Shown here: positions 1 through 64,000 of the stretch, one piece after another
Layout: each line of letters starts with the position of its first letter
Numbering within the stretch: the stretch's first letter is position 1
NCBI GenBank assembly: GCA_019828565.1
Contig: JAHDYR010000005.1
Coordinates: forward strand, 335,200-399,199
DNA from: Carpediemonas membranifera BICM
Lineage: Eukaryota > Protista > Fornicata
Length of the DNA: 64,000 nucleotides
Direction: 5' to 3'
The notes under the pieces: model-generated
Told to the model about the DNA's origin: nothing
What the model saw: the letters and a program-made list of their open reading frames with translations, nothing else
The model's database searches: none
Made by a program: the position numbers and the translations under genes

Positions 1-193
1 TTCTTTCCCTTCAAGGACGTGCTCCATGGCGCGTTGGAACTTTCCTGGCGCGTTCTTGAGGCCGAAAGACACCCGTAGGAACTCGAATTGGTGGCCAGGA
101 ATGACGAACGATGTGAGGTGCTGTCGCGGGGCCAGAATAGTTGTGGCCATTATTACCACCAAGCAGGTTTACCTTATTAAATAGTTCCGACAC

Positions 194-207
194 AAAGTGA
201 TCACTTT
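194..207 (+). promoter_or_regulatory. 14-bp palindrome at the expected primer-binding-site position
   Basis: AAAGTGATCACTTT overlaps the last A of ...CACA and ends 14 nt before the gag ATG; the LTR left boundary is not resolvable. Confidence 0.55.
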
Positions 208-221
208 CTGGACGACTGGGC

Positions 222-1750
222 ATGGTTAACATTACTGTAGATGTGCCGAGCCTTGATCCCAAAAAGATAACTCTCCCGGCCATTCGTGACTTCAAACGGG
301 CCGCGCGCATTTGGGTGGCACAAAACGCCGATTTCCCGCCTGGGTTGCTTCTGCCTGAATCGCTCCAACGCGCCGCTGAAGAGTTTAATCAAGGGAAGAG
401 CATTGAAGAGCTTTCCCTCGAGCAGACGATTACTTACATACGCAGTGAGGCTATCCCGAAGTCCTTGGGAGCCTTGAAGGACGCCGTTGATGCAATTGAC
501 TGTCCTTTAACTAGCAAGGGACTCAATCGCTCAGCGGCCATGAGAAACTACTGCGCCGACTTTTCTGAGTACACCGACCTCGTGAAAGAGGTTGCCTGCC
601 GTGAAACGGCCCTTAACCACGCCCTCTCGCCGCTACAGAGGCGCGTGAAGGAGACTGTCGCCGTCCTCGACGACGAAGGAAATGCTGTCAAGAAGGAGCA
701 AGAAAGACCAGCCTCCGACAGCGAGCTAGCCGCCCTGAGAGCGGAACACTTCGACAAGGTCCTCTGTAAGGCCTTTATGTACCGCCTCAAACCCAAGGTG
801 TTCTACAAGAAGCTCGAACTCGAAAGAACGCTCATCAAGCCGAAGAACATCAACGAGCTCATGAAACTAGCTAAGATAGTAGCTTCGGTGGAAGACGAGA
901 ACACGCCCACCACGGACTCCCCTGACAGCGCCCCCACTAGCTCCACGATCAACAAGACGACGACCGTCGGCTCCCGCCCACCGGGCGAGACCAGCTCCAA
1001 GGCCACCAAGAAGCCCTTTCGACCCTGCCGCTTCTGCCAAGGGCAGCATTACGACAACGACTGCCCTCAACGTCGATCCCGCGAGAACGGACGCCTCCGC
1101 TCTACCGCTGAAATCAAGCCGCGACAGCCTGTCGAAGCCAACGCCGCTGAGGAAGAAGAGGTCCTCATGACGGAGGTGGAGATAAATGGCCAGGAGTACC
1201 GCTTGATGATTGACACTGGAGCGTCGAGATCCTTCATTTCCTCACGACTGTTAGCGAGACTGCGGTCTGAGAAGCACCATGTGCCTACGAAGCGATGCGC
1301 CAAGTTCCTGGTCAGGCTGGCGCAGGGCAGTCTCGTGACGGTGCAAGAAGCGGTGGATTTGACGGTGCGATTTACACATCTCGAGAAGATGGACATCGTC
1401 TGTAAGATCAGGTTTTACGTGCTGGATGGTACGCAGGAGAAGCTTATTATGGGCACCAAGGACCTCAGATTACTGGGATTCCTCTCGAACGAGGGGTTCC
1501 ACATGTCTTTCCGTTCCGAGAAGAGTGCCAACAAGGAGGAAGCAAACGACGAATTCCTTGCCAACAACGAATACCTATGCGTTATTGAAGAAGAACTCAA
1601 CGCCATTGCCGCTAGAAATAGCACAGTCGCCGAGGAAGGAATATCCTCAATTCATATCCCGAAGAGCGAGATCCAAGGGAAACTCAGAGCACTGGTCAAG
1701 GACTACGAAGATGTTTTTGACGAGAATCTTCCGCCAGAAGGCTCAATCTT
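222..1750 (+). pseudogene. Ty3/gypsy-like gag-protease, truncated at the start of RT
   Basis: Zinc knuckle CRFCQGQHYDNDC; aspartic protease LMIDTGASRSFIS...LIMG; LVKDYEDVF pre-RT segment, then abrupt junction with an opposite-strand element. Confidence 0.85.
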
Positions 1751-1781
1751 AAATTTCTTTCTTTCTTTCTTTCGATATAAA

Positions 1782-3218
1782 TTACACACTTCCCAAGGGC
1801 GGCAGGCCGGAGTACTTCGAAAGCAGTTTCTCCTGGAGGCCGGACATCCTGTCCGACAGAGTGAATAAGCTAAGCTTGTGCTCAGCGATAGCCAGCTCAG
1901 GGTCTTCTGGGTCACCCTCAACCTCGTCGGGAGACTCGTCAACCTGGGGTAATACCCCTAGTGTGACCATATCTGAGTAGCCAATGATAAGGTCGTACTC
2001 TGAAGAGAGAAGATATGCGGTCGTTGTGAAAGAACACCCACGGGGAATCAGGGCCGATTTGGCAAACGCCACCTCGAGATTTGCGACACGGGACACGGTG
2101 ATAGTACCCGCGGGGGTGTTGACCTCGATGGGGGCGCACTCCGAGATCACGGCAGCAGTCTCTGCTGCAAGGCGTGGGTTAATAAAGGTAGCGGAAGCAC
2201 CGCAGTCGAAAAGGATAGCGTCAGTACCCACACGATACACGTTACCGGAGACAATCGGGAGTGACTGTGCGCGACGCTTCGTAGCTGCGGCGAAACAAGA
2301 CAAGAAAGAACAGTTACGCGACTTTATCTTGTCGCAGAACTGTGCCAGGTGGCCTTCCCTCTTGCACTTGTCGCAGCGCGCCTTTGGCTTTGAACAGTCA
2401 CTCGAGTAATGGCCCTTACGCCCGCAGTTAAAGCACGAGATACCGGACTTGTCGCCCCGGTTGCGGTCGTGGTCGCGTGTACGTTTGTCGTCACGCCGGT
2501 AAGGCGTGTCGCGCTTGTCAGGCCGCTTACCGTGGCGCTTGTTGGGGCGCTTACCGTCGATATGGGCTCGCTTGTCGTCGTCATGAACTCGCTTATCGTC
2601 ATGGCCTGGCTTGCCGATGAAGTCAGCGAGAGGAGCCATATAGGCGGCGCTCTCGGCGAGGTCCTGTGCTGTGGTCATGGCATAATGCTGCACCTCTGCC
2701 AGCGACTTCCCGGTGGTACGCTCCTTGATGCGGAAATACAGAGCCTGTCCGCGGAACGCGAAGGCTCGGAGGTATGTTTCGATGACAGAGTCGTCTTCTT
2801 CGAGAGCCAAGCAGGCGAGCGTATTATTGAACTTGGTATTGAGCCTCGAGACCTCGATCGGGGTGAAAGATGATAGCTTCATTCGAAGCAGATTGAGGCA
2901 TTGCTCCTGTCGCTTAAGGCGCAGGACGGAGGCAAGCCGACTGATGTCTGCGTTCTCGCCAGACTTTCTCAGCTTGGACTTGTGTTTCCTTTCAGATAAG
3001 TCCTGAAGGACAGGATCGTCCTCAGCGAGCGTCGGTTCGTCTATCTTGGGAATGGCCAGCATTTGGCACACAAACGAACGCACCTCGGCGGATAAGAGCT
3101 TCACCAGTTTGGTTTTCCCGCCGAGGGCGCGGTAATCCAACAGTTCGGTGTAGAACGCGCTGAAAGCGTCGAAAGTAGCTGTCTTGAGCATCGGGGTGTC
3201 ATTCTTGGGGTTCTTCAT
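1782..3218 (-). pseudogene. Ty3/gypsy-like gag-protease, truncated before RT
   Basis: Two zinc knuckles CFNCGRKGHYSSDC / CDKCKREGHLAQFC; protease LFDCGAS...DLIIG; similar to the element at 26311-32443. Confidence 0.88.
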
Positions 3219-3238
3219 ACGTTTGAAAGTACTAGTAC

Positions 3239-3317
3239 TGTGGTTGATGAAGAAGAAAGGGGAAGGTTTAGAGATAAAATATGGGCTAAAATACCCTATG
3301 GACTTTTGGAGACCACA
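3239..3317 (-). repeat. Putative 79-bp 5' LTR
   Basis: TGTGGT...ACCACA inverted termini 20 nt upstream of the gag ATG; partner LTR absent, so the boundary is inferred. Confidence 0.65.
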
Positions 3318-3685
3318 AGACCCATCCTGAGGTTGTCCCTCTCCTAGCTCGCGCTCGTCGGTTGTGGGGGCGGAGACGCTGAGTCCTCCTCAAGCCTTAC
3401 CCCTGAGTGACCGACTGGCCGACTTCGAGCACAATGCGCAAAAAGGCGCGAATCCACACAGCAACGCTCAGCAGCTACTCATAGCAGTGACAGTTCCTTT
3501 TATATATCACCAGGTGACGTTGGACACGCTTTCAGGCGACAACAAGGTCGGATGCCTATCACTGATCAGTTTCGTCTTCGTACGCCGCAACCATGCTACG
3601 GATACCACTGCGCGCAACGTATTACGTTCAGGTTATAACGACAGCAGATCTGTGCTAGTATGGACTGTCTTACCTGTCGGTCTGG

Positions 3686-3719
3686 AAAAAGGGCACCTCG
3701 GGGACTCGAACCCAAGACC
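3686..3719 (-). pseudogene. tRNA 3' fragment (T arm, acceptor 3' strand, T5 terminator)
   Basis: Minus strand GGTCTTGGGTTCGAGTCCCCGAGGTGCCC-TTTTT; no matching 5' half nearby. Confidence 0.6.
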
Positions 3720-3816
3720 GATGCAACCATCCATCTGACACAATTTGATGATGATGTCCAACACATCATGGGGGTAGTGTAGTGGTGTTAGACACTATTA
3801 TTTAGTTTCCGCCATT

Positions 3817-5054
3817 TTGTCCCACCGGGTAAACCCTATAAATCCACTCTCCGCTTGTTCACCACAGGATGAGAGTGTTCGCAGCGCCCCCAGTAGCGAT
3901 GATTGGTCCGATGTTTCTTCACCTGCAGAGGATACGGGCTCCGACCCAAACTGGGAACCCTCAGAGCTGGACATCAGCGGCCGTTGTAGTGATTCCAGAC
4001 ATTCCATCGCCGGAGGTTCGACGACTACTGCGTCTCTCCACGGTTCCCAAGATGTACTTCCGGCTTCAAGAGAACACCATGGAGGGGACAGAGCTGGCGA
4101 GACTATTCCCGACAAAAGTCAGGCTCATCGCGATGATAGTGAAGACTTCCAGTTCCTCATCACCCACGACAGGCTCTCTCATTTGAAGTTGGACGCATCA
4201 CGCAGGGCGTCGGCGGGGTACATCGTCAGGTTCAAGGCCTCAAGGCGTCACACGGCCTCTCATGCGGATCAACTACGACACTTCCTGACGAAAGAGGCCA
4301 AGACTTCTGGGCCCGATACTGTCGGCAAGAAGGGATACTGGATCTGTAACGGCGCGCCCCTCGTCTGCGACTGGACACCCCCGCCGGAGGCAAAACAGAT
4401 CATAGCATAGCAGAGACTGTCCGCCATATCGCGTCAACGGCAGGCCAATCGGGCGGAGCCGTCCCTGCGACGAGCGCCCTAGTGCGGCAGGGCCTTACAC
4501 AGTGGAAGCGCGACCCCAAGACCTTCCAGGCTGTGCTGTTCGCCACACTATGTTTCCAAACCGTCAGCCGCGGCAAAGAGATCTTTTCACTCACACGTGG
4601 TGATATCTCGTTTAGCTCGGAAGGTGACGCGACACTTTTCATGGCGCGCACGAAGACGGGGACAGCGGTCAAGAAGCTGGTGGTTAACGCCACGTTCGAC
4701 ACCTTCAACGCGGCCAAGGCGTTGAAGCGCTGGATCGACCTGGCCACATGCCACGATAGCGACTCCCTCTTGCGCCGCGTGAGGGGCGACCGGGTGAGCA
4801 GGACAAAGGCGCTATCCGAGGGAGCGATGAGGGCATGGGTAGCCTCTGTGTTCGGAGACTCGATCACCTGGCATAGCTTCCGCAAGGGGGCGGCCATGGC
4901 CAGCTCCGTGGCCGGGACTCCAGACAACGTCCTGATGGCGCTGGGCAACTGGCGCTCGACGTCAAGCCTCCTGGCCTACACGGCCAACGGAGTACGACCC
5001 CACCCCTCGGTCCAGAGAGACATCGCCAAGTCTCTCCTGGGCCGGGATCAGTAA
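3817..5054 (+). pseudogene. YR retrotransposon A remnant: end of MT-like domain and frameshifted tyrosine recombinase
   Basis: TVSRGKEI, WHSFRKG, LGNW...LLAY catalytic motifs; overlapping frame RVFAAPP...PQSWTSA matches pol C-termini of C/D/E; frameshift near 4405. Confidence 0.88.
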
Positions 5055-5551
5055 ATCATCGATGGGATGATTTACCGAGCATACATAGAGCTGTGCGACC
5101 TCACGGCGGGTAGTACCCCAGCAATTTGTCGCCCAGGCGACGGCCAGTGGCGGCGGCTGACGAAAGTTAGTGCGCCACGGTCAACGTCTGTCGGTGCAGT
5201 TTATGCTGACAGATGGTCGAAGAATCGCAGCGCGAAGCTGCAAGACCGCGCCAATTCGGCGTCCGCCTCGTGGTAAGCGAGGTACCTTCGTAACTTACTT
5301 AGTTCGACGGTCGACGGTGATTGTGTTATCGAATATTTACACAGTGAAACCAGGGGTTTCTTGAATAAATATTCTTCCCCCCGTTGGTTTTAGTATGAGC
5401 GTAGCGGGTCAGATGGCCCGTTCATCGGGCTGTCTAGAGCTGACTACAGGCAGCTCGTGTCACCTCGGCGTGACGGCTGTAATATTTACACAGCTCAAAA
5501 TATATTATACGATCCTGATCCGGTCCCGGCAGGTCGTGTAATCAAATCAGG

Positions 5552-6103
5552 ATGGCCAGTTCGATGGCCGACGAGACTTCGGACGCGGGGCGCCCGACGC
5601 AACCAGGAACAACACCAGATGATCAACAACAGGATGAGAACCCCCAACAGCAGGACGAGAACACGTTGGCCGCCACTCTCCTCAAGCGAATCGAAGAACT
5701 ATTCCAAGAGCTTGCCATCGTGGAGATGGCCGATGCTCCCTCTAACAACACTCCAGCGCACCGCGGCCTCTTCCTCGACATGCCGACGTCCAAGGGTCTC
5801 TCCAACGAGGCTAAGTTCTTGTACCAACTCATCGACGACCTACCGAGACTTGACATCGACGACATCGAGCAGCAGCTCTTCACCCGGATTCAGTACCTGC
5901 TTATCAAGGATAACTACGAGGACGGCACCGCTGAGCGTTTCACAGCATCGGTTCGGGCCGAGCCCCACCCGTCGAGGGACCGCATCATTGAACTAGCTGC
6001 TCGCGCCAAGTCCAAGGGTGACCGTCGAAAGCCCAGCCAGAATTTTCGCAGAGGAGGCCATCAACAGAATCAAGGCCAGGGCAAGCGGTTCCGCCGCACA
6101 TAA
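5552..6103 (+). CDS. YR retrotransposon B gag-like ORF
   Basis: LFLDMP..GL..EA.F.Y...RIQYLLIKD shared with gag of E (18012-18494); directly precedes RT. Confidence 0.85.
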   Translation: MASSMADETSDAGRPTQPGTTPDDQQQDENPQQQDENTLAATLLKRIEELFQELAIVEMADAPSNNTPAHRGLFLDMPTSKGLSNEAKFLYQLIDDLPRLDIDDIEQQLFTRIQYLLIKDNYEDGTAERFTASVRAEPHPSRDRIIELAARAKSKGDRRKPSQNFRRGGHQQNQGQGKRFRRT

Positions 6104-6135
6104 CTTCAAGCACATTACCACTCAGGTTCCCATCA

Positions 6136-6770
6136 ATGAACGAACGATGGAGAACGTGGAAGCGCTTCGGCGCCTCCAGCCAAGTTGTCGCTTGGCTCAG
6201 GAAGGGTGTGCCCATCGACATCACCCAGCCTCCTCCCCCCGCCCGCCCACAACCTACACTTCACTCCGCAGTTTCCCGGAAGCTGAACGGCATGATCGAC
6301 CAGGGTGTGATAGAGCAAACCAGTCTCTCAGACCTTGCACATGCTGCCCCCCTCTTCGCTGTTCCAGAGGGGGAGAGAGACCACCGCATCATTCACGACC
6401 TTCGGATCCTCAACCAGATCACAGCAGACCGCAGATCCTTCCGGCTATACGGAATCAAGCGAGCCGTCTGCCTGCTGGAACAAGACGACTTCATGATGAA
6501 GGTCGACCTCGAGGCGGGCCACCACCAGCTCGGAATCCGTCCATCCGACAGGAAGCTGCTTGGAGTGGTCCTCCCAGACGGCTCAGCCTATCAGTACCGC
6601 ATCCTGGGCTTCGGCTGGAGAGCGGCCCCCTTCATCTTCCAGTCCGTGACCAACCAGGTGGCCCGCATCCTCGCCCTCCGATACAAGATCAAGGTTCTGG
6701 TCTACCTCGACGACTTTCTCTTTGCACACCAGAGCGCGGATTACCTTCGAGAGATCACGCCCAAGCTGCC
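6136..6770 (+). pseudogene. YR retrotransposon B reverse transcriptase, 3'-truncated
   Basis: RIIHDLRILN, KVDLEAGHHQ, LGFGW, YLDD; DIRS-type RT. Confidence 0.9.
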
Positions 6771-6771
6771 A

Positions 6772-8520
6772 GAAGGCACTCGCCTGGTCCGTCCGTAAGC
6801 GGCTGGTTGACGTCGATCGTGCCCTGAAAGACCAGTTTGGAGTAGGTGAGAAGTGCGGCTTGGAGAGGTTGGGAGAGGAGGTGAGTGCAGTCTACCGAAG
6901 TGGCGGTACCGTGCTCACACTCGACCTTTCCAACGCCTATGGATGCTTGTCGAGGGCCTTCACCATGAAGGTGGTGGCGGCCTACATGCCGGCACTCATT
7001 CCGTACCTGTCGACCATGTACCGACGGGGCTTACTTCTCTCTACCTCCGGCATAACAATGAGGTCGGCCGAAGGCATTCACCAAGGAGACCCGCTCGCTA
7101 CAGTCTCCTGGGGTCGGAACAATCTCACAGAACTCGCCGCTCAGAAGTTCAACGAGGTTGGCCTCCGCCTCAACCGTGCCAAGTGCGTGCTAGCCCATAA
7201 GGATGTCGTTGACGGCAACACAACTGGTGGCGTCCCACGGAGACGCGATACCAAGCTGGTTGGTGTTCCCATCGGCTCCGCCACGCACATCATGCGGGAG
7301 CTAGGCTCAGTTAACCGCAAGGATATGGAGCTGCTTGACGCTGCTGCATCGATGGTCTCTGACATTGGCGCGGAAGCCGTCGCCCCTGCCCTCCTAGTGA
7401 CGAAACTGTGTGCCCTCACCAAGTGGGAGCACTTCTTCCGCAATGTTTCGCCGGGCGTGGGTGACATGTTCTAGTCGCAACTGGACTTCGAACGGCAGAA
7501 GGTGGTCCCCACCATCCTGAAGCTGCTCCAGTCCAGCGCCGAGACTGACTTTGCCGCAAGGCTCTGTCTGCCGGTCAGTCAAGGCGGGCTCGGATTGGCC
7601 ATGCCCTCTGTTGTGTGGGCCCCAGCCTATCTGGGTGCCGCACGACAACTCATAGAGCTGAAGGTCGAAAGGCCCGAGGCTCTCATCCAAGACGCACTGC
7701 CATGCATCCCGGCTCTCGCCGCGACGCCCAAGGATTGGCCGACATCATATGGCGATGTCAGAAAGCTCTCACTCGAGAGCACGCAGAAGAAGTTGGTACG
7801 CCTCCTGCAGGATAACATTTCCAGCCAACTGACTGTTTCAGTCGACTCGCCAAACGTGATCAGGTCTCTACTCGCGGCTGATCCAGCCGCTATGGGTCGT
7901 AACCCCTGTGACGAGGGTGCTGCACCGATGCTTCGCAACCATGTCGGCCTTCCTGCCTTTGAGACAGGCCACGACGTCTGTCCGCTATGTCTGGCCCGTA
8001 GTGTTAATCACCGGTCTGTCCCCTGCTCAGCCGAGCATTCTCTTACCTGTCCCTTCCTGAGGGAGGGGCTGGGATCGGAGCGGCACGACCAAATTCGCGA
8101 CACGCTCGCCAAACTGCTGCGCGGGCACCCCTGGCGCGTAAGAGTTGAGCATTGGCTCGGACGGGGCAGCGAGTGGACTGTGGACCGGACCAAACGGGTC
8201 AAGGCGCGGGCGGACCTTCTCTTGACCTGACCGGGTCATACGGAACCCGTTGTGCTTGACGTAGTGGTGAGCAATCACGCGTCTGCATCTATGCGGAGCA
8301 AGAAGGAGCAGTATGCCAACTGGAATGTCCGTGTTATTCCCGTGGTCGTTCTCCAGAGTGGTGGTGTTGGTGTTGTGCATGGGAGAGGATGGACTGATGA
8401 GATGCGCGACGTTTTGGGCCTTGGTGCCGAAACTGTTGGGCAGATTGCCGACGCGGTCATGATGGCCTGTATGCGGCAGCAAGTTCATGTATTCCATGCG
8501 TTCATGCGCCAGGCGGATGC
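6772..8520 (+). mobile_element. Degenerate CRE/R2-like non-LTR fragment (RT, CCHC, restriction-like endonuclease)
   Basis: LDLSNAY, GIHQGDPL, GGLGL, CPLC...H..TC, RHDQIRD, RADL...LDV; YxDD region deleted; stops at 7474 and 8230. Confidence 0.8.
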
Positions 8521-8945
8521 TGCGACAAGGAGTCTGCTGTGGCCAAGCGCGAAGCGGATCTAACGCTGCGCTCACAACCATTCCATATCCATTACACAAC
8601 CATTAAAACGCGTTCGCCGAAGCGAAATGGTTTCGCTGGCATCTCGGCCCACGCTCCCTGCAACAATGCGAGCGGAAAACGCAAGTTCAAAACGAGTAGT
8701 ACCTTGTTTTGCCATATCTCACGAACTTGAGGGCTTTTGAGGCTAATAGAAGGTCATTTTGGAACCTGTAGGTGGACAGCTGCATCCGACCGAGCCTCGT
8801 TCGATGTTTTCGAATTGGCTGGGAAATGGCCGAAAATGATGAGTTCAAACGAGGATTGAAGCTGTAGCGATAGTAATGTGTCCTCTGGGTGAGTGGTTCC
8901 CTCTGGGCAGTGATTAGATGTTATTTGGCCATTCAATATGGCTAG
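8521..8945 (+). mobile_element. 3' end remnant of a D-like YR element
   Basis: ATRSLLWPSAKRI matches D YR end ATRSLLRPSAKRL; 8564-8672 and 8864-8945 resemble 17722-17820 and 17838-17922. Confidence 0.8.
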
Positions 8946-9044
8946 TCGGGTTCTACACAGAACCGTGGACGCCTGGGGTGTCGATGCCTCGGGCAGTTTA
9001 TGTCAGTCGTGGCGCAGAAATTTGGATTTCGACACGCGAGCGCG

Positions 9045-9536
9045 ATGTCGACGCAACCGCCTCCAGATGAGAGAATTATGTCTCTTGAGACTAGAATGGA
9101 GCAATTGAGCGAGGAAAACAAGGAAACTAACAACCTGTTACGACTAGCACTCCAGCGAATGGAAGATTCGGACAAGGCTCAGAAGAAGCATCCTGTTTCC
9201 ATCAGAACTAGGAACCTACCTTCCAGATTCGGCCTCAGAGATGAGGCGGAGTTCTTATACGACACTTTGGAGGATATCCAAGAAGGCCGCATTGCGGACA
9301 TGGATCAACTGCAACTCTCGCTAGCGGCGCGCATCAGATACCTCCGTCTCAAGGATGACAACTGGGATGAAGGCACTCCAACGAGGTTCCAGTCAAAGAT
9401 CCGCACCCTCATCACCTCGGAGTCGGGCATCATCTCACAGAATGCCATTGAAGAAGCGGCAGCCGCCGCCATGGCAAAGGGCACACGCCGTTCTTTTCGT
9501 CCAGCCGACAAGGACAAGCGGGCGCGAGCCCATTAA
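9045..9536 (+). CDS. YR retrotransposon C gag-like ORF
   Basis: NLPSRFGLRDEAEFLY...LKDDNWDE, homologous to D gag. Confidence 0.85.
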   Translation: MSTQPPPDERIMSLETRMEQLSEENKETNNLLRLALQRMEDSDKAQKKHPVSIRTRNLPSRFGLRDEAEFLYDTLEDIQEGRIADMDQLQLSLAARIRYLRLKDDNWDEGTPTRFQSKIRTLITSESGIISQNAIEEAAAAAMAKGTRRSFRPADKDKRARAH

Positions 9537-9590
9537 CAATATCAACTACCAAGACTGTACATACTATACATATTGTTGCCCCAGAATAAA

Positions 9591-10603
9591 ATGACCACAT
9601 CAAAGTCAGGAGTCATGGTCAAAATTCAAACGAGGATGACAAGCCCTGTAGAGACCCGTTCGGCAGTAATACTGTTCCATGAACACGGTGTTAGTGCCCC
9701 AAAGATCGTGGAACATTTAGAGCATGCCATATCCATCTCTACAGTCCGTAGAATCATCAAGGCCCACAGAAAGGCCAGAGAAGGAGCTACAGAGAAGAAG
9801 GAGAGGAAGAAGCGTATAACAAAGTTCGAACGGGACGGAAGAATCCTGCAGACAATCATGATGCGTCACGTGGAGCAAGATGACGTCGTAACAGTTGCTG
9901 CGATTAAGAAAGAGCTGGAACTCGCAACGACGACATCAATATCCTCGGAGACGGTTAGGCTGGCTCTCAAGAAGCTTGGATACAGCTACAAGCTCGGAGA
10001 CAAGCGTTGGAAGGAGTGTTCTCCCATCCGCGAGGCGGAGTTCTGGGCGAACTACGCCGTATACGTGCGTGCCAGGCACGCAATGACCGATCTGGTCTTT
10101 CTAGACGAGACTAGCTTTGATCCACATGACAGCCGACGGTATTCCTGGTTCCCGGCTGGACAGCACGTCGTCAAAACTAGCGGGGAACTCACGGTAAGAG
10201 AATCTCTGTCTGCGCCGTACTCGGCTACGAGGGCATTCTACACCGAGCGCTCACTACTGGGACCTACAAGGCGGAGGACTTTATGCCTGTGTTACACAAG
10301 ACGCTCAGCCTCATCGCCGGACAGCACAAGGTGCTTGTCCTAGACAACGCCAGGAGTCACCGAACAACAGATACCACACTGTATGAGCGGCTGTCTGACC
10401 TATACGGTGTCGGATTTATCTTCCTTCCAGGTTATGCTCCGCATCTCAACCCTATTGAGCTTGTCTTCGGTGCGATCAAGCGGAAACTGGCCGCCATCAA
10501 GCCACCTGGCGAGAATCATGCGGAGTATATCATCCGGTTGTTCGATCAGCTCCACAAGTTCTTCGATGTGCCTGGAGCGTACCGCCACTGTGGCTTCTTC
10601 TAA
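9591..10603 (+). pseudogene. DD37E transposase with one frameshift (~10180)
   Basis: N-terminal HTH; VFLDET, VLDNARSH, LPGYAPHLNPIE with 37 residues between the second D and E. Confidence 0.9.
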
Positions 10604-10676
10604 ATGTGCATTTTGTGTCAGCAAGCAACGGGTTCAGCTATGGCGAACTAAAGCTCATTGAAACATAGGAGAACAT

Positions 10677-11155
10677 TTAATTGGCAAACATGCTGTCGTC
10701 GAGCCCTTCTGAAGGCTGAGAATGATCCGCGGTGTCCGGCGGGCGGAAGGCCTCGGCGAGAAGAGAGTAGATTGCAGGAAGGCGATCAACTGGAACGGGA
10801 ATTGACAGGTACTGGGCATGACTGCCGGTCGTAGAAGAGTCCACGCTGATTTGCGAGCTTGACTGGTGACCGGACGACGAGTAACGTGGCGTCGCTGGAG
10901 TACAGAGGCCAATTGGCGGCTCTGTGAGCACAGCAGTTCCTATCTAAGTGTTAAAAAGTTTGTGAAGTTACCTTGGAGGATTTTGACTGCCCATGAAGCA
11001 ACCCGGTCAGTGGACAGCTCTTTGGCAAGATCGTTGCCTTCAATGAGCTCCATCATGACCGAGAGGATTGTTCTGCCATCCTCACGGTTGATTAGAGCCC
11101 TATACGGACAACTAGTCCTGTTGTGGCCAGGGCGGCTGCACAGCGAACACGGCAT
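10677..11155 (-). CDS. Zinc-knuckle accessory gene within the Tc1-like element, putative 32-nt intron 10940-10971
   Basis: MPCSLCSRPGHNRTSC; removing GTAACT...TTAACACTTAGATAG joins it in frame to ORF 10677-10931. Confidence 0.55.
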
Positions 11156-11234
11156 CAGCCTCTTGTTCACAGATCTGGAATGTCTTTAAACTGCTGGAGA
11201 TGATGTGGTCATTTTATTCTGGGGCAACAATACC

Positions 11235-13067
11235 ATGAACGCGAGATGGAACACATGGCGCCGCTTCGGCGCAGCAGAGAGAGTAGTCACCTGGCTGAGG
11301 GAAGGAGTCCCCATAGAGCTCACAGCGCGGCCGCCACCACCGGCCCCACAACGGCGCTTAGAGCCGCGACTCCTCCCGAAAATCAGACAGATGGTCCGGC
11401 AGGGCGTCATCGCTCCGACCCCCATGAGACGCCTGTCACACAGCGCAACCTTGTTCTCGGTTCCCAAGGGGGACGACATACGGCCGTGTCACGACCTGCG
11501 TCAACTCAACAGAGTAACGAGAGAGCGCCGCTCATTCCGCCTCTTCGGCTTGAAGAGAGCGATCAACATCCTCTCCAAACAGGATTGGATGGTGAGCGTG
11601 GACCTTACGGCGGGGTACAACCAGGTCGAGGTGAGAGAGGAGGACAGACGCCTGCTAGGAGTGGTGCTGCCGGACGGGTCAGCATTCCAGTACAATCGTC
11701 TGGGGTTTGGCTGGAGAGCAGCGCCATACTTTTTTCAGGCAATAACGTCGCAGCTGGCCAAGATCGTAGCGATGAGGTTCAAGATCAAGATCCTGGTCTA
11801 CCTGGACGACTTCCTACTGGCCCATCACAACAGAGACGAACTGCTCCGCATGATACCGGAGATACAGAAGGTCTTCGCTGCCCTGGGAGCAACAGTCAAC
11901 GAGAGGAAGACCGATTGGATCCCACGACAGGTTCTCACCTATCTGGGCATCACCCTCAACACCACCGCAATGACTGTGAGACTCCCAAAGGACAAGGCCC
12001 AGAAATACGCAGCCTTCTTGAGCGATGCGACGCGCTCCTCCTCCAAGCCCAACGACGAGGAGACGTGGGCCAAGGTGCTCGGGCAACTCTCCTTCTTCGC
12101 GGCGACCGCTCATGGCTGGAGTCTCAAGCTACGCTACCTACAACAGGGGAGCCTGGACCAGCTCCGGCAGAACAACAGCCTAATCAAAGAGTGGCTGGAG
12201 GTCCTCCGAACCAGGCCCCGCAGATCGTTCGCGGAGATGCGGGCCCTCTGGGGAGCTTCACCCAGTATAGACCTGGCAATCGCGACAGACGCCTCGCAAC
12301 GAGGGTGGGGAGCGGTGTGGTTCCAGGACGAGGAAGGCCACACGCGCGACAAGGGAACCTTCCCGGATCACCTTCAAGAGGCTCACATCAACGTCAAGGA
12401 GCTTTACGCGGTGGTGGAGGGTGTTCGCCTTATCAACTCCTCCAAGCAGCGAGAATTAAGGGTATACACCGACAACACGGCAACGCGGGCGTGGGTGAAC
12501 AAGGCTGGCTCCACGCGGGCACCCCGTCAGGCACTCGCCCTCCTTAATGAGCTGCAGGTGCTGGCAGACCACAAGAACCTAGTGGTCCACGCAGTCCATA
12601 CCCCGGGCAAGGCCAACGTGATAGCAGACAGCCTATCGAGGCAGGAGATTCAGCCGGACGTAACCTTCACTCCCCCGCACATCATAGAGCAGATCACCCT
12701 TTCATGGGGCCCTGTACAACACCTCTGGGAGGCCTCCGACATGGAACACCAGTGGGTCGGCCGGGTCCTTTTGGTCCCGACTACGTCTATACTTGGTCTC
12801 CTAACGCGCAAGCTGAATGCGACTCAGACAGCGACTCGGACTTCATCCCATCCGAGGGCGATGACTTCAGCGATATTCCTCCTCATACCGAACCTGCAGT
12901 CCCCGGAAGTACGAGTGCTCCGGTCCTGGGCGAGCCACACACTCCCGTTCTCAGTGCCACTGAACCAGCTAGAACCAAGGAGGGAGGAGCTCTCCTGGAT
13001 GGTACGACAGGACACTGTCAGACTGCTGGCCCTCTGTCTCCCGACGACACTCACGCATACCTCCTAG
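11235..13067 (+). CDS. Element C RT-RNaseH-reduced MT
   Basis: YLDD; TDASQRGWG, HINVKEL, TDN, NVIADSLSR. Confidence 0.93.
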   Translation: MNARWNTWRRFGAAERVVTWLREGVPIELTARPPPPAPQRRLEPRLLPKIRQMVRQGVIAPTPMRRLSHSATLFSVPKGDDIRPCHDLRQLNRVTRERRSFRLFGLKRAINILSKQDWMVSVDLTAGYNQVEVREEDRRLLGVVLPDGSAFQYNRLGFGWRAAPYFFQAITSQLAKIVAMRFKIKILVYLDDFLLAHHNRDELLRMIPEIQKVFAALGATVNERKTDWIPRQVLTYLGITLNTTAMTVRLPKDKAQKYAAFLSDATRSSSKPNDEETWAKVLGQLSFFAATAHGWSLKLRYLQQGSLDQLRQNNSLIKEWLEVLRTRPRRSFAEMRALWGASPSIDLAIATDASQRGWGAVWFQDEEGHTRDKGTFPDHLQEAHINVKELYAVVEGVRLINSSKQRELRVYTDNTATRAWVNKAGSTRAPRQALALLNELQVLADHKNLVVHAVHTPGKANVIADSLSRQEIQPDVTFTPPHIIEQITLSWGPVQHLWEASDMEHQWVGRVLLVPTTSILGLLTRKLNATQTATRTSSHPRAMTSAIFLLIPNLQSPEVRVLRSWASHTLPFSVPLNQLEPRREELSWMVRQDTVRLLALCLPTTLTHTS

Positions 13068-13918
13068 CCTCCAACCGCCTGGCCCACTTGCAACCATCAG
13101 GGGCCGCTACGGCAGCGGGGTGGGTAGCAAGGTTCCTTAGGGAGCGGGATGAGTCACAATCGCCAGCCTCCCAGTTACGTTCCTTCCTCCAGTCGGAGGC
13201 AGAACACTGTGGCCCAGAGAACGTCTCGAGAAAGGGGTTCTACATAGCGGAGCTCGCTCCGATGGTCTCTACGTGGGTACGCCCGGCAGAAATCATGCGA
13301 GTGGTCCGTGGAGTGGCCAAGACGGCCTCCACGGCGGGTCTGACCGGTGGCTCAAGGGCAATCTCCAAGCCAGAGATGCGCTACCTCATCAGTATCCGGC
13401 TCAGAGACGCCGCGTCGTTCCAGCTAGCACTGTTCGGCACACTGGCCTACCTCACAGTCTCTCGAGGCAGAGAGATCTTCGACCTAAGAGTCAAGGATGT
13501 CACCTTTCAGCCAGACAAGTCGGTCTTGCTGTTCTTCGCACACACAAAGACGGATAGGGCCGTTCGGAAAGCCGTAGCTTACGTAACCATCGATGGATTT
13601 AACCCGGCGCGGGCCTTGCATTCCTGGATAGTCGGCCTCGGCCTCAAGCCCGAACATCGGCTGTGGCGTAGGGTGAAGAGCACGAGCTCCCTAATCGTCA
13701 AGAGAGACGCTTCAATTGACTACTTAAGACAACAGACACAGAACATATTCGGCCCGAAGACAGGGCTACACTCCTTCCGGAAGGGTGGGACTTCCGAGCT
13801 GGCGTTGGGTGGAACGCCGCTCGAGGCGCTGCTTGCACTTGGTACCTGGAGGAGAGTGGAATCGATGAGAGCCTATATTGGCATAGCCATCAGGACCAAC
13901 ACCGGATTCGCGGGGTAG
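12704..13918 (+). CDS. Element C tyrosine recombinase
   Basis: SRGREI, HSFRKG, LGTW...RAY. Confidence 0.93.
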   Translation: MGPCTTPLGGLRHGTPVGRPGPFGPDYVYTWSPNAQAECDSDSDSDFIPSEGDDFSDIPPHTEPAVPGSTSAPVLGEPHTPVLSATEPARTKEGGALLDGTTGHCQTAGPLSPDDTHAYLLASNRLAHLQPSGAATAAGWVARFLRERDESQSPASQLRSFLQSEAEHCGPENVSRKGFYIAELAPMVSTWVRPAEIMRVVRGVAKTASTAGLTGGSRAISKPEMRYLISIRLRDAASFQLALFGTLAYLTVSRGREIFDLRVKDVTFQPDKSVLLFFAHTKTDRAVRKAVAYVTIDGFNPARALHSWIVGLGLKPEHRLWRRVKSTSSLIVKRDASIDYLRQQTQNIFGPKTGLHSFRKGGTSELALGGTPLEALLALGTWRRVESMRAYIGIAIRTNTGFAG

Positions 13919-14498
13919 TTGACGAAGAGCCTCCTCCGCCAGTAAACATCTTGCGTTCCAGCAAGCACCTCCGAGGCGGTAATGGATTCCGCTGGGGGTA
14001 TGCCTGCCCGAGGTCAGACAGGACGTGACTGGGCAGAGAGCACCTATTACGGCAGTTGCGGTATAACCGTTTGGAATGATTGTGTTATCTAGCCAGCGGG
14101 GACCACATTGGTCTTCCAGTGCCACCTAGGCGTGGCGAGTAGATTGGATTTGATATGGTCAGGGGATTCGGAATTTAGATCTCAGACAAATCAGGACTAT
14201 TGCAGAGTAGAGAGAATGAGTGATCCGCAGGCAGATGCAGACATTAACTTACATGGAACCGAAGTTGAAAGCGCCGGAAGAACCCGGTTCAGCCCCTCAG
14301 GCTGTTAAGATGAACCGAAATAAACATCTTACCCCCCCTTTGGATTAAGAACACATGTTAGTTGGCCATGAAATATGGCAAGCCGTGGACCACATGGGTC
14401 ACAGTTGACACCCGGGAGTGTCGGGTCGTGCTGCCTGATCCGATTCGATGGGCGCGCAAATTTCAAGGATCGTCTCGATCCTCTTCAGAAGAACGAGA

Positions 14499-15041
14499 AT
14501 GGCTGATCCGGCCGAAGAAAACGAGCCGGTCACCCAGAAGGACCTCCAAGAACTGAGAGAAGTTGTAGAACGCGCTCTTCAGGCCAGAAGTGCTGAAGAA
14601 CTGCATAACCCCGATGATATCGCCCTCAACGTAGAGGATAACGATGATCAGCAGCTTCAGGACCAAGAAAGCATCGAAGACGAACAGCAGGACGCTGTTG
14701 ACGACATCTTTGATCCCTTTGAGGCTCTTGTGAACCTTCCTAACCGGTTCGGCCTTCGAGATGAGGCTAAGTGGCTTTACGCCATGGAACGTGATCTCAT
14801 CGCTGGCCGCCTTGCAACCATTCCTGCTCTGAGGGTCAATATCTACGGACGCCAGCAACTCCTCCTCCTCAAGGACAGTTGGGACGACGCAACCTCCGAG
14901 CGCTGCTCCAACCTCTTCAAGTCCGCTCCCCCCCGCACTCGGGCCGCCGTCGACATCTTGGTGGCTAAGGCTAAGATCAAGGGCATCAAGAAGCGTGACA
15001 ATTTTCGCGAAAGGGGGGGCAGAAGGACTCACCGCAATTAG
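14499..15041 (+). CDS. Element D gag-like ORF
   Basis: NLPNRFGLRDEAKWLY; position before RT. Confidence 0.85.
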   Translation: MADPAEENEPVTQKDLQELREVVERALQARSAEELHNPDDIALNVEDNDDQQLQDQESIEDEQQDAVDDIFDPFEALVNLPNRFGLRDEAKWLYAMERDLIAGRLATIPALRVNIYGRQQLLLLKDSWDDATSERCSNLFKSAPPRTRAAVDILVAKAKIKGIKKRDNFRERGGRRTHRN

Positions 15042-17721
15042 CTACCAAGCTCCCATCGATGAACGCGCGATGGTTCGTTTGGAAAAGGTTCGGTGCGTCC
15101 CTAGAAGTCTGCAATCTCTTACGCGAGGGCGTTCCCATACAGCTCAAACGCCTGCCCTCACCCCCATCACCTCAGGCCAGCATCGACCGCAAGATCCTGG
15201 ACAAGCTCAAGGACCAGCTCGCCTCGGGGGCTCTCATCAAGTCATCCATGCGCAAGCTCCGTCACAGCGCCCCTCTCTTCTCTGTAGCCAAGGGCGAGAC
15301 CGATATCCGTGTCATCCACGACTTGCGGCGCCTCAACGCCATCACCAAGGAGCGTCGGGTCTTTCGCTTATTCGGCGTACGACGAGCGGTGGGCCTTCTC
15401 GCTCAGGGCGACTATATGGCAAAGATAGACCTCTCGGACGGCTATCATCAGCTAGGCGTGAAGCCCCAAGACGCTCCGCTCTTGGGAGTGGTTCTTCCCA
15501 ACGGCCAGGCTTATCACTATACAGGCCTGTCGTTCGGGTGGACAGCGGCTCCATATTTCTTCCAGCTGGTGATGGTACAAGCCGCGAGGATCCTAGCGTT
15601 GCGCTTCAAGGCCAAGGTGAGTGTGTATCTAGACGACTTCCTGCTGGCCCATGCAGATCAAGCCTACCTCCGATCGATAGGGCCAGAGGTGCTCAGGACC
15701 CTTCAGCTTCTCGGCATCATCGTGAACGTCCGAAAGAGCGAGCTCGAGCCCGTCCAGCTCATCCAGTACCTGGGAGTTCTGCTCGACACACGCTCCATGA
15801 CCATCAGCCTTCCCAAGGACAAAGCAGAGAAGTACCGCAACACCATCAGGGCCGCTTTATCCTCCAACAAGATCACGGCACAGGACTGGGCGTCAGTGAT
15901 AGGCCGCCTGGGCTTCTTCGCCTACACGTCGAGGCTCGTCCACAAGCTGCGTCGGCTACAAGCACTCCGTCCATCATCCGAGCTAGTCCTTCAACCGGCA
16001 GACAGAGCCGAGCTCGAACAGTGGGAAGCCCTCTTACTCTCATGCCCAACAAGACCGTTCGCAGATCTCTTTCCCTCGTGGGATCTCGACCTGTGCGTGA
16101 CCTCGGATGCCTCGGACGAGGGCTGGGGAGCAGTCATCTTCAACCCCGGCACAAGCGACTCTTCCATTCAGGGCACATTCCCAGCCAACATTGCGACGGA
16201 GTCCATCAACGTTCGAGAGCTGTATGCCGTGGTCCGTGCCGTCGAATCCCTTCCAAGCTTCAAGGAGCGCAGGGTGCTCACCGTCTTCACGGACAACTCC
16301 ACAGCCCAGGCTTGGGTCAACCGTCAGGGCTCTACGCACGCGCCCCAAGCTGCGATGGATCTTGTGCAGGAGCTTCACACTCTGCTCGCAAGCCGCAACC
16401 TTATCATCAAGGCCGAGTTCACGCCGGGTCGAGCCAACATCCACGCAGACCGGCTGTCTCGCAACATAGAGGTGCCTCCGACACTGACAGAGCAGCTCCT
16501 AGCTCTGTGGGGGCCGGCCAACACCATCTGGGAGGGCGACGGCCCGAAGGTCTGGCGCGGTCGTCGAGTTCTGGTGGTGAATACAGCAGTGACGAGAGCA
16601 GTGACGAGTCTATGTCTCAAGGCTACAGCTCCGACAGCACCTACGTCCCATCCGAGGACCTGGACCTCGTCGATATTCCTCCTCGTGAAAGACACTATGT
16701 CGCCAGAGTTGCGCCTCCTCAAGCAGGCAGCTCGCCTGAAGCGCTACTTCTCGACCACCGAGCCCCAGAGCGGCATGAAGTCGAGGTACATCGGTCTGGC
16801 CCTTCCAACCTGTTCGAAGGAATCAGACTATCTGATCAACTCTCGCACCTCGAGGAGCAAGGAAGGCGAGCGGTCGCCGGCTGGGTTACCAAGTTCATCG
16901 AGAGTAGAGATCCGAAGCTGTCCCACGCAGCCCAGTTCAGGGCATTCCTGCTCAAAGAGGGAAGGAACTCAGGGCCGGACTCGGTCGGCCGCAAGGCTTA
17001 CTGGGTCATCCAAGCAGCCCCGCGATGGTCTAGCTGGAGAGTTCCTCTCGACGCGCAGGCGATCCAGAAAGAAGCCCGCAAGAGAGCTACCCTGAAGGGT
17101 CTCACCGGAGGGTCACGCCCAGTCTACAGGATCGAGATGAGCGACGCCATCGCGAACCGCAACAGTTCTATCAGGGCATACCAGGCAACCCTGTTTGCGT
17201 CCATGTGCTACTTGACGGTCAGTCGAGGAAGGGAGATCTTCACGCTAACGCCCGGGCGCATCACCTTCGAGCCTAACGGTGACGCCACGCTCGGCATCCC
17301 TCGTACCAAGACCATGATAGGGGTGGCTAAGAGACTCCCTAACGTCTGGATCCAGGGTTTTAACCCAGCTAAGGCTTTACAGCGCTGGCTGACTGGCCTA
17401 TCTCTTCCGGACGATGCCTGCATGTGGCGGGAGGTGACTCCCCGCAATACGCTCAGTCGTCGCAACCCACGGTCAGCTAGGGGTTTGCTGCAGGACGTGA
17501 AGCGCTTATTCGGCCCAAGGTCGGGCTGGCATTCGTTCCGCAAGGGTGCCGCCTCGGAGCTTGCCCTATGTGGCACGCCTCTGGAGGCTCTGCTCGCCAT
17601 GGGTACCTGGCGGGAGGTTCGTAGTTTGCGCTCTTACATCGGACAGGCTATGCGCAACGAGCCTCTCTTCGTCCGCGAAGCGACAAGGAGTCTGCTGCGG
17701 CCTAGCGCGAAGCGTCTTTAA
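14995..17721 (+). CDS. Element D YR ORF with long N-terminal frame overlapping all of RT
   Basis: 908 codons open; C-terminal SRGREI, HSFRKG, GTW...RSY; true start unknown. Confidence 0.88.
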   Translation: MTIFAKGGAEGLTAISYQAPIDERAMVRLEKVRCVPRSLQSLTRGRSHTAQTPALTPITSGQHRPQDPGQAQGPARLGGSHQVIHAQAPSQRPSLLCSQGRDRYPCHPRLAAPQRHHQGASGLSLIRRTTSGGPSRSGRLYGKDRPLGRLSSARREAPRRSALGSGSSQRPGLSLYRPVVRVDSGSIFLPAGDGTSREDPSVALQGQGECVSRRLPAGPCRSSLPPIDRARGAQDPSASRHHRERPKERARARPAHPVPGSSARHTLHDHQPSQGQSREVPQHHQGRFILQQDHGTGLGVSDRPPGLLRLHVEARPQAASATSTPSIIRASPSTGRQSRARTVGSPLTLMPNKTVRRSLSLVGSRPVRDLGCLGRGLGSSHLQPRHKRLFHSGHIPSQHCDGVHQRSRAVCRGPCRRIPSKLQGAQGAHRLHGQLHSPGLGQPSGLYARAPSCDGSCAGASHSARKPQPYHQGRVHAGSSQHPRRPAVSQHRGASDTDRAAPSSVGAGQHHLGGRRPEGLARSSSSGGEYSSDESSDESMSQGYSSDSTYVPSEDLDLVDIPPRERHYVARVAPPQAGSSPEALLLDHRAPERHEVEVHRSGPSNLFEGIRLSDQLSHLEEQGRRAVAGWVTKFIESRDPKLSHAAQFRAFLLKEGRNSGPDSVGRKAYWVIQAAPRWSSWRVPLDAQAIQKEARKRATLKGLTGGSRPVYRIEMSDAIANRNSSIRAYQATLFASMCYLTVSRGREIFTLTPGRITFEPNGDATLGIPRTKTMIGVAKRLPNVWIQGFNPAKALQRWLTGLSLPDDACMWREVTPRNTLSRRNPRSARGLLQDVKRLFGPRSGWHSFRKGAASELALCGTPLEALLAMGTWREVRSLRSYIGQAMRNEPLFVREATRSLLRPSAKRL
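15059..17095 (+). CDS. Element D RT-RNaseH-reduced MT
   Basis: YLDD; SDASDEGWG, INVREL, TDN, NIHADRLSR. Confidence 0.93.
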   Translation: MNARWFVWKRFGASLEVCNLLREGVPIQLKRLPSPPSPQASIDRKILDKLKDQLASGALIKSSMRKLRHSAPLFSVAKGETDIRVIHDLRRLNAITKERRVFRLFGVRRAVGLLAQGDYMAKIDLSDGYHQLGVKPQDAPLLGVVLPNGQAYHYTGLSFGWTAAPYFFQLVMVQAARILALRFKAKVSVYLDDFLLAHADQAYLRSIGPEVLRTLQLLGIIVNVRKSELEPVQLIQYLGVLLDTRSMTISLPKDKAEKYRNTIRAALSSNKITAQDWASVIGRLGFFAYTSRLVHKLRRLQALRPSSELVLQPADRAELEQWEALLLSCPTRPFADLFPSWDLDLCVTSDASDEGWGAVIFNPGTSDSSIQGTFPANIATESINVRELYAVVRAVESLPSFKERRVLTVFTDNSTAQAWVNRQGSTHAPQAAMDLVQELHTLLASRNLIIKAEFTPGRANIHADRLSRNIEVPPTLTEQLLALWGPANTIWEGDGPKVWRGRRVLVVNTAVTRAVTSLCLKATAPTAPTSHPRTWTSSIFLLVKDTMSPELRLLKQAARLKRYFSTTEPQSGMKSRYIGLALPTCSKESDYLINSRTSRSKEGERSPAGLPSSSRVEIRSCPTQPSSGHSCSKREGTQGRTRSAARLTGSSKQPRDGLAGEFLSTRRRSRKKPARELP

Positions 17722-18011
17722 CGCTGCGCTCCTAATCATTCCAAACAATCTTTAAACGCGTTCGTCGAAGCGAAATGGTTTCGCTGGCGCCTTGATCCGC
17801 TCCCGCTATAACAATGCGAGGTTATTGTAGTGTGAGAGTAGCGGTAGTAGTGTGTCCTCTGGGTGAGTGGTTCCCTCTGGGTTGGTGATTATATGTTAGT
17901 TGGCCATGTTATATGGCTGGCTATCTCGCCTCCTGTCACAGGACCATCACTGGCACCTGCGCGCGCCGATCAATGTGCACTTTAGGTCACACTTCGAAAC
18001 GCATCGGCAGG

Positions 18012-18494
18012 ATGTCTGATAACGAAGACCTGCCGCCGCAAGACAGTCCCGATGAGCTTAACAAGCGTATCGAGAAGCTGGAGCGCTTGGTTAAGATACA
18101 ATCGGAAGCAATTTTGGAGCAGCAAGCAGAAGCAGCTCGCCGTCCACTGTTCCTGGAGATGCCAAAGAGGTTCGGCCTCGAAGATGAGGCCAGATTCGTA
18201 TACAAGACCATGAATAGGATCGAGAACGGCGCAAAGATGAAGGAGATCGGGAACATTCTCTTTGCAAGAATCCAGTACCTTCTAATCAAGGACGTGTACA
18301 CTGACGCTACTGCAGAGCGGTTCGAGAACTATTGCAAGGCGAAGGGCGTGCCTGATCGCGACGAGGTCCTGGAACTGGCGGCCCGCGCCAAGTCTAAGGG
18401 CGATAAGCGCGACGCTAATTTTCGCCGCGGTGGCCGCGCTCAGGACCGAGGTCGCACTCAGACAGGATCCTCCGGCAAGAGAGCCCACACCTAA
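18012..18494 (+). CDS. Element E gag-like ORF
   Basis: ATG immediately after A1; homologous to B gag. Confidence 0.87.
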   Translation: MSDNEDLPPQDSPDELNKRIEKLERLVKIQSEAILEQQAEAARRPLFLEMPKRFGLEDEARFVYKTMNRIENGAKMKEIGNILFARIQYLLIKDVYTDATAERFENYCKAKGVPDRDEVLELAARAKSKGDKRDANFRRGGRAQDRGRTQTGSSGKRAHT

Positions 18495-18508
18495 CCCTCT
18501 TTCCATGC

Positions 18509-20304
18509 ATGAACGCGGCGTGGAGGGAGTGGCAGAGGTTGGGAGCATCACAACGGGTGATCAACTGGTTACGATACGGGGTCGAGATCCGTCTGAGAAG
18601 TCAACCACCAGCACCAAGGCAACAGCCGACAGTCGACCCATTCATTGTCCAGCAGATTCCTTCCTTGATAGAGACAGGCGTCATAGAGCAAGTGAATCCC
18701 TCTTCCCTGCGACACACCGCCTCGCTGTTTACTGTGCCGAAGGGCGAGTCGAAGAGGATCATTCACAACCTCACGATACTGAACGACTGCTCGGCAGAGC
18801 GCTCATCCTTCCGGCTCTACGGTCTGCGCAGAGCTCTCTCCCTTCTCCAGAGGGGCGACTGGATGGTCAAGTTCGACCTCAAGTCCGGGTACCATCAAGT
18901 ACCAGTACGGAAGGAGGACCGCAAGCTGCTAGGAGTCTATCTTCCAGACGGACGAGCGTTTCAGTACAGAGTGCTAGGCTTCGGCTGGCGCGCATCGCCG
19001 TTCGTGTTTCAGACGATCACCAACCAACTCGCCAAGATACTAGCCCTTCGGACGGGTCTTACCATCGTTGTCTACCTCGACGACTTCCTCTTATTTCACC
19101 GCGACCGAGAAATCCTGAGGAGGGTGGTGCCGCGCATCAGGCGGACTCTAGCCGACCTCTGTGTCCTCACCTCAGAGGAGAAGTCAGAATGGGCACCGAC
19201 TCAGTCATTGGTCTATCTGGGGCTCGTGATAGACTCCGCGAGTTTTACAATACGCCTCCCGGCGGACAAGGCCAAACGTTACTCCTCTCACATTCATCAG
19301 GCTCTGGCAGGCAAGACCATCGATCAGGAGACTTGGGCCAAGATCCTCGGGAGACTGACTTACTTCGCTACAACCGCCCACGGGGCTTTCCTCCGGCTGA
19401 GACACCTTCAACAGGACCCACTCTCCAAGGAGCTACTGCAAGAGTGGCTGCTACTGCTAAGAGAGCGCCCAGTCCGAGACATCAGAGAACTTCAGTCGCT
19501 TTGGGGCGCTCACCCCTCCTTAGACCTCGTCGTATCGACAGACGCATCTGGAGTCAAGTGGGGAGCAGCCGTGCACGGCGAGTATGGGACCTCAGCCTCG
19601 GGCACGTTCACTCCAGAACTAAGAGCAGAATCTATCAACGTGAAGGAGCTCGCGGGAATCCTACAGGGCATCCGTCTGATCGGCAGACAGAGTTCCCAAC
19701 GCGAGCTATCGATCTTCTCAGACAACACATCAGCTCTGGCCTGGCTCAACAAGGCGGGGTCTACGAAGGCTCCACCTCAGGCCCTGCACATTCTAGCCCA
19801 GATCCAGAAGGAGGCGGAGGACCGGAACCTGACACTCCGTGGACTACACACTCCGGGCATCATCAACCTGGCAGCAGATCGGCTGTCCAGAGGCTTCTCA
19901 CGACTCCCTTCCTCTCTGGAGTCCAGCATGGAATCTGTCCTCGCGGAGTGGGGTCCAGTCCAGACAGTCTCAGCGGACGTAGACGTAAGGCTTGGATGTC
20001 GCGTCCTCTGGGCCCCCACCCGTCTATGGCAGCCATAGTCCAGAAGATAGCGACAGCGAGAGTTCAGACTCAGACTGGACACCCGAGGTCTTGGACCTCA
20101 GCAGTCTTTCTCCTCTACCCAGAGGTTCAAGCGCCGGAGATGAGACTCCTCAAGAGTTGGACGTCCTGGAAACTCCGTCTCTCCGTCCCGGCTTCGAGCT
20201 CAGATCTGGCCCACCTACTTCACCTACAGGACAGAGGACGCCTACGGTTCAATGTGATGGCGTTCAGGACGTTTTCCACAGAGTCCTCAGGTCGGACAGA
20301 GTGA
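18509..20304 (+). CDS. Element E RT-RNaseH-MT, one 1-nt frameshift near 20015
   Basis: YLDD and RNase H motifs to 20038; HPRSWTSA tail continues in the adjacent frame. Confidence 0.9.
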
Positions 20305-21179
20305 TTCACCTTAATCACGCGTCTGCTCGGACGGTGGCCGGCTGGGTGGCCAGGTTCGAAGGCTCTCGCGATCGCAGCCTGTCGGATCGAGACCAGCTTG
20401 TAGCCTTCCTCAAGGACGAAGGCTCCTTCTGCGGGCCATCGAACGTGGCGAGGAAGGGCTACTGGATTGTTCAGCTACAGGAGTTCCTCAAAGACTGGCA
20501 TCCGCCCGCCAACTCCAAGTACATCGTTAAGCAGGCGGCTAAGGGCGCCAGCACGGCGGGAACTACCGGCGGCTCGCGCGCCATCACCAAGGCTGAGATG
20601 ATCGAGGCACTGGGGCGCCGGAGTGACGACTTTGAGTCATATCAGGCATGTCTCTTTGGGGCAGTCGCCTATCTGACGGTGTCCAGAGGCATCGAGATAC
20701 TCTCCCTATGCCCGGCCGACCTGGAGCTACTCAAGAACGGCGACATTCTCCTACACATTCAGCGGACCAAGACCATCCTAACGGGAGTTAAGAAGCGCGT
20801 ACCATACGTATGGCTATCAGCCGCCTTCAACCCGGCCTTGGCACTTAGACGCTGGGTCGAGGGCACACACTACCTGGCTGATGACACCCCCATCTGGCGA
20901 GTCATAGTCAACGGGCGCCTGAGCAGAGACAAACCGCTCACAGCCGCACACCTCCGACGAGTCGTGAAGGCGTTGTTCGGTCCACGGACGGGTCTCCACA
21001 GCTTCCGTAAGGGGGCAGCGTCGGAGATGGCTCTATCAGGAGTCCCGCTGGAGGTGATCCTCTCAATGGGCACATGGAAGGACGTCACCTCCCTCCGCAG
21101 CTATGTCGCTGACGCCATCAGAACAAACGAGGACCTCACCAGGAGGATGAACCTCAGCCTTCTCGGGCCCCACTTTTAA
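19992..21179 (+). CDS. Element E tyrosine recombinase
   Basis: SRGIEI, HSFRKG, GTW...RSY. Confidence 0.93.
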   Translation: MDVASSGPPPVYGSHSPEDSDSESSDSDWTPEVLDLSSLSPLPRGSSAGDETPQELDVLETPSLRPGFELRSGPPTSPTGQRTPTVQCDGVQDVFHRVLRSDRVIHLNHASARTVAGWVARFEGSRDRSLSDRDQLVAFLKDEGSFCGPSNVARKGYWIVQLQEFLKDWHPPANSKYIVKQAAKGASTAGTTGGSRAITKAEMIEALGRRSDDFESYQACLFGAVAYLTVSRGIEILSLCPADLELLKNGDILLHIQRTKTILTGVKKRVPYVWLSAAFNPALALRRWVEGTHYLADDTPIWRVIVNGRLSRDKPLTAAHLRRVVKALFGPRTGLHSFRKGAASEMALSGVPLEVILSMGTWKDVTSLRSYVADAIRTNEDLTRRMNLSLLGPHF

Positions 21180-21666
21180 CCACCCCCTCCATTAAACATC
21201 CGCGTTCGAGGGGGAACGGCCGAGGCGAGACGGACTCGCCGGCCTGGATTCATCATTAATTCTTAACTCTGGTCGAGGCGAGATAGACTCGCCGGCCCAA
21301 AGCTTTAGTCCCACAGGGACGTCTTGCGGGATTGTCCCATTTTGGTTGGATTTAAGAGGAGGGCTCTCTGTTATAGAGCCACACTTTGTGGATCCTGTCA
21401 CAGGACCATCACTGGCACCTGCGCGCGCCGATCAATGTGCACTTTAGGTCACACTTCGAAACGCATCGGCAGGTGTCGGAGCCGTTAGGACCTGACCGGA
21501 CCGCGAGACGAGGATTTACCCGGGTCTGTCATAAGAGCTCGGGGAAGCCACCCGAAGTAAATACTCGCCCCCCCATTTTGGTTGGATTTAAGAGGAGGGC
21601 TCTCTGTTATAGAGCCACACTTTGTGGAGCTCGCAACACAGTTGGTCGCTACTTGGCAGTAAAGTT

Positions 21667-21739
21667 TGCTGCTTGCCGGGTTCGAACCAGCGACCTTATG
21701 ATCTTCAGTCATACGCTCTCCCAACTGAGCTAAAGCAGC
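21667..21739 (-). tRNA. tRNA-Phe(GAA)
   Basis: 73-nt cloverleaf GCTGCTT TA GCTC AGTTGGGA GAGC G TATGA CTGAAGA TCATA AGGTC GCTGG TTCGAAC CCGGC AAGCAGC A; no encoded CCA. Confidence 0.97.
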
Positions 21740-21946
21740 ATGCATATCATCGATATGTAAGCTATCACGCCTCGGGCGTGGCTCACGCCCTGACACTGCT
21801 GGGTCAGGGTGTGTCAGAACAGGATTCCGGGGACACGAGAAAGATGGCCAAAATATTTAGAAAATCTCGAAAGATATGATTGTGGATACGGTCTTGATCC
21901 GTCCCGATCGCGAGCAGATCGTATCCCTCCAGCAGAAACCGTGAGG

Positions 21947-22486
21947 ATGGCCGAAGGCGACACGGATAACGCTGATCCGCCGCCTGTCACCATGGAGAGC
22001 CTTGCTGAGCTCATACAACAGCAGCAGAACGTCATTACGGCACTCCGTTCGGAGGTTTCATCGGTTAAGGACAGTACACGGGACCCGAGACGCCCGTCTC
22101 GGATAGGAGCCGTTGCTAAGGAGTACGACCACCTCCGCGAGACACTTGCCGACATCAGAGGTATCCTCAACAACCCGGAGATGACGCGCGTCAACCAGAT
22201 CGAAGCCGCGATCGAGGCGGTCTTCGAGCGCAGACTCGAGTTCCTACGGCTATATGACAGCCACTCCGACACCGCTGCGCGCTACTTCATGGCTATTTCG
22301 AGAGAAGAACGAGACGCGCAACGCTTCGTAGTGCTGGCCGCCAAGGCGGCCAAGGCCACCCCACCGCCTCCTCGACCCAAGCGGTTCCAGAGAGGCTTCG
22401 GCGGCTTCAGCCGCAACTCTCCCCGCTTCAACAACAACAACCGTCGTGCCCCGGCAACCGACCTCGGACCGGGGCGGGCCCAGTAG
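21947..22486 (+). CDS. Element F gag-like ORF
   Basis: Coiled-coil; VAKEY...RLEFLRL shared with element I gag. Confidence 0.85.
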   Translation: MAEGDTDNADPPPVTMESLAELIQQQQNVITALRSEVSSVKDSTRDPRRPSRIGAVAKEYDHLRETLADIRGILNNPEMTRVNQIEAAIEAVFERRLEFLRLYDSHSDTAARYFMAISREERDAQRFVVLAAKAAKATPPPPRPKRFQRGFGGFSRNSPRFNNNNRRAPATDLGPGRAQ

Positions 22487-22515
22487 AGGCCAGAGAAGGG
22501 TTAAGCCTGAACCCG

Positions 22516-25500
22516 ATGACTATAAAAGGCTCGATATACTTCGAAGAGTTTGTTTGCAATGGAAAGAGAAGAAGCACAAGAAGATCAGCAAGACACCTCC
22601 ACCCAGTGTATACAGGGGCTGACGGGCTCGATGAGCCATCGGTGGATGAGGTGGGAGGCCCTCGGGGCCAGCAGGGAGGTGGTGCAACTGTTACGAGAGG
22701 GAGTGAAGGTCACCCCGGCAGCACCGGCGCTCAATGCGCACCTCCAGAAGGAGACAGACACGATGAAGGCTCTACTAGAGGAGCTACTGCAACAGAAAGC
22801 AATAGAGAAGGGCGAGGCGACGACAATATGCCCCCTGTTTACATTAGAGAAGAAGATCGCAGGCAGCTACCGTCTGATACACGACCTGAGACCGGTCAAT
22901 GCATACCAAGAGGACCTAACATTCAGGCTGAGGGGCCTAGCAGAGATACAGCATGGCGTTCCGAGAAACTCGTGGGGAATAACATTGGACATGAAGTCCG
23001 GGTACTACCAGCTCCTAGTGGAGGAGAACTCACGACAGGAACTCGGATTCTCGTTCGAGGGAGAACAATACAGATGGAGAGGACTCCCTTTCGGCCTCTC
23101 AACGGCGCCACGGCAGTTTCAGTCGGTTACGTCACAGATGGCGAAGATCTTGCGCTCACTTCTCGAAGGACTGATAATATACGTGTATCTGGACGATCTG
23201 CTCATAATCAGTCGCTCGAGAGTGTCGTTGAGCGCCCAGGTCCCACGGATCTTAGAGATCTTGGACTCACTTGGAGTCGTCCTATCGAGAGAGAAGTGCC
23301 ACTTGACCCCGTCCCAGAGGGTAACTTACTTGGGCGTGATAGTCGACTTGCGCGAGATGACGATGTCGCTGCCAGAGGAGAAGAGGGCTCAGTACAGCAG
23401 TCTCATAGCCAACCTGCAACTCAAGAGACACACAAAGCGGGACCTTCAGACCCTTCACGGAAAGCTACTCTTCTGCCGGTTCGCACTAGGGACGCGGGCA
23501 CTTGTCCGGCTCAGAGAGCTGCAGGTCAGGATCGCTGGCTGCGACGACCGAGTGCGGTACCCAAAGTCCAGCCTGCCCCAGGACCTACGAACGGACCTGC
23601 GGTGGTGGGCCAGACAGCTATCATCCGATCCGGCATGGTACTTCGGCCCAAGAGGCCAGGTACTTCGTATGGAGACCGACGCGTCGGACTATGCGTTCGG
23701 CGCGACGCTGTTTGTCGAAGACACGTCCCTCAACATCCAGGGCAGGTTCTCAGAGGCACAATGCTCCAAGAGCATCAACGCGAAGGAGCTATGGGCAATG
23801 GAGGAAGGCCTGCGGAGATGGACGAGCGACATTCAGGAGAGGGACCTACTCCTAGCCGGGGACAACACATCAGCGCTTTCATGGGTCCTGAAGTCAAGCA
23901 CCAGAGCCCCCCGACACATCAGAAGGACGATTGTGAAGCTTCACGACTACTTGTTCGAGATTGGCTGCAGGATAAGAACCAAGCACATTCCAGGGAGATA
24001 CAACACGACTGCCGACGGGCTGTCCAGGTACCGGAAGCTGGACTGGAACTCACCCGCGGCGATGCTCCAGAGCGCGCTGGAACGATGGGGGTCAGTAGAC
24101 CGATCACTCTTCTGCGCGGAGAGATTCCTGCCGGAGGACCACGACTTCCAGACGGACGCATTTACATGCAATTGGTCAGAGATGAGGTCATTGGCGGTCC
24201 CACCAGTCAGCCTACTGGACAAGGTCATCGCCAGGGCGGAGGAGATCGCCACGTCAGACGAGACGCACCCCGCACTGCAGCAGAGAGGCCTATTAGTCAT
24301 CGCACCACAACGCAGGACGAACTCCAACGCCAGACTGGCAGCCATAGCACAGGACTGGTTCGAGGCAGCGTTCCCGACCAGCTGGTGGGCCCACACGGAG
24401 ATAGGGAGCCTCTTCACAGGCAAGCAGAGAGCGACGTTCATAGCCTACTGGATCCCGATCGCCACAGAGACCTCGTCCTCACAGCCGGGGGAGTCCTGCA
24501 ACAGAGAGCGAGAGAACGTATCGCCAGCGGAAGACAGGAGGAGCACAGGTGGCGAAGAAGCCCCAGAGAGTTCGAGACAGGCCTCAGAGATCAGATACTC
24601 GGAGCAGCACTCATCAGGGACCGGGAACGGAGCACCCGAGAGCGCATAGCCGTGGAGACGGCAAAGTACATCAGTTTTGCAGAACGTATGATGGAGGAAG
24701 AGGAGGAAGCTGGAGAGAACAGAGACACGGTAGGAGCAAGGGCAGAAACAGCCGTTTTCCTGGGCGAGATGGCACAACGCATTAGGGACGCAGACTGGAG
24801 AGCAGAAGTCGAAGAGATCGCACAGATGGCGCCTGATGACGACTACCTCCTACACTACATGATACAAGAGATCCCTTTCATTGCCAAGGACACATTCCTC
24901 GTCAAGGAAGCAAATATCAGGACTGGCCTAGAGTCGATCAACCATGGTCTGGAGAGCTCACCCATCCACAGGGCTCTTATACGCGCGTGTGCAAGAATGG
25001 CCGGCAAGTGCGAGCTCACTGTGGGTCGTAAGACTGGAAAGGCATACCCGGTGACAGTCGAGCAGCTGAAGAGAGCAGCAGCCGCGGCGCGCAAGACCAA
25101 GTCACCGGCGCTCACGCAGGCAGTAGCCTTCGGACTGACGTGCTTCTCCACCGTCAGCAGATCAGGGGAGATAATGAGCTTACTCACGACCGACGTTCGG
25201 CGGGTGAGAGAGGGCTACGAGATCACTATTCGAAGATCCAAGACCAGGGATGAGCCCATGGTGAAGCTGATCCCACTACTAGCAGCAGGAGGCTTAAGCC
25301 CAGCCAAGTGGCTGAGAGCACACCTCAACGACATTCAGACGGAAGGACCCCTGTGGAGATCCATACAGCACACCGAGAGCCTGCTGAGAGACAACTGCCT
25401 TCCACTGACAGCAACAAGGTGGCGCAGATGGGAGATGATCATGGACGTCAACGAGGTCTTCAAGGCAACAGGACACAGCTTCAGACGTGGAGCCGTCGTT

Positions 25501-25632
25501 CACATGATCGATGAAGGGCGTTCCCCATTGGTTATTCAGGCACTAGGAGGCTGGAAGTCGATCGATTCGGTGAATAGATACTGTGAAGAGGCCATTCGAA
25601 TCTCACAGCATGCTCTGCAGAGAAGAACATAG
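22516..25632 (+). CDS. Element F YR ORF, overlapping RT
   Basis: 1038 codons from an ATG; SRSGEI, GHSFRRG, GGWKS...RY. Confidence 0.9.
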   Translation: MTIKGSIYFEEFVCNGKRRSTRRSARHLHPVYTGADGLDEPSVDEVGGPRGQQGGGATVTRGSEGHPGSTGAQCAPPEGDRHDEGSTRGATATESNREGRGDDNMPPVYIREEDRRQLPSDTRPETGQCIPRGPNIQAEGPSRDTAWRSEKLVGNNIGHEVRVLPAPSGGELTTGTRILVRGRTIQMERTPFRPLNGATAVSVGYVTDGEDLALTSRRTDNIRVSGRSAHNQSLESVVERPGPTDLRDLGLTWSRPIEREVPLDPVPEGNLLGRDSRLARDDDVAARGEEGSVQQSHSQPATQETHKAGPSDPSRKATLLPVRTRDAGTCPAQRAAGQDRWLRRPSAVPKVQPAPGPTNGPAVVGQTAIIRSGMVLRPKRPGTSYGDRRVGLCVRRDAVCRRHVPQHPGQVLRGTMLQEHQREGAMGNGGRPAEMDERHSGEGPTPSRGQHISAFMGPEVKHQSPPTHQKDDCEASRLLVRDWLQDKNQAHSREIQHDCRRAVQVPEAGLELTRGDAPERAGTMGVSRPITLLRGEIPAGGPRLPDGRIYMQLVRDEVIGGPTSQPTGQGHRQGGGDRHVRRDAPRTAAERPISHRTTTQDELQRQTGSHSTGLVRGSVPDQLVGPHGDREPLHRQAESDVHSLLDPDRHRDLVLTAGGVLQQRARERIASGRQEEHRWRRSPREFETGLRDQILGAALIRDRERSTRERIAVETAKYISFAERMMEEEEEAGENRDTVGARAETAVFLGEMAQRIRDADWRAEVEEIAQMAPDDDYLLHYMIQEIPFIAKDTFLVKEANIRTGLESINHGLESSPIHRALIRACARMAGKCELTVGRKTGKAYPVTVEQLKRAAAAARKTKSPALTQAVAFGLTCFSTVSRSGEIMSLLTTDVRRVREGYEITIRRSKTRDEPMVKLIPLLAAGGLSPAKWLRAHLNDIQTEGPLWRSIQHTESLLRDNCLPLTATRWRRWEMIMDVNEVFKATGHSFRRGAVVHMIDEGRSPLVIQALGGWKSIDSVNRYCEEAIRISQHALQRRT
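22559..24649 (+). CDS. Element F RT-RNaseH-MT
   Basis: YLDD; TDASDY, INAKEL, ADGLSR; MT-like WGSVD...DAF..NW....AVPP. Confidence 0.93.
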   Translation: MEREEAQEDQQDTSTQCIQGLTGSMSHRWMRWEALGASREVVQLLREGVKVTPAAPALNAHLQKETDTMKALLEELLQQKAIEKGEATTICPLFTLEKKIAGSYRLIHDLRPVNAYQEDLTFRLRGLAEIQHGVPRNSWGITLDMKSGYYQLLVEENSRQELGFSFEGEQYRWRGLPFGLSTAPRQFQSVTSQMAKILRSLLEGLIIYVYLDDLLIISRSRVSLSAQVPRILEILDSLGVVLSREKCHLTPSQRVTYLGVIVDLREMTMSLPEEKRAQYSSLIANLQLKRHTKRDLQTLHGKLLFCRFALGTRALVRLRELQVRIAGCDDRVRYPKSSLPQDLRTDLRWWARQLSSDPAWYFGPRGQVLRMETDASDYAFGATLFVEDTSLNIQGRFSEAQCSKSINAKELWAMEEGLRRWTSDIQERDLLLAGDNTSALSWVLKSSTRAPRHIRRTIVKLHDYLFEIGCRIRTKHIPGRYNTTADGLSRYRKLDWNSPAAMLQSALERWGSVDRSLFCAERFLPEDHDFQTDAFTCNWSEMRSLAVPPVSLLDKVIARAEEIATSDETHPALQQRGLLVIAPQRRTNSNARLAAIAQDWFEAAFPTSWWAHTEIGSLFTGKQRATFIAYWIPIATETSSSQPGESCNRERENVSPAEDRRSTGGEEAPESSRQASEIRYSEQHSSGTGNGAPESA

Positions 25633-26310
25633 AATATAGGACATAAGAGAGCATTGTAGCGATAAAGGGAGATGAAACGGAACGAGGGGAAAAGAATCAG
25701 GCAAGAGTTAGAGAAATGGATGTTTCTCGGATTCGGAACAGGAATTACATATGCCACGTATAACCGGCACAGAAGGTCATAAGTGCAGTAGAGGAAGGCT
25801 CAGGGGTACCATCGCAAGGTTAGATGGCGGGATGCATCAATTTGGAATAGTCGATTATCGTCGACCAAATGGTCGGCATATCATCGATATGTAAGCTATC
25901 ACGCCTCGGGCGTGGCTCACGCCCTGACACTGCTGGGTCAGGGTGTGTCAGAACAGGATTCCGGAGACACGAGAAAGATGGACAGAATATTTAGAAAATC
26001 TCGAAAGATATGATTGTGGATACGGTCTTGATCCGTCCCGATCGCGAGCAGATCGTATCCCTCCAGCAGAAACCGTGAGGATGGCCGAAGGCGACACGGA
26101 TGACGGGCCAAGGCCGCCAAACGGAATATAAATTTGATTAGATCAATTTGGAATAGTCGATTATCGTCGACCAAATGGTCGTTGGCAAGGCCAGCGGAGC
26201 CAAAACTTCGGCGCGAGAGGTCGAGGATGATTCGATACGATCTCAAAGACGGGATCGTGCGTCTCATAAGGGCGGTTCAGTTGTTCAAGAGCGAACTGAA
26301 ACAGATGGGA

Positions 26311-26412
26311 TGTGGGTTCGTGAGAACAAAGCTTTACAAAGAATAGAGCTCGACACCCATGTGTCGAGCTGGACGACTCAAGACTATTAAATAATCTATT
26401 GATGAACCAACA
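26311..26412 (-). repeat. 3' LTR (102 bp)
   Basis: TG...CA; copy at 32342-32443; internal hairpin AGCTCGACAC-4-GTGTCGAGCT. Confidence 0.95.
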
Positions 26413-27176
26413 CTTCCCTCCCATGCTCCGGTAGAGCATCAAAAAACTCAACACTATTATGAAGGGTGTGCTAGGTGCTTGGTCCGGGTGAATTGCCCAG
26501 ATACAAGCTCCAGTAACCGTCGCTTCCATGGGGACTCGCCATGGAGCCGGAGTTGGCAATGGACTAAGCCCTATTGCCTGAACCGTTGTGAGCTCGGGAC
26601 TTTCGAGTTCATCGGATACCCGTTGACCAGACTGGCTATAAAAACCCTGTGTCTTATGCCCGGCGTGATGTCCAGTCACGTTTCTGAGATATGCTTACCT
26701 CACTACCAAATCTAAATTACCTAATATTATCTGATCAAATCTTGCGTGGTACCACTGTATTAGCGCGCTATGTTATGGGTATCCTTACCTGGGGTCCTGC
26801 CCTCTTGAAAGTCTTTGAAACATACCCGACGATTCTGAAAGGGTCAAATGGCGCACTTTTAGGTGCCATCGATGTCCCCATGTCAATTCTTACCAGAGGT
26901 TGGTTACATTCCGCCTAATCTTACACGGCGTTCAAAAAACGGGTTAAGAGGCTCCAATTCCTTCTCGTTCGCGAGATATGGCACTTTTTCGTTTTGCACC
27001 GCCGGAAACACTTTTTGGATCCCGAAAACGCGGCTATATTGAATAACAACATCAGTTCCACCATGTAAACAACTCTATGTTCCACTTCTGAACAGCATTG
27101 TTGCGTAACCATTGCGTTTCATCGATTTCGCATTTTTTGCTTTCTGGAAAGTCGACTTTCTAGACGATCACAGCTC

Positions 27177-28298
27177 ATGGGGGATTTCGACGCCGCTGTG
27201 GAAACTATTCTAAATCGTCTTACGACTAACACTTCGAGAATGCAATTTTGCCGTCTCCTCCGTCGCCATATCTCTGAAACTGGTTCCTACCTCGAGCTGT
27301 TCACCCCTTACCAGCCGCGACGTGCTCCTAGGCGCCAAAACGTCCCTAATGTCCCAGAGGAACTTGCTGGCGCCGTAACCAGTTCTGCATCTGACAGCGA
27401 GAGCGTTAACGCCGTCGACCTACGCTACCTTCCGGCTTCTCCTGACCCAACCGACAATGAGTCTGACTCCGAGTCGGACGACACCCCGCCATCCCTCTCT
27501 GGCTACGTGGAACTCGTCACCCGGCAGGCAGTCAGCTACTACTGGAACTCTCCCCGGACTGAGTTACTGCTGCTCACCGACAACCGGCTGCACTCTTACA
27601 CCCGCGCTTCCGCTGCAGTGCACTCGCATGACGCCGGCGCTGATCTCTGCCGTGACGCTATCGTACTCCAGGCGATGTCGGCTTACCTCTCCATACGTCG
27701 CGATTCGACTGATGCTGCCATCGTTTCAGCCTACCTCACTGCTGTTCGAGACAAACGCGCGTATGTGCCGAACGCGCTCAAGCAAGAGATCGAGAATCGC
27801 TCTGGCCTCAGCATCGTCACCATGCGTCCTCATGTCTTCCGTGCTGTCATGCTCGGCCACGATGTCAACCTATATTTTGTGCTGCACATGGGAGAGGCCC
27901 TCGGTATCCTCACCCGCGCTGATTGCGCTGAGTTCGCTCGTCAGTACTTCGCTCGCATGCGTAGCGGCGCTTCCTTCGACGACGCAGAGTTCAGTCTTCT
28001 GTCAGGCTTCATGCCGGTTACTGCTGACCGCGCCCCGTCGCTGACTCTGCAAGACATGACTTCTGCAGCCTTCACGGTCTCGCGTGTTTGGCATTATCGT
28101 TTTGACGCCCCTGGTCTTCTGCGCCTGCATGTCAGTTATGAGGAATGCCCCAATGTGAGCAGCATTGCCATCGCTACTCGGCGCATGCAGACTCACCCTG
28201 CCGTTGCCCAGTTCCTCACTGAGCATCTGTCTTACGAGTCTTACCTCGCCGACGACGTTGCCCTCGATGGTAACGTCCGTTGTGACACTTGCGAATAA
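27177..28298 (+). CDS. Antisense accessory ORF of the gypsy element, unknown function
   Basis: 373 aa ATG-to-stop, convergent with pol, inside the LTRs; chromo-like C-terminus. Confidence 0.75.
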   Translation: MGDFDAAVETILNRLTTNTSRMQFCRLLRRHISETGSYLELFTPYQPRRAPRRQNVPNVPEELAGAVTSSASDSESVNAVDLRYLPASPDPTDNESDSESDDTPPSLSGYVELVTRQAVSYYWNSPRTELLLLTDNRLHSYTRASAAVHSHDAGADLCRDAIVLQAMSAYLSIRRDSTDAAIVSAYLTAVRDKRAYVPNALKQEIENRSGLSIVTMRPHVFRAVMLGHDVNLYFVLHMGEALGILTRADCAEFARQYFARMRSGASFDDAEFSLLSGFMPVTADRAPSLTLQDMTSAAFTVSRVWHYRFDAPGLLRLHVSYEECPNVSSIAIATRRMQTHPAVAQFLTEHLSYESYLADDVALDGNVRCDTCE

Positions 28299-28323
28299 AC
28301 AGTTTCTGATGCTTGGGGGCCAT

Positions 28324-31300
28324 TTATTCGGCCTTCCCCAGATATATATCCAACGCTTCGCATCCCTTAACGTTCTGGTACGGCTCCCACGTATCTTCCG
28401 AAGGCTCGTACCCTGCCCATCGGACGTGGAACTGCCGATCGCTGAGTCTGCGCTCATGCGTTGCTTCGTATATCGACTCCACGACATACTCGCCGATCGT
28501 CACTGCTGCTAGCTCTTGGGCATGTTGCATGGACAGCTCGCCTGAAAATGGTCTGACCCTCTCGGACGCGACCTGGAATTCGGTCCTCGTATTGACATCT
28601 CTAACCCAGTAACCAACAGGAAAGTCATTCCTCATGATAGGCTGGATCAGTTGCATGGGGCCTCGCCACCCTGCAGCCAACTTTGATGGTGGCCCATTCG
28701 GGTATTTGACCAATACAAACTCAGACGTAATTGGTTCAGGAGGGGGCAGCTTGCTGAGAGCGTCAGCGTGCATTGCCTTAATACGTGCTTCAGCGAGCTC
28801 TCGAGCGAGTTTGGCAGCAGCTACGTTGCTCGCTGGTTGGCTGACCGCCTTCTCACCCAGTTCTTTGACGATTAGCATGTCGGCCGGTACGCGCAGATCA
28901 CTACCAAAAATCACCTCTGCTGGGGTTAAACGCGTTGCTGAGTGTGGTGTCGCGTTGACAATGTACTGTGCGACTGGCAACGACTCCGACCACAGCTCCG
29001 ACCTCAGCTCGTACTGCCGCGCCCTCAGAATACGCTCGACTCTGCTGTTCGCTCGTTCGACCACTCCATTTGACTGTGGATGATATGGAGTGGTTGTATG
29101 GATTGAAAAGCCAACTCGGACGGACAAGTCCTTGAACAGCTTGTTGACAAACTGCTTGCCTCCGTCTGTTTGGAGGACTCGAGGGACTCCATACCTGAGT
29201 ATCCACTGGTCAGCAAATGCTCTGACAGCTTCGTCGGCTCTCGTTGTCTTCAGCGGAATGAGCTCGGTCCACCTCGAAGCCATATCGACTACTACTAAAA
29301 TGAACTTGTATCCGAGCGACTCGGGCAACGGACCGATAGTGTCCATTGCTACCTTCATGAACGGCCTGAGTCCGGCTGTATGTAAGTATGCCCTGGCGGC
29401 TTCAGCTGGTTTTTGCTGTGAGTTGACATACCGGACATCTGTCGATCACCCTCGCCACCTGATCCACGGGCGCCCTCTTGCCATGTGTCCTCAAGAATTG
29501 TATCGTGGTATGCAGTGGCAGGTGAGCTTGCCCGTGTCTGTGTGCCTCAGCTATCTCCGTCTCAGACGCCACTGGCAACCGATCTGCCGATGCCGCAAAC
29601 ACGCGACTGAGACCATCGGCTGCACTGTTATCCACTCCGGCCACATGTTTGATCGTGAAATCAAGATCAGATATTGATTCGTACCACCGTTGAACCTTGG
29701 AGTTGGAAGAACGCGACATAAACACAAGATTGCGATGATCAGTCAGCAATGTGAATGGTGTCCAACACAAGAACCTGCGCCACCTCTGCAACGCGGAAAC
29801 GATTGCATACGCCTCCTGTTCAATTGTGCTCCATCTCGTCTGCACATCGTTGAAAGACTTGGACATGTATGACACCGGCTTACCGTCTTGTAGCAACACT
29901 CCGCCAATTCCAAGGTCTGACGCGTCAGTCATGACGACGTGCTCACGGGTAACATCGAAGTGTTCGAGGGCGGGAGCCTGACACAGCAGATCTTTGACCT
30001 GCGCCAAAGCCTCGACCTGATCGCTGCCGTCGGGAGGTGCCTTGCCACACGCGGCTTGAGCTAAAGGGTGCACGATCCTCGAAAAACCTGGCACAAAATC
30101 TCTCATGAAGTTCAAGAATCCCATTAGGGCTTGAGCGGCCTTCTTCGTCTTCGGGACACGCAGCGTCTCAACATCCCGAATGCGGTCTGGCGCAATTCTA
30201 AATCCTGTACCCGACACCACCCAGCCTAAGAACTCGACTTCTGCGAGTCCAAAGTGTGACTTCTCCTTGTTGAGGCTGAGTTTCAACTCTTCGGCCCTCG
30301 CCAACACCTTGTTCAAGTTGGACAAGTACTCTTGCTCTGTGCGGCCGAAAATTATAATGTCGTCAATATATATGATACACGCGGTACCAAGTAGATCGTG
30401 GAATCCCCGTTCAATTGCAAACTGGAAATGCGCCCCAGCGTTTTTCAATCCAAACGGCATGCCCGTATACTGGAACTTGCCTCGTGGGGTCTGGAACGCA
30501 GTGTATTGTCTCGACCTTTCGGACAACTTGACTTGATGATAACCCTTCGAAAGGTCAATCGTGGCGAAGATCTTAGCTCCTGCCAACCGTGCGAGGCACG
30601 CTTGAACCTCTGGGATCGGGTAATCAAACGGCTCAGTCAGGTCGTTGATCCTTCTGAAATCGACAACCATACGAGTTCTGTCTCGGCCCTTCGGGACGAG
30701 GAGAGCTGGGGACGAGTACGGAGAGAAACTCGCCTCAATATACTTCTTGGCTAACAGCTCCCGGACGTGCTCATCAAACAGACCCTGCTTCTGGTGAGGG
30801 ATGTAATTTGACCTGGACGCTACTACTCGGTCCTCCTTCAAGATCAGGTCATAAGGCTCTAAGGCAGAAAACCCCTCACGCTCCTCGAAGCAACGGCTGA
30901 ACTTGGCGATGATTCGCGCATGCATCGCTGTAAAATCTGTTGACATAGTGTAGGACTGCATCGCGTCCATTGGGGGGACGGACGGTTCCATATCGTCAGA
31001 GTCCCGGCTCGCTTGAGATTCCGCGACACTGGGCAGGATGCCCCACTCAACCATCGTTGGGTACGACAATAGAAGGTCGTAGATGCATTCAACTCCGTAT
31101 GCGGCGACAGTAGTCGACAGTGCCTTTGGAGTGAAAGGTGACTTATGCATGAGAAGGGGAATCTCATAGCAAACGTCGGACTCAATAGATCCCCCTGGAG
31201 TCTTGATGACGATAGGTTGACTGAGCTTCGTCGGAATAAGTTCAGCAGCGGTTGCCGACTGGGGGTTCACCAAGCAAATATCCGCCCCGCAGTCGAAAAG

Positions 31301-32326
31301 TACACGCTCCCATTGCACACTGTGATCATTACCGACCGGAACCTCTGCTGTTACTATCGGGAGCGCGTTGCTGTGTGTCTGACTCAACGATGTCAGGACA
31401 TGAGCGGGTGCACGAGAAAAGGATGAACAAGCCTGGGGGTTTACTGAAGTACCCCGACAGAACTTGTCTTGATGTCCCTGCTTACCGCACTTGCTGCAGA
31501 CAGTCTTCGGGTTCCGACACTGGCGCGATGTGTGACCGGACTTGCCGCAGTTGTAGCACACGATGGTACGGCTGGTGCTCTGATGATCGGTGCTTGAGCC
31601 GGTCTGCTGACTTCTCTGCATTTCAGACTGGGCTCCCCGGTACTGGTGCTTGCCATGAGACTGGTGCTCACCCGGGTGAGGCGGGCCGCCCTGTCGGCGC
31701 AGACCTCGAGAATGGCTTGCGCGCTGGTCCTTAGGAGGGCGGTTTCGAGGCTGAGAATCGGACTTGATGGTCCTGGAAGTAATCATCGCAGCCTCTTGGA
31801 GACGCTTGCACGTCTGGAGAGCGACCTGGATGGTGCTGTTAAGGTCAAGCCCTGTAGCCGCCTCCTTGACCTCCCTACGGAGGTCCTCGTCCTGGATTCC
31901 CTTCACGAACATGCTGCGCATCACGGCGTCGGAGAAAGAGGGAGCCAAGACGGCCTTGCGGCTGATGAATCTGTCGGCATAGAGTGAGAGACGTCCCACG
32001 TCAATACCCTGGGTCGTTAGCTGGAAAAGACGGCGCTCTAGGATCGGATCAGTGGGCTTAATTGCGTTAGCAATCGCTCTGAAAACGAGGTCCTCTCTCT
32101 CATGTTTCTTACGCTTCTCGCCCGTCACTGTGTTGTGCTTCGCGCTCTTGTACGTCTTGGCTACGTCTACACCAACTGCTGCACAGTATGAGGTGACAGC
32201 CGGACCCAAACGCTTGATAAGTCGGCGTTTTCCGCCCGTTCGGACATGGCGATCGAGTTTCTCCTTAAACGAAAGCAGAGCATTAATCTCTGGTTGAGTA
32301 CATAACGGACCCTTGTCCTCAGTCAT
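28324..32326 (-). CDS. Gag-Pol (gag, PR, RT, RH, IN, chromodomain), one frameshift at an A5 run near 29412
   Basis: Two zinc knuckles, FDCGA, YIDD, TDAS, HHCC, DTIGP..TDGG..QSNGVVER, WRGP, VRWAGYEPSEDTWEP. Confidence 0.95.
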
Positions 32327-32341
32327 TGTAAGTAACGTTAC

Positions 32342-32443
32342 TGTGGGTTCGTGAGAACAAAGCTTTCCAAAGAATAGAGCTCGACACCCATGTGTCGAGC
32401 TGGACGACTCAAGACTATTAAATAATCTATTGATGAACCAACA
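32342..32443 (-). repeat. 5' LTR (102 bp)
   Basis: Copy of 26311-26412. Confidence 0.95.
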
Positions 32444-32939
32444 GGGAGACGCCGCCCAAGAGATCGCAGAGCTCAAAGCCACCGTTCAACAGCTTCAAGA
32501 CGCATTTACTGCCGGCGGCAACGTCCGAGAGACAGTAGATCTGCTTCGGCAAGAGACCACCATGACTTGGAAGCGTCCTGCTTCATCCACTATGCGCGAA
32601 GAGGCGGAGTTCCTCGAGGAGATCTACCGCAGCTTCAAGTTCAATCGAATCAGTGGCTTCGCCGTACTCGCTCGCATCTTCCTCCGTCACCGAGTCCTAT
32701 GGGTGAAGGACCGCTACGGCTACCTAGCCGCCTCTGCTGTCTCCACCGCGGGCATGGCCGCCCTTGCCGAGCGCCACGAGATGAACGAGACGGAGATCGA
32801 GACTCTCGTCCTCCGCACCCTGTCCAAGATCCCCCGCCTGACCGAGAAGAACACCAAGCCCGGCACCGGACATGACGGCGGCAACCGGGGTTTTCACGGG
32901 AAGAAGCCGAAGCGCGCCGGCACGAAGAACTCAAACTAA
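32444..32939 (+). pseudogene. Element G gag (ATG displaced to 26305 by the gypsy insertion)
   Basis: WKRPAS..M.EEAEFLE shared with H gag. Confidence 0.88.
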
Positions 32940-34626
32940 GTCAAAAGAAACCACCCATCAAGGATCCTCGCCCCGGTCCACAGGTCCTAACTCCTCATCC
33001 AACCACAAATCCCACTACTCCTCAATCTCCTCCCCTGTCACCGACGCCTCCTCCTCCCCCGTCCACAGCACCTCCTCCCCCGTCAGTTCCACCATTTCCC
33101 TGCATCAACAGGCAGTGGCGCCTATGGAGGCACTTGGGCGCGCCATCAGAGGTGGTTACGTGGCTACGCGAGGGCGTCCCGATATCCCTAAGAGCGCACC
33201 CTCGTCATCCGCGCCTACCACCAACTCGCGCCAAGGACCGCAAGGCATTCCGCGACCACCTGAAAACCCTCCTGAGCCTGGGCGCGGCAAGCCCATGCCG
33301 GTCTCCCAGCTTGATCTCACCTATCTTCACTGTGCCGAAGACGCCACCAGAGACGCGTCTGATCCACGACCTAAGGGCATTGAACGCAGTGTCAACGGAA
33401 CATCGAACCTTTCGGCTGAAGGGAGTCAAGCAAGCGATGGCCCAGCTTCGCGAAGGAGACTACATGGCACGCTTGGACCTAGTCAAGGGCTACTACCAGT
33501 TAGGGGTCAGGGCCTCGGACAGCCCGCTGCTGGGTTTCGTGGTCGACGGGAGACCCTATGCCTTCAACGTCCTACCCTTCGGCTGGGGCCCAGCGCCATT
33601 CTTCTTCCAAAGGGTGATGCTGACAGCAGCGCAGATCGTAGCACGGATGTTCCCAGGCATCAACTTGACCATCTATCTCGACGACTGGCTCCTGTCCGGG
33701 GACAAGAAGACACTGACCGCTGCGATGCCCGGCATACTACAGCTCCTAGAGAACCTCGGCCTGGTCATCAACAGGAAGAAATCGCAGCTCTCACCCACGC
33801 AGCAGACCGACTTCCTTGGCTTCGTCATGGACTCTGGCCGGCGGGGGATCGCTCTGCAGGACAGCAAGCGGCAGAAGTACCTCTCACGAGTCAGGGAGGC
33901 CTTGGCATCGGGGGCCACGACACACAGCATGCAGCGGTTGTTGGGCAATCTCGGCTTTGCAGCCATCATTTGGCCGGAGGGCCGAGCCGCTATCAGACCC
34001 CTCCAGAGAGCCCAACTGAAGGACCGCTACCGCACACTCATATCCGGCGAAGCGAGAGAAGCACTGATCCAATGGGAGCGCCGCTTATCACGGCCATCTC
34101 CGATAAGGTCCTTCCAAGAGCTGCTTCACCTGTGGGGTCTGTCTCCGACGCTCCACATCACAGCGATGACAGACGCCTCTCACTCAGGACTCGGCGGAGT
34201 GATCACAATCCCGGGCCGTCAACCCTTCACCTTCACCAGGCCGGCCCCGGTGGACGAGCACATCACATTGCTCGAGTTCCGAGCAGTGGAACAAGCAGTG
34301 AGACTGATCCTAGCAGAGCCGTTGACAGACGCGGAGGTCACCATCTACTCCGACTCGGTGGCAGCAGTCAGCTGGTGGAACAAGCAAGGCTCAACCAAGG
34401 CTCCGCAGTTTGTAGACTCAGTCATACGGGACCTGCTACCCACACTGAGCGAAAGGGCCATCAGGATAAGGCTCCTTCACGTCTCTGGTCACTTGAACGT
34501 CCAAGCCGACGCATTGTCGAGGTCCGAAACGCTCTCAGCGCCTCGTCGGATCATCGACAGGATCACAGCCGAGTGGGGTCCCATGCAGAAAGAGATCTGG
34601 CCCTCCGAGTGGCTTGGAGCTCGAGT
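32891..34626 (+). pseudogene. Element G RT-RNaseH, cut by the LINE; resumes at 41873-42256
   Basis: YLDD, TDAS, HITLLE, NVQADALSR; frame open from the gag end without an upstream ATG. Confidence 0.9.
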
Positions 34627-35000
34627 TTTGAGTTTTTGAGTTTTTGAGTTTATTTTTTGATACAGTGCCGGGGTGTCCACCTCCAGGCACTGGCCACAAC
34701 CCGAGCCAGACGAGCGGTGATCAGCCGCAGGAGGGCAACGGTTCTCATAACATTGGAAGCCAGAGCTGCGGCGCCCAAGAGTACTGTTCTGAAGCTGCAG
34801 GGAGAGGAGGGCCTAAAACCCCTTCGAAGAAGGGTAAAAAGATGACCCACGCGGGTCGGCCAGCTCACAACTTCCAGCTCTTGGCGCTGCGGGACTCTGT
34901 GCTCCGAGCCCGATGGGGCTCCCTCAGGACGATGATCGAGGAGGTCCTGAGACCGGGGAGGACGGTGGCGTTTTCCTATGTAAGCGAGGGAACCTACCAG

Positions 35001-37200
35001 TCACGCGTCACAAAGTACACTCAACATATGTGTGAGCTTGGCGTCGTCACGCCTGCTCAGGGTCAGGGGGTCCTTGAAAAGGAGGATGGGGTTAATCTTG
35101 AAGTGGTCGCACTTAGCCAAGTGGGTCTGGTTCAGGACAACCCACGTCCTGGATCTCAGCACTGCTAAGGTCTTGGTAGGGGACGTCAGGATCTCAATCA
35201 CAGCCGCGGCGATGGCCTCACCCTGACAGAGAGGACATGCCTCAAGAGCTGCGGCGGCTTCCGGTTCATCCTTCAGGTCCTGTAGGATTCCCCTGACCGG
35301 CTGCCACGCGTCAGGAAGAGCCCCTCTCGTTGGCATTGGTAGACACGATAGCCGTAGCATCGCGAGGCGCTTCGCTGGCCCAGCCGTTAGATGGTCGAGG
35401 TATGGCTGCCTGGCCGGGTAGTTAGAGCGGGTAAAAGGGCGGGTGAGTGCCGACTCCGTGACGTATCTCCTGACAGCCACTTTGTTACCACGGCAGATTA
35501 TGTCGTGAGAGAGCTGGGCTGCTCGACAGGCTGCTAGGTCAAGGCTGTCGGAGTGGGACAGGCCAAGGCTGCCTTGTGCCTCAGCAATGCAGTCTGGGAG
35601 ATCCTTGCCCGGATGGATTCTCGCCCATCTCACCCCTTGCTTGAATCTGTCCAGCAGGAGCATTGCCTCTGGATGCAGCCAGCCTAGCTCCAGGTACTTC
35701 GCCTCCGATGCAGTTGGGCTGATCCTTAGGGCTGCCGATGCAAGCTTGCCTACCTGGGAGACAGCCTTATGATTAGCCCAGACGCTCCACCCGTACAGCA
35801 GCTTGGGGAGGGTGTAGACCTCTACAATGCGAGGACAGAACTTGGAGTGCATCACGCCGCTAGCTCTCAGTAGTCGTAGCTCTCTGTCTATCCTTTCGCC
35901 CATAGTCCTATTCTGGGTGGAGAAGTCTCGGGACGTATCGAAGAGGACCCCTAGGAGCTTGACCGCGTCTCTCTTAATGACTGGATTGCCATGGATGGTG
36001 AGGGAGGGGGTGTCGTCCTCTGAGACATAGGTGGTCTTATCGTTGGGCTCCAAGGATAGCGCTAGCATGCATGTCCATGCCGCCGTAAGTGCTGCCTCCA
36101 ACCACTTAAGGGAGGGAGCTACTATTGTAATGTCATCAACGAACAGGACTGTGACAATCCAGGGAACGCACGGCCTTGCTGCCACTCGTCTCAGGGTCTC
36201 TATGTCGGGAGGAAGCTTCTCAATTGCTTCCTTCCCTAGAGCGGTTAAGCTTGCAATGATGTGAGGGACTTCCGCAAGGTATCTTGTGAAGATGAAGGGA
36301 GCAGTGGTGCATCCTTGCCGTACTCCTGTGTTGGTAGCGGCGCTAGTGCTGCTACCTCGCATAGAGATCCTTGTGTGCAAATGCATCTCCTTCAACATCT
36401 CAATGGCCCTTCTGTTCCCCCCTCAACGAGTCCAATGCATCTCTCCTCGGGACACGGTCAAAGGCCTTAGCCACGTCCAGAGTCCCAATGTGGGTCGCTT
36501 TGAACCCACGTCTCGCGTGCTCAATAGCCCATAGTGCATCAACCGATGAAACACCCGGCCTTGCACCGTATTGTTCAGGGGGAAGAGGGTTGTCTCGGTC
36601 AATCGTGCGGATCATCATTGTGCCGAGCACCTTGTGGGCTGTGGAAAGTAGGGAGATAGGTCTGAACGCCACAGGAGCATCGCTAGTAGAGCCGGGCTTT
36701 TTCAATGGAATTACCACGGCGGTATGCCACTCTGCTGGGGTCTTGAGTTGGTCAATGCACTTCTGTAGCAGAGTCTTGAGCGCCTCCTTGAGGACTGGGC
36801 AATATTTGAAAATTGCCGGGGTTAGTCCATCACTGCCTGGGGCTGATCTATTCTTGGCAGATTTGAGAGCCCCTTCCAGGAGAGTGTCCGTGATTTCGAG
36901 CTCTATATCGGGGCGAGAGATGGATGGTTCTACTGCTCCTGCCACATATGATACTGACGCATACCACTCCTCGAAGGCCTTGGCTACTTCTTCTCGGTTG
37001 GTGATCACTCTGCCTCCTACTGTGGTGGTAGCAGGAAGGCCGGGTCCTCTGAGTAAGCCTTCCAGGTCTCTGCGAAGACCAGACACTCTGGCCTGCCCCT
37101 TCAAAAAGCTTCCAATGGACGTATCTAAAGAATTCAGGGGACATGACATCCATGCTCTCAGAGACTCGCTTGGCTCGGGCATGGTAGGCTTTGAGTGTTG
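35001..37200 (-). pseudogene. LINE reverse transcriptase, frameshifts near 37190 and 36410
   Basis: APGSDG, FRPISLL, QYGAR, LDVAKAFDRV, GVRQG, FVDD, C-terminal CPLC. Confidence 0.92.
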
Positions 37201-39868
37201 AGTGGGCGTGGCTCTCCGAGGATGCTAACGCTACTGATAGCATTGCTGATGATAGCTCAGAGCACACGAGAGCTTTGGGGCCTCTGCTCGTCCTCTCCTT
37301 GAGCTGATGTTGGTGGCGATGATCCTCAATGATGAGCTCATAGAGCCGTTCAGGGGAAATACCGATCTGCTCTCCGGCGACAAACCAGTGGTCGTAGTCT
37401 TCTGCTCTCTCGACTTCTCTCACTTCATGTGAGGCCGCAGTGTCCACCAACGCCCATCGGTTGATAGTCGACGTCAGGCTTTGAAAGGCTTGGTCGACAT
37501 CAAGGTGGCTGATGTTCCTCAGGAGAGTCCTCGCCTTTCGATGATCCTTGCTGCATTCAAGTACGTTAGCCACATGTCTTTCGTTGAGGACTGCTGTTGC
37601 CTTGCTCCTCGTGCGAAAGTAACCCGTTATGCCTGATCTTGCTACAACCGCTCTGTGTCCTTTGGGTTCAAGGGATACTGTGAGCGGCTTCTTGATGAGA
37701 TCAGCCAGCTTAGGTGTTGCTGCGATGCCATCAATTACTCTGTCCATGAAGGTCGGGCCGTCGGGCACTACCAGTCTCAAGCCACACTCCTTTAGGGTGG
37801 TAGCCCACAGCGTCGATGGATCTAGTAGGTTCGTGTTGAAGTCTCCCATGACAAGAACTTGGAGCCCTTGCTCAATAGCTTTCTTCACCTCGGAGGACAG
37901 TAGAGTGTGGAACTCTTTCTTGGCTTGTGCTCCCGTGCATGGACTATAGATGGACATGACACGGACCTTCAGTTTGCCAGCTGTTACAAACACGCAGCCT
38001 AGGTCAGCTTGAATCAACCTTGGAGAGTGGGGTTGGTTCTCGACGTATGTGCAGAGCTCAGCTAATTCCTTCCTCAGCATGATGCCTACGCCTAGATGCT
38101 TTGTCTCGGACTCTGACTTGATCACTCCGTGGTATAGCAGGACCTTGTCATTCGTTGTGGGCAGCTCCGGGGACTGGGCCCACCACCATAGCTCCTGAAT
38201 GGCCATGATGTCCACGTCTTGTACTAGAGCAAGAGTCATCTTGGTGATGTTGAGTGATGTGCAATTCCACGAGTAGAGGTGACCATTTACTGGTCGTCTA
38301 CCTGCTTGACTTCGCCCTCTCTGATTCCTGAAGGTCGCAGGCGAGACTCGCGTGGCTAAGCTTGGAGCTGGCGTGGAAGAAGCCGGTGGCTCAACCTTAC
38401 TCCAGTTACCGTCGTGAGCTCGGGCACTCTGGAGAGCTTTGAACACCGGAGAAAGGTCCCACGCTTCGCTGACCCATGCTGTTTCTGCCTTCTGTATGAG
38501 GGCATCCATGTCTCCTCGAGTCATGGGCCCTCTCAGTCTGACTTTGCGGAGCCCTCGCACTGGCTTGTTGGGGATTCTCGGGACTAGAAACCAATGATCC
38601 GGCGCTCTGTAGGACCTCTTGACTACTCCTTTGGAGTTGTCTGCCGAGGGAGGAACGTTGAGAGCCAGAAGCTCTGCAGCAGATTGCGGTAGGTCTCGGT
38701 GAGGAGGGCACTCCCAGTAAACTTGCTGAGCCGTCAACTGATTGCTGAAGGAGCTGTCGTTATTCACCGTCGCTATCCTGATGAATGGCTGTTCTAGGCT
38801 GTTTGGAGGGACTATGCCTGCCGCATCCGCCACCGCTATCATCTTGGCAAGAGGATCAAACCATTCCCACCCTCGCCGAGCTGGGCTCCGCACTGCAATA
38901 AATTGACGGCACGTCATAGCCTGTCTGGCCCTATCACCTGTGGGGAAGGAGCAGCCACCCTTAGGTGCTATTACGTACTCCTTGAGGATGTGGTGCAGCT
39001 CCTCAAGCGTTGGCAGGTGGAGGTCTTGGAGTAGTAGCACGGCCAGGTCGGGCAGGAGAGAGGACCAGTTGCCGATGAGGACATCCAAGTCTTTCCTCCA
39101 TGCATCAGTGATTTCAGAGTACGTGGATGTGATAGCTCCCCTAGATGTTCGGTCGAGACATGAGACTGTGTGCAGTACCGCCGCGAAAGCTACAGTGTCA
39201 CTGAGAGCACAATGGTAGCCTGGATCTGTTCCAATGTGGTACGGGCAGGGGCACTTCACCATTGTGAGACATTGGGCTATCGACATCGCCTCAGAGAACT
39301 CGGGTGAACGGCAGTAGTCATGGATATGCCCAAAGGATCTTTTGTCTATGGACTCTAGATCACTTATGTCATAGACCTTGTCAAGGAAGGGGGCATCGCT
39401 TTCCGAGACCCATGACTCTAGGACGGAGTTCTCAAGTCTCGGGTCTTTGGCGACCATGATGCAGTTCGGGAGGGAGCTCACTATGACCGTGAGGTGGTGA
39501 AGCCAGTCGGTCGGGCTGGGGAATGAGATCCCGGGGTGGTCGGGGTGTACTCTGAAGCTCATGGGAGGACACCCATGAACAACTGCCGCTTGGTATAAAG
39601 CTGTCTGCATTAACTGCGCTGGGATATCAACTTCTAAGCCGCCCCAGTGGACCCCTGCGACGTCCCACATCATTATCCCCGTTTCAGGATCCTTGACGCG
39701 GGCTAGGAGTGTGGCGCCGGCCTCTACGGGATATGAGACGCGACTCTGTTTGGTGGCTCTGCGGTCTACGGCAGTTCCTAGTCCTTCAAAGTCGACCACT
39801 AGGATATGAGAAACAGGACCCTCTCTCTTGCCAGACAAGCCTATGAGAGCGCCATGGACGCCATCACG
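37200..39868 (-). CDS. LINE polyprotein middle part: Maelstrom/DEDD-like nuclease domain plus AP endonuclease
   Basis: VVDFEG, AKDPRLE, CPYH..HCALSD; then SWNCTSL, AIQE, GVGI, SIYSP, MGDFN, IDGI, GHRAV. Confidence 0.8.
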
Positions 39869-40308
39869 GTTGTTGCGGGCCACACTAGAGGGGGGCGCTA
39901 TCGAGGCCTTCAGCGGCGATGTTGTTGCGGGCCACACTAGAGGGGGGCGCTATCGAGGCCTTCAGCGGCGATGTTGTTGCGGGCCACACTAGAGGGGGGC
40001 GCTATCGAGGCCTTCAGCGGCGATGTTGTTGCGGGCCACACTAGAGGGGGGCGCTATCGAGGCCTCCAGCGGCGATGTTGTTGCGGGCCACACTAGAGGG
40101 GGGCGCTATCGAGGCCTCCAGCGACGATGTTGTTGCGAGCCACACTAGAGGGGGCGCTATCGAGGCCTCCAGCGGCGATGTTGTTGCGGGCCACACTAGA
40201 GGGGGCGCTATCGAGGCCTTCAGCGGCGATGTTGTTGCGGGCCACACTAGAGGGGGCGCTATCGAGGCCTTCAGCGGCGATGTTGTTGCGAGCCACACTA
40301 GAGGGGGC
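39869..40308 (-). repeat. Coding minisatellite, ~8.5 x 51/52 bp (PSSVARNNIAAEGLDSA)
   Basis: Contiguous units differing by a G5 vs G6 run. Confidence 0.95.
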
Positions 40309-41859
40309 TCTTCTTGGACGATATTCAGCATATTGCAGGCGCCTTGCTTCTGCGCTCCTCACAGACGGAAAAAGAGGCGTGAAGTGCAGAGCACTCAGTC
40401 TAATGAGGATGTAATCGGTTTTGAGCATCGTTTTGAGCGCGTCAATATTGAGAGGAAGTGTAGAGAACTCGGATAATGCTGGGATGGTTACTGAGACTGT
40501 GTTGGCATCATATCGATGAGCAATAAGCACATTTTTTCCAAAGAGCGATGCAATATTGCGGAGGTCTGTGGTGGATAGGAAGGCACTACCAATGTCGCTA
40601 GCGGTGGTGTGTGTGGTTAAAGTGCGCACCGTGGATCTCCACGAGGAGTTAAGATCCACTGTACCATTCTGGATGGCGGAGGCAAGTTTCGACACGGCTT
40701 CTCGTCTCGTCAGGCCCGTCATACCCAGAGAGACAGCAAGTGAGTGAAGGCCACAGTTGCCGTCGGCGTGAACTGGGATGCTCATGAGAGGGCCCCAACG
40801 GGCGTTAGGCTCCTCAGCTACGATCGGGGATGATGGATAAATGCTGTTCTCTTCGCAAGACGATATTTCTTTCCGAATCTGCCGCGCAACCTCTTCCACG
40901 CTAACAGGGATCGGGCTTGCGAGCTCAACATCAGAGTTTGAACAGGAACTTATGGATATAGTAGAGTCATCGACTGGATAGGCCTTCCGGCGAATGGGAG
41001 AGATAAGGCTGTCTGATAAGGTATTCGATAAGGAAGACTGAAGGTCGGCCGCTGTGGCTCCACCCCATTCGGCATAAAGCTCAGTCATCGCATGTCCTCC
41101 CAACACGGGAGAGGCGCCATACAGTAAGTGGATTACCTCGAGGCCCATGAACGGCGTGAGGTTGAGACCATCCGGAGATACAATGGGGCCGGGCCGGCCG
41201 GAGTGAGCGATGCGGGGACCAAGAGGCTCTCTTTGACCGACTGCCTGCCATGTCAGGCTCGGAGAGTTCGGGACAGTGGATATGGTTGGAGGCCAAGGAT
41301 CGTTCCGTTGGTCTAACACTGTAGGGCATCTGGCGGAGATGAAATCTGCGAACTTGCTCCAGTCCATGCTGCTAGCTGGGGGGAGTCCCGTGAACCTGCA
41401 GTGGATTAGGGCAGCCTTAAGCGTTCCAACCGTGTGGACAAGATCATAGGCAATGAGGGGAAAGAGTTTGAGGATACCTTCCCGGATGGAGAGCCCAAAT
41501 GCAGCTGCAAGGTGCTCAGCATCTTGGAGTAGGTCATTACAGGCATCCTTAGCCCGCTTATAGCGGGCGTTGTCCCGTTTTAGGTTTGGGATTGCCACCG
41601 AGACGAAATTGCCCGTCGATGAGTGTGTTGCAAGCTCAGTTTTGAAGGGATGGATGATTACGGGGTCCCCAATAAAGGCAATGCCTGCTAGTAGTTGTCT
41701 TTTGAGGACAGGAGGGGCGGATGAAACATATTTGAGGTGCTTCCTCGTCAGGAAGCGTTGGTCGGCGATACTGCTTTGAGCAGCAGTGGTACTTTGTGGT
41801 TGCGGACCAGTGTCTTTCGCTAAGATTGGGCCTCTGTAGCCAGAACTACTTTTGCCCAT
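40093..41859 (-). CDS. LINE N-terminal ORF with OTU-like cysteine protease
   Basis: VHADGNCGLHSLAVSL ... IRLSALHF matches OTU D-x-x-C and H-F motifs. Confidence 0.75.
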   Translation of the reverse strand: MGKSSSGYRGPILAKDTGPQPQSTTAAQSSIADQRFLTRKHLKYVSSAPPVLKRQLLAGIAFIGDPVIIHPFKTELATHSSTGNFVSVAIPNLKRDNARYKRAKDACNDLLQDAEHLAAAFGLSIREGILKLFPLIAYDLVHTVGTLKAALIHCRFTGLPPASSMDWSKFADFISARCPTVLDQRNDPWPPTISTVPNSPSLTWQAVGQREPLGPRIAHSGRPGPIVSPDGLNLTPFMGLEVIHLLYGASPVLGGHAMTELYAEWGGATAADLQSSLSNTLSDSLISPIRRKAYPVDDSTISISSCSNSDVELASPIPVSVEEVARQIRKEISSCEENSIYPSSPIVAEEPNARWGPLMSIPVHADGNCGLHSLAVSLGMTGLTRREAVSKLASAIQNGTVDLNSSWRSTVRTLTTHTTASDIGSAFLSTTDLRNIASLFGKNVLIAHRYDANTVSVTIPALSEFSTLPLNIDALKTMLKTDYILIRLSALHFTPLFPSVRSAEARRLQYAEYRPRRAPSSVARNNIAAEGLDSAPSSVARNNIAAEGLDSAPSSVARNNIAAGGLDSAPSSVARNNIVAGGLDSAPL

Positions 41860-42249
41860 GGTGCGGAAAATTGCTTGGAGCTCGAGTAGAACACAGCCCG
41901 TCGACGGTCGACGACAGCAGGTTCATAGACATGGACTGGTCGACAGGAAGGTGGCTAGCAGTGACACCCTTCGCGCTCCTATCAGCAGTATATGCAAAGC
42001 TGTGCCACCTCCACATTGCAAGGACCACACAGCCGAGATCCCTACCAAGTGCCCTCGTCCTGCTAGTGTCCGACTGCAGATCGCCGACGGCAGTTGCGCT
42101 GAGAGAGCTGACTCCGCACCGCATGTTCTTCAGAGTCAAAGCGGAGGACGCGGACCTATCAGCGATCACCCCCTGCAGGCGGACGGCACATACCGATTGG
42201 CGGCCCTGTTTGTGGGAGTGACATCTTCACCATCTCCCTCGAGGGTGAC

Positions 42250-43116
42250 ATGTTAAGTGGATTCGTAGACAAGCGCCACGTTGCGGGTGTGCTCCAACAG
42301 TTCTCGGGTTTCTGGGGTGCCCTTCCACCTGACACTAGCAGCATCGAAGTCATAAGAGCATGGGCCAAGGACCAAGCCTCGAGGGTCACCAAGGATACAA
42401 TCACCTCGAAGTGGAGCCTAATCCGTCGCTTCTTCGGCCGGGTGTCATCATGGGAACCACCGCTGGACGCCGACGCAGTCATCAAAGAGCAGGCAAGGAA
42501 CGCTCTTGGGAAGCTTAGAGGGCCTGCTCTCCCGATTCGCGCGCACACTCTGGTTGACAGGCTTCGGGCTGCCCACCCTCAGTCTCGAGACGACGACCTT
42601 TGGAAGGAGGCTTTCGCCTTTGCACTGACCACCTACGCCACGACCTCCAGGCCAGGAGAGATCTATGCCCTGCATGTTGGTGACGTTAGAGCGGAGAGCG
42701 CGCGCCGAGGGCTACGAATCTCCATCCACGGCACTAAGACCCGGCGAGTGGTCGTTGAGAAGCTCGTCCCGAGAGTCGACGGGGAGCTAGACCCGGCTCA
42801 CTGGCTATCTGAGGTCCTAGTCAATAGGATAGATGCAGGCGCGGTGGCCGAAGACCCTCTCTGGTCGCACCCCTACTCAGTCATTGAGGACCAGGTGAAG
42901 GGCATCATCTCCACGCAGGCTCGGCTGCACGGTCTGCGCCGCGGGAGCGCGGCTGACCTGGTTCTGATGGGTATCCCTATCCCGGTTGTTGCGGCGAAGG
43001 GCACATGGGCTGACCAGAACTCATTGATCCGTTATGTGGAAGACGTGCTTCGCCTGGACTACAGCACGTCCGTAGCCCCGTTCAGAGCCTTATTAGAGAA
43101 GGATAAGAAGAGATAA
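42250..43116 (+). CDS. Element G tyrosine recombinase
   Basis: SRPGEI, LHGLRRG, KGTW...IRY. Confidence 0.92.
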   Translation: MLSGFVDKRHVAGVLQQFSGFWGALPPDTSSIEVIRAWAKDQASRVTKDTITSKWSLIRRFFGRVSSWEPPLDADAVIKEQARNALGKLRGPALPIRAHTLVDRLRAAHPQSRDDDLWKEAFAFALTTYATTSRPGEIYALHVGDVRAESARRGLRISIHGTKTRRVVVEKLVPRVDGELDPAHWLSEVLVNRIDAGAVAEDPLWSHPYSVIEDQVKGIISTQARLHGLRRGSAADLVLMGIPIPVVAAKGTWADQNSLIRYVEDVLRLDYSTSVAPFRALLEKDKKR

Positions 43117-43935
43117 GCCCCTCAAAGCCATTGAGGAGTGGCTGCGAGGGGTATGATTGTGGGCCTTAGTGAGGCTAATCATAAACCTTGATGGACAAGG
43201 TGATATTGGCTATTTGGAAGCCGTTAAGGCTTTAGAGTCTCTTTTAGGCTCGATGGTTCAATAATTGCGCATCAGATGAAGAAATTGCGCAACAAAAGTG
43301 AAAAATCGCTAGAACTCCTCAACGAAGCGCCGTTGAGGGCTATAGACCTCGTTTTGAGCTCTTTGTGTTGGCATATGCAATGAATTGCAGCCGGGGCACA
43401 GCTTGCATGAAAGACATCGAGAGTGTCTTAAAGTGCACCGATCGGCTGCAATCGCTTGGGCGGCGACTGGTTCCCTGTGGGAATGGACGGAGTCTACCGG
43501 ATCGTCAGCCTGTCTGACTGGCAAGGCCAGCGGAGCCAAAACTTCGGCGCGAGAGGTCGAGGATGATTCGATACGATCTCAAAGACGGGATCGTGCGTCT
43601 CATAAGGGCGGTTCAGTTGTTCAAGAGCGAACTGAAACCGCGGGGCAGCCTTGCTCCCGATCCCCTCCTTCGGAGGGTGACGCTCGGCATTACGTAAGGT
43701 CGAGCGAGGTAATTTACTCCGGCTTACACAGAGATAGACCCGGGACGATGCGAGAACGCGACACAATAAATTACCTACCCCCCCCTGTGGGAATGGACGG
43801 AGTCTACCGGATCGTCAGCCTGTCTGACTGGTAGGTGAGCGGAGCGCCACGCCCACGCTTCGGCTGAGCGGTCGAGGTTAATCTGATCGAATTGATTCCG
43901 ATCAAATCGTCGCAGTTCAGGAAAGAGAGCAAAGA

Positions 43936-44448
43936 ATGGCAAGCATGAACGCCAATGAGCAAGAAGAGCTAACGCAAGCGACGGCCAAGATCGCAGAACT
44001 CTCCGGAGCTTTGGACAAGCTAAAGGAGCAGCTCGATGACAAGACCGAAGAGAGGAAGCTCAAAACCACCGTGGCTCAGCTTCAGGAGGAGGCAAATCTT
44101 TCCTGGAAACGCCCTGCTTCCCAGTCAATGAAGGAGGAAGCTGAGTTCCTCGAAGACCTCTATCGAGGCTTCAAGTTCGGACGCCTGAACGGCTATGGAT
44201 TGCTCTCGCGCCTGTACCTCCGCCACCGTGTTCTGTGGTGTAAGGACCGGTATGGTTACCTCGTTGGTCTCTCGGTCGCCACTGCCGGCTCGGCGGCCCT
44301 CGCAGAGAAACCCGACATGGGCCCTGAGAAGATTGACAGCGAGGTTGTGTTTAAGACTCTGGCGAAGAACCCGCACCTCAAGGAGCGAACGAGACAGGAC
44401 GAGGATTTTCGGAAGCCGAGGAAACCCAAGAGGGCAAACAATCGGTAA
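43936..44448 (+). CDS. Element H gag-like ORF
   Basis: Clear homology to G gag. Confidence 0.87.
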   Translation: MASMNANEQEELTQATAKIAELSGALDKLKEQLDDKTEERKLKTTVAQLQEEANLSWKRPASQSMKEEAEFLEDLYRGFKFGRLNGYGLLSRLYLRHRVLWCKDRYGYLVGLSVATAGSAALAEKPDMGPEKIDSEVVFKTLAKNPHLKERTRQDEDFRKPRKPKRANNR

Positions 44449-47400
44449 ACCGCCCTCTGTCCAAGATTCATCATCATCATTCATTCCCTCCTCTTCATCC
44501 ATGTCCTCCTCAATCTCCTCCCCCATCGCCTCCTCCCTCTCCCCCACCGTCCCCTCCAACGTCCCCTCACCCATTACCATCCCCTCAGAGCCATCTGATA
44601 GCGCTAGAGACCAATTGCGCGGAAACACGTCCATTCCCGAGCATCAACAAGACGTGGCGGCTCTGGAAGGCATTAGGCGTGCCATCAGAAGTGGTCACGT
44701 GGTTGCGCGACGGCGTACCAATCTCCCTGTTCAGCAGACCGCGGCATCCGAGCCTCCCACCAGTGCGGTCGCAGGACAGGAAAGAATTCCGTCGCCATCT
44801 ACAGACGCTCCTCCACCTCGGAGCAGCAGTGCCGATGCGATCACCGACGCTCGTCTCTCCGATTTTCACCATCCCGAAGTCCCTCGCCGAGACGAGACTG
44901 ATTCACGACCTCAGGTCGCTGAATGCTGTTTCCTCCGAGAACAGGACGTTCAGATTGCACGGGATCAAGAGGGCGCTCGCGACGATTCGCCCGGGCGACT
45001 GGCTCACCAGATTAGACTTAACCAAGGGTTATTATCAGGTTGGGGTCCGCCCCGCCGACAGGACTCTCCTAGGCTTCATTGTGGACGGCAGGCCGTATGC
45101 GTTTTGAGTCCTCCCATTCGGCTGGAAAGCTGCGCCATTTCACTTCCAACGGATAATGCTAGAAGCGGGCGCAGTCGTGGCCAGGAGGTTTCCGGGGGTG
45201 AACATAACCATTTATCTGGACAACTGGCTCTTTTCGGGCCGCAAAGAGATCCTGACGGAGGCAATGCCGAAGATCATCCGCCTCTTGACGGATATGGGCC
45301 TGGTAATCAACAGACAGAAGTCCCAGCTCATTCCTACGCAGTCCACGACGTTCCTTGGCTTCGTGATCGATTCACTCCGCGAGGGGCTGAAGCTAGACGA
45401 GAGCAAGCGTCGGAAGTACCTATCGAGGGTGATAGAAGCCCTGGCATCCGGGCTAACGGAGCACTCGGCTGCCAGGCTCCTGGGGAACCTCAGCTTCGCG
45501 TCGTTGATCTGGCCAGACGGCGTGGCCCAGCTGAGGCCGCTTCAACGCGCTGCCCAGTCACTCAAGCACAAGTACCGAACTCGGATCCACGGCGATGCTC
45601 GGGACGCACTGATAGCGTGGAAGACCCGCTTGGAAAGACCTTCTCCTACGAGATCAACCAGCGAGCTGCTCCATCTCTGGGGTATGTCGCAACAGCTCGA
45701 GGTGACAGTCATGACAGATGCCTCGCTGAGCGGTTTAGGGGGCATAATTCGAGTTCCGGGCCGATCACCGATCCATTTTGCAGAGCCAGCGCCCCAAGGC
45801 GAGCACATAACGCTGTTAGAGTTCAGGGCCATCAACGCAGCCCTGGAGCGCGTAATGCAGAACCACCAAGCAGGCTCCTTCGAGTTGACGGTCTACTGCG
45901 ACAGCAGGGCTGCGGTAGCTTGGCTGAACCGCCAAGGATCCACCAAAGCGCCGCCAGTCGTGGACGAGATCCTCAGAGAGTTACTACCGAGGCTCTCCGA
46001 GTGGCGTATTTCGGTCAGAGCGGTGCACTCGGCAGGACATCTGAACGTCCTCGCCGACTCCCTGTCCAGGAACGATCGGGAGCTCACATCGGTGGAGAGG
46101 GTCATCGGCCGCACCATAGAGGCCTGGGGGCCGCTGGAGAAGGATGCCTGGCCCCTAGAGCTCTTCGGGGCCAAGGCCCTGATGACCCCGGCAGAGATGC
46201 TGGACCGAACATGGTCGGACGGACGGTGGTTCGCAGCGATACCCTTTGGCATGCTGACACATGTCTACGCCAAGGTCTCTCGCCTAGTGAGCAAGACTCC
46301 GCTGACCGACCCGAGGAAGTGCAGGTTAGCGATCATACTTCTCGTCTCCGATGCAAGATCACCAACGGCGATGTCTCTGCGTCATCTAACGCAACATCGC
46401 CTTTACTTCAGGATTCACAGCAACAACGGCGTGGACTTTTCCGAAATAACGCCTCTTCAAGCCGACAAGACATTCCGACTTGTCGCGCTATTCATTCCCC
46501 TGCAATCTTTGAAGGAGCGCTCAGAAGTCCAATGCTAGAGCAGTACTCAATAGCCTATCGGCGCCAGATTGCTGGATCACTTGCGCAATTTGCTTCATTC
46601 CGAGAGCAACATCCGCTCGCTGATCCTATTGACCTTCTCCGCCTATGGGCTGTATCACAAGCTTCATTAGTGACTGGAGATACAATCAAGAAGAAGTTTC
46701 GAGCCATTGAGATGTTCTTCGAGAGGATCGACACATCCTGGTCGCTCCCGGTGGATGGCCGCTCGGTGGTCTTCGGCGTCGCAAGAGAGGCTCTTGGTAA
46801 GAGGCTCGGGCCAGCAGTCCCTATTAGGGCGCAGATGCTTCTAGATCGCCTCGACAGACACCGGGCTAACATCACCACAGTCGGCTCATGGCGGGAGGCC
46901 TTCACGTTCGCAGTGACCGTCTATGCTTCCACGTCGAGGCCGGGCGAGGTCGCATCCCTCACCATGGGTGACATATCCCCCGACTCAGTCGCAAGAGGTC
47001 TCCGCATTCGCATCAGAGGCACTAAGACGAGGCGTGAGAGAGTCGATAAGCTAATACCCCGGATCGACGGGCCCCTGGACCCTGCTGCATGGCTCTCAGA
47101 GCAGGTGGTCTTCCGCATGGACGAGGGCGCTTCGGAGAACGACTCCCTCTGGTCTCTACCCTATCAAGAGATCGTGGTGCTGCTCGAGTTGATCTTGTCG
47201 AAGCACGTGCGACCGCACGGCCTCAGAAGGGGCAGCGCAGCCGACATGGTGCTGGCTGGCATCCCGGCAGAGGTAGTCGCGGCAAAGGGGACATGGGCGA
47301 ACACTTCCTCAATGATCCGCTACATTGAGGATGCCCTCCGGCTAGACTACGAGACATCGGCGAGGCCGATAAAGGTGGCAGTGAGCAGCCACCTTGGGGG

Positions 47401-47476
47401 TTGGCACCCCGGGCCCACAGCTGTTGAGGAGCAACTGGCTGGGTCCCGCCGACCTCCTATCACTGAGGACCCTTGA
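44195..47476 (+). CDS. Element H YR ORF overlapping RT
   Basis: 1093 codons open; SRPGEV, PHGLRRG, KGTW...IRY. Confidence 0.88.
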   Translation: MDCSRACTSATVFCGVRTGMVTSLVSRSPLPARRPSQRNPTWALRRLTARLCLRLWRRTRTSRSERDRTRIFGSRGNPRGQTIGKPPSVQDSSSSFIPSSSSMSSSISSPIASSLSPTVPSNVPSPITIPSEPSDSARDQLRGNTSIPEHQQDVAALEGIRRAIRSGHVVARRRTNLPVQQTAASEPPTSAVAGQERIPSPSTDAPPPRSSSADAITDARLSDFHHPEVPRRDETDSRPQVAECCFLREQDVQIARDQEGARDDSPGRLAHQIRLNQGLLSGWGPPRRQDSPRLHCGRQAVCVLSPPIRLESCAISLPTDNARSGRSRGQEVSGGEHNHLSGQLALFGPQRDPDGGNAEDHPPLDGYGPGNQQTEVPAHSYAVHDVPWLRDRFTPRGAEARREQASEVPIEGDRSPGIRANGALGCQAPGEPQLRVVDLARRRGPAEAASTRCPVTQAQVPNSDPRRCSGRTDSVEDPLGKTFSYEINQRAAPSLGYVATARGDSHDRCLAERFRGHNSSSGPITDPFCRASAPRRAHNAVRVQGHQRSPGARNAEPPSRLLRVDGLLRQQGCGSLAEPPRIHQSAASRGRDPQRVTTEALRVAYFGQSGALGRTSERPRRLPVQERSGAHIGGEGHRPHHRGLGAAGEGCLAPRALRGQGPDDPGRDAGPNMVGRTVVRSDTLWHADTCLRQGLSPSEQDSADRPEEVQVSDHTSRLRCKITNGDVSASSNATSPLLQDSQQQRRGLFRNNASSSRQDIPTCRAIHSPAIFEGALRSPMLEQYSIAYRRQIAGSLAQFASFREQHPLADPIDLLRLWAVSQASLVTGDTIKKKFRAIEMFFERIDTSWSLPVDGRSVVFGVAREALGKRLGPAVPIRAQMLLDRLDRHRANITTVGSWREAFTFAVTVYASTSRPGEVASLTMGDISPDSVARGLRIRIRGTKTRRERVDKLIPRIDGPLDPAAWLSEQVVFRMDEGASENDSLWSLPYQEIVVLLELILSKHVRPHGLRRGSAADMVLAGIPAEVVAAKGTWANTSSMIRYIEDALRLDYETSARPIKVAVSSHLGGWHPGPTAVEEQLAGSRRPPITEDP

Positions 47477-47663
47477 GGGGTTAGTGATAAACGGATGATG
47501 ATGCTAGAGTTGCTGTGGGTCTTTGGGGGACTGGCATATTCATTGGCGACTGGTGCCCTATGGGATATAGACGTAGTCTACCGGACCGTCTGCCCAGTCA
47601 GACGCTCAGGCGCCATCCGCAGAAGAGAGAATTTCAGCGCTCGAAAGTAAGTACGAAGCAGCG

Positions 47664-48146
47664 ATGACGGCCAATGTAGAGCTTCTCACCAAGATCCAGT
47701 ATCTTGAAGAAGAGAACGCCGATCAACAGCTGAAACCCAAAAAGGATGTCGTCGCGAAGGAGTACGAGGCCTGGCAGAAGTTCCTACGCGAGTTCAAGCG
47801 TGATGCAGCCAACCTCCCAGAGGATGCCACCTTTGGAGACCTCATAAGCCTCGTCAAGAACAAGGTTGATTTTCGCCTCGAGTTCCTGCGGCTCGTCGAC
47901 GAGTTTGGCGAGACAACAGCGCACGAGTTCAGCTTCTCGGCAGCAGGCATCAGAGGCCGCAATGCGCTACACGAGGCGGCCATGAAGGCCGCCAAGATCC
48001 GCATTGGTCTGGAGCCCAAGCGAGCCGGCTACCCCCAATCCAGGGGCAACAAGAACAAGACAAGACCGAGATGTTCGTTCTGCGGGCGCCCGAATCACAA
48101 GGAGGATTCTTGTTGGGTCAAGAATCCCGCCTTGAAGCCGCAGTAA
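47664..48146 (+). CDS. Element I gag-like ORF with zinc knuckle
   Basis: VAKEY...RLEFLRL; CSFCGRPNHKEDSC. Confidence 0.85.
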   Translation: MTANVELLTKIQYLEEENADQQLKPKKDVVAKEYEAWQKFLREFKRDAANLPEDATFGDLISLVKNKVDFRLEFLRLVDEFGETTAHEFSFSAAGIRGRNALHEAAMKAAKIRIGLEPKRAGYPQSRGNKNKTRPRCSFCGRPNHKEDSCWVKNPALKPQ

Positions 48147-48152
48147 AAGGGT

Positions 48153-50168
48153 TTGGTTTGCCAGATTTACACAGCTATCCGCGAAAACAGCATGCTATCG
48201 CTTCAAGACTGGGCGTCCCGGTTTGCGAAAGCTTCAGAGGAGAACAAGAAGCCTGTTGTTGGCTCAATCACGCGCTCTGCTGCAGTTTGGGAGCGGATTT
48301 CCCCACCAGCAGAGGTTCTCGCGGCTGTCCGAGGAGTGCGGATCGATACAGATCGAATCCCGACACTCGACGAATACCACGTCCATCCACGGCTGATACA
48401 TCTTCTCAGAGCGGAGATTAACGAGCTACTGGCGAGCGGAGCTGCCCAAAAGGTCGATGAACGGCCGGCAGTCGTGAGCCCCATATTCCTGACCCCAAAG
48501 AGTGACGGGGAGACCTGGAGGCTCATACACGACCTCCGAGGCATTAACGAGCACATAACAGCACGAAAGTTCTCCATGCGCGGCCTACACGAGGTGGCCG
48601 AGACAATGCAGGAGGGAGACTACATGGTAACCATTGACTTCGAGAAAGGCTATTACCAACTTCTGCTGGACCCAGCCGACAGGACCAAGGCCGGATTTGA
48701 ACTTGATGGCAACTGGTACGTGTTTACAGTGCTTCCCTTCGGCCTGTCCACGGCCCCGAGAGCATTTCAATCCGTGTCGAAGTTCGCGGCGAGGTGCATC
48801 GCAAGCAGGCTTAACGTCCGCATCGTCGAACACCTCGATGATTGGATCATCATGCCGCAGAACAAGGACCACCTCAAGGCTATCCTGCCTGGCTTCCTAA
48901 ACCTGCTCACGTCATTCGGCATTGTTGTTAGCCAAAAGAAGGCGAGATGGGTGCCGAGCAGGATTCAGGAGTTCTTAGGCGTCGTAATCGATTCAGCATC
49001 CATGAAGTTCCGCTTAACAGACGAGAAGACGGACAAGTACCGCACTGCGGTTCAAAACCTACTGAAAGAACGCAGATTCTTAGTCAAAGACCTCTACAAG
49101 ACCATCGGGAGGCTCAACTTTGCTGCAACATGCCTAGGACCGGCGGCCCTGGTGCGTTGCCGAGAACTTTCGATCGTCGCCTCCAACATACGAGACGGCT
49201 TCCGCATGGACCGCGACACACTGTCGGAAGCAGCGGTGCAGGACCTCAATTGGTGGGTGGACAAGCTCCGGCGCCCGCCGGCCAGGAAGTTCATCGCCCC
49301 ACAGCCGACAATGCGAGTCGATACAGACGCCTCCGACCACTGGGCTGGTGCGGTCATGTTCACACAGGACTTCTCAACCTGGAAAACCGAGTTCTCCCGC
49401 GAGGAGGCCAAGCTCCACATTACCGCGAAGGAGGCCCTCACAGCGATGTGGGCAGTGACGTCGTTCCTGAGAGGCAGGCCACCCAGCACTGTCTTACTAA
49501 TGACAGACTCCATAGCCGCCAAGAAGTGGACGATCAAGTCGGGCACCAGAGCCCCGGCCATCGTGAGGGCAGAGGCCAGGAGGTTCGCGGACTACATGAT
49601 GGAGGGCGGGCACACACTGGTGGTCCGGCACATACAGGGGCGGCTGAACTGGACGGCCGACAGGCTGTCACGCCCTGGGCCAGGATTCTCCCTCGGAAGA
49701 GAGGTCCCGACACAGCTCCTGCTGGAGATATCACGCCGGTGGGGGGCCCTCGAGCGCGACCTATCGGGGTCGGCGGCAGAAGCCTTCCTCCTCGACTGGC
49801 AAGCAGGACGGTCACTCCTGTGCCCGCCATACAAGATGCTGAACAGAGTCGTACAGCGTCTGCACTCAATCCACACAACAGCCGCAGTGCAGCCCGCGCT
49901 ACAGGCCACGGGGTGCTGTCTGGTGTACGTCGAGGCGAGGGGGTCGAACGCATCAATCGAGATCAGGAGGATGGCCCAAGCACACTTCCAACGGACGTTC
50001 CACAAGCTGTTCCTACAGATCAAGTGGGAGGGCTATTTACAAGAGGAGTCGTCATGGGAGCCCTTCGCAGCCCAGTTGGATGAGCTGCAAGCCCTTGATC
50101 GTTACCTGGAGGAACATCCACAGCTGGCGCAGAAACTACCAGCACAACGCAGAAGGAATGATTACTGA
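48153..50168 (+). pseudogene. Element I RT-RNaseH-MT joined near 50010 to a half chromodomain
   Basis: WRLIHDL, EHLDD (mutated YLDD), TDAS, CPPY; ends IKWEGYLQEESSWEP...ALDRYL. Confidence 0.85.
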
Positions 50169-50519
50169 TGTTGATTAGTGGTCGTTGAGCGAATGCAAGC
50201 CCGTATGACGCCTAAGCGCCAACGCCTCGCATGGGGGAAGGGAATTGGCGAGAACTCGTGAACGAGAGCTCGTTGAAGGCTCTAAGTGTCTTTTTTGGAC
50301 ACCATGTGCCGACAGTAGTATCCGACGAAGCTTATCGCGAGTATTCATGAGGTCGATGTTTTGGCGACCAATTTTGAACGGATCAAATTTTGTTCAGAGA
50401 AACAGAAGGTCCGGGACATGCCACCCTCCGGTTATCCTGTGGGGGAAGTGTGATAGACATTTGATTTTAACTCAATCGACTCAGGACTTTTAAAGACACC
50501 CAACTTGTTTCTCTGCTAA

Positions 50520-53240
50520 GTGTTGCCACAAGTGTTAGCTGCGCTGAATGGTGTGAGCATAGATGCAGATGACGTCCAGGAGGGATATATAACAACATCT
50601 GCTCGGTCCAGGAATGAAGGTCTCCTCAGAAGCGAGATTGACAGCCTCCTGTCGATTGGCGCCATCGTTAGAGTAGAGACGAGGCCAGAGGTCATAGCGC
50701 CGATTTTCCCCCTCCCCAAGACAGATGGCGTGAACTATCGCCTGATACACGACTTAAGAGATGTTAACAGGGAGCTGGAGGTCAGAAAGTTCTCTATGAG
50801 AGGACTCGAGGAGGTGGCGGAGACGATACGCCCCAACGATTTCATGGTAACCATGGACATGAGCAAGGGGTATTACCAACTGCTTCTAGACAAGGAGAGC
50901 TCCCACAAGGCAGGCTTTGAGTTCGACGGGAAGTGGTACGAATTTCGAGCCCTCCCATTCGGCTTTGCCACGGCGCCGAGAATATTCCAGTCAGTCTCCA
51001 AGCATGCGGCCAAGTTCATCGCGAGCAAGCTCGACCTGCGCATCTGTGTCTACTTAGACGACTGGATGGTCCTCGAGCAGGATAAGGAGAAACTGCAGAG
51101 GTTGCTCCCAGACTTCATCAATCTGGCCACCTCACTGGGAATAGTTCTGAATACGGACAAGTCATCATGTATACCTTCGCAAGAGCAGGAATTTCTGGGA
51201 GCCGTCGTCAATTCAAGAGAGATGTGCATCAAACTCACCGAAGCCAAGCGCAAGAAGTACAAGAACGCCGTGGACAACATTTTAAGAGAAAGAAGGCTCT
51301 TTATAAGCGAACTAAGCCGGCTGGTCGGAAGACTGACCTTCACCAAGGTGTGCTGCAGCACAACAGCGCTCATCAGGGTCAGGGAGCTCTGCATCGCCAC
51401 AAGGTCTCAAGAGGAGCAAGAACCCCAGAGCCACTCGAGGATGCCTCTCAGAGGCAGCGATAGCGGACCTTCAGTGGTGGAGCCGCAAGCTGGAGACGAT
51501 CCCGAGCTGCCCGATCAGACCACCCAGGAGCGCCACAATAAGGGTAAAAGGGGAAATGGCATAGACTGGAGGCTTATTCATGACCTAAGACCCGTGAATG
51601 CGGTCATAGAAGCCAAGAAGTTCTCCATGCGCGGACTTGAGGAGGTCCGAGAGACCCTGAGGCCCGGAGATTCCATGGTGGCCCTTGACTTCAAGAGTGG
51701 CTGTCACCAGCTGCTCCTGGACCAGCGAGACAGATACAAGGCAGCGTTCGAACTGGACGGCGTATACTATCAGTTCAACGCCCTCCCGTTCGGACTCTCG
51801 ACAGCGCCTAGAGCGTTCCAGACAGTATCGAAGCACGCAGCCAGGTTCATCGCGAACAGCCTGGACCTGCGCATATGCGTCTATCTCGATGACTGGCTCA
51901 TTATGCATCAGGATCGCGAGGTTCTGAGAGAAAAGCTGCCGCAGCTTATCAACTTGATGACTTCATTCGGCATTGTACTTTCAGCCGTCAGCAGAGAAGT
52001 GCTTATGGCAGCCATCAACGACGCAGGAGTTCCTAGGAGTGGTCGTAGACTCCGTATCCATGTCATTCACTCTAACAGAAGAGAAGAGAGACAAATACAG
52101 CCGAGCAGCAGAACAATTCCTCAGAAACAGGAGATTCACGCTCAAGGAGCTGAAGAAGACCATAGGCCGCATGATATTCACAAAGGCATGCATAGGATAC
52201 GTCGCGCTCGTACGTGTGAGAGAACTAACAATCATAGCCCGGGAGCTAGAGAGGAAGAAGATATGGAGGGCGAAGAGAGCCTCCATCAACCAACACGCCC
52301 TGGAGGACCTACACTGGTGGGCCAAGATGCTCAGGGACCCGAGGGAGCAGGCCCTAATCCCACCAGACTTTCAACACCGAGTGGAGACAGACGCGTCATC
52401 CACATACGCAGGAGCCACAATCTTCAGCCAGACGGGAGCTCAGGCATCGTGGACGAGACGGTTCAACAGACAGGAGCTGCCCCTACACATCACAGCGAAG
52501 GAGGCCCTGGGCGCCATGCTGGCGATCCAAGTCCTGGTGGGCCCGGCCCCCGCATCCTTAATATACGTGTACACAGACAACACAGCTGCACGAAAGTGGC
52601 TCACAAGCTCCAGCACAAGAGCGCCCGTGTCAGTCAGGCGCCAAGCCTGCACACTCCACGACTGTTTAGTATCAAGAGGACACCAACTCGTCGTGAGATA
52701 CCTGCCCGGTCGCCTAAACTGGACCGCAGACGCCTTATTAAGACCAGACGGGGCACAGATCCCACACTGGGTGCCAGACAAAGTACTCAGAGCGATAGCC
52801 CGCAGATGGGGCGCAGTGGACCTGGACCTCACAGAAGCAGGCTTCAGTCTGCTGGAGGCGTCATGGGACGGCAGGATACTGGTGTGTCCGCCTTACAAGC
52901 TGCTCGGTCGGGTCGTGCTGAAGCTAGCACAGCTAACAGTGCGCTCCCCGCACCCACCCGCGCTGCAGCAGAGAGGCTGCGCCCTCATATACGTGGGGAT
53001 CAAACACAACCACAACATCACCATCCGGAAGATAGCTCAGCAAGCTTTCACAGTCAACATCCCCAAGAGGTCAGCACCACGAGAGTGGAGCGCCCTGGCA
53101 GGGCAGAGATCCAGCATCAACGTCCGAGTAGCCTGGATCCCACTCTAAGGGCGGCAGGAGTAGTCGTCACAGCAGACAGGGAACCCCCACTCACCGAGGA
53201 GGCCATTAGACTGTCGCCTCAGTTCACAGCGCTTACGATG
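50520..53240 (+). pseudogene. Two joined I-like RT fragments (50520-51540; 51550-53148) plus start of a YR region (J)
   Basis: RLIHDL and YLDD each occur twice; the second copy continues to RNase H and CPPY. Confidence 0.85.
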
Positions 53241-53499
53241 CCGGCGGCACGGGATGGATGAAAACATCTTGTTGCCTATCTGCGGAGCAGCCGTTGGGAT
53301 CGTACGCAGTGCGGGACCATGCGGATCCCCAGTCGCCCGTCCGCGGGGCGGAGCTTGGCGGCGGAGTGGCGGCCAGACTGAGCGTCCTCCGCCGAATGGC
53401 ATCTCGCGTCGGAGCGCCACGTGCGCCCCGGGGCCCTTGGTGCTCGGTGTGCAGTTTATGGTCAGGCTTATCCTGCACCACAGATTGCGCGAAAAGCCG

Positions 53500-54408
53500 A
53501 TGTCCGTCGAAGAACGTCTGGAAGCACTCGAAAAGAGCAACAAGGAGCAAGAAGAGGAAAATGCTACTCTCAGAGCCGAATTGGACTATCTTCGCGAAGC
53601 ACGCGATGAGCTCGATGATCCTCCGCACTCAGAAGTCATTTTGAAGGAGTTCAAGGCCTGGAACCACTTCTCCACTGAAGTCAAACGGGAAATTATGGCT
53701 TTGGACGAAGAAGCTACGACTGGCGAGGTCTCCCAGTTCATATCCCAGCTGGCGCAGCAGCATGCCAAGCAAGCTAGGTCCGGACCAAGAGGCCCTGCGG
53801 TTCCTATCCGCGCGCACATCATCATAGACCGCTGGGGCTCGGCCACGCCCGAGCAGAGGGCCGACCCCTGCTGGCTGCAGGCCTTCTACTTCGGCGTCAT
53901 CACTTACGTCACGACATCAAGGCCTGGTGAGATCTTCTCGCTGACTCCGGCAGACGTCTCCGGCAGACCAGGTCGCGGTCTGAGGGTCTGCATCCGTCGG
54001 ACTAAGACCGGCATGACGAACGTGTACAAGGTGGTCCCGAGGCTGGGCGATGCCCCCTTCTGCCCGGCCACTTGGCTTCACGCCCATGCTCGTAACCTCC
54101 CTAGTAGCCAGCATCTCTGGCGGGCCCCTGCCAATATCCGAGGAGACCTATCACTGTCGACTGAGGTGTCCTATGCCGTGTTCGAGGACCAGGTTAGGGA
54201 GGTCTTCGGCAAGGTGACGCGATTGCACGGATTCCGCAGAGGATCAGCCGCCGACCTCCTCCTGTGTGGCATCCCAGTAGAGGTTGTCGCCGCGAAGGGC
54301 ACCTGGGCGACGACGGTGAGCCTTATCCGCTATGTGGGCGATACCCTGCGCCTTGATGGCGCCTCCTCCGCAACCCCACTGAGGAGAATGTTTAGAGAAG
54401 AAGAGTGA
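53500..54408 (+). pseudogene. Chimeric ORF: I-like gag N-terminus fused to G/H-like YR
   Basis: VILKEFKAW (gag) then GPAVPIRAH, SRPGEI, LHGFRRG, KGTW...IRY. Confidence 0.8.
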
Positions 54409-54648
54409 TATAGTCGACTATGGCGATTGAGGAGTCGCCGTGGTCGACACCGTTGAGAGTCCCGAGGGACTAACGGTAAATGAGCTGATATCAACTAAGT
54501 TTTGGGTCCGACCGGGACAACCCCATGGTTTTAGAGCAGCGAGACTGCCTAGTCGTCTGCACGTCAGACTGTTCAGGCCCAAGGGAGCCAACGTCAACTC
54601 GGCTAGCGTGGCCGACGGTATTTAGATTCGATTACGATTTGCCGGAGA

Positions 54649-56280
54649 GTGCAGGATCGAATCGCAGCGCCGTGTCCTGTCTTCCGCCTGCACGGCCTCA
54701 AGCGAGCCGTGGCCATGCTGTCTCCATCCGACTACATGTTACGCCTCGACCTCACAAAGGGCAATTATCAGTTGGGTGTCTGTCCACAAGACCGGGACCT
54801 TCTCGCGTTTATGGTAGACGGAAGGCCCTACAAGTTCAACTGCCTTCCGTTCGGGTGGTCCTCTGCCCCCTCAGTGTTCCAAGCCACGATGTTAGCAGCC
54901 GCCACCGTCATGTCGAAGCGCTATCAGGTCCGAATTGTCGTATACTTGGACGACTGGCTCATAATCGGCCCTCGCGAAGTCCTGAGCAGGGTAGGCCACC
55001 ACATCACTGCCGCCCTAGCTGCCATGGGAATTCTGATCAACCGCCAGAAGAGCCTCCTCGAGCCATCATCATCTACAACTTTCTTGGGGTTCGAGATCGA
55101 TGCGCAGAACAGAACAATATCCCTCTCGGACAAGAAGTGCAGCAAATACTTGTCAAGAGTACGGAATATGGCATCAATCATCCCATACAAGGACTCGGAG
55201 AGCTGGAAGCAACTCCTAGGCAACCTATCATACGCCTCCTTGGCGTGGAGCGACGGACGCGCCTGGCTACGACCACTACAAGCCTATCGAGGTCATCAGA
55301 GCTGACCAGCTGCCCAAAGGGCCCTCCAGGAGTGGCAGAACAAGCTACTTGCTCCAACTCCGCGTCCATTCGACGACCTCCTAGCAATATGGGGCACGAA
55401 TGGTTCCCTAGACATCACAGTCTCGACGGACGCGGCCACGGGATCGATTGGAGGCGTCATAAGGATACCTGGTCTCCGCGACGAGTCCTTCTCCCTCCAC
55501 CTCCCGCCTCAGCACAGCCAAGAACACATCACTGCTCAAGAGTTCTTCGCAATCGACCACACCCTACGGCGCCTGGCCCAGATCCCACAGGCACAAGGCT
55601 GAGAGGTGACTGTATACTCAGACTCAACGGCGGCGGTGTCGTGGATCAACCGACAAGGCTCCGCCAAGGCCCCATCATCCGTCATCCAGGCACTCCTTCA
55701 CACCGTCCCCCTGCTGGCCTCGCTCCACATATCCGTCAGAGCTGTCTACGCCCAGGGCCGGCTCAACGTCTCTGCGGACGCCCTGAGCCGGTTCGCCAAG
55801 CTCGACTGGCGCACACCCAGATGGATCCTACATACAATCATGCAGGCATGGGGCCCGGTGGAGTTCGACGCTTCAGGGCACCCCGAGAAGGACCTTCTCA
55901 TTCCGGGGTTCGCGGGCGAGTCAAAGTCATTTTCGCAAAACGGTCTCCAGAGCGATTGGCAAGGACATCGAGTGTTCGTTGCTCCTCCATGGGCAATGTT
56001 GCCTCAAGTAGCCGCAAATGCCTCAAGGCTCGCAGTTCCTCTGCGGATTTTGAGTCCTCGCGCCACAAAGTCGGCTCTTATCATTGTGTGCCCTGATATC
56101 GCCGCCGCCGCGGTCCTCATGCTGCGGAGAATGGCCAACGACAAGCGAACGTTCAAGATTCCAGCAGAACAGCTTCGCGGCTCGGAGTTAGAGAAGCTCG
56201 AGACGAAGGGCAAAGTTCGGATGCTGGCCTTGTTCATTCGGACGAGGTCTTCCGCTCCGCAAGCACACATCCAGTTCTAG
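54649..56280 (+). pseudogene. 5'-truncated YR-element RT-RNaseH-MT (K), frameshift near 55290
   Basis: YLDD, SDS, NVSADALSR, WGPVEFDA...DW...VAPPW. Confidence 0.85.
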
Positions 56281-56310
56281 CGGGCTATTCCGAGTCCTAT
56301 CGCCGCCATA

Positions 56311-56990
56311 TTGCAGGAACGAGAAGCGATCGTTCCGGCTCCGAGGTATCAGGCAGGCCATCTGCCAGATGCGAGAGGACGACTACATGACGCGCATCGA
56401 CCTGACAAAGGGGTACTATCAGCTGGGCATCCGACCGCAGGACCGGACACTCCTGGGCTTTGTGGTAGACGGGCGCCCCTACTGCTTCAACGTCCTGCCG
56501 TTTGGATGGAGCGCGGCACCCTACCACTTTCAACGGGTCATGATGACCGCCGGACAGATTGTCGCGCGTGCCTTCCCGGGTATCAATCTGACGATATACC
56601 TAGACGACTGGCTTTTCTGCGGTCCGAAAGCCCTGTTAGAGTCGTCGATGCCGGGGATAGTTCGGTTGCTTACGGACCTAGGCCTCGTAATCAACCGGGA
56701 GAAGACCCAGTTGACACCATCGCCCACGACGACGTTCCTTGGCTTTGTGCTAGACTCGGCGAGGCAGGGTGTCTCCCTTCAAGAGGAGAAGCGCCACAAG
56801 TACCTGTCCAGAGTGGAGGAGGCTCTCCAGCAAGGCGTCACCTTCCACAGCCTCAAAGGCTCCTCGGGAACCTGGGTTTTGCGTCGATAGTCTGGCCAGA
56901 GGGCCGGGCGGCCATCAGACCAATACAGCGCTGCTTGGCCAACATCAAGTCTCGTTACAGGACGAGAGTCCATGGCGAGGCAGAGGAGGA
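56311..56990 (+). pseudogene. G-like RT fragment
   Basis: VDGRPYCFNVLPFGW, FPGINLTIYLDD; frameshifted. Confidence 0.85.
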
Positions 56991-57189
56991 CTTTCCTTTG
57001 GAACCTTCATTTGGATGGACTGATGTTGGTTAATGATGCTTCTCCGCCTGTAAATAACCTTTCTTTGTTGTAATGAAGATGTAATGAAGATGTCTAGATG
57101 CTTGTATGATCCATCTTCCCCACACTCCCTTGTTTCCTTTGAGGTTTCACGATGTTTTCACATTTCACGGGCATTTTAAGGAAAACAAC

Positions 57190-57936
57190 ATGGCGAAGGT
57201 GAATAAGAAGGCCCAACAGTCCCGACAGAACTTGGCATTGAAGGCAAACAGGAAGAGTGGATGTGTACGCAAGATCACGCAATCTGCGGTCGATCTCGTG
57301 CATAGTTACATCAGGACGCTTGATGCGAACGATCCCTCCATCGCTGCCGCCAACCGCATCCTTCTTGATGCCGCCCAGCTCCATGTCATCGATCCGGAGC
57401 AGTTTCCGACGACCAGCCTTAACCCGAACGCCGTCTTGAGGGACACATCCGTTACTGAGTACGAGCAGGCTGCTCTCATCGACACTGGGCTGCAAGGGGA
57501 GAGCGATGCTGAGAAGTGGAAGCGTTTTCAGGCTCTTGTGTCCCTTGACGGCGACGACGAGGACGAGCTGCAGCCCGATGATCCCGTGATGGGCTTCGTC
57601 AAGGCCAACAGGGACTTATTCCACAAGATCCCTGACGATCTGAGGCCCCAGTGTCACGCGTTCGTGTGCAAACGTCTTGGCATCACTGTTGAGGAGCTCC
57701 GGCACACTCTACATGCCACGACTCTCCGCAAGGACACCTCCGAGATCTTCCGCCGCCCGACGCTGGTCCAGAAGAAGCACTTCCGCTCAGTCGAGGAGCT
57801 TGGGAAGATCATTCGCGACCGTAACCGTGTTCGTGTGGAGGCTGAGCACCGCAACGTCAAGCGTCGCAGGATTTATGAGTCCATCATGATATTCTACATG
57901 ATGCAACCCTCCGAGGAGGCTTCGGAGACTGAATAA
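57190..57936 (+). CDS. Hypothetical protein convergent with the MULE transposase
   Basis: ATG after an AT-rich leader, protein-like composition; no recognised motif. Confidence 0.6.
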   Translation: MAKVNKKAQQSRQNLALKANRKSGCVRKITQSAVDLVHSYIRTLDANDPSIAAANRILLDAAQLHVIDPEQFPTTSLNPNAVLRDTSVTEYEQAALIDTGLQGESDAEKWKRFQALVSLDGDDEDELQPDDPVMGFVKANRDLFHKIPDDLRPQCHAFVCKRLGITVEELRHTLHATTLRKDTSEIFRRPTLVQKKHFRSVEELGKIIRDRNRVRVEAEHRNVKRRRIYESIMIFYMMQPSEEASETE

Positions 57937-58344
57937 ATCTACATGAGGCGCGGGTTTTGCTGGACAAAACTCATACGTTCGTTTACTCTTCCCTGGCCCT
58001 CTTAGACAGTTCCTTTCGTGCAGCAGTAGCTGCAGAGATCTTTAGGGCCTTCTTATCCAGTGGTTTGGCGCCTCGGCGTTCTTTTCTTCTCGACCAGCCG
58101 CCAGCAAGAGCACTGGGCTTGATGGGAGAAGCTGGGCCAGTTGCAGTGGTCTTACTGAACTGCAGCGGTGGAAGGCTGTCCGATAGATCAGCGATAACGT
58201 CCATCACGCGCGCTGCCTCGGCATCAGAGACAGTGGCGACGTCCAGCTGCGCCTGTAGTCCGTTAGGGACAAGAAAGCTTTACAGGGAAAAGAGACGACA
58301 CCAAATGTGTCGACAGAAACCTGAAGACGATGTAAATAATACAA

Positions 58345-59714
58345 CTATGTAAATATTGGGTAAGACCCACGACACGCCATGAGCAGCTCGACGCGAGAGA
58401 TCAGCTCAAGACGACGCTGGGACATGTCAGTGGGGGTGTAGTTGCGCAGCTCGTCCGTCTGCTTCCTGGACATAAACTTCGGCTTGGTTGTTTTGGGCTT
58501 GCGGAGCGCCTTGTGGTAGCACTTCGTTTGGGACGTAGAGAGCTTGCCATAGGCTCTGATGATGTCGCCCAGACGGTTGCCAGAGTACCACCGCAGCTTC
58601 TTCTTGAGGCGGGAGAAGGCGTGCTCGCAAGCGTTGTTGGTTGCTGGAACGAGTCGGCGGCCGTCCTTGGTGGGGCGGCGAGACACCATCCACATGTCCT
58701 TGGAGTCAGAGCGGGCCTTGACCCAGTTTGCATCGCAGGAGTCGGTGATCTTCGCCCAGCTTTTTTCGGCCACAGTCGGATCGAAGTCAGAAACGGCTGC
58801 GAGCGCGTAGCCGACATCTAGGGCTCTTACGCGCTTGTACATGGTTTGCTCTACATGAAAACTACACAGATAATGACGAGGGCTCCATGGCAGCTTCGCC
58901 ACAGCCGAGATGAGCTGCCTGGCCTCGTCGGAGACCACGTAGGGCCATTGGACGCCCACCATGGCCGAAAGCGCGGATAGGGCAGTTGTAATAATGTCCT
59001 CGCTGTCGCGGTTCGCGATGAACATGCCAATCGTCACTTCGGTGCCGAGATCGGTTGCCATCGACACGTTATACACCGCCCAGCGCCGCCTGTTGACGGA
59101 ATATGTCGCGTCGAAGCCGACATAGTCCGGGTTAGAGCGCGTAGCCGCACGGCCAAAAGGGTGGACGACAAGAATCAGAATGTCCTCGGGATCTCGGGTC
59201 TCGCTGGCGTACCAGGGAACGGTGGAGGGGAGACTAGCGTCCCTCACGACACTAGAAACACGAACAGTGACTTTGCCGTACTTGTCGGCCCATTGTGCCA
59301 GCTCCAGGAACAGGTCGGGGATCTCAGACTTGTTCGGGCGAGTTTCTCGGTGAGGATGCGGTCCTGGTCGGGGGTGAGCTTGTGGTAGACGTGGACGTGG
59401 TCAATCTCTACATTGTGGGCATCAACAGCAGCCGTGCCCTTGGTCGAGTCGACCAGCCAGTTGTAGTAGCTGCGCAGAAAAATGGAGAGGTGCTTGCCCT
59501 TCACGCCCTTGCCAGCAGCGTTGACGTTGGTGGTAGAGAACTCGGGATGACTGGCGTGGGCCTCGGGCTCGTGACGACCACTTGTGGCGCAGCCGAATCT
59601 CTCAAAACCATCACCCCGTGAGGTATCAGCAAAACAAGCGAGCTTGAACGGGCATTTTTTATGGTTGCACTGATAAATATCAGCTTTCACCTTGCCCTTG
59701 CCGAACACCGTCAC
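58345..59714 (-). pseudogene. Mutator/MULE-like transposase, frameshifted
   Basis: YQCNHKKCPF...H zinc finger; GFDATY, VVSDEA, LCSFH, TNNACE..FSRLK. Confidence 0.8.
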
Positions 59715-60238
59715 GTCTCGCGCCTTTTATTTCAGTAGTCGAGTGTGCCCGCCATCAACCAGCTCGTATCGCTCAACTATGGTCTTATCACGCTCTTGGC
59801 GGTCGGTGAACTCCTGCAAGGTGCTATAGAGCACGGGAGGACGCCCCATCTAGATTTTCAACTCATGGGTTTTGTCCAGCAAAACCCGCGCCTCAATCTA
59901 CATTGGTCGTGTTTACCTGGGGGTCCATTCACTGATCCAGTAGTCCCAGCGCTTGTTATGGGTTCTGTGGTAACGGCGGATTGCGTCAATCTGAAGCACG
60001 TACCTCAGGCGTCCATTGTCGACGTGGATTTTGATCATTAGAGCATGTTTCTGTCTGGTGGTGTTGCGATCGTTATCCTTGTTTGTCTCCACGGAGTTGT
60101 TCACCTTTTGCAGGCGGCTCCTGTCAGAGCTTGATAGCATCTCGGGTGTTTCGATGATATCGAACAGCTCGGTCGCCGGTCCTGGCTCCTCTCGCGTGCG
60201 ATATCTACACCGTTGCTAACCCCGCCGGTGGCCCGACG

Positions 60239-60585
60239 TTGACTTACCACGGATCAAGGCTCCTTCCATACGACGATTCCCTTCACGTCGAGCCTATCGG
60301 AGTTAACGCTACTGATGATGACACTTACTACGTCGATCGCATTGTTGGTCACAGACCCCATAATGCTCGACGCCCACGCGAGTTCAAGGTGCACTGGGAT
60401 AGCTACCCGGACACCGCTGACTCGTTGCTGCCCCTCCGCGAGGTTCGTGACCTTGAAGCGCTGGATGACTATCTCCAGGCGCACCAGGAGATCCGCCTTT
60501 AGGGAGGCAGTGTGGTAGGGTTGTGCGAACCCTGGTTACGAACTATAAAACACAATTCCAATTGTTTAGCTTGGACACGACCACA
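60239..60585 (+). mobile_element. 3' end of a chromovirus-like element: chromodomain, PPT, 75-bp LTR (60511-60585)
   Basis: YYVDRIVGH...FKVHWDSY; AGGGAGGCAG; TGTGGT...ACCACA. Confidence 0.75.
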
Positions 60586-60739
60586 CCTCCTCCTCAAAGA
60601 AGCCCCACGGCCAGGCTCCCAAGCCTTCTGCCGATCACCGTCACGCGCCCAACGATCGCCCTGCCCCTGCCGAGCGTCGCGAGAATCACCACAACGGCTC
60701 GTCTGACAAGCCTAACGATGTCGACCCGAGTAAGCCTCC

Positions 60740-61204
60740 CCGAGCCTCGCCGTGTGTGCTCCACCTGCGGCGGCTGGCACTGGACTCCCAGTGTCCAGGC
60801 AAGCCCAAGGTGAACCTGCTAGAGGATGCTAAGCCCCTCATCCGACGTCCGGCCAGATAAATGGCCAGCACTATTTGTTTCGCTTAGACACGGGTGCGAC
60901 TTTCTCGGCATTGACGGAGGGATCAGTGAAGAAATATGACTTACCGACACGCACCGGTCCTACGGTACACTACGTGACCGCCGACCAGAGAAGTGTCGAC
61001 CACGAACAACTGGAGAGACTGACGCCAGTGGACGTTGAGATCCAAGCACGACTAGTGGTGCTTCCGGGAACCCCGGTCAAGACCATCGTCGGTCTGGACA
61101 TTCTGCGCGAGATTGGAGTTGTGACGAATGACCAGCTCTTCATCAAGCTCATCGATAAGGCCGAGGATGGCGATGATGGGGATGACATTAATGTTGAGAT
61201 TTGA
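60740..61204 (+). pseudogene. Degenerate gag knuckle and retropepsin fragment
   Basis: CSTCGGWH; FRLDTGATFS...IVGLDIL. Confidence 0.7.
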
Positions 61205-61955
61205 ACGAATCGGAAAATGATTTCGTCAGTCAACGGGCGTCCAGGAGCCAGATTGATTTGACTCTGACTCCTGTTACCAACGCAAATCGAGGCTTATTTT
61301 TACAATGACTGAAGAAAGAGAGGAACACCGCGGCGGGATCATCTTCATTAACAATGATATCGACTGCGACGAGCTGAAGGCCCTCCAAGCGGAGGAAGAC
61401 GAGCGAGGGGTATTCGAAGAAAAGGAAGCGGCCTATCAGGCGCACGCCCAGGCCCCACTTGTCCGCTACGGGACCAACTGGATCCTCCTGACGCTGATGG
61501 CAATTGACTGCGCCAAGGGTGAGAACGACCAGCTGAAGATTCCGCTACATGCGGGACCAGCTGGCGGAGAAGTGTGTGGCTGCCGACCGCCGACAGGTCA
61601 CCAACTCCGAGCTGGTGGACCTGCGGAAGAAGGTCCACCACAGGGTCAGGTCCCGCACCGCGAGGCAACCAGCATCCCCGACTCACTCGAGTCGGTTATG
61701 AAGCGAGACGCCACCGCCAGGGTGAGCGTGGCAAGGGCAAGGTATGTTCATTTATTGACACCACCAATAAATCGCTCTCCTGGCCGCCCGCTTGACTAAT
61801 CAGGTGGTTCCCAGAGGAGTTCGACGTCAACAGCCCTGGGTTCGTCGACCCCGTTCGCGCCTCGTCCTCGTCTGGGCTGAAGGCAATCGCTGTACGTGCG
61901 CCGAGAAAGAGCTCTGCCGCTCTTACTATACTTAATAACATCAGTATTCTCATTA

Positions 61956-62641
61956 TCAGCAGTTCTTGCCCGTGTAGACTTCCTCAGGGGGGGTTATCGG
62001 GCTTAAGCTTAGAAGGACGGGGACGGGGAGCTGCGTAGGCAGGACTGGGGCCTGGGTCTCTGCTACGATGGCATCCTCGGCTGTGGCAAGGATGTCGTCG
62101 GCTTGAGGCGTGTAAACGTCTCTCAGCTTCGCGATCATGTCGGGGTAAGTGAGGAGGCAGCAGCCCAGGCCACTCTTACCATGGGCGGGGAAATGAGAGT
62201 GGGTAGAGGCCAGCAAGAGCTTGTTCAGCCGATCGTCGAACATCAGCAGCCATCTACTGAACGTCTGGGTGGGGTTGTCCAGGGTGGCGATGGGCAGGGA
62301 AGTCTCGGGGTCGAGCATCTGGGTTGAGTGGGTAGAGGTTTGACTGATTCAGGCGAGCGACCACATCAAAGAACGAAACGTCGAGGGGCTGGAAGATGGG
62401 GTGCAGTCGGGCGGGAGGACGAGTACTTCGACCTTCTGGCTGGCGAGATATACGATCGCCTCCTTGTCGAAATGGGTGAGGCAGCCGTCGATAATAAGGA
62501 GGGCCCGCTTGTCGCCCAGATGCTCACTGCTGGGCGGATGGAGGTCTCGTCCATGTTGAAGACGAGGTGGGGCAAGTTGTCATAGCCGGCCAGGGTTGAC
62601 TCAACCAGGGCGGCCCAGACCTCCACCTTCTGGGCAGTCAT
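61956..62641 (-). pseudogene. pogo/Tigger-like transposase relic
   Basis: VFNMDETS; shifted frames give LIIDG..TH and LPPDCT....PLD-like motifs. Confidence 0.6.
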
Positions 62642-63420
62642 GCGCCTTGCCCTTGTCGTAGGTTGTGGCGGTCTCCAACCTTAAGGACATGTCGGCGAGC
62701 AGAGACTCGTACTGCTTCGTCGACGGAGTGACAGTCAGCCCGCAGCCAGGGATGTTCTTCGCGATTTCATCCACATACATTAGTGTTCTGGGGGGTACTT
62801 AGCTTCTTGCACAGTCTTAAAAGGGGTCGCGCCTTGGTCCTTCAGACTTTCCAGAAATCCTAAAAGTACACGGCGCACAGGCTCCTTGAAAACGCGCGGA
62901 TCGCGATCCAGGGGGTTTGGGTGAATTTTGGCGGCAAAATCCGTGCTTGCTTTGCGCAGGTACCACGATGAGATACCATTAAATGATTCTATCCTCCTTT
63001 TGATCCCAAGCTCTTCTCCTCCATGAGAACGAGGAAGTCATAGACTCGCTTCGCTGGATCATCGGAGGCGTTAGAACAGAACTCTAGCCAGGCAGCCTCG
63101 GTTTTGGCACGGCCCGTGGCGGCAAAAAAGTGAAATCCTGTCGTGAGGTCCGGAAGTCGAAATGAGGGAGATTTTTAATCCTGTTATGATGAAAAAGGCG
63201 ACTGCGACGTCTGCGTCGAAGGACAACCTCTCAGGCCAGTTCGGGCTGGGTGCGTCCAACGGGAACGGGCGCATTGTGGATAACGTCCAGGAAGCGTATG
63301 CGGAAGGAATGTGCTTGCTCGGCGCCCACTTCTCAAACGCCTTCAACACTTTGCTGCAGGCCTTCATCGTATTTACACCAGCATGCCTCAGCCACCGTGC
63401 CTCCCCTGGACACCGCCGCC

Positions 63421-64000
63421 TCATCCAGTCCAGACGTACTTGCCGGGCCCCACGGGGCTAAATGGCATCCGTCCGTCGTAGCTCGACTCCTCCGAGAGCC
63501 AGCCGAGTCTGGACAGCAGGTAGTGGGTGATGTCGTCGCACTCGCCCAGGAGGTAGAGGTCGAACTGGTGGGGGTAGCCCACGACCTCGCGGTTGATGAG
63601 GATCTGCGGCACATGTCTAGGGATCCGGCCGCAGAGCCCGGCAACGGGTTTGACCTTGAGAGATGATCCCATGACAATGACGAGGTCGACCTGCTCGCAG
63701 TCGGCGTCGATGTGGGTGTCAAAGTCGTCGGGCAGCGGCTCCCCGAAGAAGACGAGGTCCGGCTTGAGCACGCCGCCGCAGTGGGCGCACGTGCCGACGA
63801 CGCCCTCGTGGATGAACTCCTGTAGCCGCTCCCCGCTCAGTGTCTGGTCGTGACAGCGCTGGCACGTGGTCGTGTCGAACCGGCCGTGACACGTGATGCA
63901 TTTGCTAATGCCAGCCTGGGCCTCGATGCCGTCGATGTTTTGGGTATAGTTCCTGAGCAGCTGGCCCCGGGCCTCAAGCTGGGAGATAAACATGTGCGAC
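63421..64000 (-). CDS. Sir2-family NAD-dependent deacetylase, 3' part (start outside the window)
   Basis: LRNYTQNIDG, CHG, CxxC...CxxC, KPDLVFFGE, GSSLKV.PV, PQILINRE (class I sirtuin motifs). Confidence 0.92.
   Translation of the reverse strand, partial: SHMFISQLEARGQLLRNYTQNIDGIEAQAGISKCITCHGRFDTTTCQRCHDQTLSGERLQEFIHEGVVGTCAHCGGVLKPDLVFFGEPLPDDFDTHIDADCEQVDLVIVMGSSLKVKPVAGLCGRIPRHVPQILINREVVGYPHQFDLYLLGECDDITHYLLSRLGWLSEESSYDGRMPFSPVGPGKYVWTG

Follow-up and report, generated by a model that had tools for sequence, protein, structure and literature searches.

How three long open reading frames (ORFs), laid over one another in three frames, come to be translated is the question raised by a group of retrotransposons of Carpediemonas membranifera, a free-living protist. 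In the window (the whole stretch of 64,000 nucleotides analyzed here), an earlier note had pointed to a T-TTT-C site near the gag end of six divergent elements (B, C, D, E, G, and H) and proposed that ribosomes leave gag there in both directions, -1 toward the reverse transcriptase (RT) and +1 toward the tyrosine recombinase (YR). Our analysis gives a slight preference to this proposal, in which the conserved (U)_UUU_C(G) near the end of gag would act as one shift site for both directions; it builds on conservation of the motif at the nucleotide level, on the openness of both alternative frames, and on the fact that neither downstream ORF has a conserved AUG.

By layout and domain content, the six site-bearing elements are classed as Ngaro-type YR retrotransposons of C. 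membranifera. Element E and an outgroup element, F, show the split direct repeats of the Ngaro layout (A1-ORFs-B1-A2-B2), the other elements being nested or cut. The ORFs comprise a gag-like ORF, an RT/RNase H ORF, and a YR ORF, with matches to Pfam RVT_1, RT_RNaseH, and Phage_integrase (several of the latter fall slightly below the curated cutoff), and the YR catalytic residues R-HxxR-W-Y could be aligned across elements. The gag ORF has no Pfam match and is named by its position. The Ngaro superfamily (order DIRS), as portrayed in passages of PMC8547959 and PMC9210276, likewise has the order A1-[ORFs]-B1-A2-B2 and overlapping ORFs, namely, a gag-like ORF1, an RT/RNase H ORF2, and a YR ORF3 with HxxR and the catalytic Tyr. 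The elements studied here differ in that the YR frame overlaps the whole RT ORF, back to the end of gag, and in that a conserved shift-like motif ends gag; those Ngaro passages give no expression mechanism. DIRS1-like elements also have three ORFs and a long pol/YR overlap (half of 28 annotated elements, according to passages of PMC3266345 and PMC7192593), but DIRS1 is characterized there by inverted terminal repeats and an ICR, whereas E and F have split direct repeats; a repeat search found no DIRS1-type inverted terminal repeats or ICR around the window elements, which leaves them outside the DIRS1-like definition. Long pol/YR overlap is, then, already known in the order DIRS, while a shared entry site is not described in the passages of PMC3266345 and PMC7192593; the accessible DIRS-order papers describe the overlap but not how the downstream ORFs are translated.

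The features on which the argument turns are listed below, with window coordinates (+, plus strand).

5552..6103, +: gag-like ORF1 of B, matching the N-terminal part of predicted protein P0006
6041..6049, +: candidate shift site of B, AAT TTT CGC (G_AAU_UUU), 19 codons before the gag stop
6043..6798, +: RT frame (-1) of B, with RVT_1, truncated by an apparent non-LTR insertion (judged from motifs)
9000..9536, +: gag-like ORF1 of C
9492..9500, +: candidate shift site of C, TCT TTT CGT (U_UCU_UUU), 13 codons before the gag stop
9571..11232, no strand assigned: Tc1-like DNA transposon in C, with 43-nt inverted repeats and a TA duplication
11235..13918, +: RT-RNase H (to 13067) and overlapping YR frame of C
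12545..12547, +: stop in the YR frame of C, with the YR domain in 12551-13918
14448..15041, +: gag-like ORF1 of D
15000..15008, +: candidate shift site of D, AAT TTT CGC (C_AAU_UUU); the -1 frame opens 1 codon earlier
15002..17095, +: RT-RNase H frame (-1) of D, 697 codons open from the site
15004..17721, +: YR frame (+1) of D, stop free over 905 codons, from the site into a recombinase domain that carries R/HxxR/W/Y
17931..21628, +: split direct repeats of E (A1 17931-18019, B1 21336-21392, A2 21393-21480, B2 21572-21628)
18012..18494, +: gag-like ORF1 of E
18417..18425, +: candidate shift site of E, AAT TTT CGC, with a -1-frame TAA directly before it
18419..21179, +: RT frame (to 20038) and YR frame (to 20304) of E, with a frame break near 20030 and the YR domain in 19989-21179
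21742..26181, +: F, an intact outgroup element with split direct repeats and no site
21947..22486, +: gag of F, with RT at 22559-24649 in gag's own frame behind five stops and the YR frame at 22258-25632
32433..32939, +: gag-like ORF1 of G
32889..32897, +: candidate shift site of G, GGT TTT CAC (G_GGU_UUU), with no RT AUG for 182 codons
32891..34647, +: RT frame (582 codons) and +1 frame (584 codons) of G
43936..44448, +: gag-like ORF1 of H
44404..44412, +: candidate shift site of H, GAT TTT CGG (G_GAU_UUU), with no RT AUG for 143 codons
44406..46538, +: RT frame (-1) of H, with one in-frame TGA at 45105-45107
44408..47476, +: YR frame (+1) of H, 1,022 codons open from the site into the recombinase domain

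All six TTTTC sites lie where they had been placed, in the gag phase NNT TTT CNN and 12 to 24 codons before the gag stop, and the site is the only TTTT run in gag in five of the six elements (E has one extra run, out of phase). From the site into RT, the -1 frame is stop free in 6/6; in C this holds, by phase arithmetic, across a 1,660-nt Tc1-like insertion that sits between the gag stop and the RT Met. Upstream, the nearest -1 stop lies 0 codons from the site in E (the abutting TAA that had been noted), 1 in D, 5 in G, 7 in B, 14 in C, and 17 in H, and G and H indeed have no RT-frame ATG until codons 182 and 143, respectively. The claim that the +1 frame is the YR frame stood in part: in each of the six the frame is open from the site on, but D and H are the only two in which it reaches the recombinase domain without a break. 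Since B and G are cut by insertions (both frames of G end at a T-rich junction adjoining a minus-strand LINE), C has a stop, and E has a frame break, the label "YR frame" rests on homology in these four.

The site was then counted in relatives. Among 67 loci found, ten came from one other assembly, and six of these (L001, L002, L003, L005, L006, and L008) were usable as a held-out set. Left out were L004, which repeats the junction of L001; L007, which has no gag; L009, which lies outside the clade; and L012, which is L009-like, frame-broken, and absent from the tree. L008 was counted though damaged (its 5' gag is replaced, and its RT frame is broken). An in-phase TTT CGN was present in 6/6 held-out relatives (P of about 4e-5 given the amino acids), preceded by a T in four (P = 0.012); among all 12 elements, a set that includes the discovery set, the 5' T was present in 10 (P = 3e-6). 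A C followed TTT in every one of the 12, as UUU_CGN in 11 and UUU_CAC in 1, and the codon after TTT was drawn from all four CGN types, never from AGR. In the gag background, TTT accounts for 0.24 of Phe, CGN for 0.69 of Arg, and AAT for 0.18 of Asn codons. Conservation of the in-phase motif exceeds chance, and it is conserved at the nucleotide level even though synonymous sites in gag are saturated (same-codon rates of 0.33 to 0.59 in the 14 closest gag pairs versus 0.42 expected at saturation). The pattern also agrees with two further gag families, available as protein only, whose ends read D-F-R and N-F-H. Slippage of the RNA polymerase at the T4 run, adding or dropping a base to give three mRNAs, is a very improbable source of the three frames; access to three frames from one site in this way is established in paramyxoviruses and potyviruses (PMC5009743, relevant passages), but the run here is only 3 to 4 T long, and a motif that keeps its phase in the gag codons while the third base of CGN varies fits decoding at the codon level.

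In an RT tree whose rows are window and metagenome elements only, with no named reference Ngaro elements, the site-bearers formed one clade (support, 98/97), outside which F, I, and J fell. The related lineages F, I, and L009 have no site near the gag end. F, which was absent from the earlier reading, has TTC, RT in the gag frame behind five stops, and ATGs of its own; we rejected it as a refutation because it belongs to another clade and has another frame layout. An in-phase TTT CGC in L034 was dropped, its gag frame being uncertain and its position outside the clade. Element I carries an in-phase GAT TTT CGC in the middle of gag (47870), so the motif can also occur elsewhere. Scans of viral contigs and of contigs of prokaryote genomes returned zero relatives.

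For RT, a -1 shift at the gag-end site is the likely route. Five of the 12 elements (G, H, L005, L006, and L008) have no AUG before the RT domain, the Met position being Ile or Thr, and their heptamers are G_GGU_UUU, G_GAU_UUU, A_AAU_UUU twice (L005 and L006), and C_AAU_UUU. Both G_GGU_UUU and G_GAU_UUU are known -1 slippery heptamers in the frameshifting passages of PMC5009743; G, L001, and H carry these gag-pol types in gag phase with RT at -1, and the A_AAU_UUU of L005 and L006 fits the pattern X_XXY_YYZ. In total, X_XXY_YYZ or a known variant occurs in the zero frame in 5/12 (G, H, L001, L005, and L006), and L002 and L003 have none; such heptamers are found in 4/5 elements without an RT AUG versus 1/7 with one (Fisher P = 0.045, uncorrected for kinship). 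A departure from the usual gag-pol type is that the P-site triplet is relaxed in B, C, D, E, and L008, which makes for poor P-site re-pairing in tandem -1 slippage; in addition, most elements have no predicted 3' stimulator, a structure expected 5 to 9 nt downstream. Folding without pseudoknots gave stem-loops 3' of the site in L006 (z = -2.6), L008 (z = -3.7, a score that changes with the folding window), and L005 (z = -2.8 at 50 nt), while in the other nine elements (B, C, D, E, G, H, L001, L002, and L003) no downstream structure reached significance; a consensus fold of three sequences had no covariation support. Across the gag tail, stops are missing from the -1 frame more consistently than chance predicts (P = 1e-3 for the window, 3e-3 for the six held-out relatives). 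Additionally, a motif, [FLM]-P-[SCT]-[MIT]-N, is kept in 12/12 aligned rows with varying third codon positions (the RT-frame Met of D, at 15059, lies within L-P-S-M-N), and its conservation upstream of the apparent start Met suggests that RT starts upstream of that Met.

In the remaining 7/12 elements, an RT AUG lies 2 to 38 nt past the gag stop, and initiation there could serve instead. TTTTCG might instead be a transcription-start element for a subgenomic mRNA (or reinitiation might give access to RT and YR), leaky scanning then serving the closely paired AUGs of RT and YR. In its favor, in B, C, D, and E these AUGs are 4 to 11 nt apart shortly past the gag stop, F has a TATA-like TATAAAAG and both AUGs past the gag stop, and the RT AUG of L002 and L003 lies 2 to 8 nt past it. 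We regard this explanation as improbable, since it offers no start for RT in the five elements that lack an RT AUG, nor for YR in L003, where no YR AUG exists; moreover, conservation at the protein level extends to RT residues ahead of the Met, the gag tail stays free of -1 stops, and the apparently new site of L003 is again in gag phase.

Equally improbable, in our judgment, is the production of RT and YR from spliced mRNAs, with TTTTC as the pyrimidine part of a 3' splice site. The sequences TTTTCGCAG in B and TTTTCGCCAG in L008 speak for it, introns exist in this host (PMC8516963, as far as its intron passages go), and a predicted public gene model, P0006, joins B gag to the +1 frame through an implied 28-nt GT-AG intron ending at the site. 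Nevertheless, the distance from TTT to the first AG ranges from 6 to 50 nt, and the stretch in front of this AG is often rich in purines or in G; between the site and the RT motif, L005 and L006 contain no AG at all, and D, E, and G have none upstream within the open RT frame. The earlier note had kept splicing as an alternative to be excluded; neither a shared acceptor nor a donor hexamer common to the elements was found, and no usable splice-site consensus for this host turned up in the literature.

For YR, a +1 shift at the same site is probable, to a lesser degree than the -1 shift. In three held-out relatives, the YR frame is open and AUG free after the site for 188 (L001), 506 (L002), and 307 (L003) codons (P = 0.07, 6e-4, and 5e-3, respectively, under a conservative own-codon null); in L003 the AUG-free stretch begins 37 codons upstream of the site, and L002 and L003 retain intact YR catalytic residues. 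UUU_CGN is the +1 motif of influenza A PA-X and of amalgaviruses, with a reported efficiency of about 1 to 2% for PA-X (PMC5052127 and PMC5009743, frameshifting passages). The sites described here resemble these in the in-phase UUU_CGN, the use of all four CGN codons, the overlap of ORF1 with a +1 ORF, and the lack of an evident stimulator, and they differ in belonging to a retrotransposon, in the single UUU_CAC, in the usual preceding U, and in the second long ORF in the -1 frame.

Alternatively, the site might serve -1 only, producing Gag-RT, with YR starting at an AUG or non-AUG codon of its own through reinitiation or leaky scanning past the gag stop, which we consider unlikely. A YR-frame AUG does lie 18 to 34 codons past the site in 8/12 elements, where initiation at it could serve instead (the AUG is late in L001, L002, and G), and the outgroup L009 combines G_GGA_AAU in gag phase and RT at -1 with a YR AUG in the same place. 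The gag amino acids by themselves, moreover, guarantee a stop-free +1 frame across the gag tail (P = 1.0); a window value of P = 2e-4 for a YR frame open to its first AUG was rejected, as it includes this tail. Past the gag stop, YR-frame openness had P values of 0.2 to 1 in each of five window elements and was not significant over the first 60 codons (own-codon null, P = 0.44 to 0.59 each), so the YR entry point is loosely bounded; in L001, L002, L008, and G, gag itself also contains a +1-frame AUG ahead of the site. Against a site that serves -1 only stand the long AUG-free stretches of L003, L002, and L001, the finding that most early YR AUGs are by-products of RT Trp or Cys codons at varying positions, and the C after UUU, which a -1 heptamer does not need and which is nonetheless present in 12/12, TTT-CG surviving loss of the 5' U. 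A second -1 step, from RT to YR, was rejected because the elements share no RT-frame heptamer (2/10 have any); a -2 shift was rejected by reasoning only, as UUU must re-pair on AUU or GUU. Comparison among relatives backs the -1 half of the original two-way proposal well, and the +1 half to a real but smaller extent.

Relatives with TTC or without the preceding T had been named in advance as evidence against the proposal, and this was borne out in part. L002 has lost the preceding T and kept TTT-CG; in L003, the homologous Phe is TTC, and a second TTT-CGC, also without the T, follows five codons later in gag phase. In both, which are not sisters in the RT tree, the RT AUG follows the gag stop by 2 to 8 nt and either precedes the F-P-S motif or coincides with it. 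Not every element of the clade, therefore, has the full T-TTT-C, and the motif seems to consist of two halves that can be separated, although the association between U loss and presence of an RT AUG is by itself not significant (P = 0.32). After loss of the 5' U, RT in these lineages would start at the AUG just past the gag stop, with UUU_CG kept for +1.

Under the two-way proposal, a single mRNA would yield Gag, Gag-RT-RNase H (-1), and Gag-linker-recombinase (+1), with predicted products of 197, 882, and 1,090 amino acids in D. We infer that tRNA-Phe on UUU would be delayed by the following CNN codon; the 5' U would be needed for backward re-pairing on UUU (in tandem if the heptamer permits) and the 3' C for forward re-pairing on UUC, both shifts presumably being low-frequency events. 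Whether ribosomes leave a single six-base site in both directions, -1 and +1, each shift giving an essential long enzyme (RT-RNase H and, behind a several-hundred-residue linker coencoded with RT, the tyrosine recombinase), with motif halves that evolve separately, seems to us evenly balanced on the sequences compared. If true, a two-way site would account for the extensive overlap of three frames in these elements.

The precedents found in the literature for a site that opens several frames are limited to -1/-2 shifts and polymerase slippage. At the PRRSV nsp2 -2/-1 site, both shifts are backward and the -1 product stops at once, and paramyxovirus P/V/W and potyviruses reach more than one frame by transcriptional slippage (both in passages of PMC5009743); here, ribosomal shifts in opposite directions would each yield a long enzyme. 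The main text of the openly accessible papers covered describes no frameshifting in DIRS or Ngaro elements, though an earlier mention may exist elsewhere. If both shifts are real, this would be a natural site at which opposite ribosomal shifts each give a long functional product, the PA-X/amalgavirus motif would extend to a cellular retroelement, and public gene models that join frames by short introns may be wrong at these loci. A precise, mutable six-base site, together with natural variants (5' U lost, AUG gained), makes the question of translation testable by reporters. Distant DIRS relatives also have slippery heptamers, a hint that frameshifting may be common across the order.

Finally, absence of a methyltransferase domain is a criterion for Ngaro elements in the passages of PMC3266345 that define them. 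Dam-like matches below cutoff were found at window positions 55603-56277, and proteins P0003 and P0004 carry a precomputed PF05869 annotation, which suggests that some members may have a methyltransferase-like tail.

The six sites claimed near the 3′ end of gag in elements B, C, D, E, G, and H all exist and lie in gag phase with the form NNT TTT CNN, 12 to 24 codons ahead of the gag stop, and from each of them the -1 frame runs stop-free into the reverse transcriptase (RT) domain, in C when read across a Tc1-like insertion; upstream, this frame closes 0 to 17 codons before the site. The accompanying claim that the +1 frame is that of the tyrosine recombinase (YR) stood for D and H, where it is unbroken from the site to the recombinase domain (905 and 1022 codons, respectively). 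In the other four (B, C, E, and G), the frame is interrupted or broken farther on, and its identification as YR rests on homology. All site-bearing elements fall into one clade of the RT tree (98/97), with window elements F, I, and J and outgroup locus L009 outside it.

Conservation of the site was confirmed and replicated. In these gag genes, TTT accounts for 0.24 of Phe codons, CGN for 0.69 of Arg codons, and AAT for 0.18 of Asn codons, and synonymous sites are saturated even in the closest gag pairs, making each element close to an independent trial. Six of the 67 loci from a metagenome scan belong to the clade and have a junction that can be read (L001, L002, L003, L005, L006, and L008), and all six of these held-out relatives carry TTT CGN in phase, 7 to 26 codons ahead of the gag stop (P of about 4e-5). 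The comparison of synonymous sites proposed in the earlier note found TTT CGN kept on a saturated background; this excess, together with the held-out replication, places the signal at the nucleotide level, unexplained by the Gag protein. The expectation that relatives would keep both TTT and the preceding T was borne out in part: the 5′ T is present in four of the six (P = 0.012) and lost in L002 and L003, the latter also having TTC at the ancestral position, with GGG TTT CGC five codons past it. Two more C. membranifera gag families, known as protein only, end in D-F-R and N-F-H.

Judged from sequence, a -1 shift into RT is likely. As previously stated, G and H have no AUG before the RT domain, and the same applies to L005, L006, and L008. 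The heptamers of these AUG-less elements are G_GGU_UUU, G_GAU_UUU, A_AAU_UUU (two elements), and C_AAU_UUU, the first two being, in agreement with the earlier note, known -1 shift sites (PMC5009743). The -1 frame is open over the gag tail beyond the demand of the gag sequence (P = 1e-3 in the window and 3e-3 in the held-out set). In B, D, E, and L001, the RT Met lies within [FLM]-P-[SCT]-[MIT]-N. All 12 rows examined conserve this motif while varying at third codon positions (element C is without its upstream part), and other members have Ile or Thr at the Met position, so RT most likely starts upstream of this Met. L002 and L003, not sisters in the RT tree, have no 5′ U; their RT AUGs lie 2 and 8 nt, respectively, after the gag stop, at or upstream of the motif Phe. 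No element lacks both the 5′ U and an RT AUG (12 elements; not significant alone, p = 0.32). Stem-loops are predicted 3′ of the site in L005, L006, and L008, with no covariation support in a three-sequence consensus fold, and none was found downstream in the other nine elements. Subgenomic RNA or reinitiation at paired AUGs would fit B to E and F but not the five that have no RT AUG, and we consider it improbable. Splicing that yields the downstream ORFs, a possibility raised by the public gene model P0006 (joining B's gag to the +1 frame), is improbable: the first AG lies 6 to 50 nt from the site, L005 and L006 have no AG before the RT motif, and no donor is common to the elements.

In all 12 elements, window and held-out, TTT is followed by C; the four CGN codons are all represented, plus one CAC. 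UUU_CGN with the same codon pattern is reported for amalgavirus sites (PMC5052127); the C after UUU is alike in both, and the elements here add the CAC. A -1 shift alone, with YR beginning at its own start, fits eight elements, in which the first YR-frame AUG lies at codon 18 to 34 after the site, as well as L009. It is nevertheless unlikely, since it fails for L003 and since the C, needless for a -1 heptamer, is found in 12/12. The first YR-frame AUG comes late in G (codon 77), L001 (188), L003 (307), and L002 (506), and under a conservative null, the YR frame is open over the AUG-free stretch with P values of 0.07 (L001), 5e-3 (L003), and 6e-4 (L002), and in the gag-less L007 with a P value of 8e-3. 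The YR frame of L003 is also without an upstream AUG, its ORFs and catalytic residues being intact; in L001 and L002, gag contains a +1-frame AUG. Over the gag tail the +1 frame is open automatically, and frame openness bounds the YR entry point only loosely. No second -1 site common to the elements was found. Polymerase slippage is very improbable, the T run being short.

Of the bidirectional frameshift put forward in the earlier note, the -1 half is better backed (AUG-less RT, heptamers) and the +1 half weaker (early YR AUG in eight elements); shifts in both directions at one site are, on sequence grounds, slightly favored. When tRNA-Phe occupies UUU and the codon to follow is a slow CNN, backward re-pairing on UUU would give the RT frame and forward re-pairing on UUC the YR frame, to which ordinary tandem -1 slippage could add at complete heptamers. 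Efficiency would probably be low, by likeness to PA-X, for which a +1 efficiency of 1-2% is given (PMC5052127); the products of element D would be 197, 882, and 1090 aa. Both motif halves are already known from viruses. Opposite shifts at one site, each leading to a long enzyme, were not found reported in the open-access text searched (including PMC5009743, PMC7192593, PMC3266345, PMC8547959, and PMC9210276), the nearest precedents being the PRRSV -2/-1 site and paramyxovirus and potyvirus polymerase slippage (PMC5009743).

Among 57 distant loci surveyed, nine combine a gag-like ORF with a -1 RT frame, and five of these nine carry U_UUA_AAC or A_AAA_AAC in gag phase within the overlap (L010:741, L011:1108, L015:361, L019:1623, and L024:602). 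The automatic gag call proved wrong or questionable in three of the five distant loci inspected. In L010 and L011, the gag stop also overlaps an AUG. In-phase TTT CGT, close to the PA-X motif, occurs in the gag/RT overlap of two of the 16 distant loci whose RT lies at +1 (L016, CCC TTT CGT; L037, CCA TTT CGT). Outgroup loci L009 (180-187) and L012 (225-232) carry G_GGA_AAU / G_GGA_AAC in gag phase; RT in L009 lies at -1, AUG-free for 165 codons, and a YR AUG overlaps the heptamer, while gag of L012 continues in frame into the RT N terminus. Element F, intact and left out of the earlier note, has TTC and its own AUGs, with RT sharing the gag frame after five intervening stops. The F/I/J lineage appears to use a different expression route.

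By domain search, the window holds nested transposons of the Gypsy, LINE, Tc1, and MULE types together with numerous YR retroelements; proteins encoded in it are 98-99% matches to Carpediemonas membranifera records. The split direct repeats of elements E and F follow the layout A1-ORFs-B1-A2-B2, the defining trait of Ngaro elements (PMC8547959), and R, HxxR, W, and Y are retained in the aligned YR domains; the elements are new Ngaro-type families. A long pol/YR overlap is already known in order DIRS (PMC3266345; PMC9210276), and Ngaro elements are described as being without a methyltransferase domain (PMC3266345). Further features of the window are as follows.
8522-8943 and 17680-17918: terminal repeats, 78-88% alike, of neighboring head-to-tail elements, suggesting that these inserted within or beside one another's termini
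22484-22561: element F, gag stop, then YR AUG (22516), TATA-like TATAAAAG, and RT AUG (22559)
39817-40311: tandem array of 51-52-nt units where the LINE's two ORFs meet
42112-43116: orphan YR ORF, 49% to H's YR, beyond a minus-strand LINE; probably belongs to element G as its 3′ part, now detached
47577-50168: element I, gag stop TAA, then in-frame RT-RNase H with a terminal chromodomain-like segment (below cutoff); mid-gag GAT TTT CGC at 47870, exactly at the -1 frame opening after TGA
55603-56277: G/H-type fragment with a Dam-like methyltransferase match slightly below cutoff
63421-64000, minus strand: Sir2-family gene (3′ part), the window's sole recognized host-type gene

Follow-up and report, generated by a model that had tools for sequence, protein, structure and literature searches.

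Targeting of tRNA genes by tyrosine-recombinase (DIRS-order) retrotransposons is not described in the papers we could search, yet in the protist Carpediemonas membranifera BICM one tRNA-Phe gene is immediately followed by a head-to-tail series of them. This raised the question of whether these elements are aimed at the tRNA gene and whether their order records the order of their arrival. We examined a window of 64,000 nt (assembly GCA_019828565.1, contig JAHDYR010000005.1, positions 335,200 to 399,199 of the forward strand; positions below are those of the window) together with the rest of the 24.2-Mb assembly. An earlier note, made from the sequence alone, had proposed that each new element integrates at the tRNA 5′ flank and pushes older ones outward. 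Our analysis confirmed the underlying observation, supported this interpretation and extended it to many other loci and to the opposite flank of the gene.

Structure of the upstream stack

The tRNA-Phe(GAA) gene lies at 21667–21739 on the minus strand and was identified using both ARAGORN and Rfam (RF00005, 70.1 bits, the same score as the other tRNA-Phe paralogs). A 2-nt spacer, AT (21740–21741), separates its mature 5′ end from element F (21742–26181, plus strand); F-family spacers elsewhere are 1–2 nt. Element F is apparently intact, with A1 at 21742–21971, a gag-like ORF at 21947–22486, an RT/RNase H ORF at 22550–24649 with YLDD, a YR ORF at 24688–25632, B1 at 25836–25875, A2 at 25876–26105 and B2 at 26142–26181. 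Pfam searches detected RVT_1 (2e-23), RT_RNaseH and Phage_integrase (2e-9; 37.9 bits against a cut-off of 27.1), whereas no Dam hit was found in the 229 residues after RNase H, even at E up to 10. Together with the split direct repeats, this indicates that F is Ngaro-like. At least 12 genomic copies of F showed 98%–100% identity.

A single T (26182), the rest of an original ATT spacer left on the G side when F inserted, separates F from element G (26183–43828, plus strand), which starts with TGGCAAGG; the same 0–1 nt remnants were found at other F/G junctions and at junctions of the F2 family with G. Element G comprises A1 (26183–26302), RT/RNase H (33104–34609; RVT_1 3.4e-18), a YR ORF (42250–43116), B1 (43473–43518), A2 (43519–43638) and B2 (43783–43828), and at least 28 A copies at 100% identity were found in the genome. 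Relatives of G in other assemblies carry PF05869. G is interrupted by two other transposons on the minus strand. A Ty3/gypsy chromovirus (26311–32443; LTRs 26311–26412 and 32342–32443, 99% identical; Pfam RVT_1, RNase H, rve, Chromo and zf-CCHC) is nested at the start codon of G's ORF1, and a full-length LINE (34628–41875; Exo_endo_phos and RVT_1) is flanked by a 14-bp target duplication, CTTGGAGCTCGAGT (34614–34627 and 41876–41889). B2 of G ends with CTGTCTGAC at 43828, and element H (43829–47603, plus strand) starts with TGGTAGG at 43829. The earlier note had placed the start of H at a TGG that ends G; this TGG is more simply the first three bases of H, because G right ends elsewhere are followed by many other sequences without TGG.

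The decay described in the note was verified throughout. Element H has A1 from 43829, RT at 44640–46292, YR at 46592–47344 and a single B end at 47556–47603, and lacks A2/B2. Its stop at 45105 and YLDN at 45213 are both private to this copy, since two other H copies read R and YLDD. The outer elements, all on the plus strand, are fragments. Element I (47604–50200) retains only gag-like and RT/RNase H regions, without YR, and has no close relative in the genome. Element J (50500–54410) has a partly duplicated RT (50625–51395 and 51567–53181), YR at 53791–54354, and only fragmentary relatives at 84%–99%. Element K (54525–56340), with no close copies, contains RT (RVT_1 4e-15), a Dam-like methyltransferase domain (2.8e-6; 27.6 bits, below the cut-off of 28.1), three stops and no YR. 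Element L (56255–56815) is an RT fragment, 95% identical to five other copies.

Targeting of the two flanks of tRNA genes

The association with tRNA genes holds genome-wide. Of 21 F-family left ends, eight abut seven different intact tRNAs at 1–2 nt, two more abut a tRNA-Ala 5′ remnant, and the other 11 abut right ends of stacked YR elements. With about 500 tRNA candidates in 24.2 Mb, a random end lands within 4 nt upstream in one orientation with p of about 4e-5; thus, chance cannot give eight to ten of 21. The G family abuts tRNAs at eight loci at 1–3 nt, giving seven distinct contexts, and the H family abuts two tRNAs at 3 nt. In a sample of 41 tRNA genes chosen by tRNA score alone, 24, covering at least 11 isoacceptor types, carry an upstream-class left end at 1–4 nt. 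At least nine families are involved (first bases GCATATC, GCATACC, GCGTACC, TGGCAAGG in two variants, TGGTAGG, GAGACG, (T)GGTGTTC and TGGCGGGG), and all run antiparallel to the tRNA.

Notably, the elements on the 3′ side of tRNA-Phe, which the note did not cover, belong to a separate clade that targets the downstream flank. Element E (17931–21628, plus strand; A1 17931–18016, RT 18509–19960, YR 20529–21146, A2 21393–21477, right end GCCACACTTTGTGGA; RVT_1 1.2e-23) is separated from the tRNA 3′ end by 38 nt of native flank (21629–21666). Element D (14384–17917, plus strand) is separated from E by 13 nt of native flank (17918–17930), and element C (10650–14379, plus strand; left boundary uncertain) is separated from D by 4 nt. 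YLDD is present in C, D and E, as in F and G. In the sample of 41 tRNAs, 22 carry a downstream-class right end at 11–75 nt. Twelve E copies lie with the right end 11–214 nt from, and antiparallel to, one of only 63 mapped tRNAs, and ten of these are within 75 nt, although one further E copy (C8:27916) lies downstream of a tRNA in the opposite orientation. The RT tree separated (C,D,E) with 98/99 support from (F,(I,J)) and (G,H). The window is therefore a two-sided stack on one tRNA. A Rfam search at E up to 1 found only tRNA-Phe in the window, and a tRNA 3′-half-like remnant at 3686–3728 has no matching 5′ half there.

An assembly artefact or segmental duplication appears very unlikely, although the region is highly repetitive and some tRNA loci share long flanks (six tRNA-Ala(AGC) upstream and four tRNA-Thr downstream). 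Contigs from public sequencing runs cover F's coding region at 98%–99% and one F right end joined to a different flank, but none spans the junctions of the window, and they neither confirm nor contradict the layout. In contrast, the same architecture recurs at dozens of loci on many contigs with different tRNAs, spacers and outer flanks, and nested elements have clean target duplications. The closest foreign RT proteins (47%–49% identity, GCA_002919055.1) and a 29% relative (GCA_024449895.1) lie on short contigs with no tRNA, the left end of the element being cut off in three of the four contigs; this is inconclusive.

Order of insertion and target recognition

One locus shows the order of insertion directly: tRNA-Arg is followed by GCAT, an element X and then ATCATCG of an F copy, so X has split F four bases in. 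A tRNA-like stretch inside a 515-bp X copy was not scored as a tRNA by Rfam. Other junctions lack 1–3 nt of the older element's left end, and outermost right ends run into AT-rich unique flank. Because newcomers cut 0–4 nt into the end of whatever element is already there, the cut site is set by distance from the tRNA and not by local sequence. In the window, in-silico removal of the newer elements placed H at −3, G at −3 and F at −2, and C at +55, D at +51 and E at +38, each of which is family-typical only if the order runs from outside in. We therefore consider, with high confidence, that the tRNA-Phe gene is a landing pad at which new arrivals insert next to the tRNA and push earlier ones outward.

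The age order within the stack rests on this geometry and on a coarse decay gradient. G has two nested transposons and F none, H has two private inactivating changes, and the outer members belong to families with few or no close copies (on the downstream side, at least 25 at about 100% for E, three at 99%–100% for D and none for C). Sequence divergence, however, does not rank the inner elements, as F, G and H are each about 99.7%–100% identical to other copies. H differs from its nearest copy by about 5 mismatches in 3775 nt and F by about 12 in 4440, and A1/A2 identity is 98.3% in F but 100% (120/120) in G; these values are not monotonic with position and were rejected as a clock. H, which equals one circle unit, and J, with its internal duplication, both show later rearrangement. 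A stack that is real but not strictly chronological, through entry between or outside existing members or reshuffling by recombination, is unlikely but cannot be entirely ruled out.

Element-into-element homing, as in Dictyostelium DIRS-1, with the tRNA only incidental or a first seed, could also produce arrays. Indeed, F-F-F and F2-F2-F2 arrays are spaced exactly at the A1–A2 distance (4133 and 4329 nt), as expected if monomer circles enter a resident B/A junction, and junctions between stacked elements resemble circle junctions. Such integration therefore also occurs, but as the main explanation it is improbable: left ends abut many different intact tRNAs, unrelated families stack in many combinations, newcomers cut inside older ends at a fixed distance from the tRNA, and single or solo elements lie between a tRNA and unique flank.

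How the tRNA is recognised is inferred. A circular cDNA carrying the B/A junction might be recombined into the target by the element's own recombinase; all seven alignable copies keep the R-K-H-R-W-Y catalytic residues (R, K, HxxR, W and Y). The recombinase, or a partner protein, might be positioned by the RNA polymerase III complex, as for Ty3 and TRE5-A, and the intact tRNA genes suggest a safe haven. Alternatively, the recombinase or an accessory protein might read conserved tRNA-gene DNA directly (the acceptor and A-box region, or a structure it forms), as prokaryotic integrases probably do. This tentative alternative is consistent with the nucleotide-level precision upstream, with short palindromes flanking every B/A junction in F, G, E and D, as in recombinase core sites, and with the lack of insertions at the five 5S genes found, although these sit in a regular, homogenised 9.5-kb array. 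In contrast, targeted tRNAs differ widely in their first 12 nt, no tRNA-like sequence was seen at element ends, and the variable distance (11–75 nt) of the downstream clade beyond the terminator fits a bulky complex better than a DNA motif. A more speculative and rather unlikely possibility is that two clades have divided the flanks of Pol III genes between them with the recombinase positioned by the Pol III complex itself, and, in one version, that folded single-stranded cDNA ends (the palindromes) recombine at the opened promoter, much as integron integrases use folded attC sites. This would be a new way to aim a tyrosine recombinase without target homology.

Comparison with known systems

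tRNA-gene targeting has arisen several times in LTR and non-LTR retrotransposons, always with DDE integrases or target-primed reverse transcription. The present elements add an independent, mechanistically different case in a compact metamonad genome, and dozens of tRNA loci become ordered stacks in which the relative order of transposon invasions can be read. They raise the question of how a recombinase that normally needs sequence identity is aimed by position alone, and a position-guided, homology-independent tyrosine recombinase would also interest those who build integration tools. Ty3 of Saccharomyces cerevisiae likewise inserts within a few bases of one point just upstream of many different tRNA genes, which stay intact (PMC5911963; PMC6673722). 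However, Ty3 uses a DDE integrase tethered to TFIIIB and makes 5-bp target duplications, whereas the elements described here encode a tyrosine recombinase, make no duplication, have one fixed orientation and cut 1–4 nt from the mature 5′ end. In Dictyostelium, also a protist with a compact genome, separate lineages (TRE5, TRE3 and DGLT-A) occupy the upstream and downstream sides of tRNA genes in fixed orientation, but these are non-LTR or Ty3/gypsy elements inserting about 50 bp upstream or about 100 bp downstream, and the YR element DIRS-1 homes to other DIRS-1 copies (PMC5006619).

With DIRS-order elements (DIRS-1, PAT-like and Ngaro), the present elements share gag-like, RT/RNase H and YR coding regions, split direct repeats (A1...B1A2B2 in F, G and E) with an internal copy of the circle junction, and the absence of target duplication (flanks AT/T for F and T/none for G). 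Known members either insert into their own copies or at sites sharing a trinucleotide with the circle junction (PMC7192593), and, in line with the earlier note, targeting of tRNA genes by DIRS-order elements did not turn up in the papers we could search. Prokaryotic tyrosine integrases of phages and integrative elements, of the same enzyme superfamily, probably also accrete in tandem at one tRNA (cf. PMC8371274), but they appear to recombine inside the 3′ part of the tRNA through sequence identity and to restore the gene. Here, the crossover is outside the gene, on either side, with no evident homology, and the substrate is inferred to be a reverse-transcribed copy. Finally, the note likened the stack to integron cassette and CRISPR arrays, in which new units enter at one fixed end, so that position records order. 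This remains an analogy: there is no sign of a host function, a shared promoter or a dedicated acquisition system, and the order is a by-product of selfish insertion.

Arrangement of elements around the tRNA-Phe gene

The window (G000:C6:335200-399199, i.e., positions on contig C6 of the 24.2-Mb, 69-contig assembly G000) holds one tRNA gene, tRNA-Phe(GAA), located at 21667-21739 on the minus strand. From about 4.4 kb to 57 kb, it is filled with plus-strand elements encoding reverse transcriptase (RT), RNase H and a tyrosine recombinase (YR). Element F runs from 21742 to 26181, has the split direct repeats A1...B1A2B2 and is separated from the mature 5′ end of the tRNA by two bases (AT). One T (26182) follows F, and element G then extends from 26183 to 43828, with A1 and A2 repeats identical at 120/120 positions. 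G contains a Ty3/gypsy element (26311-32443) and a full-length LINE (34628-41875) with a 14-bp target duplication; about ten 52-nt tandem repeats lie inside the coding region of this LINE (39817-40311). Element H starts at 43829 with TGGTAGG, has a stop at 45105 and carries YLDN in place of YLDD. Two other H copies read R and YLDD at these places, and both changes are thus private to this copy. Furthermore, H ends at a single B repeat and has no A2/B2. Elements I, J, K and L are fragments, and in element I a weak chromodomain match (50014-50112, residues 622-653 of ORF 48153-50168; E=1.6e-4, below the Pfam cut-off) was noted at the C-terminus of the RT/RNase H frame. Every statement of the earlier note on this arrangement holds, although the TGG that it regarded as the end of G is more simply interpreted as the first three bases of H, because G right ends elsewhere are followed by many sequences that lack TGG. 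The available public runs do not span these junctions; however, contigs of small public runs (presumably RNA) matched the RT and YR regions of F (22831-26182) at 98-99%, and one joined an F right end to a different flank, which hints at expression and at another insertion site or strain difference.

Association with tRNA genes and order of insertion

The association with tRNA genes is a property of the families. Of 21 F-family left ends, eight abut the 5′ end of a different intact tRNA (Cys, Leu, Lys, Phe, Ser, Arg, Ile) with 1-2 nt between them, two abut a 14-nt 5′ remnant of tRNA-Ala, and the remaining eleven abut the right end of another YR element, whereas none lies in ordinary sequence. 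In the two remnant cases (genomic loci L001 and L014), F abuts only the first 14 nt of tRNA-Ala(AGC), and the gene is broken in the D-loop by unrelated sequence, identically at both loci. G-family left ends abut tRNAs at eight loci at 1-3 nt (seven distinct sequence contexts); most of the rest abut right ends of the F, F2 or X families, and two contexts were not identified. H abuts tRNA-Met and a second tRNA-Phe at 3 nt. To obtain a sample not chosen through the elements, the best Rfam tRNA hits in the genome were taken, and 40 of them were retrieved with 700 bp on each side, giving 41 tRNA genes including that of the window. Notably, 24 of the 41 have the left end of one of nine recognisable families 1-4 nt upstream (3 nt in 11 cases, 2 nt in 6, 1 nt in 4 and 4 nt in 3), all antiparallel to the tRNA. 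Occupied and empty paralogs have the same tRNA scores, so the genes are not damaged. Some of the tRNA genes seem to have been copied together with flanking DNA, as six tRNA-Ala(AGC) genes (loci L100-L105) share at least 700 bp of upstream sequence and four tRNA-Thr genes (loci L086, L088-L090) share their downstream flank.

Direct evidence for the order of insertion comes from split junctions. At one tRNA-Arg, the sequence reads tRNA|GCAT|X element|ATCATCG..., and GCAT plus ATCATCG is exactly the left end of F, so X entered four bases inside an F copy that was already docked. At other junctions, the older element lacks its first 1-3 nt on the side away from the tRNA, and in others 0-1 nt of the old spacer remains beside the older element. 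The cut is therefore placed by distance from the tRNA, whatever sequence lies there. Outermost right ends run into unique AT-rich flank. A stack of two solo forms lies between a tRNA-Arg and unique flank at locus L055 (reverse strand), consisting of a G A-B unit of 313 nt followed by an F A-B unit of about 300 nt; these look like the product of A1 x A2 recombination, analogous to solo LTRs. In locus L020 (about 1740-2270, reverse strand), a 515-bp X-family copy has both ends but no coding region (non-autonomous or internally deleted), and it contains a stretch with A-box and B-box-like motifs that Rfam does not score as a tRNA.

In the window, in silico removal of F leaves G 3 nt from the tRNA, and removal of G leaves H 3 nt from it, whereas F itself sits at 2 nt. 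Each value is the usual offset of that family, which holds only if H came first, then G, then F. The decay gradient agrees at a coarse scale: F, G and H belong to families with many 99-100% copies, whereas I and K have no close relative, and J and L have only partial ones. In contrast, fine-scale divergence does not rank F, G and H. The order of the three inner elements therefore rests on geometry, the two transposons nested in G and the private defects of H. The gypsy family nested in G lies 130-330 nt upstream of three tRNA genes, counting the window (26311-32443) before F arrived, the copy about 195 nt upstream of tRNA-Phe at locus L084 and that at G000:C56:50010; however, most of its roughly 19 copies are not near the 63 mapped tRNAs, and any preference is thus unproven.

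A second class of elements downstream of tRNA genes

The flanks on the 3′ side of the sampled tRNAs are also repeat-covered. Read directly, they show right ends of other YR families 11-75 nt from the tRNA 3′ end in 22 of 41 genes, again antiparallel. These right ends read ...GCCACACTTTGTGGA, ...GGCTAGGACAGCTAGC and ...GGCTAGCCTAGTCTAGC, among others. The first of these is element E of the window (17931-21628), which ends 38 nt from tRNA-Phe. E has at least 25 copies at about 100%, twelve of which lie with the right end 11-214 nt from one of only 63 mapped tRNAs, ten of those within 75 nt. One further copy (G000:C8:27916-30155) lies downstream of a tRNA with its left end, not its right end, toward the gene, and this is the only orientation exception seen. 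Elements D (14384-17917) and C (about 10650-14379) follow, separated by 13 and 4 nt of native flank, and their original insertion points were therefore +51 and +55. D has three close copies and C has none, so age again rises with distance. In an RT tree, C, D and E form a clade with 98/99 support, apart from (F,(I,J)), (G,H) and K. The window is therefore a two-sided stack on one tRNA gene, built by two lineages with different target sides. A separate earlier note on a stack of elements A to E pointed to a broken tRNA, and a tRNA 3′-half-like remnant (T-arm, acceptor strand, T5 run) does lie at 3686-3728 on the minus strand, although ARAGORN and Rfam do not call it and no matching 5′ half was found in the window. 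However, the genome-wide behaviour of E places C, D and E with the tRNA-Phe 3′ flank.

Another repeat family, starting with GTCTGAC(T/C)..GCAGACGCC, occurs at a constant 54-62 nt upstream of otherwise empty tRNA genes (loci L077, L098, L111 and L055) and at about 250 nt at locus L099. Read in reverse, its end resembles the right ends of the X and H families, and it may represent a third targeted class in the opposite orientation.

Possible mechanism and relation to known systems

The elements have the anatomy for which a circular cDNA intermediate is proposed (PMC7192593), in that the internal B1|A2 junction repeats the joint of the two ends. The recombinases keep R, K, HxxR, W and Y. Short palindromes sit on both sides of each B|A junction in four unrelated families, as in recombinase core sites, although their folding energies are only 1.9-2.2 sd below shuffles, and not at all for G. 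Targeted tRNAs share little sequence near the cut, spacers and outer flanks show no motif, and newcomers cut into foreign element ends. We therefore infer, without direct demonstration, that position is given by a protein complex on the gene, most likely the Pol III machinery, as for Ty3 and TRE5-A. Five 5S rRNA genes (G000:C23:8851-47168), spaced regularly 9.54-9.56 kb apart and probably within the rDNA unit, carry no inserted elements.

Literature searches found no report of tRNA targeting by YR retrotransposons and no account of the transposons of this organism, although most subscription journals were not covered and an older report cannot be excluded. Reviews and primary papers on Pol III-targeted retrotransposons list LTR and non-LTR elements only, and describe DIRS-1 as self-targeting (PMC5006619; PMC5911963; PMC13269885). 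Entry into resident copies also appears to occur here, since head-to-tail arrays of F (spacing 4133 nt) and F2 (4329 nt) were found at G000:C6:513857-522351 and G000:C26:192066-201048. The spacing equals exactly the A1-A2 distance rather than the full element length, as if monomer circles had entered resident copies, indicating that, in addition to docking at tRNA genes, circles also enter resident elements in the way described for DIRS-1.
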